Of a stretch of DNA of 64,000 nt, positions 1 to 64,000 are shown piece by piece. How positions within the stretch are numbered: the stretch's first letter is position 1; every line of letters begins with the position of its first letter. Origin of the DNA: an uncultured Fibrobacteria bacterium (GTDB lineage: Bacteria > Fibrobacterota > Fibrobacteria > UBA11236); NCBI GenBank assembly GCA_963716395.1, contig OY970309.1, forward strand, positions 832,001-896,000, given 5' to 3'. The notes beneath the pieces are model-generated. The model was not told the DNA's origin. It saw nothing but the letters and a program-made list of their open reading frames with translations, and made no database searches. The position numbers and the translations under genes are program-made.

Positions 1-2
1 AT

Positions 3-1751
3 TTGACCGTGGCCCTGCACAAGGTGTACGACGCCCCGCGCGACAAGATCGTGTGGGACACGGGCCATCAGGCCTATCCCCACAAACTGATTACCGGGCG
101 CTACCGCGAGTTCCACACCTTGAAACAATTCGGCGGGCTGTCGGGTTTTCTCCGGCGCGACGAAAGTCCCTACGACGCCTTCGGCGCCGGGCATGCCTCG
201 ACGTCGCTGGCGGCAGCTCTGGGCATGGCGGTGGCGCGCACCAAGCTCCGGCAAGATCACGACGTGGTGGCGGTGATCGGCGACGGGGCCATGACCGGCG
301 GCATGGCCTTCGAGGCCTTGAACAACGCCGGCGAAATCGAGGAAAAGATCGTTTTCGTGCTCAACGACAACCGCATGTCGATTTCCAAAAACCTGGGCGG
401 CATTTCCAAATACCTGAACCGCATCATCAGCAACCCGGCCTACAACAAATTCAAAGACGAAGTGTGGGAAATCACCGGCAAGCTGCCGCAGGGCAAGGGC
501 CTGCAAAAAATCGCGTCGCGCATCGACGACGGCCTGAAGCGCCTGCTCATGCCCGGCGGATTTTTCCAGGATCTCGGCCTGCGCTATTTCGGCCCGGTCG
601 ACGGCCACAACCTCGGGGAACTCATCGAAATTCTGGCCGCCGTGCGGCTCCTCCCGGGTCCGAACCTGGTACACGTGGTGACCACCAAAGGTTATGGTTG
701 GGAGAAATCGGAACAGGACGCCATCAAGTGGCATGCCTCCAACCCCTTCGACATCGAATCGGGCAAACCCAAGGCCGCGCCGTCCAAGGTGCCGTCGCTC
801 ACCAAAGTCTTCGGCGAGGCCATGCTCGAACTGGCGCGGGCCGATGAACGCATCATCGGCATCACCGGCGCCATGCTCGAAGGCTGCGGGCTCAACATCA
901 TGCAGGCCGAAATTCCCGCCCGCGTCTACGACGTGGGCATCGCCGAGCAATACGCCACCACCTTCGCGGCCGGCGCCGCCTGCGACGGCCTCAAGCCCGT
1001 GGTGGCCGTGTACTCGTCGTTTCTCCAACGCGCCTTCGATCAAATCGTGCACGACGTGGCCATCCAGAATCTCAACGTGACCTTCGTGCTGGATCGCTCG
1101 GGGCTGGTCGGCCTCGACGGGCCCACGCATCACGGCGCCATGGACCTGAGTTATCTCGGCCTGATTCCGGGCATGGTAATTTTGGCCCCCAGCGATGAAA
1201 AGGAATTGCGCAACCTGTTGTATACGGCCTTGCAATACGACGCCGGTCCCATCGCCTTGCGCTATCCCCGCGGCAACGCCTACGCCCCCGATGAAAAACG
1301 GCCTTTCGAAGCGCTGCCCATCGGCATTCCGCATGTGCTCGAAGAAGGCGACGACCTGTTGTTGCTCGCGGTCGGTCCTATGCTGGCCTCTGCGCGCCAG
1401 GCCGTCGCGGCGTTGCAGAAAGAGGGCTTTCGCCCCACCTTGGTCGATGTGCGCACGGTCAAGCCCTTGAACCCCAAGGCCTACGGTGATTTGTTCGCAC
1501 GCCATCGCGCGGTGCTCACGGTGGAGGATAACGTTCCCCACGGCGGATACGGCGACGCCGTAGCGCGCCTGTTGCGTGATCTGGGACGCGGGGAAATGCC
1601 CGTAAAACACGTCGCGCTTCCCGATGAATTCGTGACCCATGGCGATGTTCCCACCTTGCATCGCATTCTCGGCATGGACGCGGACGGCATCGCCAAAAAG
1701 GCGCTGGAATTGCTGCACCAGGTTTCGGCCGTCGACGGGCACGCGGCTTGA
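3..1751 (+). CDS. dxs: 1-deoxy-D-xylulose-5-phosphate synthase (5' truncated by window edge)
   Basis: Motifs WDTGHQAYPHK, GAGHASTS, GDGAMTGGMAFEALNNAG, GIAEQ, DRSGLVGLDGPTHHG, IALRYPRG. Confidence 0.97.
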   Translation: MTVALHKVYDAPRDKIVWDTGHQAYPHKLITGRYREFHTLKQFGGLSGFLRRDESPYDAFGAGHASTSLAAALGMAVARTKLRQDHDVVAVIGDGAMTGGMAFEALNNAGEIEEKIVFVLNDNRMSISKNLGGISKYLNRIISNPAYNKFKDEVWEITGKLPQGKGLQKIASRIDDGLKRLLMPGGFFQDLGLRYFGPVDGHNLGELIEILAAVRLLPGPNLVHVVTTKGYGWEKSEQDAIKWHASNPFDIESGKPKAAPSKVPSLTKVFGEAMLELARADERIIGITGAMLEGCGLNIMQAEIPARVYDVGIAEQYATTFAAGAACDGLKPVVAVYSSFLQRAFDQIVHDVAIQNLNVTFVLDRSGLVGLDGPTHHGAMDLSYLGLIPGMVILAPSDEKELRNLLYTALQYDAGPIALRYPRGNAYAPDEKRPFEALPIGIPHVLEEGDDLLLLAVGPMLASARQAVAALQKEGFRPTLVDVRTVKPLNPKAYGDLFARHRAVLTVEDNVPHGGYGDAVARLLRDLGRGEMPVKHVALPDEFVTHGDVPTLHRILGMDADGIAKKALELLHQVSAVDGHAA

Positions 1752-1800
1752 AACGATTGCTTTTCCCCGGACATGACGGAGTGAATTTGGAAAAGACGCC

Positions 1801-2871
1801 ATGACGGCCGACGAAAACGGTTCCGGGGAAAATCGCGCAGAGGAAACGCCGCGTCCGGCCGAAAACCAACCGAAGCCGGAAACTCCCGACGCCTTTGATT
1901 TGCCGGGATTCCTGCCGCCGGCCGCGCCCCGGAATCCGGAGCCGCGCCGTTCCGTACGCCCCTTTAAGCCGCGCCCCAAATTCGACGCGCGGGAAGGCAA
2001 AGATCGCGGAGCGTTCCGGCCGCAGGCAGCGCGCCCGCCGGGACGGTTTGCGCCGCCCGGCGATCGCCGCGGAAGCCGGCCCCCCGAACGCGGGTTCGAC
2101 GACCGCATGGCGCCCGAAGTGCGCAAGTTTTTGCTCCTGCGGAACGAAAAAGGCCGGCAGCGCGAATCGCGCTTTTTGATCGAAGGCGCCAAGAACGTGG
2201 CCGACGTCGCGGCCGTGTTACCCGGCATGCTGCATCTGGTGCTGGCGGCGCGGGGGTTCGTCGACACGGCCCTACTCGAAACCTTGCGCCGGCAACGGGT
2301 GCATACGCGTGAAGTGCATCCGCGCGATCTGGCCGCCCTATGCGACACCGAGACGCCGCAAGGCGTGGTGGCCGTGGCCAATTTCGCCGCCTTGCGGCCC
2401 GACTGGAATGCGGCCCATTATGTCACCCTGCTCGACGGCGTGCAGGATCCCGGCAATGTCGGCGCCATCTTGCGCACCGCGGCGGCCTTGGGCCTCGATG
2501 CCGTGGTGCTGGGCAAGGGCACCTGCGACGCCTACAACCCCAAGGTGGTGCGCGCCTCGCTGGCCTCGCTGCTGCGCCTGCCGGTGGAAACCGGAGAAGA
2601 TTTGGCGGCCAAAATCCATTTTCTGCGCACCAAGGGTTTTTCGGTGGTGGCCACGTCGCCGCATGCCAAGATCACCTTGGGCCAAGCCAAGCTGCGCCGC
2701 AAAGTGGCGCTCCTCTTCGGCAATGAAGGGGCGGGCGTGGGCGAAAACCTGTTGGATCAAGCCGACGCGGCCGTGCGCATCCCCATGCGCGGCCCGGTCG
2801 AGTCGCTGAACGTGTCCGTGGCCCACGGCCTGTTGACTTACGAGTTACTGCGCCTGCGCGACGCACTGTGA
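1801..2871 (+). CDS. TrmH/SpoU family RNA 2'-O-methyltransferase with disordered N-terminal extension
   Basis: SPOUT motifs LDGVQDPGNVGAILRT, FGNEGAGV, IPMRGPVESLNVSVA. Confidence 0.92.
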   Translation: MTADENGSGENRAEETPRPAENQPKPETPDAFDLPGFLPPAAPRNPEPRRSVRPFKPRPKFDAREGKDRGAFRPQAARPPGRFAPPGDRRGSRPPERGFDDRMAPEVRKFLLLRNEKGRQRESRFLIEGAKNVADVAAVLPGMLHLVLAARGFVDTALLETLRRQRVHTREVHPRDLAALCDTETPQGVVAVANFAALRPDWNAAHYVTLLDGVQDPGNVGAILRTAAALGLDAVVLGKGTCDAYNPKVVRASLASLLRLPVETGEDLAAKIHFLRTKGFSVVATSPHAKITLGQAKLRRKVALLFGNEGAGVGENLLDQADAAVRIPMRGPVESLNVSVAHGLLTYELLRLRDAL

Positions 2872-2875
2872 CGGC

Positions 2876-3472
2876 ATGAAACTCCGCCTGCTGCCCACCT
2901 ACAACGCCCCCGTCGTTCTCACCTTCGCGCTGCTGGCTTTCCTGGTGCATGTGGCCGACGTGGCTTCGCACGGGCGCATCGCCCCCATGTATTTCGCGGC
3001 CTGGCCGCATTTCGAATTCCGCTCGCCGCTGTCGTGGTTCCGGCTGGTGTCGCACGTCTTGGGGCACAAGAACCTGGCCCACCTCACCGCCAACTTTTCG
3101 GTGATCCTGCTCATCGGCCCCGTGCTGGAGGAGAAATACGGCGCCAAGGCCATGCTGATCATGATCCTGATCACGGCTTTGACCACGGGCGTGCTCAACA
3201 CCCTGTTCTTCAACACCGGGCTCATGGGCGCCAGCGGCATCGTGTTCATGATGATCGTGCTGGGATCGTTCGCCAACCACAAGCCGGGCGAGATTCCCTT
3301 GACGTTTATTTTGGTGGTGGCGCTGTATCTCGCCGGCGAAGTCACGGCCGGATTCCGCCACGACGACGTTTCGCATTTCGCGCACCTCCTGGGCGGCCTG
3401 TGCGGCGCGGTGTTCGGATTTCGTTCCGGCGCGACGGCCGGGGCCAAGAGCAAAGGCGGCTCCAAAGCTTGA
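2876..3472 (+). CDS. Rhomboid family intramembrane serine protease
   Basis: Multiple TM segments; HxxxxHLxxN, catalytic GASG and AHLLGG. Confidence 0.9.
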   Translation: MKLRLLPTYNAPVVLTFALLAFLVHVADVASHGRIAPMYFAAWPHFEFRSPLSWFRLVSHVLGHKNLAHLTANFSVILLIGPVLEEKYGAKAMLIMILITALTTGVLNTLFFNTGLMGASGIVFMMIVLGSFANHKPGEIPLTFILVVALYLAGEVTAGFRHDDVSHFAHLLGGLCGAVFGFRSGATAGAKSKGGSKA

Positions 3473-3543
3473 GGGCCGGCCCGGGCGGTTTTGTACCATT
3501 GCCAGAAGGCGAGAATGAGGGGCGCCCGCAAGACGGGGGAAAA

Positions 3544-3924
3544 ATGGATGGGGAGCAAAAAAGAACCGTAGTCATCGTGGGTGCATCGGACAAACCCGAT
3601 CGCACCAGCCATCAGTTGCTCGCACGGCTGCGGCAACGCGAAGGTTACGCACCCATTCCCGTGCATCCCCGCCTGCGCATTATCGATGGGTGGCCCGTCT
3701 TGCCGGCGCTGTCGGCCGCGCCGGAACGCCCCGACGTGATCTCGCTGTACGTGAACGCGCAGACCAGTGCGGGGCTCGAAGCCGATCTCAAGCGCCTGCG
3801 GCCGGGAAAAGTGATTTTCAATCCGGGCGCGGAAAATCCCGCCTTGCAGCAACACCTGCAAGACGCGGGCATTGCAACCGAAGCGGCCTGCTCGCTGGTG
3901 CTGTTGTCCCAAAACGCGCTGTGA
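3544..3924 (+). CDS. CoA-binding domain protein (YccU-like)
   Basis: ATG at 3544 within ORF 3034..3924; VVIVGASDKPDRTS, IFNPGAEN, EACSLV. Confidence 0.88.
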   Translation: MDGEQKRTVVIVGASDKPDRTSHQLLARLRQREGYAPIPVHPRLRIIDGWPVLPALSAAPERPDVISLYVNAQTSAGLEADLKRLRPGKVIFNPGAENPALQQHLQDAGIATEAACSLVLLSQNAL

Positions 3925-3942
3925 GCGGAAGGCGGAGCGGCC

Positions 3943-4686
3943 TTGTCTTTATACGACCTGCTGCAAAACTTGCCCTGGAGTTTGACGCAGCTCAGCGACG
4001 CCGGCATCGTGCTCGGCACGTGGCTGGCTTTTTGGCTGGCCCCGCCGGCCTTGCAGCGCGGGCGCTGGTGGCTGCCGGCCTGGTTCGCCGCCCTGAACCT
4101 TTTCTTGTGGTACGCGCCGCGCGCTTGGCAGCCGCGCACCAACCTCTGGATCTATTTCGGCTGGGCGCAATTGCCGTGGATTCTGGCCGCGCTGGATTTG
4201 GCCGCACACGGTACGATGGCGCGCGGGGTGTCCAGCCTGTCGCTGCGCGCGTTGTTGGCTTGGTCGCTGTTTCGCGTCATGGGCGCGGTGCTGGTGCTGG
4301 CCGTACTCCAGGGCGATTTGCCGCCGGCCCTGGGTATGACCCTGGCCATCGGCGAAGTCTTCACCGCGGGCCTGGCCGCTTTGCTGTGGCTGGTCTATCG
4401 GCCCCAAAGCCTGTGGTACCGCCTCGTGCTGTTGTTCTGGAACGCCTATGGATTGACCGCCGCGCTTTCCCTGGGAATCAAAGGTCTGCTCGCCGATCCC
4501 GATTTTCCCGCGGTGCGGCTGCCTTACGAGGTGCACCAGTTTTGGATGGGGTTTCCGCAGGCGTGGATTCCGTTTTTTTGGACGCCCCTCGCCATCATCG
4601 TGCACGCCCTGGTTTTTTATAGAATGTATCTCGAATGGACGGCACCATCCTCCCTACAGCCGGCGGCCGGGGAAATTCCCGGATGA
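3943..4686 (+). CDS. Hypothetical polytopic membrane protein
   Basis: 247-aa hydrophobic ORF with about 7 TM segments, co-directional with neighbours. Confidence 0.7.
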   Translation: MSLYDLLQNLPWSLTQLSDAGIVLGTWLAFWLAPPALQRGRWWLPAWFAALNLFLWYAPRAWQPRTNLWIYFGWAQLPWILAALDLAAHGTMARGVSSLSLRALLAWSLFRVMGAVLVLAVLQGDLPPALGMTLAIGEVFTAGLAALLWLVYRPQSLWYRLVLLFWNAYGLTAALSLGIKGLLADPDFPAVRLPYEVHQFWMGFPQAWIPFFWTPLAIIVHALVFYRMYLEWTAPSSLQPAAGEIPG

Positions 4687-4714
4687 ACGGAACCACGCGC
4701 CGGAGGTTCACGGC

Positions 4715-5098
4715 ATGACGGATTATCTGCCGGCGGTGATTTTCGGAATGGTCGGCATTGTCTACGGCGCCGGCGCCTTGATCGTGTCGCGCTGGTTCGC
4801 CCCCAAGGGCCGCGACGTGGGTCGCAAATACGAAGCCTACGAATCGGGCGAAGCCAATATCGGCGACGCACATGTGCAGTTCCGGCTGGGGTACTACCTC
4901 TTCGCCCTGGTCTTTCTGGTTTTCGACGTCGAAGCCTTGTTCCTGTTTCCGGCCTTGAGAATTTTCCGCGCGGCGGTGCGGGGCGAAGTACCGCGCGTGA
5001 GCGCGGGCCTGGCCTGGGCCGAAGTGGCGGCCTTTATCGCCGTGCTGGGGGTAGCCCTCTTTTACGCGCGCCGCAAAAAGGCGCTGGAATGGAGTTGA
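4715..5098 (+). CDS. nuoA: NADH-quinone oxidoreductase subunit A
   Basis: YESGE loop, [14 protein letters not shown], terminal ALEW; GGAGG RBS upstream. Confidence 0.95.
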
Positions 5099-5102
5099 AC
5101 CC

Positions 5103-6317
5103 ATGACGCAACCGGTGCCGCTGCCCGCTCCCGAAGCACCCGCGCTGCGGCTCACCAATGCGGTCGAGTTCATCACCGATTGGGCCCGCGCCAATTCGCT
5201 GTGGCCGCTGGTATTCGGCACCTCCTGCTGCGCCATCGAAATGATGGCCACCGGCGCCTCCGACAACGACTGGGCGCGCTTCGGACTCGAAGTGGCGCGG
5301 GCGTCGCCGCGCCAGGCCGACCTCATCATTCTGGCCGGAACCATCGTGGAAAAAATGGGCTCGCGCCTCGTCACCTTGTACGAACAGATGCCCGAGCCCA
5401 AATACGTCATCGCCATGGGCGCCTGCACCATCTCGGGCGGCCCTTTTTATTACGACAGCTATTCCGTGGTCAAAGGCGCCGACCGCCTGATTCCCGTCGA
5501 CGTATACGTTCCCGGCTGCCCGCCGCGGCCCGAAGCCCTGCTCTACGGCGTCCTGCAATTGCAGCGCCTCATCCGCGACAAGAAATTGCGCGCCGCCTTG
5601 GGTCCGCGCCGCGTGCATACCGTCCCTTTCACCGACCCCATGACCGAAGCGGCCAAAGCCTGGGATGAAGCGGAAAAACAGAAACAGACCGAGATCAAAG
5701 CAGCCCAGGAAAAATTCAAGGCCGAGAATCCCGATTACAAAGGCTATGTGTACAAGCGCGCGCCCGTGGTCAAGTTCGACGAGGTTCCGCGCCGGCCCAC
5801 GCCGCGGCGCGGCATGGACCCCGAAGCCCTGTTCACCGCGGTGCGCGAAAAAATTCCGGCGGTTGCCTTGCCCGGCGGGGCGGATCCCACGTCCGATTTT
5901 TTTGCCAAAATGGCCCCGGACGCCGTTCTCGAACTGAGCGTGCCGCGCGAGGATTATCTTGCCACCGTGGAATTCCTGCAAGAGGATCCGCGTCTTCGCT
6001 GCGACTTGTTGATCCAGATCACCGCCGTGGATTGGAAGGATCATTTCGACCTCGTCGTGCACTTGCAGTCGGTCGAGCACGGGCATAAAGTGTTCGTGCG
6101 CGTGGCGCTGCCGCATGACGAACATCCCGAAATCGAAACCCTGACGCATCGCTACGCAGGCGCGGACTGGCATGAACGCGAAGTGTGGGATTTCTTCGGC
6201 ATCCGCTTTCTGGGGCATCCGGACTTGCGGCGACTTTTTCTCGAAGACGATTTTCCCGGCCACCCGCTGCGCAAGGATTTCACCGACGTCACCCGCATGG
6301 TACGGAGGCCGTATTGA
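5103..6317 (+). CDS. nuoB: NADH-quinone oxidoreductase fused subunit B/C
   Basis: NuoB motifs [34 protein letters not shown]; charged linker; then NuoC motifs [27 protein letters not shown]. Confidence 0.93.
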
Positions 6318-6399
6318 GTCTTGAGGGTTTGAGGTCTGCGGGTTTGAGGCGCGCGGGCGTCCGCCGTAGGCGGATTTCCCGGGCCGCGCGGCGGCGGCC

Positions 6400-7566
6400 A
6401 TGCTGATCGATTCCGGCTCCGGGGCGCGGCCGACCTTGCCCCCGGGGTTTTCGCCCGGCGCCACGTTGCCCGACGGCAGCCGCGAATTTTACCTCAACAT
6501 GGGGCCGCAGCACCCCAGCACGCACGGCGTGCTCAAACTGGTCTTGCGCCTCGAAGGCGAAACCGTGCTGGAAGTGGTGCCGCACCTGGGCTTCATCCAC
6601 CGCGCCATCGAGAAGATGGGCGAGAACGAATCCTACGTGCAGTACATCCATCTCACCGATCGCATGGATTACCTGTCGAGCCACATCAACAACCTGTGCG
6701 TGTGCCTGTGCATCGAAAAGGCGCTGGGCATGGGGGTGCCCGAGCGAGCGGAATACATCCGCGTGATGGTGTCGGAGCTCCAGCGCATCCAAAGCCATCT
6801 TTTGTGGTGGGGCGCTTTCGGGCTGGATCTGGGCGCGGTCACCGCCTTTCTATACGGATTCAAGGAGCGCGAGAAAATCACAGCGCTGTTCGAAGAGCTG
6901 TGCGGGGCACGCCTGACCATGAATTACTTCCGCCCCGGCGGCGGCTTCGCCGACGTGCCCGAAAATTTCCTGGCGCGCGTGCGCGAAATCATCGAAGCCA
7001 TGAAATTCTCGCTCGACGAATTCGACACCCTGGTGACGCGCAACCCCATCATGCGCGAGCGCACCGTGGACGTAGGCGTGCTGACGCGCGCCCAGGCGCT
7101 GTCGTTCGGCTGCACCGGGCCGGTGGCGCGCGCTTCGGGGGTCGATTTCGACGTGCGCAAGCACGACCCGTATTCGCTGTACGACCGCTTCGCCTTTGAC
7201 GCGCCCCTGGGCACAAACGGCGACTGCTACGACCGCTATGGCGTGCGCATCGAAGAGATGCGCCAATCGTTGCGTATTCTGGAGCAGGCGGCGGCGTCGT
7301 TTCCCGCAGGCCCGTTCCGCGCCAAGGAAAAGCCCAATCTCCGCCTGCCGGCCGGCAGCCATTACGCCGCGGTCGAAACCGCGCGCGGCCTGTACGCCAC
7401 CTATATCGTGTCCGACGGCGGCGCCAAGCCCTATCGCATCAAAAGCCGGTCGCCGGGAATGTCCAACCTTTCGGCCCTGCCGGTCATGGCCCAAGGCGGC
7501 AAGATCGCCGACATGGTGGCCATTCTCTCGACCCTCGACCTCATCATTCCGGACATCGACCGATGA
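6400..7566 (+). CDS. nuoD: NADH-quinone oxidoreductase subunit D
   Basis: LNMGPQHPSTHGVL, DRMDY, GPVARASG, terminal DIDR; no NiFe-binding CxxC pairs. Confidence 0.95.
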   Translation: MLIDSGSGARPTLPPGFSPGATLPDGSREFYLNMGPQHPSTHGVLKLVLRLEGETVLEVVPHLGFIHRAIEKMGENESYVQYIHLTDRMDYLSSHINNLCVCLCIEKALGMGVPERAEYIRVMVSELQRIQSHLLWWGAFGLDLGAVTAFLYGFKEREKITALFEELCGARLTMNYFRPGGGFADVPENFLARVREIIEAMKFSLDEFDTLVTRNPIMRERTVDVGVLTRAQALSFGCTGPVARASGVDFDVRKHDPYSLYDRFAFDAPLGTNGDCYDRYGVRIEEMRQSLRILEQAAASFPAGPFRAKEKPNLRLPAGSHYAAVETARGLYATYIVSDGGAKPYRIKSRSPGMSNLSALPVMAQGGKIADMVAILSTLDLIIPDIDR

Positions 7567-8633
7567 GCGGAAATTTCGCGGGCGACTTCGTACGCGCGCA
7601 TGTGCCGGCGCCGGCGGCGGTGGCGGTGAACCTGGTGATCGGGCTGGTCGCGATGCTGGCCTTCATCTCGCTCAATTCCATGTTCCTGATCTGGCTGGAA
7701 CGCAAGGTCTGCGCGCGCTTTCAGGCGCGGCTGGGTCCGATGCGCGTGGGCTTTCACGGCCTGCTCCAACCCGTGGCCGACGCCATCAAGCTTCTCTTCA
7801 AAGAAAACATCCGGCCCAAGGCCTCCGATACCGTCGCCTATTTTCTCGCCCCCATTCTGCCGATGACGGCGGCCTTCCTGGTGTTGGCCGTGCTGCCGCT
7901 GGCGCCGCAGTTGCAAATCGTCGACGTCAACGCGGGCGTGGTGTATGTCAGCGCGGTATCGGGGCTCGGCATTCTGGGCGTGCTGCTGGGCGGGTGGGCC
8001 AGCAACAGCAAATACTCGCTGCTGGGATCGATGCGATCCGGGGCGCAGCTTTTTTCCTATGAGCTGTCCATGATCCTCTGCCTGCTGCTGGTGGTCCTGG
8101 CCAGCGGCACGGGGTCGCTGCAAGGCGTGGTGCAATCGCAGCAGGGGCGGCTGTGGGATTGGTGGATTCTCAAATTGCCCGGGGCGGGCGCGCTGGCTTT
8201 TCTGCTCTTTCTGGTGTCTTCGACCGCGGAGTTGAACCGCGGTCCGCTCGACCTGGCCGAAGCCGAATCCGAACTCACCGGCGGCTTTCACACCGAATAC
8301 ACGGGCATGGCCTTCGCGCTTTTCTTTCTGGCCGAATACATCAATCTGTTCGCGGCCGCGGCGTTGGGCGCCACCTTCTTTCTGGGCGGATACCTGCCGC
8401 CGCAATTCGGCATTCCCGGGCTCGATCCCGCGCTGGCCGCCATTCCCTATGTCGTTTGGTTTCTGCTCAAGACCTACGCCTTGATCTTCGTGTATATGTG
8501 GTTCCGCTGGACTTTTCCGCGCCTGCGCATCGATCACCTGCTGGCGTTGGAATGGAAATTCCTGCTGCCGGTGTCGCTGGGGAATCTGTTGTTCGCCGCA
8601 ACCTTAATCACCCTGAGGTGCGTCCTCCCATGA
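7563..8633 (+). CDS. nuoH: NADH-quinone oxidoreductase subunit H
   Basis: ERK..RLGP, GLLQPVADAIKL, GWASNSKY, DLAEAESELTGGFHTEY, PRLRID. Confidence 0.96.
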   Translation: MSGNFAGDFVRAHVPAPAAVAVNLVIGLVAMLAFISLNSMFLIWLERKVCARFQARLGPMRVGFHGLLQPVADAIKLLFKENIRPKASDTVAYFLAPILPMTAAFLVLAVLPLAPQLQIVDVNAGVVYVSAVSGLGILGVLLGGWASNSKYSLLGSMRSGAQLFSYELSMILCLLLVVLASGTGSLQGVVQSQQGRLWDWWILKLPGAGALAFLLFLVSSTAELNRGPLDLAEAESELTGGFHTEYTGMAFALFFLAEYINLFAAAALGATFFLGGYLPPQFGIPGLDPALAAIPYVVWFLLKTYALIFVYMWFRWTFPRLRIDHLLALEWKFLLPVSLGNLLFAATLITLRCVLP

Positions 8634-9082
8634 AGACGGCTTCAGCTCCCCGTCCCTCGCTGTGGGCCGACCTGCGCAGCCTGTTCCAGGGCATGGGCGT
8701 GACCCTGCGCTATTTGATCCACCCCAAGCGCGTGGTCACACGCCAGTATCCGGAGAACCGCGCCACCCTGAAATTTCCCGAGCGCTTCCGCGGCCAGGTG
8801 GTAATGCCGCATGACGAGAACGGCGATCACAATTGCACCGCCTGCCTGCTGTGTGAAAAGGCCTGCCCCAACGGCACCATTTCCATCCTCTCCACCAAAA
8901 CCGTGACGGGAAAGCGCGTGCTGGGCCAATTCATCTACCGCTTTTCGCAATGCACCCTGTGCAACCTCTGCATCGAAGCCTGCCCTTTCGACGCCATCCG
9001 CATGGGCCATGGCTTCGAAGAGGCCACCTTCCGCCGCGAAGATTTGCTCCGCGTCCTGAATCAAAAAGAAGGCCGGGGATGA
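8630..9082 (+). CDS. nuoI: NADH-quinone oxidoreductase subunit I
   Basis: Two CxxCxxCxxxCP [4Fe-4S] motifs; ATGA overlap with nuoH stop. Confidence 0.94.
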   Translation: MKTASAPRPSLWADLRSLFQGMGVTLRYLIHPKRVVTRQYPENRATLKFPERFRGQVVMPHDENGDHNCTACLLCEKACPNGTISILSTKTVTGKRVLGQFIYRFSQCTLCNLCIEACPFDAIRMGHGFEEATFRREDLLRVLNQKEGRG

Positions 9083-9609
9083 TGCGCGACGTGGCTTTCT
9101 ACCTCATCGCGACGGCCCTTCTGGTTTCGGCCCTGGCCACGGTGACGTTGCGCCATCTGTTCCACGCGGCCCTGGCCTTGCTCGCCACCCTGTTCGCGTC
9201 GGCCACGCTGTTCCTGCTTTTGGGCGCCGAGCTGGTGGCGCTGGGGCAAGTGCTGGTTTACATCGGCGGCGTCATGGTGTTCGTGCTTTACGCGGTGTTC
9301 TTGACCACCGATCTGGGCCGACGCATGCCCGCGCCCAGCCGGTGGAAAACCGCCGGAGCTTTGCTGACCGCCGGGGCGGTCTTCGCCCTGCTGACGGTGG
9401 CGCTGCACCAGGCCCGCGCCTTGGCGGGCGGTGCCGCGCCCGCGGACTTCGCTTCGCTGGCGACCTTGGGCGCCCGCCTGCTCGATCCCGGTCCGTCCGG
9501 ATTTCTTATTCCCTTCGAAGGCGTCTCGGTGCTGCTGCTGGCCGCCCTGGTGGGCGCGCTGGCCCTGGCCCGCGGGCTCGACGCCGGCGGCAAAGGGGCG
9601 AAACCTTGA
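9079..9609 (+). CDS. nuoJ: NADH-quinone oxidoreductase subunit J
   Basis: QVLVYIGGVMV, IPFEGVSVLLLAALVGA; operon position. Confidence 0.92.
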   Translation: MMRDVAFYLIATALLVSALATVTLRHLFHAALALLATLFASATLFLLLGAELVALGQVLVYIGGVMVFVLYAVFLTTDLGRRMPAPSRWKTAGALLTAGAVFALLTVALHQARALAGGAAPADFASLATLGARLLDPGPSGFLIPFEGVSVLLLAALVGALALARGLDAGGKGAKP

Positions 9610-9911
9610 CGTTACCTGCCTGCCTGGCGCTGTCGGCCGCCCTGTTCGCCATCGGCGTGTTCGGCCTGCTGACGCGCCGCAACCTCATCGCCGTGCTCAT
9701 GTCCCTGGAATTGATGATCAACGCGGCGCTCATCAATTTTACCGCCTTCGCCCGCTTCGGGGGCGGCGACGCCACGGCGGGAGCGGCCTTTCCCCTGTTC
9801 GTCTTCGCGCTGGCGGCGGCCGAAATGGCCCTGGCACTGGGCATTGTACTGGCGTTGCAGCGCAACCGTCGGCGCATCGACGTCGAGGAGCTGACCGACC
9901 TGCATGGATAA
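9606..9911 (+). CDS. nuoK: NADH-quinone oxidoreductase subunit K (TTG start)
   Basis: RRNLIAVLMSLELMINA, AAAEMALAL; TTGA overlap with nuoJ stop. Confidence 0.92.
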   Translation: MTLPACLALSAALFAIGVFGLLTRRNLIAVLMSLELMINAALINFTAFARFGGGDATAGAAFPLFVFALAAAEMALALGIVLALQRNRRRIDVEELTDLHG

Positions 9912-11895
9912 CCTGCAATTCTACGGCGTTTCGCCCTCGCTGCAATTCTGGGCCTACGCGGTTCTGGTTCTCCCGCTGGCGGCTTTTCTGCTCAACGGCC
10001 TGTGGCTGGGGCGGCGCAACGCCCGCACCGCGGCTGCGGTAGCCACCATTTTAATTGGTTTTTCCTTTGTAGCCGCGCTGGCCTTGGCCGTGGGTTGGCG
10101 CGACGAAATCCTCTACCGGCCTACGCTGTTTCCGGCCGGCGCCGCGCTGGCTTTCGACTACGCCTGGCTGCCCTTTCCTGCGCCGCGCTTCGCGGCCGAT
10201 TTCGGCTACTACCTCGACGCGCTGTCGGTGGCCATGACCTGCATCGTCACCGGCATTTCCTTTCTGGTGCACCTCTATTCGGTCGGCTACATGCGGGAGG
10301 ATCGCAGCGCCGGGCGCTTCTTCGCCCTGCTGCCGTTCTTCACTTTCACCATGCTCGGGCTGGTGGCGGCCCACAATATCGTGCAGACCTTTTTCTTCTG
10401 GGAATTGGTGGGCGCTGCCTCCTATCTGCTTATCGGCTTCTGGTACGAGAAGCCGTCGGCCGTGGCGGCCAGCAAGAAGGCCTTCATTCTCACGCGCCTG
10501 GCCGACGCATTTTTTCTGGCCGGGCTCCTGCTCGCCGGACTCAACGCCCAGAGCTTCGACTTCAGCCATTTGACCACGGCGGCCACGGCCGAGGTACTGA
10601 ACCGCGCCGTGGGCTTCGGGGGAGTTTCCGTCAATCTTTTATTCATCGTCACGATTTTCCTGTATGCCGGCGCCTGGGGCAAATCGGCGCTGTTTCCCCT
10701 GCATGTGTGGTTGCCCGACGCCATGGAAGGTCCGACGCCGGTGTCGGCACTGATCCATTCGGCCACCATGGTGGTGGCCGGCGTTTACCTCACCGCGCGC
10801 CTGTTCCCCTTGTTCGCCGCCTGCCCCGCCACCTTGCATGTGGTGGAACTCACCGGCGTCGTAACCGCGGCCTTCGCGGCTTTGGTGGCCTGCGCACAAA
10901 CCGATCTCAAGCGCATACTGGCCTTTTCGACCCTGTCGCAGATCGGCTATATGATGTTCGCCCTGGGCGTGGCCCAGCCCGGCGACGCCACGGCGGCCGG
11001 ATACAGCGCCTCGTTGTTCCACGTTTTCACCCACGCCTTTTTCAAATGCCTGCTCTTTCTGTCGGCCGGCATGGTGATTCACGCCGTGCACGGACAGGAG
11101 CTCAAAGACGCGGGCGGCTTGCGCAAGCGTCTGCCGTGGACCTATCTCGTGACCTTGATCGCCTGTCTCGCCATTTCCGGCGTATGGCCTTTCTCCGGAT
11201 TCTTTTCCAAAGACGCCATCTTGATGGCGGCGCTGGCCAACGGGCATCGCCTCACCTTTGCCGTCGGCTTGGCCACCGGCGGCCTCACGGCCTTCTACAT
11301 GTTCCGCTATTTCTTTTTGGTGTTTCACGGACCGCAATCCGACCATGCGCCCCGAGGCCATGACGCCTACCACGAACCCGTGGTGATGGTGCTGCCCATG
11401 CTGGCGCTGGCCGTGTTCAGCGTGTTGGGCGGCGCGGCCAAGAGCTGGTACTTCGATTGCGTGCGTCCCTTTCCCGCGCCGCCCTGGTTCGGTCAAACGC
11501 CGCCGATTCCCGCAGGCCATGGCTGGCTGCCCTATGCGGCGCTGTGCATGGCCGCGCTCGGCATCGCCGCGGCCTATGTCTTGTATGTGCAACGGCGGCT
11601 CGAGCCGGGAGAAACCGCGACCTCGCCGCTGTGGTATCGCTGGATGGCGCGCAAGTTTTATCTCGATGCCGTCTGGCTGTACGTGGGCCGCCGCGTGGGG
11701 CTGCGCGGCATGGCGCAACCCCTGGCCACGGTGGAACGCCGCGTGGTGAATGGAGCGTTTGATGGCGGAACCTGGCTGGTCCGCTCCGCCGCCTGGGTGG
11801 TCCGCACCTTCCAAAACGGCCGCCTGCAATTTTATTCCGCGCTGGGTTTGCTCGGCCTGTGCGTTTTTTATTGGGTCGAAGGGGTGGGGCGATGA
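9904..11895 (+). CDS. nuoL: NADH-quinone oxidoreductase subunit L
   Basis: GKSALFPLHVWLPDAMEGPTPVSALIHSATMV, HAFFK, SGFFSKD. Confidence 0.96.
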   Translation: MDNLQFYGVSPSLQFWAYAVLVLPLAAFLLNGLWLGRRNARTAAAVATILIGFSFVAALALAVGWRDEILYRPTLFPAGAALAFDYAWLPFPAPRFAADFGYYLDALSVAMTCIVTGISFLVHLYSVGYMREDRSAGRFFALLPFFTFTMLGLVAAHNIVQTFFFWELVGAASYLLIGFWYEKPSAVAASKKAFILTRLADAFFLAGLLLAGLNAQSFDFSHLTTAATAEVLNRAVGFGGVSVNLLFIVTIFLYAGAWGKSALFPLHVWLPDAMEGPTPVSALIHSATMVVAGVYLTARLFPLFAACPATLHVVELTGVVTAAFAALVACAQTDLKRILAFSTLSQIGYMMFALGVAQPGDATAAGYSASLFHVFTHAFFKCLLFLSAGMVIHAVHGQELKDAGGLRKRLPWTYLVTLIACLAISGVWPFSGFFSKDAILMAALANGHRLTFAVGLATGGLTAFYMFRYFFLVFHGPQSDHAPRGHDAYHEPVVMVLPMLALAVFSVLGGAAKSWYFDCVRPFPAPPWFGQTPPIPAGHGWLPYAALCMAALGIAAAYVLYVQRRLEPGETATSPLWYRWMARKFYLDAVWLYVGRRVGLRGMAQPLATVERRVVNGAFDGGTWLVRSAAWVVRTFQNGRLQFYSALGLLGLCVFYWVEGVGR

Positions 11896-13409
11896 ACGGC
11901 TTTCCCCTGGAAACCTGGACCCTCAACTTCGTCTGGATTTTTCCCCTGGGCGCGGCGCTGCTTTTGGCGGCGATTCCGGCCGAGCGCAAACAGGCCATCC
12001 GCAAGCTCGCGGCCGCGGCCGCGGGCATCAACCTCTTGGCCGTGGCCTGGCTCACCGCGCGTTTCGCCTGGGCCGGACCCATGGCCGATTTCGGCGCCAC
12101 GCGTTCGGATTTGATGTTCGTGGTGAAGGTGCCGTGGATTCCCAAAATCGGGGCCGAGTATTTCGTGGGCGTCGACGCCATCTCCATGTTCCTCATGCTG
12201 CTGGCCGCCGTCATCGTGTTCTGCGGCACCTTGGCCAGTTGGCGCATCGAGTCGCGGGTCAAAGAGTTTTTCATTCTGCTGCAAGTGCTGGCCGCGGGAA
12301 CCTTCGGCGCCTTCATGTCCTTTGACTTGCTCGCCTTCTTCTTCTTCAACGAGCTGACTTTGATCCCGACCTATCTGCTCATCGCGATGTACGGCACGGG
12401 GCGCAAGGAATACGCGGCCATGAAACTCACCTTGATCCTGCTGGGGGGATCGGCGCTGGTGCTGCTCGGCATTCTGGGCGTGTATTTCGAAGCCGGCGCG
12501 CATACCTTCAACCTGCTCGACTTGGCGCAGGTTCATTTCGATCTCGCCTTCCAACACTGGGCATTTCCCGCCCTGTTTTTGGGCTTCGCGATTCTGGGCA
12601 ACCTGTTTCCCTTTCACATCTGGTCGCCCGACGGCCACGCCTCGGCGCCCACGGCCGTGTCGATGTTTCTGGCCGGCGTGCACATGAAACTGGGAAGTTA
12701 CGGGTGCCTGCGTCTGGCCCTGTACCTGCTTCCCGAAGGCGCGCGCTATTGGGCCGGACCCTTTTTCGCCCTGTCCGTGGCCGGCGCCTTATGGGGCGCC
12801 TTCGTGGCCGCGCGCCAAACCGATCTCAAATACATGAACGCGTATTCGTCGGTGTCGCATTGCGCTTTGGTGTTTCTGGGATTATGCGCGCTCAACGCCA
12901 CGGCCCTGCGCGGGGCCGTGCTGCAAATGGTGTCGCATGGCCTCATCACCGCCGCCCTGTTCTGCGTCATCGGCATGCTTTATGAACGCACCCACACGCG
13001 GCAAATTTCCGCGATGGGCGGCCTGATGCGCTCCGTGCCTTTTCTGGGAGTGTGCATGGTGCTGGCTGGTTTCGCCGGACTGGGCCTGCCCGGATTCTCG
13101 GGCTTTCCCGCGGAAATCAATATTTTCCTGGGCGGCTTTCTGGGCGCGACGCCGGCCATGCGCGTGGGCACCTTGCTGGCCCTGGGTTCCATCGTGGTGG
13201 CGGCCGTGTATCTGTTGCGGGCGGTGAACGCCGTCTTGCATGGCCCGCCCAAAGGCCCGGCTCCGGGAGCCGACGCAAGCCGGGTCGAGCGTTGGGCGCT
13301 GGGGTTGCTGCTCTTTGGCATCGTGGCCATGGGATTGTTCCCACAATGGATGGCGGTGCGCCTCGACGACGCCCTCATTCCCATCCTGAACAATTTGAAT
13401 CGCGGATGA
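11892..13409 (+). CDS. nuoM: NADH-quinone oxidoreductase subunit M
   Basis: FPFHIWSPDGHASAPT, MKLGSYG, AYSSVSH, QMVSHG, LGLPGFSGF. Confidence 0.95.
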   Translation: MNGFPLETWTLNFVWIFPLGAALLLAAIPAERKQAIRKLAAAAAGINLLAVAWLTARFAWAGPMADFGATRSDLMFVVKVPWIPKIGAEYFVGVDAISMFLMLLAAVIVFCGTLASWRIESRVKEFFILLQVLAAGTFGAFMSFDLLAFFFFNELTLIPTYLLIAMYGTGRKEYAAMKLTLILLGGSALVLLGILGVYFEAGAHTFNLLDLAQVHFDLAFQHWAFPALFLGFAILGNLFPFHIWSPDGHASAPTAVSMFLAGVHMKLGSYGCLRLALYLLPEGARYWAGPFFALSVAGALWGAFVAARQTDLKYMNAYSSVSHCALVFLGLCALNATALRGAVLQMVSHGLITAALFCVIGMLYERTHTRQISAMGGLMRSVPFLGVCMVLAGFAGLGLPGFSGFPAEINIFLGGFLGATPAMRVGTLLALGSIVVAAVYLLRAVNAVLHGPPKGPAPGADASRVERWALGLLLFGIVAMGLFPQWMAVRLDDALIPILNNLNRG

Positions 13410-14821
13410 ACGCCCCCTACCTGCCCGATCTTCTGCTGCTGGCCACGGGTGTGGCGGTATTGCTGGTCGACGCCGGACGCCGCGACGAAGAAGGCGCCCT
13501 GTGCGGGCGCGTGGCCATGGCCGGCTGCGCGCTGGTGGTGGCCGCTTTGTTCCTGACCTGGCCGCGGGAGTCCGCGGGCTGGCCCACCTATGTGCTGGGG
13601 CCGCACGAATACCGTTGGCGGCTTTTCTTCACCGTAACCTTGCTGTTTACCCAGTGGTTTTCCACCGCCTATTTCCGCGGCGACGAAGAATCCGCCTACG
13701 GCGGACGTCCCGCCCTGACCCGTCCGGGCGCGTTTCACGCCTTGCTTCTCTTCTGCACCACGGGCATGTTCGCCTTGGTGTCGGCGCGCGACCTGCTCAC
13801 CCTGTTCGTGGCGCTTGAACTGGCAACCTTGCCGTTATTCGCTTTGGCCGGATTTCAATCGCGCCAAAACGACGGGGTCGAAGCCGCGTCCAAACTGGTG
13901 GTCACCGCCGGCCTGGCCGTGGCCTTGAACCTTTTCGGCATTTCGCTGTTGTACGGCGCCTCGGGCGGTTTGTCGTACGCGGCCCTGGCCGCGGCGGCCG
14001 CACATCCCGGGCCGGCGTTGTGGCTGGGAACCCTGCTGGTATTCGGCGGGTTGGCCTTCAAGATTTCGGCGGTGCCGTTCCAGATGTGGGCGCCCGACGT
14101 GTACGAAGGCGCGCCCACGCCGGTGACCGCTTTTTTATCCGTGGCTTCCAAGGCCGCGGGTTTGGCGGCTCTGGCCGTGTTGTTCTTCGGGCCGCTCGAC
14201 GCGCTGCGCGCGCGCTTTTATCCGGTGCTGGCCACCGCGGCCGTGATCACCATGTCGGCGGGAAACCTGGGCGCCATCCGGCAGACACGGATGCGGCGCT
14301 TCATCGCCTATTCCTCCATCGCCCAGGCCGGCTATTTTCTGCTGGCTTTCACGGGCGCGGCCGATCGCGGACGCAACGCGCTGATGTTCAACCTGTGGGT
14401 ATACGGCGCGGCCAATCTGGCCTTGTTCTACGTCATGCGTTCCTGCGGGCCGCGGCGCAAAGAAACCTTGCGCATGTTCCGCGGCCTGTCGCTGGAGCGG
14501 CCGGGTTTGGCGCTGCTGCTTTTGCTCAGCCTGTTCTCGCTGGCGGGCCTTCCTCCGCTGGCCGGGTTTCTGGGAAAATTCCAGCTCTTCTCCGTGGCCG
14601 CAGCCGGCGGACATTACCCGTTGGTCTTTATCGCCTTGGCCAACGCCGTGGTTTCGCTGTACTACTACCTGCAGCCGGTACGCGAAGCCTATATCTCGGC
14701 CGCCGATCCTGATTTGCCGGCCATGGGGCGGCTCGGATGGTTCGATACCGTGCCGCTCTGGGTGTTGGGCGCGGCCGTAGCCTTGCTGGCGGTTTGGCCC
14801 GGCCCGTTTCTCGGGCGTTAA
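13406..14821 (+). CDS. nuoN: NADH-quinone oxidoreductase subunit N
   Basis: FKISAVPFQMWAPDVYEGAPTPV, AYSSIAQAGY, SLAGLPPLAGFLGK; ATG at 13406. Confidence 0.95.
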   Translation: MNAPYLPDLLLLATGVAVLLVDAGRRDEEGALCGRVAMAGCALVVAALFLTWPRESAGWPTYVLGPHEYRWRLFFTVTLLFTQWFSTAYFRGDEESAYGGRPALTRPGAFHALLLFCTTGMFALVSARDLLTLFVALELATLPLFALAGFQSRQNDGVEAASKLVVTAGLAVALNLFGISLLYGASGGLSYAALAAAAAHPGPALWLGTLLVFGGLAFKISAVPFQMWAPDVYEGAPTPVTAFLSVASKAAGLAALAVLFFGPLDALRARFYPVLATAAVITMSAGNLGAIRQTRMRRFIAYSSIAQAGYFLLAFTGAADRGRNALMFNLWVYGAANLALFYVMRSCGPRRKETLRMFRGLSLERPGLALLLLLSLFSLAGLPPLAGFLGKFQLFSVAAAGGHYPLVFIALANAVVSLYYYLQPVREAYISAADPDLPAMGRLGWFDTVPLWVLGAAVALLAVWPGPFLGR

Positions 14822-15131
14822 GCGTATCGTTCTGGTTACCGGATCGTAGCAGGTACGATTCGCCCCGGTTTCGCCGGAGGCCGGCTGCGGCTTGAGCGTG
14901 AACCCGCCATCCGGCGGATGGAAACCGAAACAGACGAATACAGCAATATTCAGGCCCATTTCCGAAAGCTCTACCAGCCCCGGCAAACCCCGTTGACAAG
15001 ATGTGAATAGTTATTGGAGTTAACCAATTTTATGGATTTTTAAAACCAAAATCGCCAACACATTTGAATATTTATCGAAAATCACATTTTTGTTTCAAAT
15101 CTATTTTTTCCGCGACTTGGCAAAAATCCGC

Positions 15132-15159
15132 TTGACCATATTCACAATACGGTTTTAAT
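15132..15159 (+). promoter_or_regulatory. Candidate sigma70 promoter for the teneurin-like toxin gene
   Basis: TTGACC-N16-TTTAAT in an AT-rich intergenic region about 110 nt upstream of ATG 15267. Confidence 0.35.
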
Positions 15160-15266
15160 TTCCGTCTAATCTCGGAAACGAGATCGAAATTTATTCGTGG
15201 CGGACATCACACTCGCGCGTGAGAGCCCGTCAATTTGGTTTACACAATAAACGATCGGGTTCGAGC

Positions 15267-18200
15267 ATGCGCCTTTTACCCGACCTTCGCGGGGGCTTTA
15301 ACGGCAGAAGCATAATTCCGGGAGTCGTTCTGATTACCGCGTTGATGGCGCGGGCCGGGCTCCCCGGCTGCCTCGACGGCTACGCCCTATATTCCAAGGC
15401 TCAAACCGTAATGGGTGATCGCGACAGCCTTTACTCCGGCACAATCGGCTCCAACGGCACCGTGACTCTCGGCCAGGATGCCAAGCTCATGGGTGATGTG
15501 ACGTCGCACGGCAATATCCTCTTGATGGATCGATCCACGGTCTACGGCCATGTGACTTCCGGCGGCTCGGTGACCTTACAGTCCGGCGCCCAAATCACCG
15601 GCAACACGCAACAAAACGCGTCGGTCCCGATTTGCAACTTGCCCCAGGATACTTTTTCCATCGGGTCTCAGGACATCACGATATACGCCGGTGTCACTAC
15701 GGATCTTCCGCCGGGGAATTATAAAGACGTGCATGTTTACGGAAATGGACGGTTGAAACTGCATTCCGGCACCTATGCCTTGCAATCTTTGACCACCGAT
15801 GCCGACGGCCAATTCGAGTTCGATCCCTCGGAAGGCGCTATCGAGGTGTATACCAAAGTCAATATGGCTTTCGGTGATCGCACGCAATTCAATTTCACCG
15901 GCACCGCCTCTCCCGACAAAATCGAGTTCTTCAGCCGGCAACCCAGCGCCTTGACGGTGGGGACCGACATGCAATTCCAGGGCACTTTGGTAGCGCCTTG
16001 GGCGCAGGTGCACGTTTTTTCCCGAACGACTTTTTCCGGAGCGGTGTACGCCGATTCCCTGAATTTCGAGCCCGACGTGCGCGTGCATGATGTTCCCTAT
16101 GCTTCGCTACCCGTCGTCGCGATTACCAGCCCCTCCAATGGCTTTTTGACCAAGCAGAGCACCATTCCCGTGGCCTGGACCATCAACGGCGTGAGCCAAA
16201 CCTCGCAAACCACGGAGAATCTCACCGTAGAAGGAAACAACGAGGTCATTCGCTGTTCAGATGGCGTTTGCGATTCGATCACCGTGGTTCGCGATCAAAC
16301 GCCGCCCGTCGTCAAAATCACCAGCCCGGCCAACGGATTTTACACCAATCAAACATCGGTTCCGGTGGCATGGACGGTGGATGGGGTGAATCAAACCACG
16401 CAAACGACCGAAACTCTGGTGGAAGGGGCGAACGCCATCACCCGAAGCGCGACTGATTCGGCCGGGAATACCGGGACGGCTGAAATTACTGTGACTCTCG
16501 ACACGCAACCTCCGGTGGTTCACATTACTTCTCCGGTCGATGGCGCCACCCTGGAAGACGGCAACCCGATTCAGGTCGAGTATACGGTGGATGGGCAGCC
16601 GCAAGCACCCACTCCTTTCACCTTGGTGGAAGGGGAAAATCAAATTGTGGTGACGAATACCGATGCAGCGGGAAATGTCGGCGCCGACACCATTCATGTG
16701 ACTTATATCACGAATTCCCCGACCTGGCCGACCGGAACACAGATAACCGCCACGGATATCCAGGCGTCCAGCATAACCTTGCATTGGCCGGCCCCCCCAT
16801 CCGGCCATGGAATCCTGCATTATTTGGTATACCAGGGCGACGTATTGCTCGCCACCTTGCCCGGCAACCAAACCGATTATGCGGCGACCGGTCTTCTCAT
16901 CAACACCCATTACGCCTTTACCGTCGCCGCCGTGGATACGTTGAACAACATGAGTTCCGGCGGGCCGCAAGGTTCGTTCACGACCGCCAACCAATTGCCG
17001 CCCGATCCGGCGACCATTGCCCCCTCCTTGCCGGCTGAACAGACCACCAGCATGATTTCCGAAGTCGCCTTTCTTTTCCAGGGTCCGAATGCCATTCAAA
17101 CCGGTGTGGCCGACAGCGCCATCAATGCCGTTCACCTCGCGGTTTTGCGCGGGGTAGTGCAGGACAAGCAAGGAAACCCCATTCCCGGCGTTACGGTTTC
17201 GCTGTTGGGGCATTCCGAATTCGGCAGCACGGTGACCCGGACCGACGGCGAATATGATTTGGCCCTCAACGGCGGAGGCCAAGTCACGGTGTCTTTTGCG
17301 GCCCAAAATTATTTGACCGTGGAGCGCAGCCTGCATCCGCGTTGGCAGGAATTCGATGCGGTGGATACCGTGGTCATGGTTTCTATCGACACTGCGGTCA
17401 GCCAAATCTCCCTGGCCCCGCTTTTACCCATGCAAGTCGCGCAGGGCAGCGAAGTCTCCGATTCCAGCGGCGTCCGTCAGGCCACCTTGCTGTTCCCGAC
17501 CAACACCCAAGCCACCATGACGTTGCCCGGCGGTGGCATGCAAACCCTTAGTTCCATGCACGTACGCGCCACCGAATTTACCGTGGGGCCCAACGGTCAA
17601 AAAGCCATGCCGGGAAATTTGCCTCCCAACAGCGCCTATACCTATGCCGTGGAATTTACCGTAGACGAGGCACAGGCTGCGAGCGCCACCCAGGTGCAAT
17701 TCAGCAATCCGGTTTGGAATTACGTGCAGAACTTTTTGAATATTCCCGTGGGGTACGATGTGCCTTCGGCTTACTTCGATCCGCACAAGGGGCAATGGAT
17801 TCCCACCGCAGACGGGCGGGTTATCCGCATCGCCGGCATCACCAACGGCGAAGCCGACGTGGTGGTGGATACCGACGGAACCATTGCCGCGGCGCAAAGA
17901 CTCGCCGATTTCGGAATCACCGACGAGGAAAGAACCAAACTCGCCACGCTTTATTCGCCCGGGCAAACTCTGTGGCGCGTGCCCGTTCAGCATTTCACCT
18001 CCTACGATTACAATTACCCGCCCGGGTTGCCGCCCGACGCCGCCAATCCCAATGCCGGTGATCCCGATCACGATCACTCGGGGTCTTGCGGCGACGGCGG
18101 CGGGCAGGGTGATGACGTCGTGAGCGGGTCCGACATCGATTGCCAGACCCAATCCTTAGGCGAAGACGTTGCGGTACCGGGCTTTCCCGGTCTTCACTAC

Positions 18201-21200
18201 CGCAGCGATCGCGTGCCGGCCCCGCGCTGGAACACCCTGCAAATTCATGTCAGTGATGCGTCGCTTCCGGCCAGCGTCGAATTCATCAACTTGCATGTCT
18301 TCGTGGCCGGCAGAACGTTTACCTATACCTTTCCGCCCCAGCCCAATATCGTTTTTCCCTTTACTTGGGACGGCATGGACGCTTATGGGAGGCATCTCTC
18401 CGGTCGGCAACCCTACTCGTATACCCTAGATTACGCATACCCTCTTGCCTATCAAACTCCGGTCTATTCCGGCTCGCCGTCCTGCGGTCAAAGCGGCAAT
18501 CTCGTAACCCCGTGCTTCAGTTTCGGGTTGAACGGCCTACCCAGTATTACGCCGATTCAAGCCAGGTCGATTTATTTCATGGGCGACAGTTATCAAGGCT
18601 ATTTGGGCGCGCCCGAAATCGAAGACGTGGGCCGGGGTTGGACTTTGGATTCCCATCACAGTTACGATCCGACTTCGGGCATTTTGCATCTCGGCAGCGG
18701 CCAGGATCGCTCGGTGCAAACCCTGCTCGGCGCGATTTACACTGTGGCCGGCGTCAAAGGCACCAATGGTTATAGCGGGGATGGGGGGCCGGCGCTGAAC
18801 GCCGAACTTTCCAATATCAACGATATGGACATCGGCCCCGACGGCTCCATTTACCTGGCCGAAAGAGGCTCCGACCGAATTCGTAAAATCGATCCGAACG
18901 GCAATATTTCCACCGTCGCCCAAGGACACGAATGGTATACGGTGAAAGCCGCGCCGGACGGCTCTTTGTATATGGGCGACGGAGGCAGCGGCGTAGAAGT
19001 TTGGAAGCTCTCCCCGCAAGGCCAATTATCGGTATTTGCCGGGGGCGGTTCGCCCGACTCCGGATACGGCGACGGGGGTCCCGCCACCCAGGCCAGCCTT
19101 TCCTATCCGCATAACGTCGACATCGGTCCGGATGGCAGCGTATACATCGCGGATTTATACCATAATTTGGTGCGACGCGTGACTCCGGACGGCATTATCC
19201 ATACCGTGGCCGGCGGGGGCAGCGGTTACGCCGACGGGCTCCCCGCCACTTCTGTCAATATCAGCGTAGACTGGGTTTCGGTGGCGGCCGACGGCAGCAT
19301 TTACATCGCCGACGCCGTCGGGGGTGCCATTCGCAAGGTCAATCCCGCTGGGATCATCTCCACCGTGGCCGGAAACGGCACATCCGGCACCGACGGCGAC
19401 GGAGGCCCCGCCTTGCAGGCGCAAATCGTCACCTCGCGCGTCAAGGTTTTCAATACCAAGGACGGCGGAACCCGCATTTATTTCTTTGACGAACTTAATC
19501 GCACCGTTCGTTTCATCGATGAAAACGGCATCGTCAATCGGCTGGCCGGCGGAGGAAGCGATGCCACCGACGACGGCATTCCGGTCTTGGCGGCCAATGT
19601 CAGCGAACCCCGAGGCATTGCCGTGGATCCCGACGGCAATGTTTATCTCGGCTTATTCGGCGGCCAAGGTTTGGTGCGAAAAATCATCGGGCAATTTCCC
19701 GCCTTTACCGATCAAAACCTTTCCATTCCCTCGTCCGACGGCAGTGAGGTTTATCTCTTCAGCCCCGAAGGCCGCCATTTGAAAACCTATAACGCCTATA
19801 CCGGCCAGGAATTATTGAATTTCAGTTATGACGACTTCGGTGATTTGACCCAAATCACCGACCCGTACGGCAATGCCACAAGCATCGAGAGAGATGCCAA
19901 TGGCGCGCCCCTGGCCCTTCACAACGCCTATGGGCAAAGCTTGCGACTCAATACCGACGCCGACGGCAACCTGACCCAGATTGCCTTGCCGAACAACGAC
20001 ACCCATGCGTTTACCTACACCGACGGCAATCTCATGGCCACCTACACAACGCCCAATGGCCAAGTGCATACTTTCACCTATGACGACGAGGGGCGCTTAA
20101 CCAAAGATCAGGATCCGGCCGGCGGGTTTACGACGGTGGCAAAACAGACCATGCCGGATCAAAGCTGGGTATCGAAATTGACCTCGGCCTTGGGGCGCAT
20201 CCATTCCTATGAAACCGATTTCACCCCGGATTTGAGCAAGGTCAAGGTGAACACCGATCCCGCGGGATTGGTCACCACCACCGAAACCGCAGCGGCCGGC
20301 GTTGTCATCACCGACAATCCCGACAGCACGGAAACACGCGTCGTTCTCGGGCCCAACCCGCAACTCGCTTTTCAAGGCATGGTACCCACGGTCACCCTGA
20401 CCGATTTGCCCAGCGGATTGACGCAACGAGTTTATGAAAACCAGAGTGCGACCTTGGCCGACCCGAATAATTTCTTAAGCCTTACAAGTTTCGCCGATAC
20501 CAACACCATCAACGGCCGCGCCTTCTTGACGCGCTATGATAATTCCGACCGCGAATGGCTGGCCACTTCGCCCGAAGGCCGGAGCACGGCTTCTATCGTG
20601 GATCAGTTCGGCAAGGTGGTGGAGCGCGACGTGCCCGAAGTGGACAAGATGAATTACTCCTATGATGACCGTGGCCGCCTGACCTCGATGACGCAAGGCT
20701 CGGGTGGCGACGCCCGCGTCACCGCCTTCGCCTATGACAACGCCGGCTACCTGGCTGCGATTCAAGACGCCGAGAACAGGACCTTCGCCTTCACCTATGA
20801 TGGCGCAGGACGGGTCACCCAGGAAACCATGCCTGACGGCCGCCAGGTGAATTACACCTATGACGGCGACGGCAACGTGGCCTCGATCACACCGCCGGGA
20901 AAACCCGAGCATGATTTCACCTATACCCCCATTGACCTCGAAGCAACCTATTCGCCGCCACCGCTCGGCGCCGGGCTTTGGACCACGCAAAACGGTTATA
21001 ACCTCGACCAGCAATTGCTCGACGTGAATCGGCCCGACAATCGCAACATTCATTACAACTACGACACGGCCGGAAGGGTTTCGTCCATCAACACGCCAAG
21101 CGGAGACTATACCTTCGGGTATAATTCGACGACCGGGCATTTGCAAACATTGTCTTCACCCTATTCTGAAACCCTCGGCTATAACTATGACGGATTTTTG

Positions 21201-22766
21201 CCGACTTCGGTGGCTTGGTCGGGAACCGTGAATGGAAGCGTGTCCGGGGGCTACGACGCGAATTTTTGGATGACCTCGCAAACAGTGAATGGCGCGAATG
21301 CCGTTGATTTCTCCTATGACAATGACGGCTTGCTTACCCAAGCGGGGGATCTCGCCCTATCGCGCGATGCACAGAATGGCAGAGAAACAGGAAGCTCCGT
21401 CGGCGCGGTCAGCGATCAGATTGCGTATAATGAATTCGGTGAGTTGAGCGCTTATGAAGCCGACGCCAACGGGAACCCCGTTTATCAATGTGCTTATGGC
21501 CGCGATAAATTGGGACGCATCACCACCGACACCGAAACAGTTCAGGGCGTCACGCACGTTTTCGAATACACATACGACTTGGCAGGCCGGTTGCAGCAGG
21601 TGAAAGAAGATGGCGCTGTGACGGCCACCTATTCGTATGATTCGAACGGCAATCGCCTGACTAAAGTCGATGGTTCGGGGACTACGAATGGAACCTATGA
21701 TGATCAGGACAGGCTGACCCAATATGGCAACGCGACTTATGTCTATAACAACAACGGGGATTTGCAAACCAAAACCGAAACCGGCCAGACGACCACTTAT
21801 AATTACGATGTGTTCGGAAACTTGACCGAGGTACAGTTACCGGGTGGAACCGATATTCAATACGTGATAGACGGACAGAACCGGCGAGTGGGCAAAAAGG
21901 TGAATGGCGTTTTGGTGCAGGAATTTTTATATCAGAACCAATTGAATCCGGTGGCCGAGTTGGATGGGTCGGGGAATGTGGTGGCTAAATTTGTTTACGG
22001 CAGCAAAGGGAATGTGCCGGATTTGATGATCAAGGGTGGAGTGACGTATCGGATTATTTCGGATCATCTTGGCAGCCCGAAACTTGTCATTAATTCCGCT
22101 ACGGGAGCCGTGGTGGAGCAGTTGGATTACGATGAGTTTGGGAATGTGATTGGGGACAGCAACCCCGGATTTCAACCGTTTGGGTTTGCGGGTGGGTTGT
22201 ATGACGAGGATACGAAGTTGGTGCGGTTTGGGGCAAGGGATTATGCCAGTGATATTGGCAGGTGGATTACCAAAGATCCCGCTGGACTCAATTTTGGAAT
22301 GAATCTTTATGCTTATGTTAAGAACAACCCAATGAATCGGATAGATCCTTTAGGCCTGTACGAATGTACTTATTACACTAGTACACATACGATGGTGTGC
22401 ATTTCTGATGACGGAAACAATAATATTTCGAGTAGGAATTGGACTTCAGGGAACAATGGTTCAAATTGTATTACTGGAGACTGTCAGGATAATCCAAATC
22501 ATAGCGATGAATCTTATGCAGGACCTGCACCACAAGGTCATTATACTTTAGGCCCGCCAACAGCGCCTGGTGGCGGAAGGAGGAGGATGACTCCTGACGC
22601 CGGTACAGATATGAAGGGGCGGAGTGGTATTGAGACGCATGGATGCACAAACCCGGCAACTTGTTCGGAAGGATGTTTAGCAGCAAAATCAAATAATACT
22701 AGGGATAATTTTAACAATGCGATGTCTCATGAAGAGGGTCACAATACCGTCACAGTTGTACCTTAA
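15267..22766 (+). CDS. Teneurin-like YD/RHS-repeat polymorphic toxin (~2500 aa) with C-terminal Tlde1/DUF2778-like domain
   Basis: Possible signal peptide, beta-solenoid, Ig-like repeats (PVVxITSP), FN3 (LHWPAP..YLVY..YAFTVAAVD), teneurin-like segments (VLRGVVQDKQGNPIPGV, GWTLDSHHSYD), NHL repeats (GDGGPA), YD repeats, RHS core ([20 protein letters not shown]), toxin tip GPAPQGHY..HG..SEGC; alternative GTG start at 15219. Confidence 0.92.
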   Translation: MRLLPDLRGGFNGRSIIPGVVLITALMARAGLPGCLDGYALYSKAQTVMGDRDSLYSGTIGSNGTVTLGQDAKLMGDVTSHGNILLMDRSTVYGHVTSGGSVTLQSGAQITGNTQQNASVPICNLPQDTFSIGSQDITIYAGVTTDLPPGNYKDVHVYGNGRLKLHSGTYALQSLTTDADGQFEFDPSEGAIEVYTKVNMAFGDRTQFNFTGTASPDKIEFFSRQPSALTVGTDMQFQGTLVAPWAQVHVFSRTTFSGAVYADSLNFEPDVRVHDVPYASLPVVAITSPSNGFLTKQSTIPVAWTINGVSQTSQTTENLTVEGNNEVIRCSDGVCDSITVVRDQTPPVVKITSPANGFYTNQTSVPVAWTVDGVNQTTQTTETLVEGANAITRSATDSAGNTGTAEITVTLDTQPPVVHITSPVDGATLEDGNPIQVEYTVDGQPQAPTPFTLVEGENQIVVTNTDAAGNVGADTIHVTYITNSPTWPTGTQITATDIQASSITLHWPAPPSGHGILHYLVYQGDVLLATLPGNQTDYAATGLLINTHYAFTVAAVDTLNNMSSGGPQGSFTTANQLPPDPATIAPSLPAEQTTSMISEVAFLFQGPNAIQTGVADSAINAVHLAVLRGVVQDKQGNPIPGVTVSLLGHSEFGSTVTRTDGEYDLALNGGGQVTVSFAAQNYLTVERSLHPRWQEFDAVDTVVMVSIDTAVSQISLAPLLPMQVAQGSEVSDSSGVRQATLLFPTNTQATMTLPGGGMQTLSSMHVRATEFTVGPNGQKAMPGNLPPNSAYTYAVEFTVDEAQAASATQVQFSNPVWNYVQNFLNIPVGYDVPSAYFDPHKGQWIPTADGRVIRIAGITNGEADVVVDTDGTIAAAQRLADFGITDEERTKLATLYSPGQTLWRVPVQHFTSYDYNYPPGLPPDAANPNAGDPDHDHSGSCGDGGGQGDDVVSGSDIDCQTQSLGEDVAVPGFPGLHYRSDRVPAPRWNTLQIHVSDASLPASVEFINLHVFVAGRTFTYTFPPQPNIVFPFTWDGMDAYGRHLSGRQPYSYTLDYAYPLAYQTPVYSGSPSCGQSGNLVTPCFSFGLNGLPSITPIQARSIYFMGDSYQGYLGAPEIEDVGRGWTLDSHHSYDPTSGILHLGSGQDRSVQTLLGAIYTVAGVKGTNGYSGDGGPALNAELSNINDMDIGPDGSIYLAERGSDRIRKIDPNGNISTVAQGHEWYTVKAAPDGSLYMGDGGSGVEVWKLSPQGQLSVFAGGGSPDSGYGDGGPATQASLSYPHNVDIGPDGSVYIADLYHNLVRRVTPDGIIHTVAGGGSGYADGLPATSVNISVDWVSVAADGSIYIADAVGGAIRKVNPAGIISTVAGNGTSGTDGDGGPALQAQIVTSRVKVFNTKDGGTRIYFFDELNRTVRFIDENGIVNRLAGGGSDATDDGIPVLAANVSEPRGIAVDPDGNVYLGLFGGQGLVRKIIGQFPAFTDQNLSIPSSDGSEVYLFSPEGRHLKTYNAYTGQELLNFSYDDFGDLTQITDPYGNATSIERDANGAPLALHNAYGQSLRLNTDADGNLTQIALPNNDTHAFTYTDGNLMATYTTPNGQVHTFTYDDEGRLTKDQDPAGGFTTVAKQTMPDQSWVSKLTSALGRIHSYETDFTPDLSKVKVNTDPAGLVTTTETAAAGVVITDNPDSTETRVVLGPNPQLAFQGMVPTVTLTDLPSGLTQRVYENQSATLADPNNFLSLTSFADTNTINGRAFLTRYDNSDREWLATSPEGRSTASIVDQFGKVVERDVPEVDKMNYSYDDRGRLTSMTQGSGGDARVTAFAYDNAGYLAAIQDAENRTFAFTYDGAGRVTQETMPDGRQVNYTYDGDGNVASITPPGKPEHDFTYTPIDLEATYSPPPLGAGLWTTQNGYNLDQQLLDVNRPDNRNIHYNYDTAGRVSSINTPSGDYTFGYNSTTGHLQTLSSPYSETLGYNYDGFLPTSVAWSGTVNGSVSGGYDANFWMTSQTVNGANAVDFSYDNDGLLTQAGDLALSRDAQNGRETGSSVGAVSDQIAYNEFGELSAYEADANGNPVYQCAYGRDKLGRITTDTETVQGVTHVFEYTYDLAGRLQQVKEDGAVTATYSYDSNGNRLTKVDGSGTTNGTYDDQDRLTQYGNATYVYNNNGDLQTKTETGQTTTYNYDVFGNLTEVQLPGGTDIQYVIDGQNRRVGKKVNGVLVQEFLYQNQLNPVAELDGSGNVVAKFVYGSKGNVPDLMIKGGVTYRIISDHLGSPKLVINSATGAVVEQLDYDEFGNVIGDSNPGFQPFGFAGGLYDEDTKLVRFGARDYASDIGRWITKDPAGLNFGMNLYAYVKNNPMNRIDPLGLYECTYYTSTHTMVCISDDGNNNISSRNWTSGNNGSNCITGDCQDNPNHSDESYAGPAPQGHYTLGPPTAPGGGRRRMTPDAGTDMKGRSGIETHGCTNPATCSEGCLAAKSNNTRDNFNNAMSHEEGHNTVTVVP
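20855..20969 (+). repeat. 115-bp block identical to 23523..23637
   Basis: cacctatgacggcgacggcaacg...ccaccgctcggc present in the head gene and in orphan cassette 1. Confidence 0.9.
21690..21973 (+). repeat. 284-bp YD/RHS block repeated near-identically at 24358..24641 and (last 233 bp) at 27278..27510
   Basis: Direct reading; about two substitutions versus the 24.4-kb copy. Confidence 0.92.
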
Positions 22767-22787
22767 AGGAATGCGTATTAATTGATC

Positions 22788-23354
22788 ATGAAATCCAAAA
22801 CACTTTATATAGCTCTCGGGTGGGGTTCAATACTAGCCTGCTCAGCTGGTGCCAATAAGGAAAATGATACTTCAGGTATAAAAATTTGCGAAAGATCAGA
22901 TTGCCTTACCCCGCCCACTATTCTTAGGGAAATAAATATTATGGGACCAAAGCGCGAAGTTGAGCGACTATGGGAAAGTGACTCGTTGTGGCTGATAATA
23001 TTAAAGGCTATTTCAAATGGAAGTGCGGAATGGCTAGATGTAGCAGACGCTTTGAGGCCGGGATCTGATGCTGGTTCTTCCGAGGAGTTATCGTTCGCAA
23101 TTGGAGACGCCTTGGAGTATAATGCGGAAGACATTTTAAAACGCTATGGGATGAATAAAAATGTTTGCGGAGCCCCTGATATCGACGACCCGAAATACAA
23201 CACATATGCGAAAGCGGTTCGAGCAATAAATATCAGAATTCAAAAAATACAAGCCGTAACTGATATTAAGTTAAATGAGTCGAAAGATAGCTGTTTAGGC
23301 TCTTTGAATGAATCGCTTCCGGGACTTCAGCGTTTCTTCGGGGTTAAGAAATAA
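22788..23354 (+). CDS. Putative exported or lipoprotein immunity protein for the head toxin
   Basis: AT-rich ORF directly after the toxin; N-terminal hydrophobic segment ending ILAC. Confidence 0.75.
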   Translation: MKSKTLYIALGWGSILACSAGANKENDTSGIKICERSDCLTPPTILREINIMGPKREVERLWESDSLWLIILKAISNGSAEWLDVADALRPGSDAGSSEELSFAIGDALEYNAEDILKRYGMNKNVCGAPDIDDPKYNTYAKAVRAINIRIQKIQAVTDIKLNESKDSCLGSLNESLPGLQRFFGVKK

Positions 23355-23481
23355 CTGAGGTATCCAGCTGGCCAACAGGTGAATTCACGCGCCGCAACTT
23401 CATTTATCTTCCCTGCGCTTCCGTGAGTTGTTCCCGGCCTAATTGTCGTTATAGCTTGTGTCATAGCTCGTAGATGTCTCG

Positions 23482-25356
23482 ATGACGCAAGGCACGGGTA
23501 GTGACGCCCGCGTCACCTTGTTCACCTATGACGGCGACGGCAACGTGGCCTCGATCACACCGCCGGGAAAACCCGAGCATGATTTCACCTATACCCCCAT
23601 TGACCTCGAAGCAACCTATTCGCCGCCACCGCTCGGCACCGGGCTTTGGGCCACGCAAAATGGCTACAATCTCGATCGCCAATTACTCAATGTGAACCGG
23701 CCCGATAGCCGTGACATTCATTACAACTATGACGACGCGGGCCGGGTGGCCTCGATCACCACCCCCGGCGGCGATTTCACGTTCGGCTATAATTCCATTA
23801 CGGGCCACTTGCAAACCTTGGCCTCGCCTTACGGCGAAAACCTGGCTTACAGTTATGACGGCTTTCTGCCCACGGCCGTTTCCTGGTCGGGCGCCGTCAA
23901 CGGGAGCATGGCAGTGGGATATGACGCAAATTTCTGGGTCACCACGCAAAGCGTGAACGGATCAAACCCGGTGACCTTTAGGTATGACAACGACGGCCTG
24001 CTCACTCAGGCCGGCAGTCTCAACCTGACGCGCGATGTGCATAACGGCCGATTGACCGGAAGTGCCATCGGCGTGGTCAGCGATCAACTGGCTTACAACG
24101 AATTCGGCGAAATGAGTGATTACGAGGCCGATGCCAGCGGGAACCCCGTTTACCAGTACGCTTTTGGTCGCGATAAATTGGGACGTATCACCACCGACAC
24201 CGAAACGGTTCAGGGCGTGACGCATGTAAATACTTACACCTATGATTTAGCGGGAAGGTTGACGCAAGTCAAGCGCGATGGATCGGATTCAACAAGTTAT
24301 TCCTACGACGCCAATGGGAACAGGCTGGCCAAGGTCGATGCTTCCGGAACCACAAACGGAACCTATGATGATCAGGATAGGCTGACCCAATATGGCAACG
24401 CGACTTATGTCTATAACAACAACGGGGATTTGCAAACCAAAACCGAAACCGGCCAGACGACCACTTATAATTACGATGTGTTCGGAAACTTGACCGAGGT
24501 ACAGTTACCGGGTGGAACCGATATTCAATACGTGATAGACGGACAGAACCGGCGAGTGGGCAAAAAGGTGAATGGCGTTTTGGTGCAGAAATTTTTATAT
24601 CAGAACCAATTGAATCCGGTGGCCGAGTTGGATGGGTCGGGCAATGTTGTGGCCCGATTCGTGTATGGATCTAGGTCCAATGTACCCGATCTCATGATCA
24701 AGGGTGGGGTTACGTACCGGATTATTTCGGATCATCTAGGAAGTCCGAGGTTTGTGATTAATACCGCAACAGGAGCCGTAGTACAGCAGATAGATTACGA
24801 CGAATTCGGAAACGTCACCCTCGATAGCAATCCCGGATTTCAGCCGTTTGGTTTCGCAGGTGGGTTGTATGACGAGGATACGAAGTTGGTGCGGTTTGGG
24901 GCAAGGGATTATGCGGCGGAAAGTGGGATGTGGAGCACAAAGGATCCCGTAAAGTTCGCTGGAAAAAGCCCGAACCTTTACACCTATGTTGTCAATGACC
25001 CTATAAATCGCATTGATCCAACCGGCTTGGTTGGCGCGGGATGTAAAGACAATAAGAAATGCATGTCTGATTGCTTAGACAATCAGCGCGCGGATGTGGC
25101 GTTGGCTGGTTTGGCACTCAGTTTGCCGGGCATCTCCATACCCAAGCTTGGTAGGGCTGCTGCCATAAGCGAGGGAATGGGCGGTAGCCCTTGGACTACC
25201 CCCTTAAGCGTCGCCCAGTTCTTTGTACCTGCAATCGGCCCCATGGCTCGTAATCTTGGTCGTGCTTTGAATCCTTATGCGGACTTGGCCGCCGCCTTTT
25301 TTGCAAGCTATCTCGCCACCTCGCTTGCTATCTGTGCGATTCAGTGCTCGGACTGA
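23482..25356 (+). CDS. Orphan RHS cassette 1: truncated YD shell, core and hydrophobic Cys-containing toxin tip
   Basis: Paralogous to the distal part of the head gene; new sequence after DPTG. Confidence 0.85.
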   Translation: MTQGTGSDARVTLFTYDGDGNVASITPPGKPEHDFTYTPIDLEATYSPPPLGTGLWATQNGYNLDRQLLNVNRPDSRDIHYNYDDAGRVASITTPGGDFTFGYNSITGHLQTLASPYGENLAYSYDGFLPTAVSWSGAVNGSMAVGYDANFWVTTQSVNGSNPVTFRYDNDGLLTQAGSLNLTRDVHNGRLTGSAIGVVSDQLAYNEFGEMSDYEADASGNPVYQYAFGRDKLGRITTDTETVQGVTHVNTYTYDLAGRLTQVKRDGSDSTSYSYDANGNRLAKVDASGTTNGTYDDQDRLTQYGNATYVYNNNGDLQTKTETGQTTTYNYDVFGNLTEVQLPGGTDIQYVIDGQNRRVGKKVNGVLVQKFLYQNQLNPVAELDGSGNVVARFVYGSRSNVPDLMIKGGVTYRIISDHLGSPRFVINTATGAVVQQIDYDEFGNVTLDSNPGFQPFGFAGGLYDEDTKLVRFGARDYAAESGMWSTKDPVKFAGKSPNLYTYVVNDPINRIDPTGLVGAGCKDNKKCMSDCLDNQRADVALAGLALSLPGISIPKLGRAAAISEGMGGSPWTTPLSVAQFFVPAIGPMARNLGRALNPYADLAAAFFASYLATSLAICAIQCSD

Positions 25357-25357
25357 A

Positions 25358-25753
25358 ATGTATTTGGCAGCAGTACTGATAGGGATTGTGGCGGTGGTGT
25401 TCGCCTTCAAAGCCGCAACGAGTCGCCCCAAAAATCGTGACGGACATCTGACGTGCGAGGGGATTTTAACCAGGAATGATTTGGATCTTGAGGAAATATT
25501 TTCCAAATCTTTTCCGGGTCGAGATAAAGATCGCCTATTGCACTTATGGACCGCAATCTCCGAGAAGATGGTTATCCCACCCAAAAAACTTCGGGCCGAT
25601 GACCGGGTTGCCGATTTGTGTCCCGGTTCAAAGTGGAGCGCGGTGAACGTAAGAATGGAGGACTTGACCGACTTCGTGATCAAGGAATCCGGTGGACGAG
25701 AAGTTCCGAAGGATATGAAGACGATCAGCGAGGTAGTGAACTTCCTGTTCTGA
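25358..25753 (+). CDS. Putative membrane-anchored immunity protein 1 (ACP-like C-terminal domain)
   Basis: ATG 1 nt after toxin stop; N-terminal TM; [21 protein letters not shown]. Confidence 0.7.
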
Positions 25754-25785
25754 TTGTTGGGTTATCTTCCCTGGTTCGCCATGAG

Positions 25786-26637
25786 TTATACCAGAATCAA
25801 CTGAATCCGGTGGCCGAACTCGATGGTGCGGGGAATGTTGTGGCGAGGTTTGTTTATGGCAGCAAGGGGAATGTGCCGGATTTGATGATCAAGGGCGGAT
25901 TGACGTATCGGATTATATCGGATCATTTAGGCAGCCCGAGGTTGGTAGTGAATTCCTCCGACGGCACTGTTGTGCAACGAATGTCATTCGATGAATTCGG
26001 AAATATTCTGGAAGATTCGAACCCTGGGTTCCAGCCCTTTGGATTTGCGGGTGGGTTGTATGATCAGGATACGAAACTGGTGCGGTTTGGGGCGAGGGAT
26101 TATTCTTCAGTAGATGGCCGGTGGACGAGCAAAGATCCAATTCGATTCAGAGGCGGGACAAACATTTACGTTTATGTCGAAAACGATCCGATTAATTTGA
26201 CTGATCCTAATGGTCTAGGTGGCACCGTTCATTACCCATGTTATACAAAGAAAGGGGGATCAAAAGCATGGAGAAATAATAATCCCGGAAATATTAGGGC
26301 CGGTGCAAAGGCAATTAAGCTTGGAGCGGTTGGGCAAAATGGCGGTATGGCGGTCTTCCCCACAATTGAAGCTGGAATAGAAGCGCAAAAGGCCGTATTA
26401 GCTGAAACATATGGAAACATGTCGGTTACCGATATGGTTCAGGATTACGCTCCACCTGTTGAGAATAATACTCAACAATATCTTGACAACTTGGCTTCTT
26501 TCGGTATTGATACGGCTGGAAATGTTGGTGACCAGATTGATGCACTTCAACAAGCTATGGCTCAGGAGGAGGGGTGGAAAACCGGCGATTCAATTCCAGA
26601 GCCTTCTAACGGTAACGATTGTGGGTGCGGACAATGA
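25786..26637 (+). pseudogene. Orphan RHS cassette 2: start-less RHS core plus NNPGN-motif (lysozyme-like) toxin tip
   Basis: Homology begins abruptly at [14 protein letters not shown]; DPNG junction; [20 protein letters not shown]. Confidence 0.8.
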
Positions 26638-27062
26638 AATATATATTCGCAATACTTTTATTTTACATCAATGTGTTATGTACAGAATCATATAGCGTAA
26701 AGCAAAAGATTTGTCTCGAAGGCAAAAACGAAATATTTGTTATTGTCGATTCTTCAGGTGAAAAACCAATTAATGTGAAAGTTCATGGTCTTAAAATTAG
26801 GCATCCAATTCAAGCTATTGATTCTGCATTGGGGGATGAAACGATCGGAGATTCACTTCAATACATACCTAAAGACCAAGCAAGTTGGAATTGGCTATTA
26901 AATTTAAAAAATCAAAATAAAAAAATAAAAATTTGTGGTAACTTAGAAGTCCAAATTACTGCGCATCACTACACTCCTGTACTGATTGTGGTAGATTCGA
27001 TTTTTCTTTTAAAGCCAACTTTTAAAAAAATCTGGCCGACGAAAATAAACTCAAGCCATTGA
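26634..27062 (+). CDS. Putative exported immunity protein 2
   Basis: ATGA overlap with toxin stop; signal-peptide-like [16 protein letters not shown]; very AT-rich. Confidence 0.72.
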
Positions 27063-27116
27063 CGGCATGAATAAACAACTTGTAGCAAGTTTCGAGGAAT
27101 CAATTTCGAGGTGTTT

Positions 27117-27278
27117 CCTTATGAATCCCCTCATTTCGAATAAGCGCTTGATTTTAAAAGGGTTGCAGGTGTTGCGATATTTGTAACATCTGGTTTTATG
27201 CGGCCTTGCAGGCCGCGCCAAATAAGGATTGGAAGGCGAGGAAACATCTAGGTTACCAAAATGAGGGGATTCATAAGG
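27117..27278. mobile_element. 162-bp MITE-like element or internally deleted IS with perfect 20-bp terminal inverted repeats
   Basis: CCTTATGAATCCCCTCATTT (27117-27136) and AAATGAGGGGATTCATAAGG (27259-27278); no transposase; no evident target-site duplication. Confidence 0.75.
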
Positions 27279-28457
27279 TCTATAACAACAACGGGGATTT
27301 GCAAACCAAAACCGAAACCGGCCAGACGACCACTTATAATTACGATGTGTTCGGAAACTTGACCGAGGTACAGTTACCGGGTGGAACCGATATTCAATAC
27401 GTGATAGACGGACAGAACCGGCGAGTGGGCAAAAAGGTGAATGGCGTTTTGGTGCAGGAATTTTTATATCAGAACCAATTGAATCCGGTGGCCGAGTTGG
27501 ATGGGTCGGGCAATGTTGTGGCCCGATTCGTGTATGGATCCAGGTCCAATGTACCCGATCTCATGATCAAGGGTGGGGTTACGTACCGGATTATTTCGGA
27601 TCATCTAGGAAGTCCGAGGTTTGTGATTAATACCGCAACAGGAGCCGTAGTACAGCAGATAGATTACGACGAATTCGGAAACGTCACCCTCGATAGCAAT
27701 CCCGGATTTCAGCCGTTTGGTTTCGCAGGTGGGTTGTATGACGAGGATACGAAGTTGGTGCGGTTTGGGGCAAGGGATTATGCCAGTGATATTGGCAGGT
27801 GGATTACTAGAGATCCGATTGGGTTCGCTGGAGGGTCGAATCTTTATCGATACTGTATGAATGAACCAGTAAATGTACTTGACCCAACTGGCTTACTTGT
27901 GGTATTTGCCGGGCCGAACTTTAATGCGGCTGCGGGACCATCCGGAGTTGCAGGCGGATCGGGCCCGTACTGGGATTTTTCAAATGGTTCTGGTGGAACG
28001 TATGACTACTCAGGGAAATCTACTGGTGCTAATGTAAGCGCGGGATGGGAGTTTGGGATAGGTAGAGGTTCCGCAAATGATTTTGCAGGAGACTTTAACA
28101 ATATATCCTTCTCTGGATTTGGAATTGAAGTTTCTGCTCATTTTGACAGTGATGGTAATTTTTGGGGATTCAGTGCGGGACCGAGTGAGGGTTTTGGGGT
28201 ATCCGGTTCTCAAACGAATACCGAAACTTCCTCACCTAACAGGGTGTTGAAAAAGGATTTTTGGCACCCTGAAAATGATCTCCCAGTATCGAATTCATTC
28301 AGATTTCAAAGATCGTGGGTAACATACATGGTACATAAATCGACTTTTTCAACACCCTGCTAATGCAAATGGAAAACAATCCGAAAGTACTAGTAGTAAT
28401 GGTGGAAATAATGGTGGTGATAATACTAATGGAAACAAAGGTACCAATTGTAACTAA
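27278..28457 (+). pseudogene. Orphan RHS cassette 3: start-less core plus Gly-rich toxin tip, probably frameshifted near its end
   Basis: RHS homology starts at the MITE end; DPTG junction; ORF stops at 28363 but another frame continues to TAA 28457. Confidence 0.72.
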
Positions 28458-28468
28458 AAAGGTCACTC

Positions 28469-28714
28469 ATGCGCGTAAGAATAAAATATTGGTTTGGAAT
28501 AATGGGTTTTACCGTAGTGTCCCTATTGACCGGGCTAGTTGCTTTGCGTTTTCAGCCGCTACTATTTTTGGTATTAGTTTGGATTGGGTGTTGGATTCTT
28601 TTTGTATTGGAGTTGAAATGCCCTTCATGCAAAAAGCCTGCAATTCCTAGGTGGCGAATATGGTTTCATGCAATTCCACCGAAAAAGTGCAGTAGTTGTG
28701 GATTTAAGTTCTAG
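28469..28714 (+). CDS. Putative immunity protein 3 (two TM helices plus CxxC..CxxC zinc ribbon)
   Basis: 81 aa; CPSC and CSSC; AAAGG upstream. Confidence 0.7.
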   Translation: MRVRIKYWFGIMGFTVVSLLTGLVALRFQPLLFLVLVWIGCWILFVLELKCPSCKKPAIPRWRIWFHAIPPKKCSSCGFKF

Positions 28715-28724
28715 CCGGTATTCG

Positions 28725-29201
28725 AGTAGAAATCCAATTCAGTTTTGGGGAGGGTTGAATTTATACGAATACGCGTGTGGGAACCCAGTCATCTATATCG
28801 ATCCTTTTGGCCTTTGCTGGATTTACAGACAATCGACGGAAAAATTGACGCTTGTCGACAACGAAGGCTCCGCATACGTCGGGACTGGTTATGCCGGCTA
28901 CGGGATGGGTCTTAATAACCCGTCGATGCAGAATATTCCGGATACCAGCCCTTTGTCACACGGGCAATATACGATCGGCCCCCAGCACACAAATACCACT
29001 CAAGCAGGTGTAACCTTTCCAGGCTCTATGCGACTGACTCCGAATCCGAATAATCAAATGTATGAACGTGATGGTTTCTTGATTCACGGACCACATGCTA
29101 ACGACAAACACAATTCTTCCGAAGGCTTTCCCGTTTTCAACAAGAATGTTCGAATTTGAATCTGTAATAGTGGAGACAACTGCTTCAAGGTCGTGCCATG
29201 A
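28725..29201 (+). pseudogene. Orphan cassette 4: degenerate Tlde1/DUF2778-like toxin tip
   Basis: RHS end remnant NLYEYACGNP..IDPFG; GFLIHG..SEGF (Cys replaced by Phe); premature TGA 29157-29159, read-through ends KVVP* at 29201. Confidence 0.8.
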
Positions 29202-29710
29202 AAGTCACTTGCATTCTCGCGTGCTTGGGAATCGCTTTGGCAACTATGAATTCTGCACAGGCAGATCAACACTCAACTAAAGTAGCTCCAAAGGGAGAAA
29301 CGTTTGTCGAAACAACTGCTGGAAAGTCGACAGTGCAAGTGAAGCTTAAGACACATGAAGTGCAAATCGGGAGACAAAGTGATCCTCGTCCGACTGTAAT
29401 CGAATCGAACTGCACTTACAGCAGGTACCCGTGCAGCATTGTCGATCAGGTCGACATCACGGTGGATGGTAACCCGCTCTTTGTTCAGCGATCAATATTC
29501 GCTGACCTAGCCGACTTAAATAAAGCGGAGATAAGAATAGGGGGAAAGGGGCGGGGCCTCACGCTTTATGGCGGTGATGCTTCGGAGAGCTATATCGTCA
29601 AGATCGCCTTTGATTCCACACAGATAAAGAGCCGAACCGTTTCCAGCGGTATTTCACCGGGTCACGTTTTACAAGAAACGATTTACCATCAAGATGTTGT
29701 TGGAGAGTAA
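29198..29710 (+). CDS. Putative exported immunity protein 4
   Basis: Signal peptide ending AQA; ATGA overlap with the ancestral toxin stop. Confidence 0.75.
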   Translation: MKVTCILACLGIALATMNSAQADQHSTKVAPKGETFVETTAGKSTVQVKLKTHEVQIGRQSDPRPTVIESNCTYSRYPCSIVDQVDITVDGNPLFVQRSIFADLADLNKAEIRIGGKGRGLTLYGGDASESYIVKIAFDSTQIKSRTVSSGISPGHVLQETIYHQDVVGE

Positions 29711-29720
29711 TTTCTGGCAA

Positions 29721-29910
29721 TATGGCAGCAAGGGTAATGTTCCGGATTTGATGATAAAAGGCGGGGTTATTTGCCAGATTATTTCAGACGCTGAGACAGT
29801 AATCCCGAGCGCGTTTTGATCGGGTGGCAGGAAGGTCGTTTTGAAGTGGTGGCCAGCCCGAGCATCGTCTGGGAATATGCGGCAGTAGGCAGGTGGATTT
29901 CCAAGCATCC
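29721..29910 (+). pseudogene. Degraded RHS core remnants
   Basis: Translates to [23 protein letters not shown] and EYAAVGRWISKHP, matching core [23 protein letters not shown] and [14 protein letters not shown]. Confidence 0.75.
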
Positions 29911-29942
29911 CAACTGATGTAGAAATGCCAATACGAAAAAGG

Positions 29943-30302
29943 CTAGATGAACCGGTCCGCCGAGACTTTGAAAAGGTGGCCGAGATCCTTGGCCACGCCC
30001 TTGCTGATGGCACGCTGGTTGTTCTCGAAGTCGGAGACGCGGGCGGCCTTCACACCGCCGAGCTTCTCGCCGAGTTCAGCCTGCGACCATCCATGCGCTT
30101 CGCGCAGGTGCCTAACCCAAAGCCCCGCCTTCATGGTCGCCGAAACCTGCTTGTGCAGTTCAGTCTCGAAATATTCCACCGCCACATCTTCCTCCTTGAG
30201 GAGATAAGGGGCATAACGCCGCCGCACGTCCTGCAGGACACGGCGAGGGGTGCCGGAACGGAAGTGAAGATCAATAGAGCGCGTCTTTGTGGCTACCGAC
30301 AT
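29943..30302 (-). CDS. XRE-family HTH antitoxin (HigA-like)
   Basis: LREAHGWSQAELGEKLG..VSDFENNQRAIS; downstream of RelE-like toxin. Confidence 0.85.
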   Translation of the reverse strand: MSVATKTRSIDLHFRSGTPRRVLQDVRRRYAPYLLKEEDVAVEYFETELHKQVSATMKAGLWVRHLREAHGWSQAELGEKLGGVKAARVSDFENNQRAISKGVAKDLGHLFKVSADRFI

Positions 30303-30552
30303 AATACACCTCGATGGCGATGATCTCTTTCTGATGCTCCCAGCAGGCCACGTAGCCGTGGCTTCGCGCCAGGTGGCAGTGATACTTGTTCTTCCGGCCT
30401 TTCAGCTTGCCGAAGTTCGTCCAGCCGTTCGGGCCTGTAGGGCCGCTGGTTCTAAGCACTCCCGCCAGAGCCTCGAACCGCTGTTGAACCTCCAGGGGCA
30501 TCTTGGAAAGGCTTTTAAGGGCCGAGTTCCTGATAGTGACCCGGTACTCCAC
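30271..30552 (-). CDS. RelE/HigB-like type II toxin (probable leaderless GTG start)
   Basis: 93-aa basic protein YRVTIRNSALKSL..KLKG..YHCHL..EVYYVGSH; toxin-first gene order. Confidence 0.8.
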   Translation of the reverse strand: MEYRVTIRNSALKSLSKMPLEVQQRFEALAGVLRTSGPTGPNGWTNFGKLKGRKNKYHCHLARSHGYVACWEHQKEIIAIEVYYVGSHKDALY

Positions 30553-30559
30553 CAAAAGC

Positions 30560-30588
30560 AGTATACCCCATATCGGGGTATATGTCAA
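30560..30588 (-). promoter_or_regulatory. sigma70 promoter with overlapping operator palindrome for the TA operon
   Basis: Minus strand TTGACA-N17-TATACT; inverted repeat TATACCCC-ATATC-GGGGTATA at 30562-30582. Confidence 0.85.
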
Positions 30589-30967
30589 ACGAAGCCTCGA
30601 AAAGCGAAGGATAGCGCAGACGGCCCGGGATTAGCCCACCGGAGGCGGACGTAGCCGAAGCCGGGCGGTTGACAGCATGCTGTTACCTATAGAGGCCACC
30701 TTTAAAATATATCGAATATGTCGATCTCTAAATCAGAGTAACATGCTTTGACGGGTTTTGGATCAAGGAAGCTTTGAGATGGAAGAAGTAGAGGCCGACG
30801 ACTTGTTCACAGGAGCGCATCTCCTTAGCCGGGTCGGGCGGCGGCTGCGTACCGAGCTTTCCGCCCGCGATCACGTGACCTCGGTTGCGACCTGAATCAA
30901 ACCCGCATCAAGATCTCGCTATTTGATCGAATTTCTCGCACGGGCCGCCAAGCCACTCCTCTCCCCA

Positions 30968-31909
30968 TCACCCGCCGAACCCGATACTCCGGGTTTTCAG
31001 GATGCGCTCGGAAATCGCGTTCTCAGGCAAAGTCCGGGACGGCGGGAGCGAGCGCGTGGGCAACAGCGCGTCGACCAAATCATTCGGCGACGCCATGCCG
31101 AGCAAGCCGCTGATCTGGGCGGCACTTTCTGTTCCGACCCAATACGAACCGTGGCCGTATTGCAACGACGTCATATCTTTGCCGCCATTCCATACGCCCG
31201 CGGGGCCTCCGGTGCGGCCCACCGCCGTGGCCAAGCCTTCGCCCGCCAGCAATTCGCCGGGCGGAAAGGCGTAATGCAACACATCGTCGGCGCGCGAATG
31301 CAACACCAGCCGATCGGGCAAGGCCACCGAAGTTGGAAACAGCCACCGATCGGACGGCACATCGGAGTCGCGTTGCGGATGCTCCAGCCCTTCGGGCACG
31401 GCAGCCGCCATCAGGCAAATCGCCTTGATCACCGCCGATCCGCGCTTGGCGGCCACCGAGGTGGGAAAGGCTTTGACGCATTCGAGCGCCACGCGGCAAC
31501 CGAGGGAATGGGCGATGAGCACGATTTCCAGGGGCATGGATGCGGGGCCGGAAAAGACCGCCAAGTAATCGGCCAACAGTTTTCCCGTGGCCTCGGCCTT
31601 GGGCACCTGAAAGGGATAGGCCAAGGGCGAAAGCGGACTGTTCACGTCGCCGGGCCAGAGGAATCCCACCATGCCGTTGAGCGGCGCGGGAAAGCCCCAG
31701 ATGGCGATCAGGTTTTGGCACAGGTGCTGGTAGGCGGCTTTGCCGCCGGGTTCGTCCACATTGAACCCGTGGATTAAAATCACCACCCGGCATTTTCCCT
31801 GCAGGCTGAAATTGCCGAGCCCGGCCTCGCTCACGGCGGAAGCCAAGCCGCCGCCCTCGGCCTGCTGACGGCTGTTTAAAAGCGGGAGATCGTATTCCGC
31901 GTCGGCCAT
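30968..31909 (-). CDS. Alpha/beta hydrolase (DUF900-like)
   Basis: LIHGFNV, FLWPG, nucleophile elbow IAHSLG, LMAAAV, HSRADDVL, HGSY. Confidence 0.8.
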   Translation of the reverse strand: MADAEYDLPLLNSRQQAEGGGLASAVSEAGLGNFSLQGKCRVVILIHGFNVDEPGGKAAYQHLCQNLIAIWGFPAPLNGMVGFLWPGDVNSPLSPLAYPFQVPKAEATGKLLADYLAVFSGPASMPLEIVLIAHSLGCRVALECVKAFPTSVAAKRGSAVIKAICLMAAAVPEGLEHPQRDSDVPSDRWLFPTSVALPDRLVLHSRADDVLHYAFPPGELLAGEGLATAVGRTGGPAGVWNGGKDMTSLQYGHGSYWVGTESAAQISGLLGMASPNDLVDALLPTRSLPPSRTLPENAISERILKTRSIGFGG

Positions 31910-31921
31910 GCGTTCTTTCTT

Positions 31922-32743
31922 TCAATCCCGCAGCGCCTGCACGGCGGCGATGACGTCCCGCGCCACCGGAGCCAGAAATCCGCTCAAGACCGCGATTAAA
32001 ATCGCCATGAAAAAGCGTCCGAGGCCGTGGACCTCTCCGTGTTTCCACAGCAGGATCAGTCCCGCGAAGCTGATCATAAAGCTGAGGGCCAGCGCGAGCA
32101 GCTTCATCCACCATTGCCAGCGGTAGCCGGATTCGATTTGAAAGGCGTCGACATTGCGCTGAATCATGTGGGTGACACGGTTGCGCGCTTCCAGCAGCGC
32201 TTTGCCCTCCTCGGTCAAGGCGCCGGCGGCGTCATGCAGCTTCTGGCCCGTAACATGCTGGAGCAGCAGTTCGACGTCCTGGTCGTCGGCCTTGGCCGCC
32301 AGGCATTGAAACAGTTCGGGATAGCGCCAGGGTCCGTCGAGCGTCACCTGCACCGCGGCGTTGATCTGTCCGCATAATTGTTCGGTTTCGAGATCATACA
32401 GCGCGCCCGCATCGCCCGCCGTGGCCAGCAGTATCAAATCCTGTTCGGCTTTGCGGTAGCGCTCTTCGGGATCGGCCGGCGCCTCGCCGCGCTTGACATG
32501 CTGGCGGGCGTTCTTGGCGGCCTGGGTCAGGGCCGGGGCCATGGTTTCGGCGCGGATTTGTTTCAATATCCATTGCCGCAGCGCGAAGCGCTGGAAGGTG
32601 CTTTTCAAGGGCAGCAAGTCCTTGAGCATTTGGATCAGCGCCATGCTCAGCACGCCGATGGACGACACGGCCGTCAGGTAGGCGAGATAATGTGACTGGA
32701 TGGAAGCAAATAAATCGTTCATGGCGTCGGTGAATGGATCCAT
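31922..32743 (-). CDS. Hypothetical membrane protein (1 N-terminal and 2 C-terminal TMs)
   Basis: ATG 32743 with GGAG RBS; ends 12 nt before the hydrolase gene. Confidence 0.75.
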   Translation of the reverse strand: MDPFTDAMNDLFASIQSHYLAYLTAVSSIGVLSMALIQMLKDLLPLKSTFQRFALRQWILKQIRAETMAPALTQAAKNARQHVKRGEAPADPEERYRKAEQDLILLATAGDAGALYDLETEQLCGQINAAVQVTLDGPWRYPELFQCLAAKADDQDVELLLQHVTGQKLHDAAGALTEEGKALLEARNRVTHMIQRNVDAFQIESGYRWQWWMKLLALALSFMISFAGLILLWKHGEVHGLGRFFMAILIAVLSGFLAPVARDVIAAVQALRD

Positions 32744-32911
32744 GGATCTCCTCCGAAGGCGAAAAGGGGGAAGTATCGAAAACCGGAAATAATAGTTGTA
32801 ATACCCGGGATCATTGGGATCCGCGAAAATATTTCCGTCCGTGCCGTAAATCACGCATTAATATGCCATGAAATTTGGTGGAAGACGGCATCCGGGGCGC
32901 CGCCCCCCCGG

Positions 32912-33649
32912 CTATTCCGGGCCGGAGACGGCAAACTGGTTGCGGATTTCCTGCGGAACGTGATCCGCCCACCAGGAAAAATCATGCTCACCGTCGGGCT
33001 CAAGGTGCAAAGTCACCTTGGGGTTGACTTGATGCCACTGGCGCAGCAGCGGAAAAACGATTTGCGCCGGAAACAGGCGGTCGTGCCCGCCCTGAAACAC
33101 GTCCCAACGCGTGGTGGTGTATTCGGGCCGGGTAAACAATTCGTTTTCCGGCACGGCCAGCGGCGGAAAGCAGGAAAACAGCACGAAATGCACGGGTTTG
33201 TATTTCCCGACTTCGGCGTAATGTAGGGCGCCCAGGCAGCCGTCGGAAACGCCGACCAGGATCAAATCGCGCAGCCGCGCCTTGGGATAATGCAGCGCGA
33301 TATAGTCGAGCAGGGCGTCGATATGGGCCACGCCCGGCGGCGTCAGCCAGTCTTGACCCGCGAATGCCGAAGGGCTGCACAGGTAATACGCGCCCGGCGG
33401 GGCGTACGTCAGCAGCGGCAGAAGCGCGGTCCAGCCCTTGGTGGTTTTGTCGGAACGCATGCCGCCATGCAGCCAGAGAATCACGGCCTGATGGCCGGGA
33501 CGTTTGGGCAAGGTGAGTCCGCAGGCATTGCTGTCGGGTCCGATGCGTAACCGCAAGGTTTCCGACCATCCGGGTTGCGTCGCCGCGGTGGAGAGAGCCG
33601 CCGCCAACAACAGCCAGGCCGCGGATGCGCGGGCGAATCGAAAACACAT
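32912..33649 (-). CDS. Exported alpha/beta hydrolase (esterase-like)
   Basis: Signal peptide; LWLHGG, GVSDG, GGHD, GEHD. Confidence 0.8.
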   Translation of the reverse strand: MCFRFARASAAWLLLAAALSTAATQPGWSETLRLRIGPDSNACGLTLPKRPGHQAVILWLHGGMRSDKTTKGWTALLPLLTYAPPGAYYLCSPSAFAGQDWLTPPGVAHIDALLDYIALHYPKARLRDLILVGVSDGCLGALHYAEVGKYKPVHFVLFSCFPPLAVPENELFTRPEYTTTRWDVFQGGHDRLFPAQIVFPLLRQWHQVNPKVTLHLEPDGEHDFSWWADHVPQEIRNQFAVSGPE

Positions 33650-33679
33650 TCCTAGGAAGCTAGCAAAGCGCTATAAATA

Positions 33680-33703
33680 AGGCCGGGGCGCAAGCCCCGG
33701 CCT
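33680..33703 (-). terminator. Intrinsic terminator after lipoprotein gene
   Basis: AGGCCGGGGC-GCAA-GCCCCGGCCT hairpin; U-rich tail on minus strand. Confidence 0.8.
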
Positions 33704-33723
33704 GATGCTACGTGGTGCGCTGG

Positions 33724-35091
33724 TCAAGGGTTGGTAACCACCTGGCCGCTTGGGTTGTAGGTCACGTTCACCGTGTTGCCATTGGGATCGGTATAGGTGG
33801 CCTGATATCCCGAAGGCGAGAAGCTGCCGGCCAAGGTCGCGGTTTGGCCATTGGCATAGGTGGCCGCGGCCGAAAAGTTACCCGCGGTCGGGTTCTGTCC
33901 GAACGGCACCGGCGTGGCGGAAGTGAAATGGAATTCCGCCGCGCGTTCCCATCCCAGGCGTTTCTGGGTCGTGACGTTGAGGCCGTAGAAGACGTTGTCG
34001 GAATCGCTGTTCAAGTCGGAGCCGGGGTTGAACACCACTTCGACTTGCGCCGCTTGCAAGGTGTCGTTCTGGTTGGAAACCTGGGTGGTCAGGAAAAGAT
34101 GGGTGGTATCGTCGGCAATGAGCGAGTCGCCGCCTTGCGAGTTACGCACATACGCCTGATTGATGCGGCCATTGCTCAGGTATTGGGTGTACGTGAAGGT
34201 AATGGGCACCGTGGGTTGGGCATAGCCCGGCGCCAACACGCGGGCAGTGGCGGATTCCGAATCCACTCCCGGCGCGGGTTTTAACTGCCAGTATTTCACG
34301 GTGACGATGGAAACCCCGTCGTTGTTGACGACCACGCCGTCGCCGTCGGCGTCGAGAAACTCGGCCGTGGCCTGCACTTGGCCGTTGACGGTGCGCGACC
34401 ACGCCGCCTTGTCGATGAGGTTATCGGCCTGATGCAACGAATCGTAATTGCCGTCGGGACCGGGATCGACCGCCAGATCCGCGGCCTCGATCACGTCTTG
34501 CCCCAGCACCGACTGCTCCGAGGTGAGCTTGATCTCGACGCGGTTGGGGCGGCCCGGCACGTAATTCACCAGGCCGTCGCCGTCGGCGTCGCGCACTTCG
34601 GTGCGAAACGTGGCCAGGGGGCCGGTTACGGTTTCCGACAGGCGCAAGATGTTTTCGTTGCCGGCGATGGTGTCTTGGGCCTGAGCATCCCAACGCACCA
34701 CGATGGTGTCATAGGTGGTTTGCAGCAAGGTGGGCTGGTTCTTTTTCGTGATGCAGACCGTAACGTAACCGGCGGGAATGGTGCTCGTGTCGGTGTAGGT
34801 GACCGTGTCGCCCACGGCCGCCGGCTTACCCAAGGCCGCGGGCTTGGCCAAGGCATTCCCCGCCGAAGGCGTCGGAAGCGCGGCGGTGGGAAGGGAAACG
34901 GCGGCCGCGGGATTGGCCGAAGTTTGCTGCCAGGCGCCGAGATAGGCCGCGCCGGCGTTCAAGCTTTGGCCCAAGGCGGCGGGATCGATGGCACCCGTAA
35001 CCGCGGGGGTATCGTTGTTGTTGTTGTCGGTCATGCACGCCCCGAAAATGCAGGCGAGGGCGGCGGCGGCGAGACGGAGTGAGAGACGCAT
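33724..35091 (-). CDS. Lipoprotein with DxDGDG motifs (paralog of 43715..45028)
   Basis: AAAGGAG RBS; MRLSLRLAAAALACIFGA-C lipobox; DADGDG twice. Confidence 0.82.
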   Translation of the reverse strand: MRLSLRLAAAALACIFGACMTDNNNNDTPAVTGAIDPAALGQSLNAGAAYLGAWQQTSANPAAAVSLPTAALPTPSAGNALAKPAALGKPAAVGDTVTYTDTSTIPAGYVTVCITKKNQPTLLQTTYDTIVVRWDAQAQDTIAGNENILRLSETVTGPLATFRTEVRDADGDGLVNYVPGRPNRVEIKLTSEQSVLGQDVIEAADLAVDPGPDGNYDSLHQADNLIDKAAWSRTVNGQVQATAEFLDADGDGVVVNNDGVSIVTVKYWQLKPAPGVDSESATARVLAPGYAQPTVPITFTYTQYLSNGRINQAYVRNSQGGDSLIADDTTHLFLTTQVSNQNDTLQAAQVEVVFNPGSDLNSDSDNVFYGLNVTTQKRLGWERAAEFHFTSATPVPFGQNPTAGNFSAAATYANGQTATLAGSFSPSGYQATYTDPNGNTVNVTYNPSGQVVTNP

Positions 35092-35354
35092 AGTGACTCC
35101 TTTGGAACGGAAAGTGGCGGCGTTCCTGTCGGTAAAGCTACCACCGCTCACACCGGATGTAAAAGTATTTTCATATATATGATTACAAATAATGCGCATT
35201 AAATCCCTATTTATTGTGTTTTATGGCTGATTTTCAATCCAAAATTTGTATTTAAAGACATAATAATGATTACGTTTCGTGTTTTTTCGCCACTGGCAAA
35301 ACCGCTTGCCTGGCTGCCGGGCCGAAAACCGGCTTTCGCTCTGAAGGCGGAGTT

Positions 35355-38300
35355 TCAAAAGCCTTGCGGCACTTTTTCGGGATCGCCGCCCAAAGCTTTG
35401 TAATGGGCGAAATGCGAGGCCGCATCTTTGGAGTCGTTGGTTTTGGCGGCCGCGATACCGGCGTAATACCAGGCCATGGGATCATCCGGGCACACCTGGC
35501 GCGCTTGATCGCTGCTTTGGGCCAGGGCCTGCACGTCGCCCCGCTCCAACTGAATCTGATTGGCTTCGCGCTGCAAATCACAAGACCCGGGATTTTTACG
35601 CAAGGCGTCTTGCACATAATCCAGCGCGTCTTTTTCCTGCGATCGCGCCACCATGGTTTCGCTCAAAGCCGCGATGCCGTCGGGAAAGTCGCTGTTGATC
35701 TCCAGCGCCCGTTGTGCGTAGACCTCTGCGTCTTCGATTTGTTTGAGCCGCAGGCACAGGTGCGACAAATCGGCGAAGCCTTGGGCCGTCGGCGCCAGCG
35801 ACAACGACTGCACCCAATAATCCTTGGCATCGGCCTCATGGCCGGCGTGGCGCGCGACTTCGCCCAAGCCCCACAGGCCCAACGCCCGCGCATGCGGATC
35901 GGATTTCTCGCCCAGGGCGAAGAAAACGGTGCGCGCCTCTTCCGCACGATCCAATTGCAGATCGGCCATGCCTGTGCATTGAGTCGCAGCCCACAAAGTC
36001 GTGTCGAGCTGGGCCGCGTCGGAGCAGGCTTGCAACGCTTCGGCGCCCTGATGCCGTGCCAGCAGTACTTCACCCCGAAGCGCTTGGGCCCGGGCCTCGC
36101 GGGGATGGGCCGTCGCCATGCCTTGGGCCAGGGCCAGGGCTTTTTCCAGATCGTGTTGCAGCAAATCCAGATGCACTTGCTCCGCCGTCACTTCGGGATC
36201 ACCGGCGGTTTCGGGATGCGCGGCCAACAGGCGCTGGGCCGCGACCACGTTCTTTTGCGCCACGTCAATGCGCAATTCGGCCGCCACCGCTGCGCGTGCG
36301 GCACCTGCCGTTTCGGCCTTGCGGTAGGCGGCCAACGCTTTGTCGGGATCCGGAGTCGCGGCATAGGCATCGCCCAACAGTACCCAGCCGGCACCGCTGA
36401 GCTTCGCGCCTTGCGGTTCGAGCAAGTCGGCCGCGGCCTGATATTCCCCCAACCGCTCGTACACGCGCGCCAACCCTTCGTTGTAGGCCACCTGCGCCGG
36501 CGCCGCCTGCACCGCCAGCGCCCACATTTCTTCCGCCTGCCTCCAGTCGCGGCGGCGTTCCGCCAATTGGGCGCCGAAAGCCGCGGCGGCGGTATCGTTG
36601 GGGCTTTGCCGCAGCCATTCCTCCAGCACGGGCATGGCCTGATCCAAGGTGCCGGCCTGGCGATGCAAGCGCACCAGGTCGCCCACCACTTCCGGGCGCA
36701 GATCGCCGAGGTCATAGGCCTTGGTCAACGCCGTCAGGGCCACGTCGTTGCGATTCAGGGCCAGCAAAGCTTCTCCGTATTGCGCAAACACCGCCGCGTC
36801 GTTGGGGCGCAAGCTGGCGAGCCGGCGCAACAGACGCACGGCCTCGGCGTTTTGTCCTGCCGCCAGACGCAGCCCGGCCAAGCCGCCCAGAGCGTCGACG
36901 TTGTTCGAGTCGGTGCGGATCACGGCGGCATAGGCCGACGGTAAATCGGCGAGGCGGTTCAGGGTTTGCACGGCATCGAGATTATCCGCGGCCGCCACGG
37001 AATCCTCCGGGTTCAACGACAGCGCCTGCACGAAAGACGCATGTGCCGCTTCGGCATTCCCCAAGGCCGAGGCGCACAGGCCGAGATCGCGATAGCCCTC
37101 GGCGCGTACGGCCGCGGGCTCGGTGCTTTGCGCCAGACCTTTGCGCAACAGCGGTGCGGCGTCGGCAAAATCTTGGCTCTCTGCATCGGCCAACCCTACA
37201 TACAGACTGGCCTTGGGGTGACCGGGATCCCGTTGCAATAAGATGGCGTACCACTCGGCCGCCTTGGCGCGGTCGCCGGCTTTGAGCGCCGATTCGGCCA
37301 GGGTTTCGAGAGCGTTTTGCGCCGCGCGGGCGTAGGTTTTATCGCCCGGCTGCATGTCGGCGGCCGGGCCCAGATATTCCAGCGCGCGCTCATATTCGCC
37401 CTGGCGAACCAGGGCCGATCCCAGGGCAAATGACGCCGCGGCATTGTCGGGTTGCAAATCGGCCAAGGCCTGCAAGGCCCGCAATTGATTGGGAGCGTCG
37501 CCGAGTTTTTCCGCGGCCGTCAACAACCCCTGCCAGGCCGGCAGGTTGGCAGGCTGCGCTTCGGCCCACTTGCCATACCAATCGCGGGCATGCGGCCAAT
37601 CCTGAAGGTGGCCCGCGGTTTCGGCGGCGTCCGGCAGCATCTCGGCGTCCTCCGGATGTTGCGCCAGCCATTGCGCGTCGAAGGCCACGGCCTTAGGCGT
37701 GTTGCCCAGCGCCGATCCCAGGGCATGCGCGATGCGGGGATCGTTGGGAAAAACCTGGTTGCCCAATTCGAGCAATTCGGGCAAGGTCGACGCCGAAGTG
37801 GCCTGGGCGTAACTCCAACTTTTTTCCAGGGCATCGTGAAAAGCCGCGCGGGCCGCTTCGTCGCCGCTGCGGGCGACGTCGCGGCGATGGCGCAAGAAGT
37901 TGAGATAGCAGGTGTTGGCCGCACCCGCCTTGTTCTGGTAGGCGTACAGATCGGCCCGCAATTCCAGTAGATCGGGATCGGTGGCGCTGGCCGCCACCAG
38001 CTCGGGCTCAAAGGCCGCGAGTTTGGGCACTTCGTCGCGCCGGTAATATTCGCGCGCCAGAATCAGCTTGCCGCGCCGGAAGGCGGGATCGATTTTCACC
38101 GCGTGTTCCAACGGTTCCAGCGCGCCGGTTTGCAGATAATCGAGTTCGGCCAACTGGCAGATATGCGCGGCTTGCGGCTTGGGCAATTGCACCAAGTCCC
38201 GCAAGGCGGTTTCCAACGCGGCCGTGTCGCGCAGCGAATCGGCCAGCCGGCGCATCGACAGCAGCGGCGGGAGGTCGCGCGGATGGCGCGCCGTCCATTG

Positions 38301-41300
38301 GCCGTACAAATCCACGGCCACGGCCGGTTGCCCGTGCTTTTCGCGCGCCTGCGCCAATTGCAATTGAAAATCCTTGTAGGTCGGATCCAACTGCACGAGG
38401 TGCTGCAGCGCCTTGACCCGCTTGTCTTCATTGCCAACATGCGCGTACAGCGCCTCCAAAGTATCGAGCACATACAGCGGACGGAGGGTGTGCTCCAGCC
38501 GCATTTCATAAAAGGGCAGCGCCTTGGCCCATTGGCCGGTGCGCCAGTAGGCTTGGGCGGCTTCGATTTCCACGTCGGTGCGGGCATCGGGTTGACGGGC
38601 GAAGAAGCGATCCCAGGCTGCGGCCGACGCCGGGTAATCGCCGTGATAGAATAGGCCGATGGCCAAGCCATGGGTTTCTTGCGGCAGAGGCGCGTGCGCA
38701 TCGAGAAAGCGGAACAGATCCAGACGCGCGGCGATCTCGGGCCGCGTGCGCAGGGTTTGGGCATAGGTGCGGGCATAGGTCAGGTTCTGCGGCTCCAGTT
38801 CCCAGGCCCGGCGGAACATGGCCGTGCCCATGTCGCCCAATTGCAGTTCGGCCCGCATCTTACCGAGCCGGAACCACAAAGTCGGATCTTTGGGGCGCAC
38901 CCGCACCAGGCGCGACAGCAATCGGTGCGCCTCGCGGTAATTCTTGTGCCCTTCGTACAGGTTGGCCAGGCGCTCCCAACAGTCGATACGGCGCGTGCTG
39001 TCGAGCAGGGCGATCTTTTCCAGGGTCACCAGATAGGTCGCCACCTCGTCGGGCCGGTTGTCCACCAGGGGCAGCATCATGCTGTAAGCGCGCAGTTCGT
39101 TGGGATGGGTCATGAGGCAGGCGCGCAAATGCTGCAAGGTCGAGGCCGTATCCCGCGCGTGCAGGTCGAGTTCGGCCAGCCGCAGCAAGGCGCCGGCGTC
39201 GTCCTCGTCCAGCGTCAACAGTTGCTCCAGCACGCCTCGGATAGCGTCATCGCTTTTTCCCGTGTTCTGATAGGCCATCACCTGCATTTGCAGGATTTCT
39301 TTGTCGAAATCGGGGTGCAGCTTGAAATAGCGCACCGACAGGTCGGCCACCAGCGGCCAGTTCTTGCCCTTGAAGCAGGTCACCAGCACGTCGCGGTTGC
39401 CGTACAACAGTTCCGGACGGAGCGCATCGACTAGGGCGTAGTTCCGGGTCGCGGCGTCCCATTGCTGCTTGAGCGCATACCCCTGGCCCAATTCGAATAA
39501 GAGATCGACGTTGGCCGTGTCTCGCCGGTTCAGGGCCGGGTTCTTGGCGAGGTTCACCAAGGCGTCGAAATGCTTGAGTATCTGCGTCTGGCCCTGGATG
39601 GTATGGGGCAACAGCGCCAGGTAAACGGGATTGTGCGGGCTTTGCTCCAAAGCCGCGATCAAATAGGCATAGGCCTTTTCGCGATCGCCGCGCTGCACGT
39701 ACAGGCGCGCCAATTCGTACTGGGCCTCATGCGCGCCGTGATCCAGGGTTTGGATTTCGGTGAGCATGTCGGTGGCGGTTTCTTTGCTCGCATGGGTTCG
39801 CAGCAAGGCGATCACCTTGTCGCGGATGGATTTGTTGGTGGGGTCCACGTACAACGCGCCTTGGTAGGCGTCCAGGGCGTAATCCCATTGGCCCAGGGCT
39901 TCGTAGGTCTGGCCCAGGCGCAGCGACAAATCGCGATCATTGGGATCGAGGCGGTGCAGCCCGGCCAGCGCGTCGGCCAGGCGTGCGCGATCGCGCACGG
40001 GATCGTACAGCGCGATGAGCCCGTGCCACGCGTCCGGATCGTCGGGATCGGCCTTGGCCCAGGCTTGGTACCAGGGAATCGCCAGATCTTTGCGGCCCAG
40101 CGAGCGGGCGATCTCCGCGGCCGGCTTCAAGAGATTCACATCGTCGGGCTTCTTCTGCAAAAGCGCCTGATAGACCGGCAGGGCGCCGGCGGTTTTTCCC
40201 AGCGCCTGGGCATAGGCGGTTTGCAGCTTGGTATCCTCGGGGTGTTGCGCCAGTCCCATCCGCAAGATGGAGACCAGATAGGGCGACTGGTGTTCCTGGG
40301 CCAGACGCAGCACCTTGGCGTACACCTCGGCATCTTTGGGGTGCACGCCCAACCAGGTGAAATAGGTCTTGTCGGCCGCGTCCCATTTTTCCTGCGCGGC
40401 CTGCAGATCGGCCAGCGGCTCCAGTAAATCGGAAGAGGATTGGGTCTCCTGCTCCAGAAAACCCTGGAAGCGTGCGAGGTTTTTGAAATCGCCCTTGGAA
40501 TGGTATTCCTGCACCAGCAGGATGCGCCCTTCGCGGTAGTCGGGGTTGTCCTTCACCAGGCGTTCCAGTTCGGCCGGATCGCCGCCCCGCAGGTAAAAGA
40601 TTTCAGCCTGCTGAAAGCGGTAGGCGCGGTCGGCGTCGGGAAACTGGGTCAACAGGTGTAAGGCGTCGAGCAGCGACACCGAATCGCGGCTTGCCTCGGC
40701 GGCGTCATGGTATTCCTTCAGGGCGACGCGATCCTCCGGGTGGCGAAAGCACCATAAAGAATAGTTGTGCGTGGCGTCGGCATGGCGGCCGGCCGCCTCC
40801 TGTTCGCGCGCCAGGCGCAGCAGGTAGTCGCCGTAGCCGTAATCCTCCTGCACCAGCTTTTCCAACACCTGGGTTTGGTCGGCGCGCTTGCCGGCGCGGG
40901 CATAGAGATCGGCCAGCAGCGACAGGGCGCGCAAATCATGCGGATCTTTGGCCGTGTGCGCCTCCAGGAGCCGGGCCGCCAGATCCGGGCGGCCGGTTTT
41001 CAGAAAGGCGAGGGCCGCCGTCGAGTCTTCGGCCGCCGCGGCCGGGTCGCGGGGCTCCACCGCCCGCCACGCCGCCGCCGAAGCGCCGACGTCGCCGGCC
41101 AGATAGCAGGCATGGGCATAGGCCAATTGCAGCGGCAGCGACTGCGGATCGCGTTGCAGCGCCAGGCGCAGAACGGGCACATTCGCGGCCAGGGCCGAAT
41201 CGCCCCGGAGGCCGCGCGCGAAGTCAAGTGCGTATTGGGAGTTGCCGGGTTCGAGGCGCCAGGCCTTTTCCAGGGCCTCGGGCGCGGCGTCGCGGCCCAG

Positions 41301-43316
41301 TTGTTGCAGAGCCATGCCGTAGCGATGCCAGAAGGCGGCGTCGTTGGGGAGCTGCGGTGCCAACTGGCCCATGATTTCCACGGCTTTGCCGGCGTCGCCG
41401 CTGGCCAGATAATGCGCGGCGATATCCATTTCGAACTCGGCGTGGCGCGCGGTATCGAGGCGCGAGAGGCGATCGAGCGAGGCCAGATAAGCGTCCTGCC
41501 GATCCTTGTGGTTCTTCGCCAACACGCGCACCATTTCCTGGCCGTCGGGATCGTCGGGATGGATATGGGTCCAAGCGTCGGCATGGGTGAAGGCCGCGGT
41601 CGAATCGCGGGCCTGAAGATCGAGCTTGGCCAGACGCAACAGCCATTCGTCGGCGGTGGGGTCCTGCGACATCAGGGCCGCGATGTCGCGGCGCTGGGCT
41701 TCCACGGGCGCCCCGAGGGCCGAAGCCGTTTCCACCTGCAGCCGCCGGACTTCAACGTCGTTGGGATGCCCCGCGAGATAGTTGTCGCACAATTGCAAGG
41801 TCAGGGGTGCGTTCTTGACGGCCTGCGCATCGAAAGGCGCGGACCGGATGCGCGCCAGGCGCACGGGATCGCGGCGCAAGAGTTCCTGCGCCGCCTCCAC
41901 GGCCAGCGCCGGTTTTTTGAACAGCGAGTACCCGCGACACAACAGGGCCAGCAGTTCGGGCGAGTTTTCGCCGCCGCGGTGCAGCGCTTCCAGGGCGGCG
42001 AAGTGTCGGGCGATTTGCGCCTCCTGCGTGATGACGGAGGGCAGCAAGGCCGTGTACTCGCGGCGATCGGGGCGGTTGCGCAGGGCGCGGTTCAGGTATT
42101 CGTAAGCTTGGGCCGTGTCGCCGCCGGCAAGATAAAGTTTGGCGATGCGGAATTGCAGGGCATCGTCGCGCGGATTTTTCTTTTCCGCCGCCACCAACGG
42201 CGGCAGCCAGGCTCCCGGATCCTTAGAGGCGCCCGCCAGCGCGGCCAGGCGATCCTTGGCTTCGTCCAGTCCCGGCGCGCGGCGCAGCGCTTCGGCATAG
42301 GCCGCCAGCGCCGAATCGGGTTGATGCAGGGCTTCGCGCAGCTTGCCCAATTCCAGCGCCGGCCGCGGGTCATGGGGAAGCAGCGGCAGGCATTGGGCAT
42401 AGAGTACGGCGCCGGCCGTGGGGTTCACCGCGGCCACCGCGGCCGCGGCCTGGAACAGAAAGGCGCCGTCGTTGAAATAGCCGGGCACGGCCTTTTGATA
42501 GGCCTCGGCGGCCAGGGCCGTGTTCTTCTGCGCGGCGTAGCACCCCGCCACATCGCGCCACACGGCCCGGTCCTCGGGGTGCACGCGCAGGTAACGCTGA
42601 CGATACTCCACGGCGTGGGCATCGGTCGGCGGATACAGGGCCGCGGCTTCCAGCCACAACGCCGGCAGGTCGGGTGACCCGGCTTTGAGATGGATCAAAT
42701 CCTCCAGCACGAGCCGTGCTTTTTCCGCATGCCCGGCCCCGGGCTTCCGGTATTCATCGCGCAGAAATTCCAAACCTTCCAGTGGAATGGGGTAGTGCTG
42801 GCGAAACCGTTCCCATTGGGCCGCGGCCTCGGCGCGGCGCCCGGCGTTCTGCAGGCTGAGACAATAGAGTTGCCAGGTGTCGCGCGCGCGCGCGGGATCG
42901 CCGCTGCGCGCCATGACCTCGGCGGCGCGGCGGTATTCTCCCAGCTCGTAGTAGCAGCGCGCCAGCGCGGCCAAGGCCTCGGCCGAAGGGCGGGCCAGGC
43001 GGCTCAATTGCAGGACCGCGTTCTCCCAATGCCGCAGGCGGGCATGCAGCAATCCCACCGCCTGCGCATATTCGGCGTTCTTGGGCGCTTGCAGCAGGCG
43101 CTGCTCGGCGTCGCTGAGCAGCGATTCCACCGCCGTATCAGGGAGGTTACTGTGAAGCGCGGCTTCGACCTGGGACACGAACGCCCGTTCGTTTCCGGCC
43201 GTGCGGGCGGCCTGGGCCGGCAGAGCCAGCAGGGTCAGGCCCAAGGCGGCCAGTCCCCAAGCGCGGGCCCGGGAGGACACTGGATTTCGTGGCGAGGAGC
43301 GGCGGAGTTTCGGCAT
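35355..43316 (-). CDS. Giant exported tetratricopeptide-repeat protein (~2650 aa)
   Basis: Signal peptide ending AQA; continuous TPR-like helical repeats with DP/NP turns. Confidence 0.88.
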   Translation of the reverse strand: MPKLRRSSPRNPVSSRARAWGLAALGLTLLALPAQAARTAGNERAFVSQVEAALHSNLPDTAVESLLSDAEQRLLQAPKNAEYAQAVGLLHARLRHWENAVLQLSRLARPSAEALAALARCYYELGEYRRAAEVMARSGDPARARDTWQLYCLSLQNAGRRAEAAAQWERFRQHYPIPLEGLEFLRDEYRKPGAGHAEKARLVLEDLIHLKAGSPDLPALWLEAAALYPPTDAHAVEYRQRYLRVHPEDRAVWRDVAGCYAAQKNTALAAEAYQKAVPGYFNDGAFLFQAAAAVAAVNPTAGAVLYAQCLPLLPHDPRPALELGKLREALHQPDSALAAYAEALRRAPGLDEAKDRLAALAGASKDPGAWLPPLVAAEKKNPRDDALQFRIAKLYLAGGDTAQAYEYLNRALRNRPDRREYTALLPSVITQEAQIARHFAALEALHRGGENSPELLALLCRGYSLFKKPALAVEAAQELLRRDPVRLARIRSAPFDAQAVKNAPLTLQLCDNYLAGHPNDVEVRRLQVETASALGAPVEAQRRDIAALMSQDPTADEWLLRLAKLDLQARDSTAAFTHADAWTHIHPDDPDGQEMVRVLAKNHKDRQDAYLASLDRLSRLDTARHAEFEMDIAAHYLASGDAGKAVEIMGQLAPQLPNDAAFWHRYGMALQQLGRDAAPEALEKAWRLEPGNSQYALDFARGLRGDSALAANVPVLRLALQRDPQSLPLQLAYAHACYLAGDVGASAAAWRAVEPRDPAAAAEDSTAALAFLKTGRPDLAARLLEAHTAKDPHDLRALSLLADLYARAGKRADQTQVLEKLVQEDYGYGDYLLRLAREQEAAGRHADATHNYSLWCFRHPEDRVALKEYHDAAEASRDSVSLLDALHLLTQFPDADRAYRFQQAEIFYLRGGDPAELERLVKDNPDYREGRILLVQEYHSKGDFKNLARFQGFLEQETQSSSDLLEPLADLQAAQEKWDAADKTYFTWLGVHPKDAEVYAKVLRLAQEHQSPYLVSILRMGLAQHPEDTKLQTAYAQALGKTAGALPVYQALLQKKPDDVNLLKPAAEIARSLGRKDLAIPWYQAWAKADPDDPDAWHGLIALYDPVRDRARLADALAGLHRLDPNDRDLSLRLGQTYEALGQWDYALDAYQGALYVDPTNKSIRDKVIALLRTHASKETATDMLTEIQTLDHGAHEAQYELARLYVQRGDREKAYAYLIAALEQSPHNPVYLALLPHTIQGQTQILKHFDALVNLAKNPALNRRDTANVDLLFELGQGYALKQQWDAATRNYALVDALRPELLYGNRDVLVTCFKGKNWPLVADLSVRYFKLHPDFDKEILQMQVMAYQNTGKSDDAIRGVLEQLLTLDEDDAGALLRLAELDLHARDTASTLQHLRACLMTHPNELRAYSMMLPLVDNRPDEVATYLVTLEKIALLDSTRRIDCWERLANLYEGHKNYREAHRLLSRLVRVRPKDPTLWFRLGKMRAELQLGDMGTAMFRRAWELEPQNLTYARTYAQTLRTRPEIAARLDLFRFLDAHAPLPQETHGLAIGLFYHGDYPASAAAWDRFFARQPDARTDVEIEAAQAYWRTGQWAKALPFYEMRLEHTLRPLYVLDTLEALYAHVGNEDKRVKALQHLVQLDPTYKDFQLQLAQAREKHGQPAVAVDLYGQWTARHPRDLPPLLSMRRLADSLRDTAALETALRDLVQLPKPQAAHICQLAELDYLQTGALEPLEHAVKIDPAFRRGKLILAREYYRRDEVPKLAAFEPELVAASATDPDLLELRADLYAYQNKAGAANTCYLNFLRHRRDVARSGDEAARAAFHDALEKSWSYAQATSASTLPELLELGNQVFPNDPRIAHALGSALGNTPKAVAFDAQWLAQHPEDAEMLPDAAETAGHLQDWPHARDWYGKWAEAQPANLPAWQGLLTAAEKLGDAPNQLRALQALADLQPDNAAASFALGSALVRQGEYERALEYLGPAADMQPGDKTYARAAQNALETLAESALKAGDRAKAAEWYAILLQRDPGHPKASLYVGLADAESQDFADAAPLLRKGLAQSTEPAAVRAEGYRDLGLCASALGNAEAAHASFVQALSLNPEDSVAAADNLDAVQTLNRLADLPSAYAAVIRTDSNNVDALGGLAGLRLAAGQNAEAVRLLRRLASLRPNDAAVFAQYGEALLALNRNDVALTALTKAYDLGDLRPEVVGDLVRLHRQAGTLDQAMPVLEEWLRQSPNDTAAAAFGAQLAERRRDWRQAEEMWALAVQAAPAQVAYNEGLARVYERLGEYQAAADLLEPQGAKLSGAGWVLLGDAYAATPDPDKALAAYRKAETAGAARAAVAAELRIDVAQKNVVAAQRLLAAHPETAGDPEVTAEQVHLDLLQHDLEKALALAQGMATAHPREARAQALRGEVLLARHQGAEALQACSDAAQLDTTLWAATQCTGMADLQLDRAEEARTVFFALGEKSDPHARALGLWGLGEVARHAGHEADAKDYWVQSLSLAPTAQGFADLSHLCLRLKQIEDAEVYAQRALEINSDFPDGIAALSETMVARSQEKDALDYVQDALRKNPGSCDLQREANQIQLERGDVQALAQSSDQARQVCPDDPMAWYYAGIAAAKTNDSKDAASHFAHYKALGGDPEKVPQGF

Positions 43317-43449
43317 AGCGGTTTTTCCCACCGCTATTATCCCACCGGTGTCAATAGCTGCGTAGCAAAAATGCGGACGGGCCGCCCTTCTCACCCCCGA
43401 AATGGGTGCATGGCCGATGGGGGCGCATTTTTGGAGTATAATCCGGGCG

Positions 43450-43704
43450 ATGGAAGCTCCCGAATCCCTGTTCGATCATCATCCCACCGAAGAAGAACTG
43501 CGCTATCTCTTTCTTTCCGGTACGACTCGCGAGGCTTATCTGGCTTCGCCTCGCGACGCCGAAACCGAATACGGGCATATTTACGCGCTGTACATGATTC
43601 GCGGCCGGCGCGACAAGGCCCTGGAATATCTGGAACGCATCCGCGATCCCAAGACGCATTTCGCGCCCAAGCCTCCGGACCCCTCGTCCAACGGCAAGGC
43701 CTGA
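43450..43704 (+). CDS. Small hypothetical protein (84 aa)
   Basis: Fills the gap between two minus-strand genes; plausible codon usage. Confidence 0.6.
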   Translation: MEAPESLFDHHPTEEELRYLFLSGTTREAYLASPRDAETEYGHIYALYMIRGRRDKALEYLERIRDPKTHFAPKPPDPSSNGKA

Positions 43705-43714
43705 CGGCCATTCA

Positions 43715-45028
43715 TTATTGCACCGCCACCGACAGCAAGCGGCCGTCCCCATCCCACACGGCGTGGTAATGTTGGCCGTTGCGGTCGGTGACGTCGGCGG
43801 TCAAGGCCCCGGCCTGCAGCGTGCCCGTCAGCGTGAGGGCCGTAGCATCCACGTAGTCCAGTTGCAGCGACACGGTTCCATCGCGCGGCGCAGTTCCCGA
43901 AGGCAGGGGTGTGGATGAAGTGAAGGAGAATACGGCGTTGCGCACATCGCCCAGGCGATAAGCCGCCGTGATCGAAAGAGCATAGGTGCTGTCGTCGGTT
44001 TTCCGATCCCAGGTGCCGCCCAAGGTCATGCGCGCCTGGGCCGCCGAAGAATCCAGTGTGTCGCCGGGCGCACCGAATTGGGTGAAGCGCGCCAGCACGG
44101 TGTCGTTGAGATCGAGATCGGGACCGCCCTGGGCATTGAAAAGCCCGAATTCCTGCCGGCCTCCGGTGGTCAGTTGGTTTTCACCCGACACGCCCAGCAC
44201 TTCGGCCGGAGTTTGGTAGCGCACCCGGCACTGCAACCGGATCGTGGAAAGCGCCACACCCGGTTGGCCGGGCGGATTCCAGGCACGGTAATCGAGTACC
44301 ACCAGGGAAGCACCGGCATTGTCGATGACCACGCTGTCGGAATCGACGCTGGCATACACCGCCGTGGCCAAGGTGTCGGCGCCCCGCATCTTCCACCAGC
44401 GCGCCGCATAATAGATGTTGTCGTTTTGCGTGTTGAAATCATTGTCGGGGCCCGGCCCTTGCAGCAAGTAGGCCTCTTGCTCCACGCCCGAGTCCACCGC
44501 CGCCACCCATACTTGGTTTTTGCAGACGCGTCCGGGCACGGCGGCGATGTTGCTGTCGCCGTCGGCATCTTCGGTGACTACGGAGTCGAAGGCACCGGAG
44601 CGGTACACGATGGCCGATTTCGCCCGGTAAATTACGCCTTGCCCGGGCGCCGTGCCCAGGCCGTACAAGGTGTCATGCGCCACCCCCAAGGTGTCGCCGA
44701 CGATGGGATCCACCAAGGTGGAATCGAAAGCCACCCTCCACGACCCCGACGCGGCCGCGCTTTTGGCCAAAGCGGTTTTGCCCGCGGCAATTTCCGTGGG
44801 GGCCACAAGTTTGGCGGCGGCCGGCGCGCCGAGAAAACCCTGCGCGTCCGCCGGAATGGTCGGCAAGGCCGCGGTTGGCTGGGCCTGACCGAGAAACCCG
44901 TCGACGCGGGCATAAACGCTGTTGGGAAAATCGTCGACGCCTGCGGTGGGGCTGTCGGTTCGGGTCAGGCAGCCGGCCAGCACGGCGGTGACGGCCGCAA
45001 CGGCCAGGCGGAAGCGGACTTTACGCAT
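43715..45028 (-). CDS. Lipoprotein (paralog of 33724..35091)
   Basis: Lipobox VLAG-C; AGVDDFPN after the lipid anchor; overlaps upstream regulator gene. Confidence 0.85.
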   Translation of the reverse strand: MRKVRFRLAVAAVTAVLAGCLTRTDSPTAGVDDFPNSVYARVDGFLGQAQPTAALPTIPADAQGFLGAPAAAKLVAPTEIAAGKTALAKSAAASGSWRVAFDSTLVDPIVGDTLGVAHDTLYGLGTAPGQGVIYRAKSAIVYRSGAFDSVVTEDADGDSNIAAVPGRVCKNQVWVAAVDSGVEQEAYLLQGPGPDNDFNTQNDNIYYAARWWKMRGADTLATAVYASVDSDSVVIDNAGASLVVLDYRAWNPPGQPGVALSTIRLQCRVRYQTPAEVLGVSGENQLTTGGRQEFGLFNAQGGPDLDLNDTVLARFTQFGAPGDTLDSSAAQARMTLGGTWDRKTDDSTYALSITAAYRLGDVRNAVFSFTSSTPLPSGTAPRDGTVSLQLDYVDATALTLTGTLQAGALTADVTDRNGQHYHAVWDGDGRLLSVAVQ

Positions 45029-45854
45029 GGGGTTTGGCCTCCGGCATGTGCGTGCGGGGAAAAAACTGGATGGAAAATTGCATCACGCGATCGGGATTTT
45101 CCTCCTGCTGGGCCAGGGCGAAAATTTCTTCGCGGAATGTTTCGAGGCGCCGCATAATTTCGGCGTACATCGCTTCGCCCACGGTGAGCAAACTGCTGCT
45201 GATATGGCGCTCGCGTTTGTCGAAGGCGAACAAGGCGTCGGCGGCCTGTACCACCCATTCGCGGTTCAGGCGCTTGACCAGATCGCCCAGCGAAGGCGGC
45301 GGCTCCTGGTTCTGGAACACCACGCGATAGCGGCCGTCACGTTCCTGCCGCACCAGGCCCCAGGCGCACAGCTCGCGCACGCATTTCTTGATCACCGGCA
45401 GGGCCACGGGCGGCCGCAGAAAACGCGCTAGTTTTTCATAATCGCCACGAAAATCACACACTTGAATCGCGGCCCGCAGCAGCGGGTAATGGAAGTCCTG
45501 GTAATATTTGCTGACGCCCGGATGCAAACGCACGAAGCTGCTGCGGTTGCGTCGGAACAGCATTTGATCGTACAGGCCCTGGCGTTCCGCCGGTTTTTTG
45601 CTTTGCCCGTAGGCCACCAGCAGGCGAAAGTATTCGGCCTCGTGCGGGCGTAATTCGAAGGCCCGAAGCATTTTTTCCACCGCCGCGTCGCTCAGGGTTC
45701 GGCGGCCTTTGAGTACATCGTTGAGAAAACCCGGATTGGCGAAACCGGCCAGGGCTGCGAAAGCGCGCTGCGAAAGCCCGGGGCGCGCGCGTTTCAGCGC
45801 GGCAAAGGCCGCGGCCAGATACTGGCGATAGTCTTCGAAGGAATAAACGTCCAT
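45021..45854 (-). CDS. TIGR02147-family protein (N-terminal HTH, DUF4423-like C-terminus)
   Basis: DYRQYL..SQRAFA..GF..FLNDVLKGRRTLS, YFRLLV, RHISS, terminal VMQFSIQFFP. Confidence 0.85.
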   Translation of the reverse strand: MDVYSFEDYRQYLAAAFAALKRARPGLSQRAFAALAGFANPGFLNDVLKGRRTLSDAAVEKMLRAFELRPHEAEYFRLLVAYGQSKKPAERQGLYDQMLFRRNRSSFVRLHPGVSKYYQDFHYPLLRAAIQVCDFRGDYEKLARFLRPPVALPVIKKCVRELCAWGLVRQERDGRYRVVFQNQEPPPSLGDLVKRLNREWVVQAADALFAFDKRERHISSSLLTVGEAMYAEIMRRLETFREEIFALAQQEENPDRVMQFSIQFFPRTHMPEAKPHA

Positions 45855-45995
45855 GGAAATCCGGCCCGACACCAGCATAATGGCTGCGGGCGTGCCTGTC
45901 AAATAAAAAACAAAAATTGATTACAAAGTCAGACTATATGTCCAGTAATATCTGATTTTAAATACTGATACCGAATTAAAGTGGAATTTAAATGA

Positions 45996-48647
45996 TTACG
46001 ATGAAGCCGCCGCATCGGCACCCGCATCGCGCTGCAAATGCACCAATTGCAGCAGCGCGTCGACCGGGGTCAAGCTGTTCACGTCCAGCGCCATCAGGGC
46101 TTCGAAAACCGCGCGATGCCGCGGATTTTCCGCGGCCGCGGCGCCGTGGCCCGACGGTTTGAACAGGTCGATTTGCTGCAAGGTCTCGCGGCTGCCGCTG
46201 CGCCCTTCGCCCGCGTAGGGGCGCAGCGGCGAACCGCCGGCTTCGAGCGCGTCTAGAATTTCCCGGGCGCGGCCGATGACGGGTTCGGGCACTCCTGCCA
46301 TGCGCGCCACCTGAATGCCGTAACTGGAGTCGCAGGCGCCTTCGATCACCCGGTGCAGAAACACCACCTCGCCGCCGGTTTCGCGCACCGTAACCTGAAC
46401 GTTGCGGACGCGCGCCAGTTTCTCTGCCAGCAGCGTCAGCTCGTGGTAATGCGTGGCGAACAAAGTGCGCGCCCCCAGGGCCGGATTTTCATGCAGCGCC
46501 TCGGCGATGGCCCAGGCCAGCGACAGGCCGTCATAGGTGCTGGTGCCGCGGCCGATTTCGTCGAGCAGCACCAGGCTGTGCGGCGTGGCGTGGCGCAGGA
46601 TGGCCGCGGTTTCGATCATTTCCACCATGAAGGTGCTCTGGCCTTTGGCCAGGCGATCCGAGGCCCCCACGCGCGTGAAAATGCGGTCGACCAGTCCGAT
46701 ACGGGCGGCGTCGGCGGGCACGAACGAACCGATTTGGGCCAGCAGTACGATGAGCCCCGTCTGCCGCAGGTAGGTCGACTTGCCCGCCATATTGGGGCCG
46801 GTGACCAGCAGAATCTGCCGCTGCGCCGCATCGAGCTCGACGTCGTTGGCGATGAAGGCGCCCTCTTCGGCCAGCGCTTCCACCACCGGATGCCGGCCGC
46901 GCACGATGCGCAGCACCGCCTCGGCGGCGATCTCGGGCCGGCAAAAGCGCAGTTCGGCCGCGTTGAGGGCCAACGATTGCAGCACGTCGACCACGCTCAG
47001 CGCCGCCGCCGCCGCCAGCAGCACCGGCGCGTCGCGCGCCACGGCCTCGCGCAAGCCGCAGAACAATTTGTATTCCAGCGCGTTGATTTCGCTTTCGGCC
47101 CCGAGAATGCGGCTCTCCCACTCCTTCATCTCCGGCGTGATGTAGCGTTCGCCGCCCACCAGGCTTTGCTTGCGCAAATAATGCGGCGGCACCTTGTCTT
47201 CCTGGGCTTTGGTGACTTCGAGGTAATACCCGAACACCTTGTTGAATCCCACCTTGAGGCTGGGAATGCCGGTGGCTTCGCGCTCGCGCGCCTGCAGTCC
47301 GTTCAGCCACTCGCGTCCGGCGCGAATGCCCTCATGCAAGGCGTCGAGTTCGGGAAAGGCGCCGGGCCGGATCATACCGCCTTCACGCACGGTGAGCGGC
47401 GGATGCTCGGTGAACAAAACCGCCCATTCGGCGCCGCGGGTTCCCAGCGCCGCCAGCGCGCGGCGGCTTTCCGCGTACAAAGGGGCTTGCAGCCGGGCCA
47501 GCACTTCGGCCGCCTTGCCGGCTTCGACCAGCGACAGGGCCAACCCCAACAGATCGCGCGCGTTCACGCGCCCGGCTCCGGCACGCGCCACGATGCGTTC
47601 GATGTCGCCCACCCCCTGCAAATGCTGGCGCAAGGCCCGCCCGGCTTCAGGTCGCCGCAGGCCTTCTTCCACCGCGTCGAGGCGCGTTTCGATTTCCGCG
47701 CGGTCGCGCAGCGGATGCGTCAGCCAATGCTTGAACAGCCGGCCCCCCATGGCGGTCACCGTGCGATCGAGCCGGTGGAACAGGGTGCCGTCTTCGTCAT
47801 CGCCGTGCAGGGGCCGCACCAATTCGAGGTTGCGCACGGTGGCGGCATCGAGGGTCATGGCGCGCTCGAAACGCGTGGGCGTGAGCTTGACCAGATGCGT
47901 CAACTCCGACTTCTTGCTTTCGCGCACATAGGCCAGAGCGGCCGCGGCCGCCCGCAGGCCCAACGGCCAATGCGCGCAGTCGAAGGCTTCGAGCGACTGC
48001 ACCTGAAAATGCCGCTGCAAGAGGGCGACGCCCTGATCGAGATGGAAGTAGCCCTTGGACAGGGCGGTGAGGGGAAGGCGTTCGCGGCCCGGCCGGCGGC
48101 TCAAGGCCGGGGGAATTTCCACGGCTTCGGGGTAGAGAAGCTCCTGCGCGTTCAGGCGGTCGACTTCGCCCGACACCTCTTCGAGGCTGCCTTCGGCCAC
48201 GAAGAACTGGCCGGTGCTGAGATCGAGGGCGGAAAAGCCGTAACGGTTCTCCCCCGGATACACGGCCGCCAAAAAATTGTTGGTTTTGGCGTCGAGATAG
48301 TTTTCCGACAAGGCCGTGCCGCGCGTCACGATTTCGGTGACTTCGCGTTTGACCACGCCCTTGGCCAGAGCCGGGTCTTCGGTTTGTTCGCATACCGCCA
48401 CCTTGTAACCGGCGGCGATGAGCTTGGGCAAATACCGCTCCACCGCATGGTGCGGAAAGCCCGCCAGCGGCGTGGGATCTTTGCCGCCGTGGTTGCGGCG
48501 CGTCAAGGTCAAGCCCAGTACGCGCGCCGCGGTCACCGCATCCTCGTGGAACAATTCGTAGAAGTCGCCCATGCGGTAGAGCAGCAGGCTATCCGGGTAG
48601 GCTGCTTTGATCTCGAGATATTGCTTCATCATGGGCGTGTCGGACAT
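45996..48647 (-). CDS. mutS: DNA mismatch repair protein MutS
   Basis: TPMMKQY, RMGDFYELF, GPNMAGKSTYLRQ, STFMVEM, DEIGRGTST, ATHYHEL. Confidence 0.98.
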   Translation of the reverse strand: MSDTPMMKQYLEIKAAYPDSLLLYRMGDFYELFHEDAVTAARVLGLTLTRRNHGGKDPTPLAGFPHHAVERYLPKLIAAGYKVAVCEQTEDPALAKGVVKREVTEIVTRGTALSENYLDAKTNNFLAAVYPGENRYGFSALDLSTGQFFVAEGSLEEVSGEVDRLNAQELLYPEAVEIPPALSRRPGRERLPLTALSKGYFHLDQGVALLQRHFQVQSLEAFDCAHWPLGLRAAAAALAYVRESKKSELTHLVKLTPTRFERAMTLDAATVRNLELVRPLHGDDEDGTLFHRLDRTVTAMGGRLFKHWLTHPLRDRAEIETRLDAVEEGLRRPEAGRALRQHLQGVGDIERIVARAGAGRVNARDLLGLALSLVEAGKAAEVLARLQAPLYAESRRALAALGTRGAEWAVLFTEHPPLTVREGGMIRPGAFPELDALHEGIRAGREWLNGLQAREREATGIPSLKVGFNKVFGYYLEVTKAQEDKVPPHYLRKQSLVGGERYITPEMKEWESRILGAESEINALEYKLFCGLREAVARDAPVLLAAAAALSVVDVLQSLALNAAELRFCRPEIAAEAVLRIVRGRHPVVEALAEEGAFIANDVELDAAQRQILLVTGPNMAGKSTYLRQTGLIVLLAQIGSFVPADAARIGLVDRIFTRVGASDRLAKGQSTFMVEMIETAAILRHATPHSLVLLDEIGRGTSTYDGLSLAWAIAEALHENPALGARTLFATHYHELTLLAEKLARVRNVQVTVRETGGEVVFLHRVIEGACDSSYGIQVARMAGVPEPVIGRAREILDALEAGGSPLRPYAGEGRSGSRETLQQIDLFKPSGHGAAAAENPRHRAVFEALMALDVNSLTPVDALLQLVHLQRDAGADAAASS

Positions 48648-48999
48648 GGCGGAAAAGGTAGAACGCCCGGCCGGGCCCGGTTTCTGCGCGCGGCCCGCTT
48701 CGCGGCGCCGGGCTTCGATTGATTTCGCGTCGCCATCGGGTGCTGGCGCGGTGGAAAGGCATTACGGGGGAACCGCCACGCGGCGCGGAAGGAAAACCAC
48801 ACAATTCCCAACGGTCCCAAAAACTCTACCGCATGCTACGGATGGATTCCCAACTTTCGGGTCAAACGATGCAATCTTCGCATACGACACCGCTTGAAAA
48901 GCGCGGGGAAATATCCGGCCCGAATTTATTGTTGCGGAACAAACCTAGAGCATTTCCGCCGCGCTGCATGCCGCGGCGGGGTTCACCGGGGTCCACGAT

Positions 49000-49548
49000 A
49001 TGAAAAGGTTCGATACCAGCGCGCTGCCCGCAAAAACCACCACCAAAAGCCTTGGTTCATCCAGGCCGGGAAAGGCCATCCGCCGGATGCCACGGGTGCG
49101 AAACGTCTGGCCGGCCGGTTGCCTGCTTTTAGGTCTGGCCTGCGGATCGGCCCAGGCCCAGAGCGCAGCAGGGCCGAACACCTACCCATCGGCGGCACGC
49201 GCGCTGCCGATGCAGGAGGCTTCCGACCCTTCCGGTATCCGGCAGCCCCTGGCCTTCGCCTTCCGCGGCCCAGCCTTTCGCGAGGCTTTCCGGAAACGGG
49301 GCGCCGCCCTCGATAACTTTATCTATACGGCGCCGGAGTCCGCCGATCTGCCCACCGAGCGGCCGGCCGCGCGTCCGTCTCGGTCTTCGCAGACGGCGGC
49401 TCCGGCTTCCCCGTCCGGTTCCAATGTCAAATGGAAAGTGGTCGGCGATATCGCACTGACGGTGGGAATCGGAATCGCCGGATTTCTGCTTCTTTCCCGT
49501 TCCGATAACCTGTCCCCGACCGGCGCGACCGGCGCCGGAGCCAATTAA
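49000..49548 (+). CDS. Hypothetical protein with signal-like segment and C-terminal hydrophobic helix
   Basis: 182-aa ORF divergent from mutS; start uncertain. Confidence 0.5.
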   Translation: MKRFDTSALPAKTTTKSLGSSRPGKAIRRMPRVRNVWPAGCLLLGLACGSAQAQSAAGPNTYPSAARALPMQEASDPSGIRQPLAFAFRGPAFREAFRKRGAALDNFIYTAPESADLPTERPAARPSRSSQTAAPASPSGSNVKWKVVGDIALTVGIGIAGFLLLSRSDNLSPTGATGAGAN

Positions 49549-49717
49549 TAAACGATATGGCCCGGCCTCGCCAACCCGGATTCGAAGGCGGCCTTGTGGG
49601 CCGTCCCTAAATCGCGCCGACGCGTGAGCCGAAAAAACTCGGCTTTCCCAAGCCTTGCTGGGCCTTGTTTCCCGCGCCCCGGACAGATACGATTAAAGTC
49701 GATTCAGGTGGGGTTGC

Positions 49718-50842
49718 ATGGAAAAATCGCGTTGGGCCGCCATCGTCGCGTGCGGAATTGCCACAGCGCTTCCGCAAGCCATCCGTTGCCCGTCCTTATT
49801 GAATGAACAAATCTTTCCCGCCGACAACGCCTGGCATTACGACATCTCGCAATTTCCCCTCGCGCCGAATTCCGACAGCCTGGTGGCTTGGGTGGGCGCA
49901 AGCACCGATCTCCATCCCGATTTCGGAACCGTATATCTCGGCGCGCCCAACGGCATCCCCTACAACACGGTGGGCGCGGGCGCCGCGAAAGTCCCCATCC
50001 AATTCACGGCCTATGGGAACGAAAGCGATCCGGGCCCGTATCCGATTCCGCCGGACGCCTTTATCGAAGGCGGATCGCAAAGCACCGGGGATCGCCACGT
50101 CTTGGTGGTCGACACCTCGGCCCACATGCTCTACGAACTCGACAACGCCTTTCCCCAGAACTCGGGTTGGAGTGCGGATTGCGGCGCGGTGTTCAATTTA
50201 CGGTCGGATTCGCTGCGGCCCGCCACCTGGACTTCGGCCGACGCCGCCGGCCTTCCCATTCTGGCCGGCTTGGTGCGCTATGACGAAACCGAGATCCGGG
50301 GAGAGATCGATCACGCCCTGCGCATGACGGCGGAGTTTACCCAACATCGCTTCTTATTTCCGGCCCGCCATCAGGCGGGTAACACCAGCGATACCAACGC
50401 CCCGTCGATGGGCCAGCGCTTCCGCCTCAAGGCGGGTTTCGACACCACGGGGTTTCCCGCCTCGGTGCAGCCCATTTTGCGGGCCATGAAGAAGTATGGT
50501 CTCATCGTGGCCGACAATGGCAGCAACTGGTACTTCTCCGGCGCGCCCGACGATCGCTGGTCCGACGACGATCTCAACTCGCTGAAGCAACTGCAGGGCT
50601 CCGACTTCGAGGCCGTGCTTTCGGTCGACGCCGCGGGCAACCCTATCCGCCCCGCGGCTGTGCGCGCCGACTACAGCCTGCGCCCCCGTATGCGCGCCCC
50701 GGGTCTGGCCTTGCTCCTGGGACACGACGCCCGCCTCACCGGCGCGGAAATCGAATCGCTGCTGGGCCGGCGCGGATATGCAACCGGCGAAGGTGTGGCC
50801 GTGCTGCCGGCGCCCGCCCTTCGATCGCTTCCGTCGCCTTAA
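49718..50842 (+). CDS. Exported conserved hypothetical protein
   Basis: Signal peptide; ESDPGPYPIP, GDRH, WTSADAAGLPI, YGLIVADNG; basic C-terminal tail with LLGR. Confidence 0.8.
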   Translation: MEKSRWAAIVACGIATALPQAIRCPSLLNEQIFPADNAWHYDISQFPLAPNSDSLVAWVGASTDLHPDFGTVYLGAPNGIPYNTVGAGAAKVPIQFTAYGNESDPGPYPIPPDAFIEGGSQSTGDRHVLVVDTSAHMLYELDNAFPQNSGWSADCGAVFNLRSDSLRPATWTSADAAGLPILAGLVRYDETEIRGEIDHALRMTAEFTQHRFLFPARHQAGNTSDTNAPSMGQRFRLKAGFDTTGFPASVQPILRAMKKYGLIVADNGSNWYFSGAPDDRWSDDDLNSLKQLQGSDFEAVLSVDAAGNPIRPAAVRADYSLRPRMRAPGLALLLGHDARLTGAEIESLLGRRGYATGEGVAVLPAPALRSLPSP

Positions 50843-50900
50843 GACCGGGCTTGCGCGGCCGGCGCGTATGCGGTTAAGTTTCAGACGCAAAGGGGTACAC

Positions 50901-51137
50901 ATGGGTTACCGGGGATCTTCCAATTACGACGAACGCGACAAGTTGTTCGAACGCAGCCAACGGGAAAAACCGATACAACACACACAAATCAAAAAAGACT
51001 TGGAAAATTTGTTTCATAAACCCAAGGTCGTCGATTTGTGCACCAAGGGGCACGCCTGGATTCGCGATTGGGACGGCCAATACAAGTGCGTCCGTTGCAA
51101 AACCCCGAAACCCGCGTCTTCTTTTCCGAAAGCCTAG
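50901..51137 (+). CDS. Small putative zinc-finger protein (78 aa)
   Basis: AAGGGG RBS; CTKGH..CVRC. Confidence 0.65.
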   Translation: MGYRGSSNYDERDKLFERSQREKPIQHTQIKKDLENLFHKPKVVDLCTKGHAWIRDWDGQYKCVRCKTPKPASSFPKA

Positions 51138-51830
51138 ATGCGACGCGGCGCGTGGGCGCAAACGGCCCGCCAATTGGCGGCGCCGGGGCTTATGCTGCAG
51201 GCTTTGGCCATCGGCGCGGTGGTGGCCTATTATTTTCTGGCGCCCTGGCGGCAATGGCTGACGGAACTCTCGGCCTGGCGGGCCGAGTTCGGGCTGGGAT
51301 TCAGCCTCGTTTCCACCGCACTGTGCGGCGGACTCTTTCCCTTCGCCTATCTGCATGCACGGGCCGACACGCGCGCCGCCAATCCCATGCGGCACCTTTG
51401 GTTCCATCTTTCCTTCTGGGGCTATAAGGGACTTGAGGTCGATTTGTTCTACCGCTTTCAGGCCTGGCTGTTCGGCGGCCGGCCCGGCGTGGCCACCGTC
51501 TTCCGCAAGGTCTTCCTCGATCAAATGGTGTATACGCCGTTCTGGTCCATTCCCATCATGTTGATCGCCTATCGCTGGAAAGAAGCAGGATTCCAAAGCG
51601 CCGGGTTTTTCCGCACCGACTGGCGGCTGCTGGCGCGGCAAGCCTATCCGCCCGCGGTTTTGTCGTGCTGGCTGGTGTGGATTCCCGCCGTGGCCGCGGT
51701 GTACAGCCTGCCGCTGCCCCTACAAATTCCGCTGTTTAACCTGGAGCTGTGTTTTTGGACCTTATTGTTCACCAGGTTAACGCAACCCGGGGAAACGGCC
51801 TCCGGAAGGATTGCGGTAAAAGTTGTATAA
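51138..51830 (+). CDS. Mpv17/PMP22-like membrane protein
   Basis: KVFLDQMVYTP, WLVWIPA, LPLPLQIPLFN..FW. Confidence 0.75.
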   Translation: MRRGAWAQTARQLAAPGLMLQALAIGAVVAYYFLAPWRQWLTELSAWRAEFGLGFSLVSTALCGGLFPFAYLHARADTRAANPMRHLWFHLSFWGYKGLEVDLFYRFQAWLFGGRPGVATVFRKVFLDQMVYTPFWSIPIMLIAYRWKEAGFQSAGFFRTDWRLLARQAYPPAVLSCWLVWIPAVAAVYSLPLPLQIPLFNLELCFWTLLFTRLTQPGETASGRIAVKVV

Positions 51831-51837
51831 CCAAGGC

Positions 51838-52647
51838 ATGCCGGCGGACTTCGACTTCCTGATGCGTCGCCTATGGTGCGACTACGCCGCGCTGAATCCG
51901 CAGGCGGCGCGCATCCATGCCTTGCTTTCGGCCCGCGGCGAAACCGTTGTCAACGATCACATCGCCTTCCGCACCTTGGATACGCCCGCGGTCGGCCTCG
52001 ACGCGCTTTCGCGGGTCTTTCTGCGCTTCGGCTATGCCTTCGGCGGCGCCTACGACTTTCCCGATCGGCACGTGCGCGCCGTGCATCTGCAGCATGCCGA
52101 CGCAGCCCGGCCCAAAATCTTCCTCAGCGAATTGCTCGCCTCCGCCCTGCCGGCGGGGCTGCACTCCATCCTGCTCGGCCTGCTCAATCAAATCTCCCCG
52201 GCCTTTCTCGCGGATCCGTTTTGGTGCGCCGCCGGCCGGCCCTGGAACCTCGCGCGCGCCGATTACGAAGCCCTGGCGCGCGCCAGCGAATATGCGGCCT
52301 GGTTGGCGGCCTTCGGCTTTGGCGCCAACCATTTCACGGTTTCGGCCAATGCGCTGCACACCTTCGCGTCGCTGCGGGAACTCAATGCTTTTCTGCAAGC
52401 CCAAGGCTTCGCGCTGAACGCCGACGGCGGCGAGATCAAGGGCGGCCCGGAGGTGTACCTGGAGCAAAGCTCCACCTTGGCGCCCGCGGTACGCGTCGGT
52501 TTTGCTGATGAGACGGCCGACATTCCCGGGTGCTATTACGAATTCGCCCTGCGCCACCGGCTGCCGTCGGGCGCCCGGTTTGAAGGATTCGTGGCCTATA
52601 GCGCGGCGCGCATTTTCACCAGCACCGATCGGCGCACCGCCGCCTAG
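51838..52647 (+). CDS. DUF1338 family protein (2-oxoadipate dioxygenase/decarboxylase-like)
   Basis: NDHIAFRT, NHFT, LEQSST, YYEFA. Confidence 0.85.
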   Translation: MPADFDFLMRRLWCDYAALNPQAARIHALLSARGETVVNDHIAFRTLDTPAVGLDALSRVFLRFGYAFGGAYDFPDRHVRAVHLQHADAARPKIFLSELLASALPAGLHSILLGLLNQISPAFLADPFWCAAGRPWNLARADYEALARASEYAAWLAAFGFGANHFTVSANALHTFASLRELNAFLQAQGFALNADGGEIKGGPEVYLEQSSTLAPAVRVGFADETADIPGCYYEFALRHRLPSGARFEGFVAYSAARIFTSTDRRTAA

Positions 52648-52747
52648 TAGCGGCAGCCTTCGCCTCGCCGCGTGTAACTTCAAGTTTGGAAAGTAGGGTT
52701 TTCGAAACCCGCTTTCCGCGGCTATTTTTCAGGTCTCGGGGCAAACT

Positions 52748-52963
52748 ATGGATCGAAGCCAAATCATGGAGCGGGGACTGAACGTGGTATTTTTCGGCGC
52801 AGCCTTGTTCCTGCTTTTCGTCACGGTGTTGGTGTGGCGTGCGGCGGTGCAGATACGCGCCATGCGTCACCGGCTCGAAGAGCTGCGCCGCACCCTGCAG
52901 CGTCAGCAGACGCGCGATCTGGAAGCGGTTTCCGGCGTCGACGATTGGGTACCGCGCCGGTAA
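52748..52963 (+). CDS. Small single-TM hypothetical protein
   Basis: 71 aa, TM plus coiled tail; overlaps convergent gene by 61 nt. Confidence 0.45.
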   Translation: MDRSQIMERGLNVVFFGAALFLLFVTVLVWRAAVQIRAMRHRLEELRRTLQRQQTRDLEAVSGVDDWVPRR

Positions 52964-53973
52964 CGTAGCCAGCCGTGTTCGCGGGCCAGGGCCCAGGCCC
53001 AGCAGGTTGCAGCCACGCCGAGCAGCACGGTATCGCCCAGCCAGGCCGTGTGCAAAGGCTGCATGCCGAAGCGCACCACGATGAGCGCCAGCAAAAACAA
53101 ATGCAGGATATAAGCCCCCAAGGCATGGCGGCCCAAGGCGAAAAACCGCCGGCACCAGGCTTCTGGCAGACGCACCCAGCGCCCCAGCCCCAGCGTCGCG
53201 ACATGCGCGCCCAGACATTGCAACGCCAGTAGCGGCCGCAAGTTGTAGTAGCCGACGTGGAGCGGGGCGCCGCGCCCGAACAGCGGCGGCGCCAGCAGGC
53301 GGGCCGCGTCGCTGCGGCCCAGCGGCGCGGTAAACAGCGGCTCCCATCCGTAGCGGTAGGGCAGATACAAGGCGGCCGCCAGGCCGGGCAGTATCAGCCA
53401 GGTTACGATGCGGGGCGCGCGTTGCGCCGCCAACCCCCACAACGCGCCCGCCAAGGTAAAGAGCAGAAGCGGGAACCACGGGCTGTCCCCCGATACCCAG
53501 AGAAAGGGGTGGCCGCCGACGCGGTCGATGGCGCAAAACGCCGCGACGCCGAACGCCAGCGCTGCGCCCAGCCACCAGGCCGGCCGTCGCCGGCGCACAA
53601 GTAAGCCGACGCCCAAAATGCCAAAGGCAATGGTGCATAGAATGCCGCTGGAAACCAGGACGTCGGGCCAGCGCACGTTTTCTTCCAGGGAAAAAAACAC
53701 CGCGGAAATCAGCCACAATCCCACCGCCCGTCGTGCCTGGCGGCGATACCAAGCGCCGGCGTCCGGCGCTTTGGCGAGCGAATAGGTGAGCGAAACACCC
53801 ACCAGCATGAGGAACAAGGTGGGAATCAGGGGTTCGAACAAAAGCGCGTCATAGCACCAGGCGGGGCGGATCGCGAAAGAAATCATGCGGCTGGTATGCG
53901 ACGACATCATGCCCAACACCGCCAAGGTGCGCAAAGCGTCGAGGCCCGGTTCGCGCCGCGCCGCCCCGGTCAT
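52903..53973 (-). CDS. DUF1624 / HGSNAT-like membrane acyltransferase-family protein
   Basis: LDALRTLAVLGMMSSH, FLMLVGVS, LGRHALGAYILH. Confidence 0.78.
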   Translation of the reverse strand: MTGAARREPGLDALRTLAVLGMMSSHTSRMISFAIRPAWCYDALLFEPLIPTLFLMLVGVSLTYSLAKAPDAGAWYRRQARRAVGLWLISAVFFSLEENVRWPDVLVSSGILCTIAFGILGVGLLVRRRRPAWWLGAALAFGVAAFCAIDRVGGHPFLWVSGDSPWFPLLLFTLAGALWGLAAQRAPRIVTWLILPGLAAALYLPYRYGWEPLFTAPLGRSDAARLLAPPLFGRGAPLHVGYYNLRPLLALQCLGAHVATLGLGRWVRLPEAWCRRFFALGRHALGAYILHLFLLALIVVRFGMQPLHTAWLGDTVLLGVAATCWAWALAREHGWLRYRRGTQSSTPETASRSRVC

Positions 53974-55985
53974 GGCGCCGCCCCTGCCTGTGCTACGTAC
54001 TGGCGCACGCCGTTCAGGTAATCCCGGGTATTGGCGTAGCGCGTAAACCCCCAATGCCGCCAGCCTTCGACGATCACCGGTAACATCAAGGTGTCTCCCG
54101 GCATCAAGGAATCGAGCGCGCGGCCCGGATTATGTTTGAGGAACAGCCAATAGGGAATGTCGTGATCCTGGGCGAAGCTCCAGATATTCAGGCCGCGCGT
54201 GACCACCAGCGGCTCCAGCGAGTCCACGTGGTAGCGGGAATAGAAATCCTCCTCGCGGCCGCGAAAGTATTCTTCGCGGCGGCGCAGAAAAACAGCGGCG
54301 GCGGCCGAATCCATCCGCAGATGCAAGACGCGACCAATGTGGAAATCATGCCGCCGCAGATGGTTCTCGCGCCGGATTTCGGCGCCGTACAGACCACTCC
54401 AATCGGAGAAATGCGACAGGGTTTCTTCGGGGCCGACCCGCACCGTGAGCACGCCGTCGGCGTATTGATGCTCGAGATGGTAAACCGTCGGGTCGAAGCG
54501 ATCCCAGGGATGGGCCACTGTTTCCCAATCGGAAAGTTGCAGGGCAAAAGCCGAATCCACGTCGATTTCCGAAGGAGGAACCGGGGGCGGGGGCGGCGGT
54601 GGCGACGGCGCGGGCGGCGGTGGCGCCGGGGGTGCCAGCGCCTCGGATTGCGAGGCATAGCGCGGGACCAGCGCCGGAGACGACGGCGTCGATGGACGCA
54701 GATAGGTTTGCCGTTTCACGGGAGCGGCGGGCGGAGCCGCCGCCGCCAGAGTCGGCTGGGCGCGCGCTTTGTCCGCCACCGTGGTCGCGGGCGGCGTCAC
54801 CGGCTTGCGCGCGGCCAGGGCCAACCGCGCGGCTGCGAGATGGGCGGCCAGAGCGGTCGTGTCGATGTGCAGGGGCAGCCGCAGATGGTAGCCCTTGGGA
54901 AGCCAGGCGCCGTTGCGGAAAATCGACGGGCGCAAAGCCAGATTGAATTGTTCGAGGTCGGCGAGCGAAAGACCCGCGCCGTCGGCCACGGCTCGGGTCG
55001 ATACGGGTTTGGACGGCGTCCAGATCTGGAAGGCCAGGGGCGTCCACTTCTGCAGATGGGGAAATAAACTGTCGGCCAGCATAGCCAGGCTCGAAGCCGC
55101 CAAAAATTCGGCGTAAAAGTTGCGTGAAGCAAACCCGAAGGTGTTGGAGTAATAGCTTTGCAGAATGGTGCCCATGTCGGTCGTGTGCGTGACGGCCACG
55201 GCCTTGGCCACGCCTTCAGGCCCGTGGTTGTAGGCCATCACGGCGAGCGGCCAATTCTTGACGATCCCGTAACAGCGCGACAGCATCTGCGCCGCCGCCG
55301 CGGTCGACACCAGCGGATCGCGGCGCTCGTCGATGTAATAGCCGACCTTCAGGAATTTCCGGCCGGTCGATTTCATGAATTGCCACATGCCCGCTGCGCC
55401 CACACGCGAATAGGCATCGGGATGAAAAGACGATTCCACATGCGGCAGATATTGCAAGCGGCCGGGCACGCCGGCGGCGGCGAATATCGAATCGATGAGG
55501 GGCAGGTAGCGGTAGGATCGCTCCAACCCCTGCACGAAGCGATCGCGCAAGCCCCGTTGAAACCGCACCCGCTGCGCGCACAGTTCGATGGCCGTGCTGT
55601 CCCATTCCGGCGGAATCAGGGCATGCAGCCGCCGCTGCTCGGCGGTCCACTGCGTCGTGTCGCGGTGCTCCAGGGCGCGGAGATCCGCTTGCAGGCTGCG
55701 CAATGCGGTCTGCACGGAGCGCCGCCCCTCGGCGGCCGGAGCCGCCACCTTGCGGAACAGGATGGACGGATACATGGGATCATGCAGCCAGCCTTCGTCC
55801 GCGCTGGTGTGCCAGTAAATTTCCACCCAAAAGCGCGCCTGCTGCCGCACGTAGGCGTCGGCGGGAAAGGTATCGTCGACCACCAGCGGCAGTCCGTTTA
55901 AATCCAAGACTTTGCGGTTTTGACTATGCGCGGCCGCGACGGCCAGGGCGCAGAGGCAGAAGAATACGCGCAGGCCGCGACTCAA
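53970..55985 (-). CDS. MltD-like lytic transglycosylase (SLT domain, Pro-rich linker, LysM-like C-terminus)
   Basis: LPHVESSF, AAGMWQFM, DERRDP, AYNHG, ASRNFY; TTG start inferred from overlap with upstream stop. Confidence 0.88.
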   Translation of the reverse strand: MSRGLRVFFCLCALAVAAAHSQNRKVLDLNGLPLVVDDTFPADAYVRQQARFWVEIYWHTSADEGWLHDPMYPSILFRKVAAPAAEGRRSVQTALRSLQADLRALEHRDTTQWTAEQRRLHALIPPEWDSTAIELCAQRVRFQRGLRDRFVQGLERSYRYLPLIDSIFAAAGVPGRLQYLPHVESSFHPDAYSRVGAAGMWQFMKSTGRKFLKVGYYIDERRDPLVSTAAAAQMLSRCYGIVKNWPLAVMAYNHGPEGVAKAVAVTHTTDMGTILQSYYSNTFGFASRNFYAEFLAASSLAMLADSLFPHLQKWTPLAFQIWTPSKPVSTRAVADGAGLSLADLEQFNLALRPSIFRNGAWLPKGYHLRLPLHIDTTALAAHLAAARLALAARKPVTPPATTVADKARAQPTLAAAAPPAAPVKRQTYLRPSTPSSPALVPRYASQSEALAPPAPPPPAPSPPPPPPPVPPSEIDVDSAFALQLSDWETVAHPWDRFDPTVYHLEHQYADGVLTVRVGPEETLSHFSDWSGLYGAEIRRENHLRRHDFHIGRVLHLRMDSAAAAVFLRRREEYFRGREEDFYSRYHVDSLEPLVVTRGLNIWSFAQDHDIPYWLFLKHNPGRALDSLMPGDTLMLPVIVEGWRHWGFTRYANTRDYLNGVRQYVAQAGAAP

Positions 55986-57160
55986 TCGGCATCCGGCGCG
56001 GCTTCGGCGCCGCCTTCCTCCTCGTGGCCGTGACCGTCGCCCTCTTCGGGGGCGGGTTTGGCGTCGCTTTCGGATTTCATGACCGAGGGGTTGAACTCCA
56101 TGCGCCGGGCTTCTTTGGTTTCTCCCAACCGGAGAATCTCGGCGCAATCATCGCAATAACCCAGTTCGCGATCAATGGTGAAGCGCGGCGACACCGGATT
56201 GATTCCGCATTTGGTGCACATCTGCGGTTTCACGGCATTGCGTTTCACGAAGAACTGATGCTCCAATTCGCGTTCGATGCGCTCCACCAATTCTTCGGGG
56301 CTTTCTTCGGCGGTGGTTCCCTTGCGGCGCGATTGGATGTCGAGCGGCGCGGGATTGGCCAAGGACTTGTCGCCCCGCTTGATCACGCGCTCGGTGCCGG
56401 GCTTGACCTCGAAGAAAAATATTTTGGGCGGACGCTTCAGGGCCGGATCCAGGCCGAAAATTTCCCATTCGTTGGCCGCGGTCTTTACCGCCGCGGTTTT
56501 TTTCCCGTCGGCCGCGGTCGGAAGCGGCGCGGGGTTGGCCGGTTTGGAGGACTTGGATTTGGGGTCGGCGGGTTTGGATTTCGGATCGGCTTTTTTCGCG
56601 GCGGCGGGTTTGGCCTCGGATTTGGTTTTCGCCTCGACAGCTTTGGGTGGAGTTTTCCCCTCTCCTGCTTTCACCGGCACCGCCGGTTTTGCGGCCGGGG
56701 AAGCCTTGCCTGCCTTCGGCTTGGCGGCCTCGGTGGAAGCGGTCGCAGGTTTGCCCGGTTTAGCCGCCGGCGGCTTGGCTTTGCCGGCGCTGTTCTTGCC
56801 TTCCTCGGCGGGGGCCTTCGCGGGTTTGCCCGCTTTCGCCGCCGGTTTGGACTTTTCCGCGCCGGGTTTGGCGGCGACTTTCGATGAGGACGCCGTTTTT
56901 TTCTCCGGCGGGTTTTTAGCGGGCGGGACTTTTTTTGCGGTCACAGGCTTTTTCGCTTTGCCCGAGTCGGGCGGTTTGGGAGCGGAGGCTTTTTTCGGCT
57001 TGACCGCGGCGGTTTTTTTCTTCGCAGCCGGCGTCTTCGCCGGCGCAGATTTCTTTACTTGACTTTTTGGGGCGGCGGCGGGCTTGCTTTCAGGCGCCTT
57101 TTGGAGCGCTTTATTGTGCGCCTTTTCGCGTTTCTTCTTTTTCTTTTTCGAATCTCCCAT
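55982..57160 (-). CDS. Lys/Ala/Pro-rich protein with C-terminal C4 zinc finger
   Basis: About 220 aa histone-H1-like low-complexity region, then CTKC-x17-CDDC and an acidic tail. Confidence 0.8.
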   Translation of the reverse strand: MGDSKKKKKKREKAHNKALQKAPESKPAAAPKSQVKKSAPAKTPAAKKKTAAVKPKKASAPKPPDSGKAKKPVTAKKVPPAKNPPEKKTASSSKVAAKPGAEKSKPAAKAGKPAKAPAEEGKNSAGKAKPPAAKPGKPATASTEAAKPKAGKASPAAKPAVPVKAGEGKTPPKAVEAKTKSEAKPAAAKKADPKSKPADPKSKSSKPANPAPLPTAADGKKTAAVKTAANEWEIFGLDPALKRPPKIFFFEVKPGTERVIKRGDKSLANPAPLDIQSRRKGTTAEESPEELVERIERELEHQFFVKRNAVKPQMCTKCGINPVSPRFTIDRELGYCDDCAEILRLGETKEARRMEFNPSVMKSESDAKPAPEEGDGHGHEEEGGAEAAPDAD

Positions 57161-57177
57161 CACTCCCGCCCGCTGCC

Positions 57178-57729
57178 TTATGGCTTTTTCACTTCCGTGA
57201 TCTTAACGGACAAAATGGGATCGCCTTTTTCGATGCGCGTCAAGACGTCGAAGCCGGAGATCAATTTTCCGAAAATCGTGTTTTTGCCGTTGAGGAATTT
57301 CTGGGGCATTTCGCAAATGAAAAATTGCGATCCGCCCGAATTGGGTCCGGCATTGGCCATAGAAAGCGTGCCGGCTTCGTGTGTGAGCGTGGAGGAAAGC
57401 TCATCGGGAATGGTGTATCCCGGGCCGCCCGTACCGTCGCCGTTGGGGTCGCCGCCCTGCACGACGAAACCCTGAATCACCCGGTGAAAGGTGAGGCCGT
57501 TGTAGAAACCTGTATCGGCCAAATGGATGAAGTTGGCCACGGTATTGGGGGCATCCTTGAAAAACAGTTCGAACTTCATGGTGCCTTCGGAAGTCGTGAT
57601 CTCCGCGAAAATCTGCTTGGTGTGGGAATAATCGCGGTGGAAAAGGCGGGGTTTAAGTTGGGCGAATGCGGTCAGCGGCAACACCACCGACAGCGCGATG
57701 AAAATTTTCGCCACGGACAATCCTTTCAT
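57178..57729 (-). CDS. Exported cyclophilin-type peptidyl-prolyl isomerase
   Basis: FYNGLTFHRVIQGFVVQGGDP, LSMANAGPNSGGSQFFI; signal peptide; ATG 57729. Confidence 0.95.
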   Translation of the reverse strand: MKGLSVAKIFIALSVVLPLTAFAQLKPRLFHRDYSHTKQIFAEITTSEGTMKFELFFKDAPNTVANFIHLADTGFYNGLTFHRVIQGFVVQGGDPNGDGTGGPGYTIPDELSSTLTHEAGTLSMANAGPNSGGSQFFICEMPQKFLNGKNTIFGKLISGFDVLTRIEKGDPILSVKITEVKKP

Positions 57730-57871
57730 GGAACTCCCCTCACAGCCGGGCCCTATTTCCCGTCGGAAAAATGAATCCTTAATATCTACAAAAATCGCAA
57801 GGCCTCGATGCGGCCGGGGGCTCGAAATACCGGCGCGCCGCGAAGATGGCGCCATTCCATTTTAGGTAACT

Positions 57872-59707
57872 TTGACCCCCTTCGAGGAGCCTGCCATTTT
57901 GCTGCGTCCGGATTCCGACCGCCTCCGCAATTTCTGCATCATCGCGCATATCGACCATGGAAAGTCGACCTTGGCGGATCGCATGCTCGAGATCACCGGC
58001 ACGGTGACCCCGAAGCAAATGCAGAACCAGGTGCTCGACGACATGGATTTGGAGCGCGAACGCGGCATCACCATCAAGTCGCACGCCATTCGCATGCGTT
58101 ATGAATATCACGAACAGGAATATTGGCTCAACCTGATCGACACGCCGGGACATGTCGATTTCACCTACGAAGTCTCGCGCAGCCTGGCGGCCTGCGAAGG
58201 CGCGGTGCTGGTGGTCGACTCCACCCAGGGCATCGAGGCGCAAACCCTGAGCAACCTGTATCTGGCGCTGGGCCACAATCTGACCCTGATACCGATTCTG
58301 AACAAAATCGATTTGCCCTCGGCGCATCCCGACGACATCGCCCGGAATCTGGGTGAACTCCTGGGTTACGATCCGGATCGCATCCTCCGCGTTTCGGCCA
58401 AAGAAGGCATCGGTGTGCGCGCGCTGCTCGACCGCATCGTCGAAGACGTACCCCCGCCGACCGGCGACCGCGCCGCACCCGCGCGGGCCCTCATCTTCGA
58501 TTCCAAATTCGATTCGTACCGCGGCGCCATCGCCTACGTGCGCGTGTTCGACGGCGTGCTGGAACAAAAAGCCCCCATCCGCCTGTGGGCCACGGAAAAG
58601 GATTTCGAGATCACCGAACTCGGGGTGCTGGCGTTGGAGCGCATTCCCACCCAGGCCCTGGCGGCGGGCGAGGTCGGCTACGTGGTCGCCAACATCAAAA
58701 ACGTGCGCGACACCAAAATCGGCGACACCATCGTGGATCGCCGCCGGCTGCCGGCCGGGCCGCTGCAAGGCTACCAGGAAATCAAACCCATGGTGTTCGC
58801 CGGCATCTATCCGGTCGACAGCGAAGACTTCGAAGACCTGCGCGATGCGCTGGAAAGGCTCGCCCTCAACGATTCGGCGCTGTCGTGGCAGCCCGAAACC
58901 TCGCAGGCCCTGGGGTTCGGCTACCGCGTCGGCTTTCTCGGGCTTTTGCACATGGAGGTGGTGCGCGAACGCCTGGATCGCGAATTCAACATGAACGTCA
59001 TCTCCACCGTGCCCAATGTGGAGTACCACGTCAAACTGCCGCATGACCGCATCCTGACCATCGAAAACCCCAGCAAGCTGCCCGATGCCGGTCATTACGA
59101 AGGCATCGAAGAACCATTCGTCAAGTCCCACGTCATCGTGCCCAAAGATTATGTGGGGGGCATCATGAAGCTGGCCGAGGAAAAACGCGGCATTTTCGCG
59201 CACATGGAGTATCTCACCCCCGACAAGGTCGACCTCACCTATGAGTTCCCGTTGGGCGAAATCATGTTCGATTTTTTCGACAAGATGAAGTCGGCCAGCA
59301 AGGGTTACGCCTCATTCGATTACGAGCCCATCGGGTACCGCGAAAGCAATCTGGTCAAACTCGATATTCTGCTCAACGGCGATCCCGTGGATGCCTTTTC
59401 GGTGATCATCCATCGCGACAAGGCCTATCATTGGGGCAGCGCCCTGTGCTCCAAGCTCAAAGAATTGATTCCGCAGCAGTTGTTCGAAGTGGCCATTCAG
59501 GCTGCCATCGGGGGGCGCGTTATCGCGCGCAGCACGGTGAAAGCCCTGCGTAAGAACGTGACGGCCAAATGCTACGGCGGCGACATTACCCGCAAGCGCA
59601 AGTTGCTGGATAAGCAGAAGGAAGGCAAGAAGCGCATGAAGGCCGTGGGCACGGTGGAAATTCCGCAGGAGGCTTTTCTGGCCGTGCTGTCGATGGATCA
59701 GGATTAA
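57872..59707 (+). CDS. lepA: Elongation factor 4 (LepA)
   Basis: [46 protein letters not shown]. Confidence 0.98.
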
Positions 59708-59716
59708 ACCAAAGAA

Positions 59717-59734
59717 GCCGCCCGTGAGGGCGGC
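59717..59734. terminator. Terminator hairpin between convergent genes
   Basis: GCCGCCC-GTGA-GGGCGGC; TTCTTT tail on minus strand. Confidence 0.75.
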
Positions 59735-59759
59735 CTCTGACCCGATCTCCTATCCGAAC

Positions 59760-60140
59760 CTACTTGGCCGAATCGGCCTCGGCCTTTTTCATTTTCATCT
59801 TGCCGGTCTTATGGGCGGGATGAATTTTAATCAGCGAGGCTTCCTTCTGACCGTTGGCCTCGGTGTATTTGATGCTCACATGCGAATCGGCGGAAACGTC
59901 GGCCAGGGCTACGGTTTTCTTGCCCTCTTCGATTTTGGCGGTGGCCGGAACCGAGAAGGAATCCTGGTCTTTCTTGCCTTTGACCACGATGGTGTTGCCG
60001 ACCGCGTCGGTGGAGACCACCGTACCGCTCATCCACATGGATTTGACCTTGGACGCATGTTCGGTTTTGGTGGCGGCGTCGGCCAGTACCGCCCCTTGCA
60101 GGGCGAGCATCGCGCAAAGTGCGTAAGCGTAAGTTTTCAT
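59760..60140 (-). CDS. Small exported beta-rich (OB-fold-like) protein
   Basis: AGGAG RBS; signal peptide; GTVVSTD..TIVV..LADV..VSIKY. Confidence 0.8.
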   Translation of the reverse strand: MKTYAYALCAMLALQGAVLADAATKTEHASKVKSMWMSGTVVSTDAVGNTIVVKGKKDQDSFSVPATAKIEEGKKTVALADVSADSHVSIKYTEANGQKEASLIKIHPAHKTGKMKMKKAEADSAK

Positions 60141-60190
60141 GAAATGACTCCTGTTTGTTCTTCCAACTCGGAAGCTTGCCACCCCTTAGC

Positions 60191-60205
60191 GCAAGGCGCG
60201 TGCCA
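60191..60205 (-). promoter_or_regulatory. sigma54 (-24/-12) promoter
   Basis: Minus strand TGGCACGCGCCTTGC matches TGGCAC-N5-TTGC, 50 nt upstream of ATG 60140. Confidence 0.85.
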
Positions 60206-60267
60206 TAAGGAATCTGGAAATTTCGTGCAAAAAAGGCGCCACGAAAGCGGATTAAAATGGATTCATC

Positions 60268-60296
60268 CCAAATGGGTTGCACACCAACCCATTTGG
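60268..60296. promoter_or_regulatory. Putative upstream activator sequence for the NtrC-family regulator
   Basis: Perfect 12-bp inverted repeat CCAAATGGGTTG-cacac-CAACCCATTTGG, 60-90 bp upstream of the sigma54 site. Confidence 0.65.
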
Positions 60297-60335
60297 TGCA
60301 GCCGGATGCATGGTGGAAAGTGAATCCGGACGCAG

Positions 60336-60671
60336 CTAGCGCCGGTGATGCGCCGTTCTACCAGGAAGCACCTCCACGTCGGTGGCCACCAGTTGCTTGC
60401 CGTCTTCCTGATAATGCACCGACACGCGCAGGCCGCGTTGGATCTGGCTGAAGAACAGCATTTCCTTGCCCTGTTGAATGGCGGCCGTGACCGGCACTTG
60501 AATTTCGACTTCGCGTTTGCGGCCTTCATGCACGGTAAGGATTTTGGTTTTGGGTTGCACGGCCGTCACGGTGCCGATCGCCAGGTGCTCGCGCACTCGG
60601 GCCGAAGCCGGAAGGGGCAGTAGAATGGGAACGGCGAGCAGGGCCGAGAAAAATCCAGCGGCGTATTTCAT
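60336..60671 (-). CDS. Small exported beta-rich protein, similar to 59760..60140
   Basis: GGAGG RBS; signal peptide; GTVTAV..VPVTAAIQQGK..VSVHY. Confidence 0.75.
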   Translation of the reverse strand: MKYAAGFFSALLAVPILLPLPASARVREHLAIGTVTAVQPKTKILTVHEGRKREVEIQVPVTAAIQQGKEMLFFSQIQRGLRVSVHYQEDGKQLVATDVEVLPGRTAHHRR

Positions 60672-60752
60672 AATTACCTCCGAAAACAAGGGGTCAAGGT
60701 GAGGATAGTATGAATACTGAATCTGATGAAAAAGGCAAGCGCCGCCCGGCGC

Positions 60753-62108
60753 TCAATGGCCCTTGAGCCCGAATTTCATGGCCCGGTATTGGAAGGTACG
60801 GTAGGTCATCCCCAACAGCTTGGCGGCCTCGGCCATCACGCCGCCGCTGCGATCCAAGGCCTGGCTCATCAGACTGCGCTCCACATCTTCGAACACCACG
60901 CCTTGCGCGGGCAGGGAGAAGCCCGCCGCGCCGCGGTCATCCGCACCTTTGTTGCCGGGATTCCGCAACTCCGGGGGAAGATCGCCGCGCTGGATTTCCT
61001 GGCCGCGCGTCAATACGCACACCCGTTCGAGCAAGGCCTCCAACTCGCGCACGTTTCCCGGCCAATCGTATTGCCGCAACGCGTCCATGGCATCGTCGGA
61101 AATGGCCTTGCGACGCGAGGGATGCCCGAGGAATTGCCGCGCCAGGGGCGCGATGTCTTCGCGGCGCTCGCGCAAGGGAGGAATCACGATGGGGATCACG
61201 TTGAGGCGGTAGAACAAATCCTCGCGAAAAGAACCTTGGCGAATGCTGTCCTGCAGGTGGCGATGCGTCGCCGCGAAGATGCGGAGGTCGACGGGGAGGG
61301 AGGCCACGCCGCCCACGCGGCGGATCTCCTTTTCCTGGATGGCGCGCAGCAATTTAGCCTGGAGGCTGAGGGGCATATCGCCCACTTCGTCGAGAAAAAG
61401 CGTGCTGCCGTCGGCCGCTTCAAACAAACCGATCTTGCGCGCCGACGCGCCGGTGAAGGCCCCTTTTTCATGTCCGAACAATTCGGTTTCCAGCAAAGTT
61501 TCGGGAAAGGCCGAACAATTGATGCTCAGAATGGGTTTGCGGCCGCGCGGACTTTTAGCGTGGATAAGCTTGGCCACGCGTTCTTTGCCGGTGCCGCTCT
61601 CGCCCTGGATGAGCACGGTGGCATCGCTGCGCGACACCAGGTCGATGGTTTCGAGAATCGCTTTCATGGCGTCGGATTCGGCCACCAACCCCTGTCCGAT
61701 GGCGGCTTGCGACGCCTGGCGCCACCCCGTGGATTCATGCCGCAGGGCGCATTTTTCGGCCGCGCGCTGCACCAGCAGCACCAACTCGTTTTTATCCAGC
61801 GGTTTGTTGAGATAATCATAGGCCCCGAGGCGCATGGCCTTGACCGCGGTGTCGACGCTGCCGAACGCCGTGACCACCACCACTTCGGGAGCGGGCGTGA
61901 GCTTCAGGGCCGACTCCAAAAGATGCAGCCCGCCCTGGCCGGGCATGCGCATATCGGTCAGCACCACCTGGCAGGGTCGCTGCTGCAAAAGTTCGAGGGC
62001 CTCTTCCGCGCTGCCGGCCTCCGCCACTTCGTGGCGTTCGGCTTTCAGGATGCTGGCCGTAATTCGGCGCTGGGCCGCATCGTCGTCGGCGATGAGAATG
62101 CGCGCCAT
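60753..62108 (-). CDS. sigma54-dependent response regulator (NtrC/AtoC/ZraR family)
   Basis: Receiver (ADDD, TDMRMPG), GESGTGKE, GAFTGA, FLDEVGD, WPGNVREL, C-terminal HTH. Confidence 0.95.
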   Translation of the reverse strand: MARILIADDDAAQRRITASILKAERHEVAEAGSAEEALELLQQRPCQVVLTDMRMPGQGGLHLLESALKLTPAPEVVVVTAFGSVDTAVKAMRLGAYDYLNKPLDKNELVLLVQRAAEKCALRHESTGWRQASQAAIGQGLVAESDAMKAILETIDLVSRSDATVLIQGESGTGKERVAKLIHAKSPRGRKPILSINCSAFPETLLETELFGHEKGAFTGASARKIGLFEAADGSTLFLDEVGDMPLSLQAKLLRAIQEKEIRRVGGVASLPVDLRIFAATHRHLQDSIRQGSFREDLFYRLNVIPIVIPPLRERREDIAPLARQFLGHPSRRKAISDDAMDALRQYDWPGNVRELEALLERVCVLTRGQEIQRGDLPPELRNPGNKGADDRGAAGFSLPAQGVVFEDVERSLMSQALDRSGGVMAEAAKLLGMTYRTFQYRAMKFGLKGH

Positions 62109-63571
62109 CACGCCTTTCCGGGCAGCCGCACTTCGAAGCAGGCGCCGCCCTGCGACCGGTTGAAGGCGCGCACCCGCCCGCCATGCTCTTCGGCGATGCG
62201 GCGCACCAGCGCCAGCCCCAATCCCACGCCCGACTCCTTGCGGGTAAAATACGGATCGAACACCCGGTTCAAATCCTCCGTCTGAATTCCCGACCCGTTG
62301 TCGAGCACCCGGGCTTCGACCCAGGCCCGGCCGGCCTCGGCGTCGGGGGCGGTTTCGGCCTCCACCTCGATGCGACCCTGCGCGGGCGCGGCCTCGGCGG
62401 CATTGAGCAAAAGGTTCAGGAACAAAAGACGCACCTGTTCCTTGTCGGCATGCAATTGCGCCGACGCGGGCACGCGGTTATCGATCTCGACGTTCTTGGC
62501 GATCAGTTGGGGCCGCAACAGCGCCCCGGCCTCTTCCAGCACGTCGCGGAGCCCGAAGTCTTCCTGGCGCAGGCGTCCGGGACGGCTCACCGACAGGAAG
62601 TGGTGGACCACCTGATTGAGATGATGCACTTCGGCCTGGAGCGATTTGGTCAGCTCCTGGTAATCGGCCCGTTGCGCGGGATCGGCCGGCGCAAAGGTAT
62701 CGCCCAGGTGACCCGCGGTGAGATTGATGAGGTTGAGGGGGTTGCGGATTTCATGCGCCAGGCTCGCGGCCATCTCAGCCACCAGCGATTGCCGTTCCAA
62801 CTGGCGCAACTTGTCTTCGAGACTCTGGCGCTCGGCTAGGCGCTCTACCATGGTGTTGAAGGCCGTGAACAGGCGGCCGACCTCGTCGTTGCGCGGCGGC
62901 GCCCGCAGCCGCAGATTCAATTCGCCCCGCGCCACCTTTTGCGAAGCGGTGCCCAGCGTGCGCAACGGCTGGTTCAGCAAATGCAGCAGATAAGAAGACG
63001 CGAGAAAGGCCAAAAACAAGGCGGCCAGCGCCACCACCAAATTGCGCACCAGGGCGTCGGCCACCAGGGCGCGAAAGTCGCGGAGCACGATGGAGGTCTG
63101 CACCACGCCGATCACGCGCTGGTTGCGGACGATGGGCACGCGCACTTCGTAGCGCAGATTGCGGGCGCCGGTGTCGCTGGCGCCGAGATCCTCGCGAATG
63201 ATGATGGCTTTGCCGGCCAGCTTCGCCATCTCCTTCTCCGACCATTTCGCCTTGTGCCCGATTTTACTCGGGTTGCTGCTGGCCACGATTTCCTGTTGGC
63301 TGCTGATGATATGCACCTCGCGCACGTCTTTTTGCGCGGCGGCTTCTTTGACGAAACGTTCCAGCACTTCGCGATCCGGACCCTGATCGGCGGAAAGCTT
63401 CTCCGAAGACAAATGCACGGTGTTGCCGATGTCCTGCAGATCTTCGGTGATTTCCGCCAGCAGGCGTTGGGCGTTGCGCACATGGAAATACGTCATCAGG
63501 GCGGCCGCCACCACGACCAGCACGGCGAAGGTGAAAATTAAACGAGCCTGCAGACTCATGGGGAAAACCAT
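62108..63571 (-). CDS. Sensor histidine kinase (2 TM, HAMP, HisKA, HATPase)
   Basis: AHEIRNPL, NLLLNA, DNGSGI, FDPYFT, GVGLGL. Confidence 0.95.
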   Translation of the reverse strand: MVFPMSLQARLIFTFAVLVVVAAALMTYFHVRNAQRLLAEITEDLQDIGNTVHLSSEKLSADQGPDREVLERFVKEAAAQKDVREVHIISSQQEIVASSNPSKIGHKAKWSEKEMAKLAGKAIIIREDLGASDTGARNLRYEVRVPIVRNQRVIGVVQTSIVLRDFRALVADALVRNLVVALAALFLAFLASSYLLHLLNQPLRTLGTASQKVARGELNLRLRAPPRNDEVGRLFTAFNTMVERLAERQSLEDKLRQLERQSLVAEMAASLAHEIRNPLNLINLTAGHLGDTFAPADPAQRADYQELTKSLQAEVHHLNQVVHHFLSVSRPGRLRQEDFGLRDVLEEAGALLRPQLIAKNVEIDNRVPASAQLHADKEQVRLLFLNLLLNAAEAAPAQGRIEVEAETAPDAEAGRAWVEARVLDNGSGIQTEDLNRVFDPYFTRKESGVGLGLALVRRIAEEHGGRVRAFNRSQGGACFEVRLPGKA

Positions 63572-63628
63572 AGCAACCCTCCGCACGCGACGGCGCGGAG
63601 GATGTATGCGGACTGGCGCCGCGGGTAT

Positions 63629-63982
63629 TTATTTCGCCAGTTGTTGCAAGACGCTTTGGATTTTGCCCGCCTGACGCCGCAGCAATTTGACGCTGGTCAG
63701 GGCGTTTTTCAGACTGCGCAGTTTACGGCCATCCAGGGCCGAAGGGCCGGAACCGCCTCGGCCTTTACGGGGAGCCCCCGCCACGCCGTTTTTCATCCAC
63801 CGACGCAGGGCGATATAAGAAACGCCGAACTGACGGCACGCGGCGGTGATCCCGCCCCGACCCTGCTTGCGCACGAAAGCGATGATTTTTTTGCGTTCTT
63901 CCACACTATAACGTTTCCCCGTATTCCCTTTTTTCCGCGTGGCCTTTTTCAAATTGGCATCCTTTCTAGATAAAACAAACAA
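63629..63982 (-). CDS. Small basic HTH DNA-binding protein (start uncertain, possibly TTG 63952)
   Basis: KRYSVEERKKI..GGITAACRQFGVSYIALRRW plus C-terminal coiled coil. Confidence 0.7.
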   Translation of the reverse strand: MFVLSRKDANLKKATRKKGNTGKRYSVEERKKIIAFVRKQGRGGITAACRQFGVSYIALRRWMKNGVAGAPRKGRGGSGPSALDGRKLRSLKNALTSVKLLRRQAGKIQSVLQQLAK

Positions 63983-64000
63983 CCCGTTCCCATACTCATT

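Follow-up and report, generated by a model that had tools for sequence, protein, structure and literature searches.

A probable teneurin-like polymorphic toxin and its downstream array of probable displaced or spare toxin/immunity cassettes in a Fibrobacteria genome

Overall, the locus described here very probably encodes a bacterial teneurin-like protein (TLP) polymorphic toxin, behind which toxin/immunity cassettes that were displaced or serve as a reserve are stacked. It lies in a 64,000-nucleotide stretch of DNA from an uncultured Fibrobacteria bacterium (the window), and all genes and domains given below are on the + strand. The head gene (15267–22766) codes for 2499 aa from an ATG at 15267, which is the start in both gene call P0001 and the preliminary description of this DNA; the open reading frame itself reaches back to a GTG (15219–22766, 2515 aa). 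A full-length gene of ~2500 aa, its partner, four orphan modules and a core remnant had been described at the outset, and each was found in its place.

With respect to scaffold identity, comparison of the head protein with the PDB by phmmer gave E values of 0 for two entries named 'Teneurin-like protein', 9pt5_A (1120 bits) and 9ifo_A (1116 bits), both across head residues 436–2383. Teneurin-2/3/4 scored 297–331 bits, structures of T6SS Rhs proteins scored 105–108 bits or less, and TccC3 and YenC2 showed a weak likeness to the end of the shell at about 25–32 bits. The Pfam families TTR_TEN1-4, TEN_NHL and TEN_YD-shell were also matched above their cut-offs. These results uphold the earlier proposal of a teneurin-like scaffold rather than an ordinary T6SS Rhs protein, and every teneurin-like peptide string quoted in its favor is present in the head translation.

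The head gene is preceded by an AT-rich intergenic region (14822–15266) that separates it from nuoN, with a GC content of 0.461 versus 0.638 in nuoL/M/N upstream; a consensus scan for promoters in this region gave no signal above shuffled sequence. The protein is predicted to begin with a Sec-type signal peptide of about 30 aa (15267–15356), assigned by inspection from a basic stretch, a hydrophobic stretch (aa 31–50 in the 2515-aa frame), an A-x-A and a Cys five residues on. A paralogue in the same genome (C1:2061839-2063683) carries a clear signal peptide ahead of the same conserved mature N-terminus. The leader has a Pro at position −2 before the conserved Cys, which we take to be a misfit to the PROSITE lipobox pattern, so that a Sec/SPII lipoprotein route is unconfirmed for the head protein. 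For Gram-negative TLPs, Sec signals and a Sec/SPII lipoprotein route have been predicted (PMC13018210). The N-terminal module itself (15309–16358) is an adhesin-like, ice-binding-like beta-solenoid that, when searched alone, matched DUF7305 (36.4 bits, cut-off 27) and, more weakly, Bactofilin and Ice_binding. The paralogue is 52% identical to the head over aa 31–380 and matches pAdhesive_15 (8.5e-8) and DUF7305 (1.3e-14).

Ig-like and fibronectin-III repeats follow at 16347–16940 (Big_13, aa 377–429; Glucodextran_B, 364–428; fn3, 508–574, 6.2e-8; all Pfam), and these lead to a teneurin TTR-like domain at 17127–17378 (PF25020 TTR_TEN1-4, 7.4e-23, aa 637–720, profile positions 3–86 of 86). The next segment (17379–18404), placed by continuous alignment with 9pt5 residues 191–986, comprises a TIP-equivalent insertion and the FN-plug, the TIP of TLPs being located between TTR and FN-plug (PMC13018210); Pfam FN-plug_TEN1-4 scored 23 bits here, below its cut-off of 27.8. 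A G|S self-cleavage motif at about 18126–18131 (G954-S955, P0001 numbering) aligns with G723|S724 of the solved bacterial TLP, BiTLP, which is from Bacillus (PMC13018210), and the Gly is kept in 14/14 sequences and the Ser in 12/14. The NHL beta-propeller occupies approximately 18786–19718 (PF25021 TEN_NHL, 1.2e-19, aa 1190–1333), with NHL and SBBP repeats continuing to about aa 1477 and alignment to teneurin-2 in this region from aa 1139. Finally, the YD/RHS shell (19746–22358) matches TEN_YD-shell (9.3e-48), RHS_repeat (2.2e-37, seven stretches) and the NCBIfam model Rhs_assc_core (1–76/76, 2e-21), and ends in the RHS core cleavage motif. It contains two DPxG motifs (DPxGL at aa 2353 and 2376, the last ending at aa 2380), and its residues R2324, D2337, D2360 and L2364 (P0001 numbering) correspond in the alignment to R2103, D2116, D2140 and L2144 of BiTLP. 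Judged by these alignments, both self-cleavage sites of the solved Bacillus TLP are conserved in the head protein; the roles of the G|S, R, D, D and L residues in TLP cleavage have been described (PMC13018210).

The 135-aa tip that such a cleavage would release (22359–22763) is a predicted Tlde1-type (L,D-transpeptidase-like) peptidoglycan-targeting enzyme with retained His and Cys. When searched alone it matched PF10908 Tlde1_dom (4.1e-10, 40.5 bits, cut-off 30.1), and it keeps His94 and an S-x-G-Cys106 motif that agrees with the one described for Tlde1a in PMC9638812. Where Tlde1a has its second motif His (H129), the head tip has a Glu, which leaves its activity uncertain. The partner gene imm1 (22788–23354, with an ORF also from 22782) starts 16–22 nt past the head gene stop and encodes a predicted lipoprotein with a lipobox-like I-L-A-C; Pfam and NCBIfam searches gave no family match for it. 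A complex model of tip and imm1 scored 0.89, versus 0.00 for the best of three controls, a mark reached by 51/78 solved complexes and 2/108 mismatched pairs; the model may pass through likeness to solved Tlde1-type pairs. The runs agreed in at least 98% of contacts, with a partner pLDDT of at least 89, and the modeled interface covers tip residues 94–98 and 101–106, which would place imm1 over the active site. Taken together, the family match and the complex model support the head tip and imm1 as a toxin/immunity pair, in line with the roles first assigned to them.

Downstream of imm1, orphan 1 (orph1, 23482–25356) consists of 1548 bp of shell and core, to 25029, and a 108-aa hydrophobic, Cys-rich tip (25030–25353; hydrophobic segment at aa 602–622). 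Recognized by homology to the head, it shares 81.6% aa identity with head aa 1866–2380 and 81% DNA identity over 1429 bp. Profile searches with the tip, NCBIfam and PHROG included, gave no family match. One nucleotide past its stop is the ATG of imm2 (25358–25753), a small membrane protein with one hydrophobic helix (mean Kyte-Doolittle 2.36) and no match in Pfam or NCBIfam. Orphan 2 (orph2, 25771–26637) joins a 447-bp core piece (64–74% aa identity to the other cores; Rhs_assc_core 2–76/76) to a 139-aa lysozyme-like tip (26218–26634). This tip matches PHROG 873 'endolysin' (1.7e-14) as well as tape-measure and tail-transglycosylase PHROGs, and its AF2 model (pLDDT 83.9) has as its best Foldseek match in the PDB 7q47, the Enc34 endolysin catalytic domain (E 8.9e-4, TM 0.62). 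Its partner imm3 (26634–27062), overlapping as an ATGA start/stop, has an N-terminal signal or anchor (hydrophobic segment aa 9–27) and matches PF14485 DUF4431 (6.1e-6, 26.4 bits, cut-off 24).

Orphan 3 (orph3, 27278–28363), likewise recognized by homology to head and orph1, comprises a 618-bp core piece (88–91% aa identity to those two cores, Rhs_assc_core complete) and a 155-aa Gly-rich tip (27896–28360). The tip is of a rare family: a search of 1.84 billion representatives gave only four matches at E≤0.001, among them P0134, which lies behind the end of an RHS core. The fold of the orph3 tip was not predictable (pLDDT 35). The small hydrophobic partner imm4 (28363–28650; hydrophobic segment aa 4–31, mean Kyte-Doolittle 2.35) overlaps orph3 as TAATG and had no match in family searches that included Pfam. 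Orphan 4 (orph4, 28668–29200, ORF to 29159) retains about 35 core residues (Rhs_assc_core positions 42–76 only, 31.3 bits, cut-off 32.5) ahead of a second Tlde1-type tip (Tlde1_dom 1.5e-7; PHROG 24118 at 1e-16). It has a Phe at the position of the catalytic Cys, which is a Cys in the head tip and in 4/4 homologues. These homologues are about 14 residues longer, and in orph4 an in-frame TGA at 29157–29159 interrupts a frame that still codes the missing C-terminus and ends overlapping the ATG of imm5. The orph4 tip is, as read from its sequence, a pseudogene, and its decay marks at least some of the array as fossil; orphans 1–3 are intact. The last partner, imm5 (29198–29710), whose start overlaps the native end of orph4, has a signal peptide assigned by inspection and no match in Pfam or NCBIfam. 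A 68-bp core remnant without a tip closes the array (29721–29788; 78% identity to head 21996–22063 by blastn, with 44 bp at 29721–29764 91% identical to orph2 25855–25898). For all five tips the partner gene start overlaps the tip stop or lies no more than 22 nt beyond it, and each partner carries a hydrophobic segment, a signal or a lipobox at its N-terminus, as computed and by inspection. All five payloads look envelope-directed, an assignment that for orph1 and orph3 rests on hydrophobicity of the tip or partner.

In terms of the history of the array, when all 3.75 Mb of the genome were searched with the head by tblastn, core copies turned up at this locus only (64–88% aa identity), so the array is not a chance arrangement. 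Rhs_assc_core is matched in full (1–76 or 2–76 of 76) in the head gene and orphans 1–3. Long tracts are identical or nearly so between head and orph1 (262/263 bp), head and orph3 (233/233 bp) and orph1 and orph3 (504/506 bp), with 180 bp exactly common to all three. Because these tracts sit in core DNA that is otherwise roughly 72% identical (534/741), where about 2e-14 exact runs of at least 115 bp are expected, they indicate recent gene conversion but do not demonstrate that the head tip was productively replaced. The idea that the warhead is exchanged by recombination thereby gains indirect support. GC content declines in steps: 0.579 for the scaffold, 0.516 for the shared core, and 0.44 or less for the tip and imm1. 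A sharp drop past each DPxG junction had been claimed, and it is clear for the head (0.516 to 0.439), whereas orph1 shows none (0.530 to 0.547) and orph2 (0.483 to 0.462) and orph3 (0.481 to 0.455) show small ones; the sharp lows are imm3 (0.315) and imm4 (0.378).

Tips differ from each other and from those of relatives, as had been anticipated: an alignment of 72 TLP tips averages 6% identity per column. The closest full-length relative (locus L019) is 51% identical and has a different N-terminus. Of the 72 tips scanned, a single one is eCIS_core, and it probably belongs to L019, as P0003 carries PF13699. An actual tip swap was not observed, since the locus is carried by 0/11 same-genus genomes.

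The solved TLP and the Rhs/Tc shells suggest, by analogy, the following model. After export by Sec, this polymorphic toxin would be displayed on the cell surface and held there by its N-terminal part, with the tip cleaved off and stored inside the shell. Contact with a neighbor would release the tip into the target envelope and damage peptidoglycan, while periplasmic or membrane immunity proteins would protect the producer. Because payloads and partners look envelope-directed, the device may need to cross the target outer membrane only. The orphan modules most likely arose by repeated replacement of the 3′ end of the head gene (C-terminal displacement), and they remain substrates for homologous recombination with it.

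This model must be weighed against other readings of the head protein. A use of the scaffold mainly as a receptor for cell-cell adhesion or kin recognition, as in animal teneurins, with the tips as addiction or identity markers, would suit the adhesin-like N-terminus, and PMC13018210 leaves a cell-communication role open and notes TLP enrichment in social bacteria. We consider it improbable: each of the five tips is different, enzyme-like or membrane-active, and paired with a cognate partner, and two are cell-wall enzymes, a pattern that fits interbacterial antagonism; TLP tips of other species were toxic in E. coli (PMC13018210). A role as an ordinary Rhs effector of the T6SS of this genome is more improbable still. 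Tlde1 was first described as a T6SS effector (PMC9638812), T6SS Rhs loci typically have Rhs cores and orphan arrays, and genes for TssC, VgrG and two PAAR proteins are present in the genome. However, whole-genome family searches placed all of these matches outside the window, at 55 kb, 1.18 Mb, 2.68 Mb and 3.32 Mb with the locus at 0.85 Mb (0.3–2.5 Mb away), and the scaffold scores (1120 versus about 105–108 bits) favor TLP. The head gene has neither a PAAR domain nor a T9SS tail, and the window has no vgrG or chaperone gene. The predicted Sec-type leader also argues against this reading, as T6SS cargo is not known to have one; moreover, the solved TLP is from Bacillus, a Gram-positive genus, and no T6SS is known from such bacteria. 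Scarcely credible, finally, is a BC-type subunit of a Tc (ABC) toxin complex acting on eukaryotic hosts: apart from the weak likeness of the shell end to TccC3 and YenC2, the genome gave no match to TcdB_toxin_midN (control positive in 1/14 genomes) or VRP1/TcA (searched without a positive control), and the tips and partners are of an antibacterial, cell-wall type. The preliminary description was accordingly right that PAAR, VgrG and Tc genes are absent from the window; T6SS and T9SS genes are both present elsewhere in the genome.

A separate question is whether the array is merely a graveyard, the inert leftovers of past 3′-end replacements, never reused as toxins, with partner genes that at most still immunize against the toxins of neighbors. 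We regard this as unlikely, if well worth considering. The decayed orph4 and the stub of the sixth module are in keeping with it, as are the core pieces, which shorten along the array from 1548 to 447/618 to about 100 to 68 bp, and no head-orphan recombinant was seen, as none of the 11 same-genus genomes has the locus. Set against this, orphans 1–3 keep open tip frames, complete Rhs_assc_core matches and tightly coupled partners, and the exact tracts are ample for homologous recombination. Activation of an orphan toxin by recombination with the main rhs gene has been shown experimentally in Salmonella (PMC3967940).

Relative to known systems, a 2026 paper (PMC13018210) has already described the TLP class with its toxin tips and immunity genes, and with a delivery route that it leaves unsolved. 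Its main text does not mention orphan arrays downstream of TLP genes; we found such arrays in 5/51 assessable TLP loci, that is, those with at least 3 kb of downstream sequence. C-terminal displacement, as proposed for this array, is known from Rhs and CDI loci. The locus is a well-preserved new example of the published family, not a new kind of system.

The host genome is a single, complete contig of 3.75 Mb (59.8% GC), of which the window represents bases 832001–896000. The head ORF (15219..22766, + strand) lies downstream of nuoL/M/N and a 445-bp AT-rich gap, and the public gene call for its product, P0001 (2499 aa), begins at ATG 15267, which is the start coordinate used in the preliminary description; the peptide strings quoted there were also all found in the head translation. 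Pfam analysis identified an N-terminal DUF7305/ice-binding-like domain (36.4 bits when this part was searched alone, cut-off 27), followed by Ig-like and fn3 repeats (residues 364–574; fn3 6.2e-8), TTR_TEN1-4 (residues 637–720; 7.4e-23, exceeding its cut-off), FN-plug_TEN1-4 (residues 1007–1062; 9.7e-5, 23 bits, under the 27.8 cut-off) and TEN_NHL (PF25021; residues 1190–1333; 1.2e-19, 70.9 bits, cut-off 27.1). The YD shell matched TEN_YD-shell (PF25023; 9.3e-48, 163 bits, cut-off 50) and, in seven stretches, RHS_repeat (2.2e-37), and the whole head protein also matched Tlde1_dom at residues 2420–2510 (4.6e-8, exceeding its cut-off).

When the whole head protein was compared with all PDB chains using phmmer, the top matches were two entries named 'Teneurin-like protein', 9pt5_A and 9ifo_A (E=0; 1120 and 1116 bits), which represent the solved Bacillus inaquosorum protein BiTLP. 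This alignment spans query residues 436–2383, from the Ig repeats through the TTR, TIP insertion, FN-plug and NHL regions to the shell end, and head residues 1281–2383 score 599 bits against 9pt5. In the same search, animal teneurins 2, 3 and 4 reached 297–331 bits, T6SS Rhs structures no more than 105–108 bits and Tc toxin C subunits 25–32 bits. The best match of the scaffold thus upholds the central idea of the preliminary description, namely that the protein is teneurin-like as opposed to an ordinary T6SS Rhs protein, and by sequence the head protein is a bacterial teneurin-like protein (TLP). Reverse transfer from animals was considered and not adopted, given that the phmmer scores of bacterial TLPs are three to four times those of the animal teneurins.

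Two regions of the scaffold were placed with the aid of the solved structure. Specifically, TIP has no profile of its own in the libraries searched and was located via the 9pt5 alignment, in which the TTR-to-FN-plug stretch of the head protein is aligned. The FN-plug region, for which the Pfam score falls short of the cut-off, is part of a continuous alignment with 9pt5 residues 191–986 (the FN-plug of 9pt5 included) and retains the G|S motif. Cleavage residues were examined in an alignment of the head protein with 13 relatives (14 sequences), including P0118, a 2237-aa Bacillus protein that we take to be BiTLP. In P0001 numbering, G954-S955 corresponds to G723|S724 of BiTLP, the FN-plug self-cleavage site, while R2324, D2337 and D2360 correspond to R2103, D2116 and D2140, and L2364 is the last residue before the predicted cut. 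The shell-end Arg and both Asp residues are kept in all 14 aligned TLPs, and the Leu in 11 of them. The BiTLP disulfide C719-C2216 is not kept, with Asp and His occupying those columns in the head protein.

The last DPxGL motif of the head protein ends at residue 2380 and is followed by a 135-residue tip, which on its own matches Tlde1_dom at 40.5 bits (cut-off 30.1). Salmonella Tlde1a is described in PMC9638812 as L,D-transpeptidase-like: it uses H121, H129 and C131 to trim the stem peptides of peptidoglycan and to exchange them. The first His of this motif (tip residue 94) and S-E-G-Cys (Cys106) are present in the head tip, and the position of the second His (H129) is occupied by Glu. The catalytic Cys is also found in all four homologues of the related tip family of orph4, the last of the orphan modules downstream. 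A direct sequence search of the head tip against PDB chains returned no match.

The ORF right behind the head gene, imm1, is also on the + strand and most likely starts at ATG 22788, 16–22 nt past the head stop. By inspection, its N-terminus consists of a short basic part, a hydrophobic stretch and a lipobox-like I-L-A-C motif, and Pfam and NCBIfam searches gave no family match. A complex model pairing the head tip with imm1 (190-aa ORF, modelled from residue 23 onward) gave a score of 0.89, as compared with 0.00 for the best of three controls; of 78 solved complexes, 51 attained this mark, as did 2 of 108 mismatched pairs. Contact agreement across three runs was at least 98%, the pLDDT of imm1 was at least 89, and the modelled interface covers tip residues 94–98 and 101–106, which make up the catalytic His/Cys region. 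The model supports binding of the head tip by imm1, with a score that might partly reflect likeness to solved pairs.

A tblastn search of the whole genome with the head protein located core copies only directly downstream of the head gene. The core of orph1 (23482–25029; 81.6% to head aa 1866–2380) is followed by a tip of 108 aa, with the partner ATG (imm2) 1 nt past the stop; that of orph2 (25771–26217; 64% to head) by a tip of 139 aa and a partner (imm3) joined via an ATGA overlap; and that of orph3 (27278–27895; 88% to head) by a tip of 155 aa and a partner (imm4) joined via a TAATG overlap. In orph4 the core is reduced to ~35 residues, the tip comprises 114 aa, and the partner (imm5) overlaps the native stop. 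A terminal core stub of 68 bp (29721–29788) was detected with blastn. The NCBIfam Rhs_assc_core model is complete in the head protein and in orph1–3, and its positions 42–76 are present in orph4. All four modules display the features of Rhs-type orphans, each keeping a 3′ core motif ahead of a distinct tip and a small abutting or overlapping partner gene, downstream on the same strand. The tips are mutually unrelated, save those of the head protein and orph4 (32% over 59 aa).

With respect to base composition, the scaffold has a GC content of 0.579, which falls to 0.516 in the shared core and to 0.439 in the head tip; the partner genes imm1, imm3 and imm4 have values of 0.419, 0.315 and 0.378, respectively. 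A sharp drop in GC after each DPxG junction, as proposed earlier, is seen at the head junction and is only partly true of the array, because the orph1 tip (0.547) does not lie below its core (0.530). The orph1 module opens with an in-frame ATG (23482) that matches a Met within the head shell, and its frame remains open for 624 aa; separate expression of this shell fragment with its tip may occur, as judged from the reading frame. A consensus scan of 14700–30700 was uninformative because its counts match shuffled sequence, with 14 promoter-like sites (16.2 ± 4.2 in shuffles) and 21 terminator-like sites (19.5 ± 3.9). Sampled sequence words were represented at 0.14 in one soil-metagenome DNA run and next to not at all in two sister runs, and no RNA run was among the listed runs sharing sampled words.

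Right after the array, on the opposite strand (29943–30588, –), a 118-aa HTH_3 protein (1.1e-10) is overlapped by a 104-aa ORF with no Pfam match, and by layout the two look like a toxin-antitoxin pair. Four ORFs of 244–490 aa without a Pfam family at E≤0.001 occupy 30923–35199, between the array and a giant ORF of 2678 aa (35355–43394, –) that consists almost entirely of tetratricopeptide repeats (TPR_19 3.6e-54, TPR_14, TPR_16 and others).

Among the spare tips, that of orph2 matches phage families (PHROG) whose annotations are endolysin (1.7e-14), tape-measure protein and tail-injection transglycosylase. Its model, built from a 7-sequence alignment, has a mean pLDDT of 83.9 and a pTM of 0.76, with scores of 54–66 for the four remaining models. 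A Foldseek search of the PDB with this model yielded 7q47 as the only match at E≤0.001 (E 8.9e-4, probability 1.00, TM 0.62); this entry is the catalytic domain of the phage Enc34 endolysin, to which PMC8943055 ascribes a variant lysozyme fold. Orph2 is paired with a DUF4431 protein whose N-terminus holds a hydrophobic segment. The orph1 tip is rich in Cys and strongly hydrophobic towards its C-terminus, and a single hydrophobic helix is present in its partner; this tip gave no Pfam, NCBIfam or PHROG match and no similarity to P0118, the presumed BiTLP. The orph3 tip is Gly-rich and rare: a search of 1.84 billion representatives yielded four matches at E≤0.001, and one of these sits directly behind another RHS core end. 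The orph3 partner is hydrophobic. An AlphaFold2 model of this tip (4-sequence alignment) had a mean pLDDT of 35.2, too low to predict its fold, and a language-model atlas placed it in unnamed clusters only.

The orph4 tip is a second member of the Tlde1 type (Tlde1_dom 1.5e-7; PHROG 24118, 1e-16), for which a direct sequence search of PDB chains gave one chance-level match (E 1.6). Phe occupies the catalytic Cys column, where the head tip and the four orph4 homologues (59–65% identical) carry Cys, and an in-frame TGA at 29157–29159 removes the last 13 residues. The frame past this TGA still encodes the C-terminus of the homologues and ends overlapping the partner ATG. As read from its sequence, the orph4 tip is decayed. 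In view of these individual tip and partner features, all five payload/partner pairs look envelope-directed, the basis for orph1 and orph3 being hydrophobicity only.

Comparison of the core copies at the nucleotide level reveals them to be mosaics. Against a background of 534/741 identical bp (72%) between the head gene and orph1, head positions 21711–21973 are identical to orph1 at 262 of 263 bp, positions 21741–21973 and 22191–22270 are identical to orph3 over their full lengths (233/233 and 80/80 bp), and orph1 24409–24914 is identical to orph3 at 504 of 506 bp. A stretch of 180 bp is identical across head, orph1 and orph3, and the expected number of exact runs of at least 115 bp at a 72% background is ~2e-14. 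The exact tracts mark recent gene conversion, and they would give ample substrate for a crossover placing an orphan tip on the head gene. Such an exchange of the expressed tip by core-homology recombination has been shown experimentally for Salmonella rhs, as described in Koskiniemi et al. 2014 (PMC3967940), and was proposed for Rhs and CDI orphans generally in the account of Poole et al. 2011 (PMC3150448). Spare tips combined with recombination, in the manner of Rhs loci, would also operate on a teneurin scaffold, where the exact tracts point to recombination between core copies.

In terms of distribution, 61 genomes of the host's own lineage were searched; 12 of them, the window's own genome counted, gave a match at E≤1e-20, and none of 11 same-genus genomes (74–100% complete, 1.9–2.7 Mb) did. 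The sole full-length relative in this set, from genome G021, is 51% identical and has a different N-terminus. Synteny was uninformative for the island borders, in that NuoN is only ~50% identical in same-genus genomes and, of 15 window proteins from the downstream or flanking parts, none lay within 19 kb of nuoN in two genomes of the set, G004 and G005.

A scan of species-representative genomes gave at least 598 pattern matches, at least 542 of them encoding a relative, and the 80 best (L019–L098) were analysed. These 80 loci carry labels including Nitrospiraceae, Chloroflexota, Verrucomicrobia, Gemmatimonadales, Planctomycetota, Bdellovibrionales and Bacteroidota, and the taxa of this best 80 of at least 542 extend past the six phyla of PMC13018210. 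Orphans were surveyed in the 51 loci of the best 80 with at least 3 kb downstream, by a procedure that fragments of fewer than ~60 residues would escape. Extra core fragments with short upstream frames were present in 5 of the 51, namely L044 (2), L064 (4), L076, L077 and L085; additionally, L051 and L055 each have one core fragment at a contig end. Left out of the count were L065, where two matches fall in one gene, and L053, a Blastocatellia MAG with two full-length TLP genes in tandem. Among the best 80 loci, the only array equalling that of the window is L064:15365-26400, from a Thiotrichaceae MAG, with four orphan core and tip modules.

Variation of the tips among relatives, as anticipated in the preliminary description, was evident: the aligned TLP tips have a mean column identity of 6%, and of the 72 head tips scanned (the window's included), two match Tlde1_dom, two YkuD and one VanY, seven other families are represented once each, and most match none. 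The single eCIS_core tip among them probably belongs to G021, because the relative protein P0003 carries PF13699. When the best 80 TLP loci were searched by tblastn, the five window tips gave matches in L089 only, from the two Tlde1 tips, and the five window partners gave none.

How the head protein leaves the cell was weighed against the secretion genes of the host. The genome search called for earlier located both T6SS and T9SS genes away from the window. TssC lies at 3.32 Mb, VgrG at 2.68 Mb and the PAAR proteins (two, of 578 and 615 aa) at 55 kb and 1.18 Mb, in agreement with the earlier statement that the window itself has no PAAR or VgrG gene. The T6SS genes would provide a machine for an Rhs effector; the head protein has no PAAR domain by Pfam and bears a leader peptide. 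As for a role as a Tc BC subunit, the genome gave no match to PF12256 (TcB) anywhere, nor any to PF03538 (TcA) in a search run without a positive control. For the T9SS, the genome encodes SprA (a 2220-aa frame) and has seven Por_Secre_tail matches at E≤1e-3, two of them above the cut-off; this route was set aside because the TLP lacks such a tail and its C-terminus is taken up by the toxin.

Export by Sec followed by surface display, as PMC13018210 proposes, is the most likely route by analogy. The head N-terminus has a hydrophobic leader with an A-x-A site and a nearby Cys, both noted by eye, and a Pro at –2. This Pro before the Cys does not fit the PROSITE lipobox pattern, making the putative lipobox non-canonical. 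The adhesin-like module also occurs as a stand-alone protein in the same genome, since a 614-aa paralogue of the head N-terminal module (L100; C1:2061839-2063683, + strand) is 52% identical over 350 aa; it matches pAdhesive_15 as well as DUF7305, and a classical signal peptide precedes the same mature N-terminus.

Animal teneurins, which wire nervous systems, descend from bacterial TLPs. The bacterial proteins were not characterised until 2026, when Raoelijaona et al. (Nat Commun) reported them in 139 genomes of six phyla (PMC13018210). According to that work, the FN-plug/NHL/YD superfold is invariant and the N-terminal adhesion modules are variable, TIP occurs in 96% of TLPs, and Sec signals are predicted, which belong to the SPII type where the host is Gram-negative. 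The polymorphic C-terminal toxin (~15 kDa) is cut off and held within the shell, its immunity gene lies directly downstream, 3 of 9 tips tested were toxic in E. coli, and no delivery machine was evident (PMC13018210). Since the class was published in 2026, the central idea of the preliminary description is correct and not new. Taken together, these results confirm the observation and support its interpretation, and the locus is a very complete case of the TLP family described in 2026, with no new kind of system. The words 'orphan', 'recombination', 'Tlde1' and 'transpeptidase' are absent from the main text of PMC13018210, and in the literature searched nothing linked teneurin-like proteins to orphan modules: the one paper using both terms deals with an unrelated subject, and the other matches were Rhs/T6SS work without 'teneurin-like'.

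The additions made by the locus are modest. Its TLP gene bears gene-conversion tracts and is trailed by an orphan array, an arrangement of which 5 of 51 other assessable loci show the array; it comes from a lineage not among the phyla reported; and it has an assignable Tlde1-type peptidoglycan-targeting tip with a well-modelled, predicted lipoprotein partner. It is complete on a single contig, and its orphan array is the longest among the best 80 loci, tied with that of one Thiotrichaceae MAG. A broader reading, to which we give somewhat less than an even chance, is that TLPs diversify by Rhs/CDI-like displacement of 3′ ends and recombination, a process undescribed for TLPs, and that the product is a Sec-exported, T6SS-independent contact weapon with envelope-acting payloads. 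The payloads would be two Tlde1-type enzymes, a lysozyme-like enzyme and two membrane-associated tips; given this envelope specialisation, the device would need to breach only the outer membrane of its target. If true, the locus would be a natural test bed for the TLP delivery step, with three intact spare tips ready for swapping, and the apparently all-envelope payload set would be a testable constraint on the TLP delivery route.

With respect to known systems, the head protein shares with BiTLP the order TTR-TIP-FN-plug-NHL-YD (with a putative FN-plug), both self-cleavage motifs and a polymorphic tip of ~15 kDa, and with BiTLP and other TLPs a predicted immunity gene directly downstream and the lack of an evident delivery machine; its leader is a candidate Sec signal. 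Identity to P0118, the presumed BiTLP, is ~40%. The N-terminus is DUF7305/ice-binding-like, whereas that of BiTLP is composed of BIG domains; the tip is of the Tlde1 type and not membrane-active; the C719-C2216 link is absent; and an array of four orphan modules is present. Moreover, the group under which the closest relative is placed (Fibrobacteres) is not among the six phyla of PMC13018210. Metazoan teneurins 1–4 (PDB 6fb3, 6cmx) share the NHL propeller and YD shell, at the animal scores noted, and the TTR domain, but their EGF repeats, transmembrane/intracellular part and ABD/Tox-GHH are absent among the 17 Pfam families of the head protein. The RHS cleavage motif, absent in mammalian teneurins (PMC13018210), is kept in the head protein, and its tip would be expected inside the shell.

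The array resembles the Rhs and CDI orphan arrays described in PMC3150448 and PMC3967940 in that a full-length gene is followed by core-end fragments, each with a new toxin and immunity gene. The carrier here is a TLP with probable Sec export, whereas theirs are T6SS-linked Rhs proteins or two-partner-secreted CdiA, and recombination in this case is deduced from exact tracts. The Tlde1/Tldi1 pair of Salmonella, as presented in PMC9638812, is matched in that the head and orph4 tips both belong to Tlde1_dom and the partner is predicted to be periplasmic; the head tip also keeps the catalytic His and S-x-G-Cys elements. In contrast to the free T6SS cargo described there, the domain is here fused to a YD shell, H129 is replaced by Glu in the head tip, and no family could be assigned to the partners. 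Finally, the orph2 tip resembles the Hafnia phage Enc34 endolysin (7q47) at 22% identity in addition to the fold match, with the difference that the Enc34 enzyme serves phage lysis whereas orph2 carries its counterpart as the tip of a polymorphic toxin.
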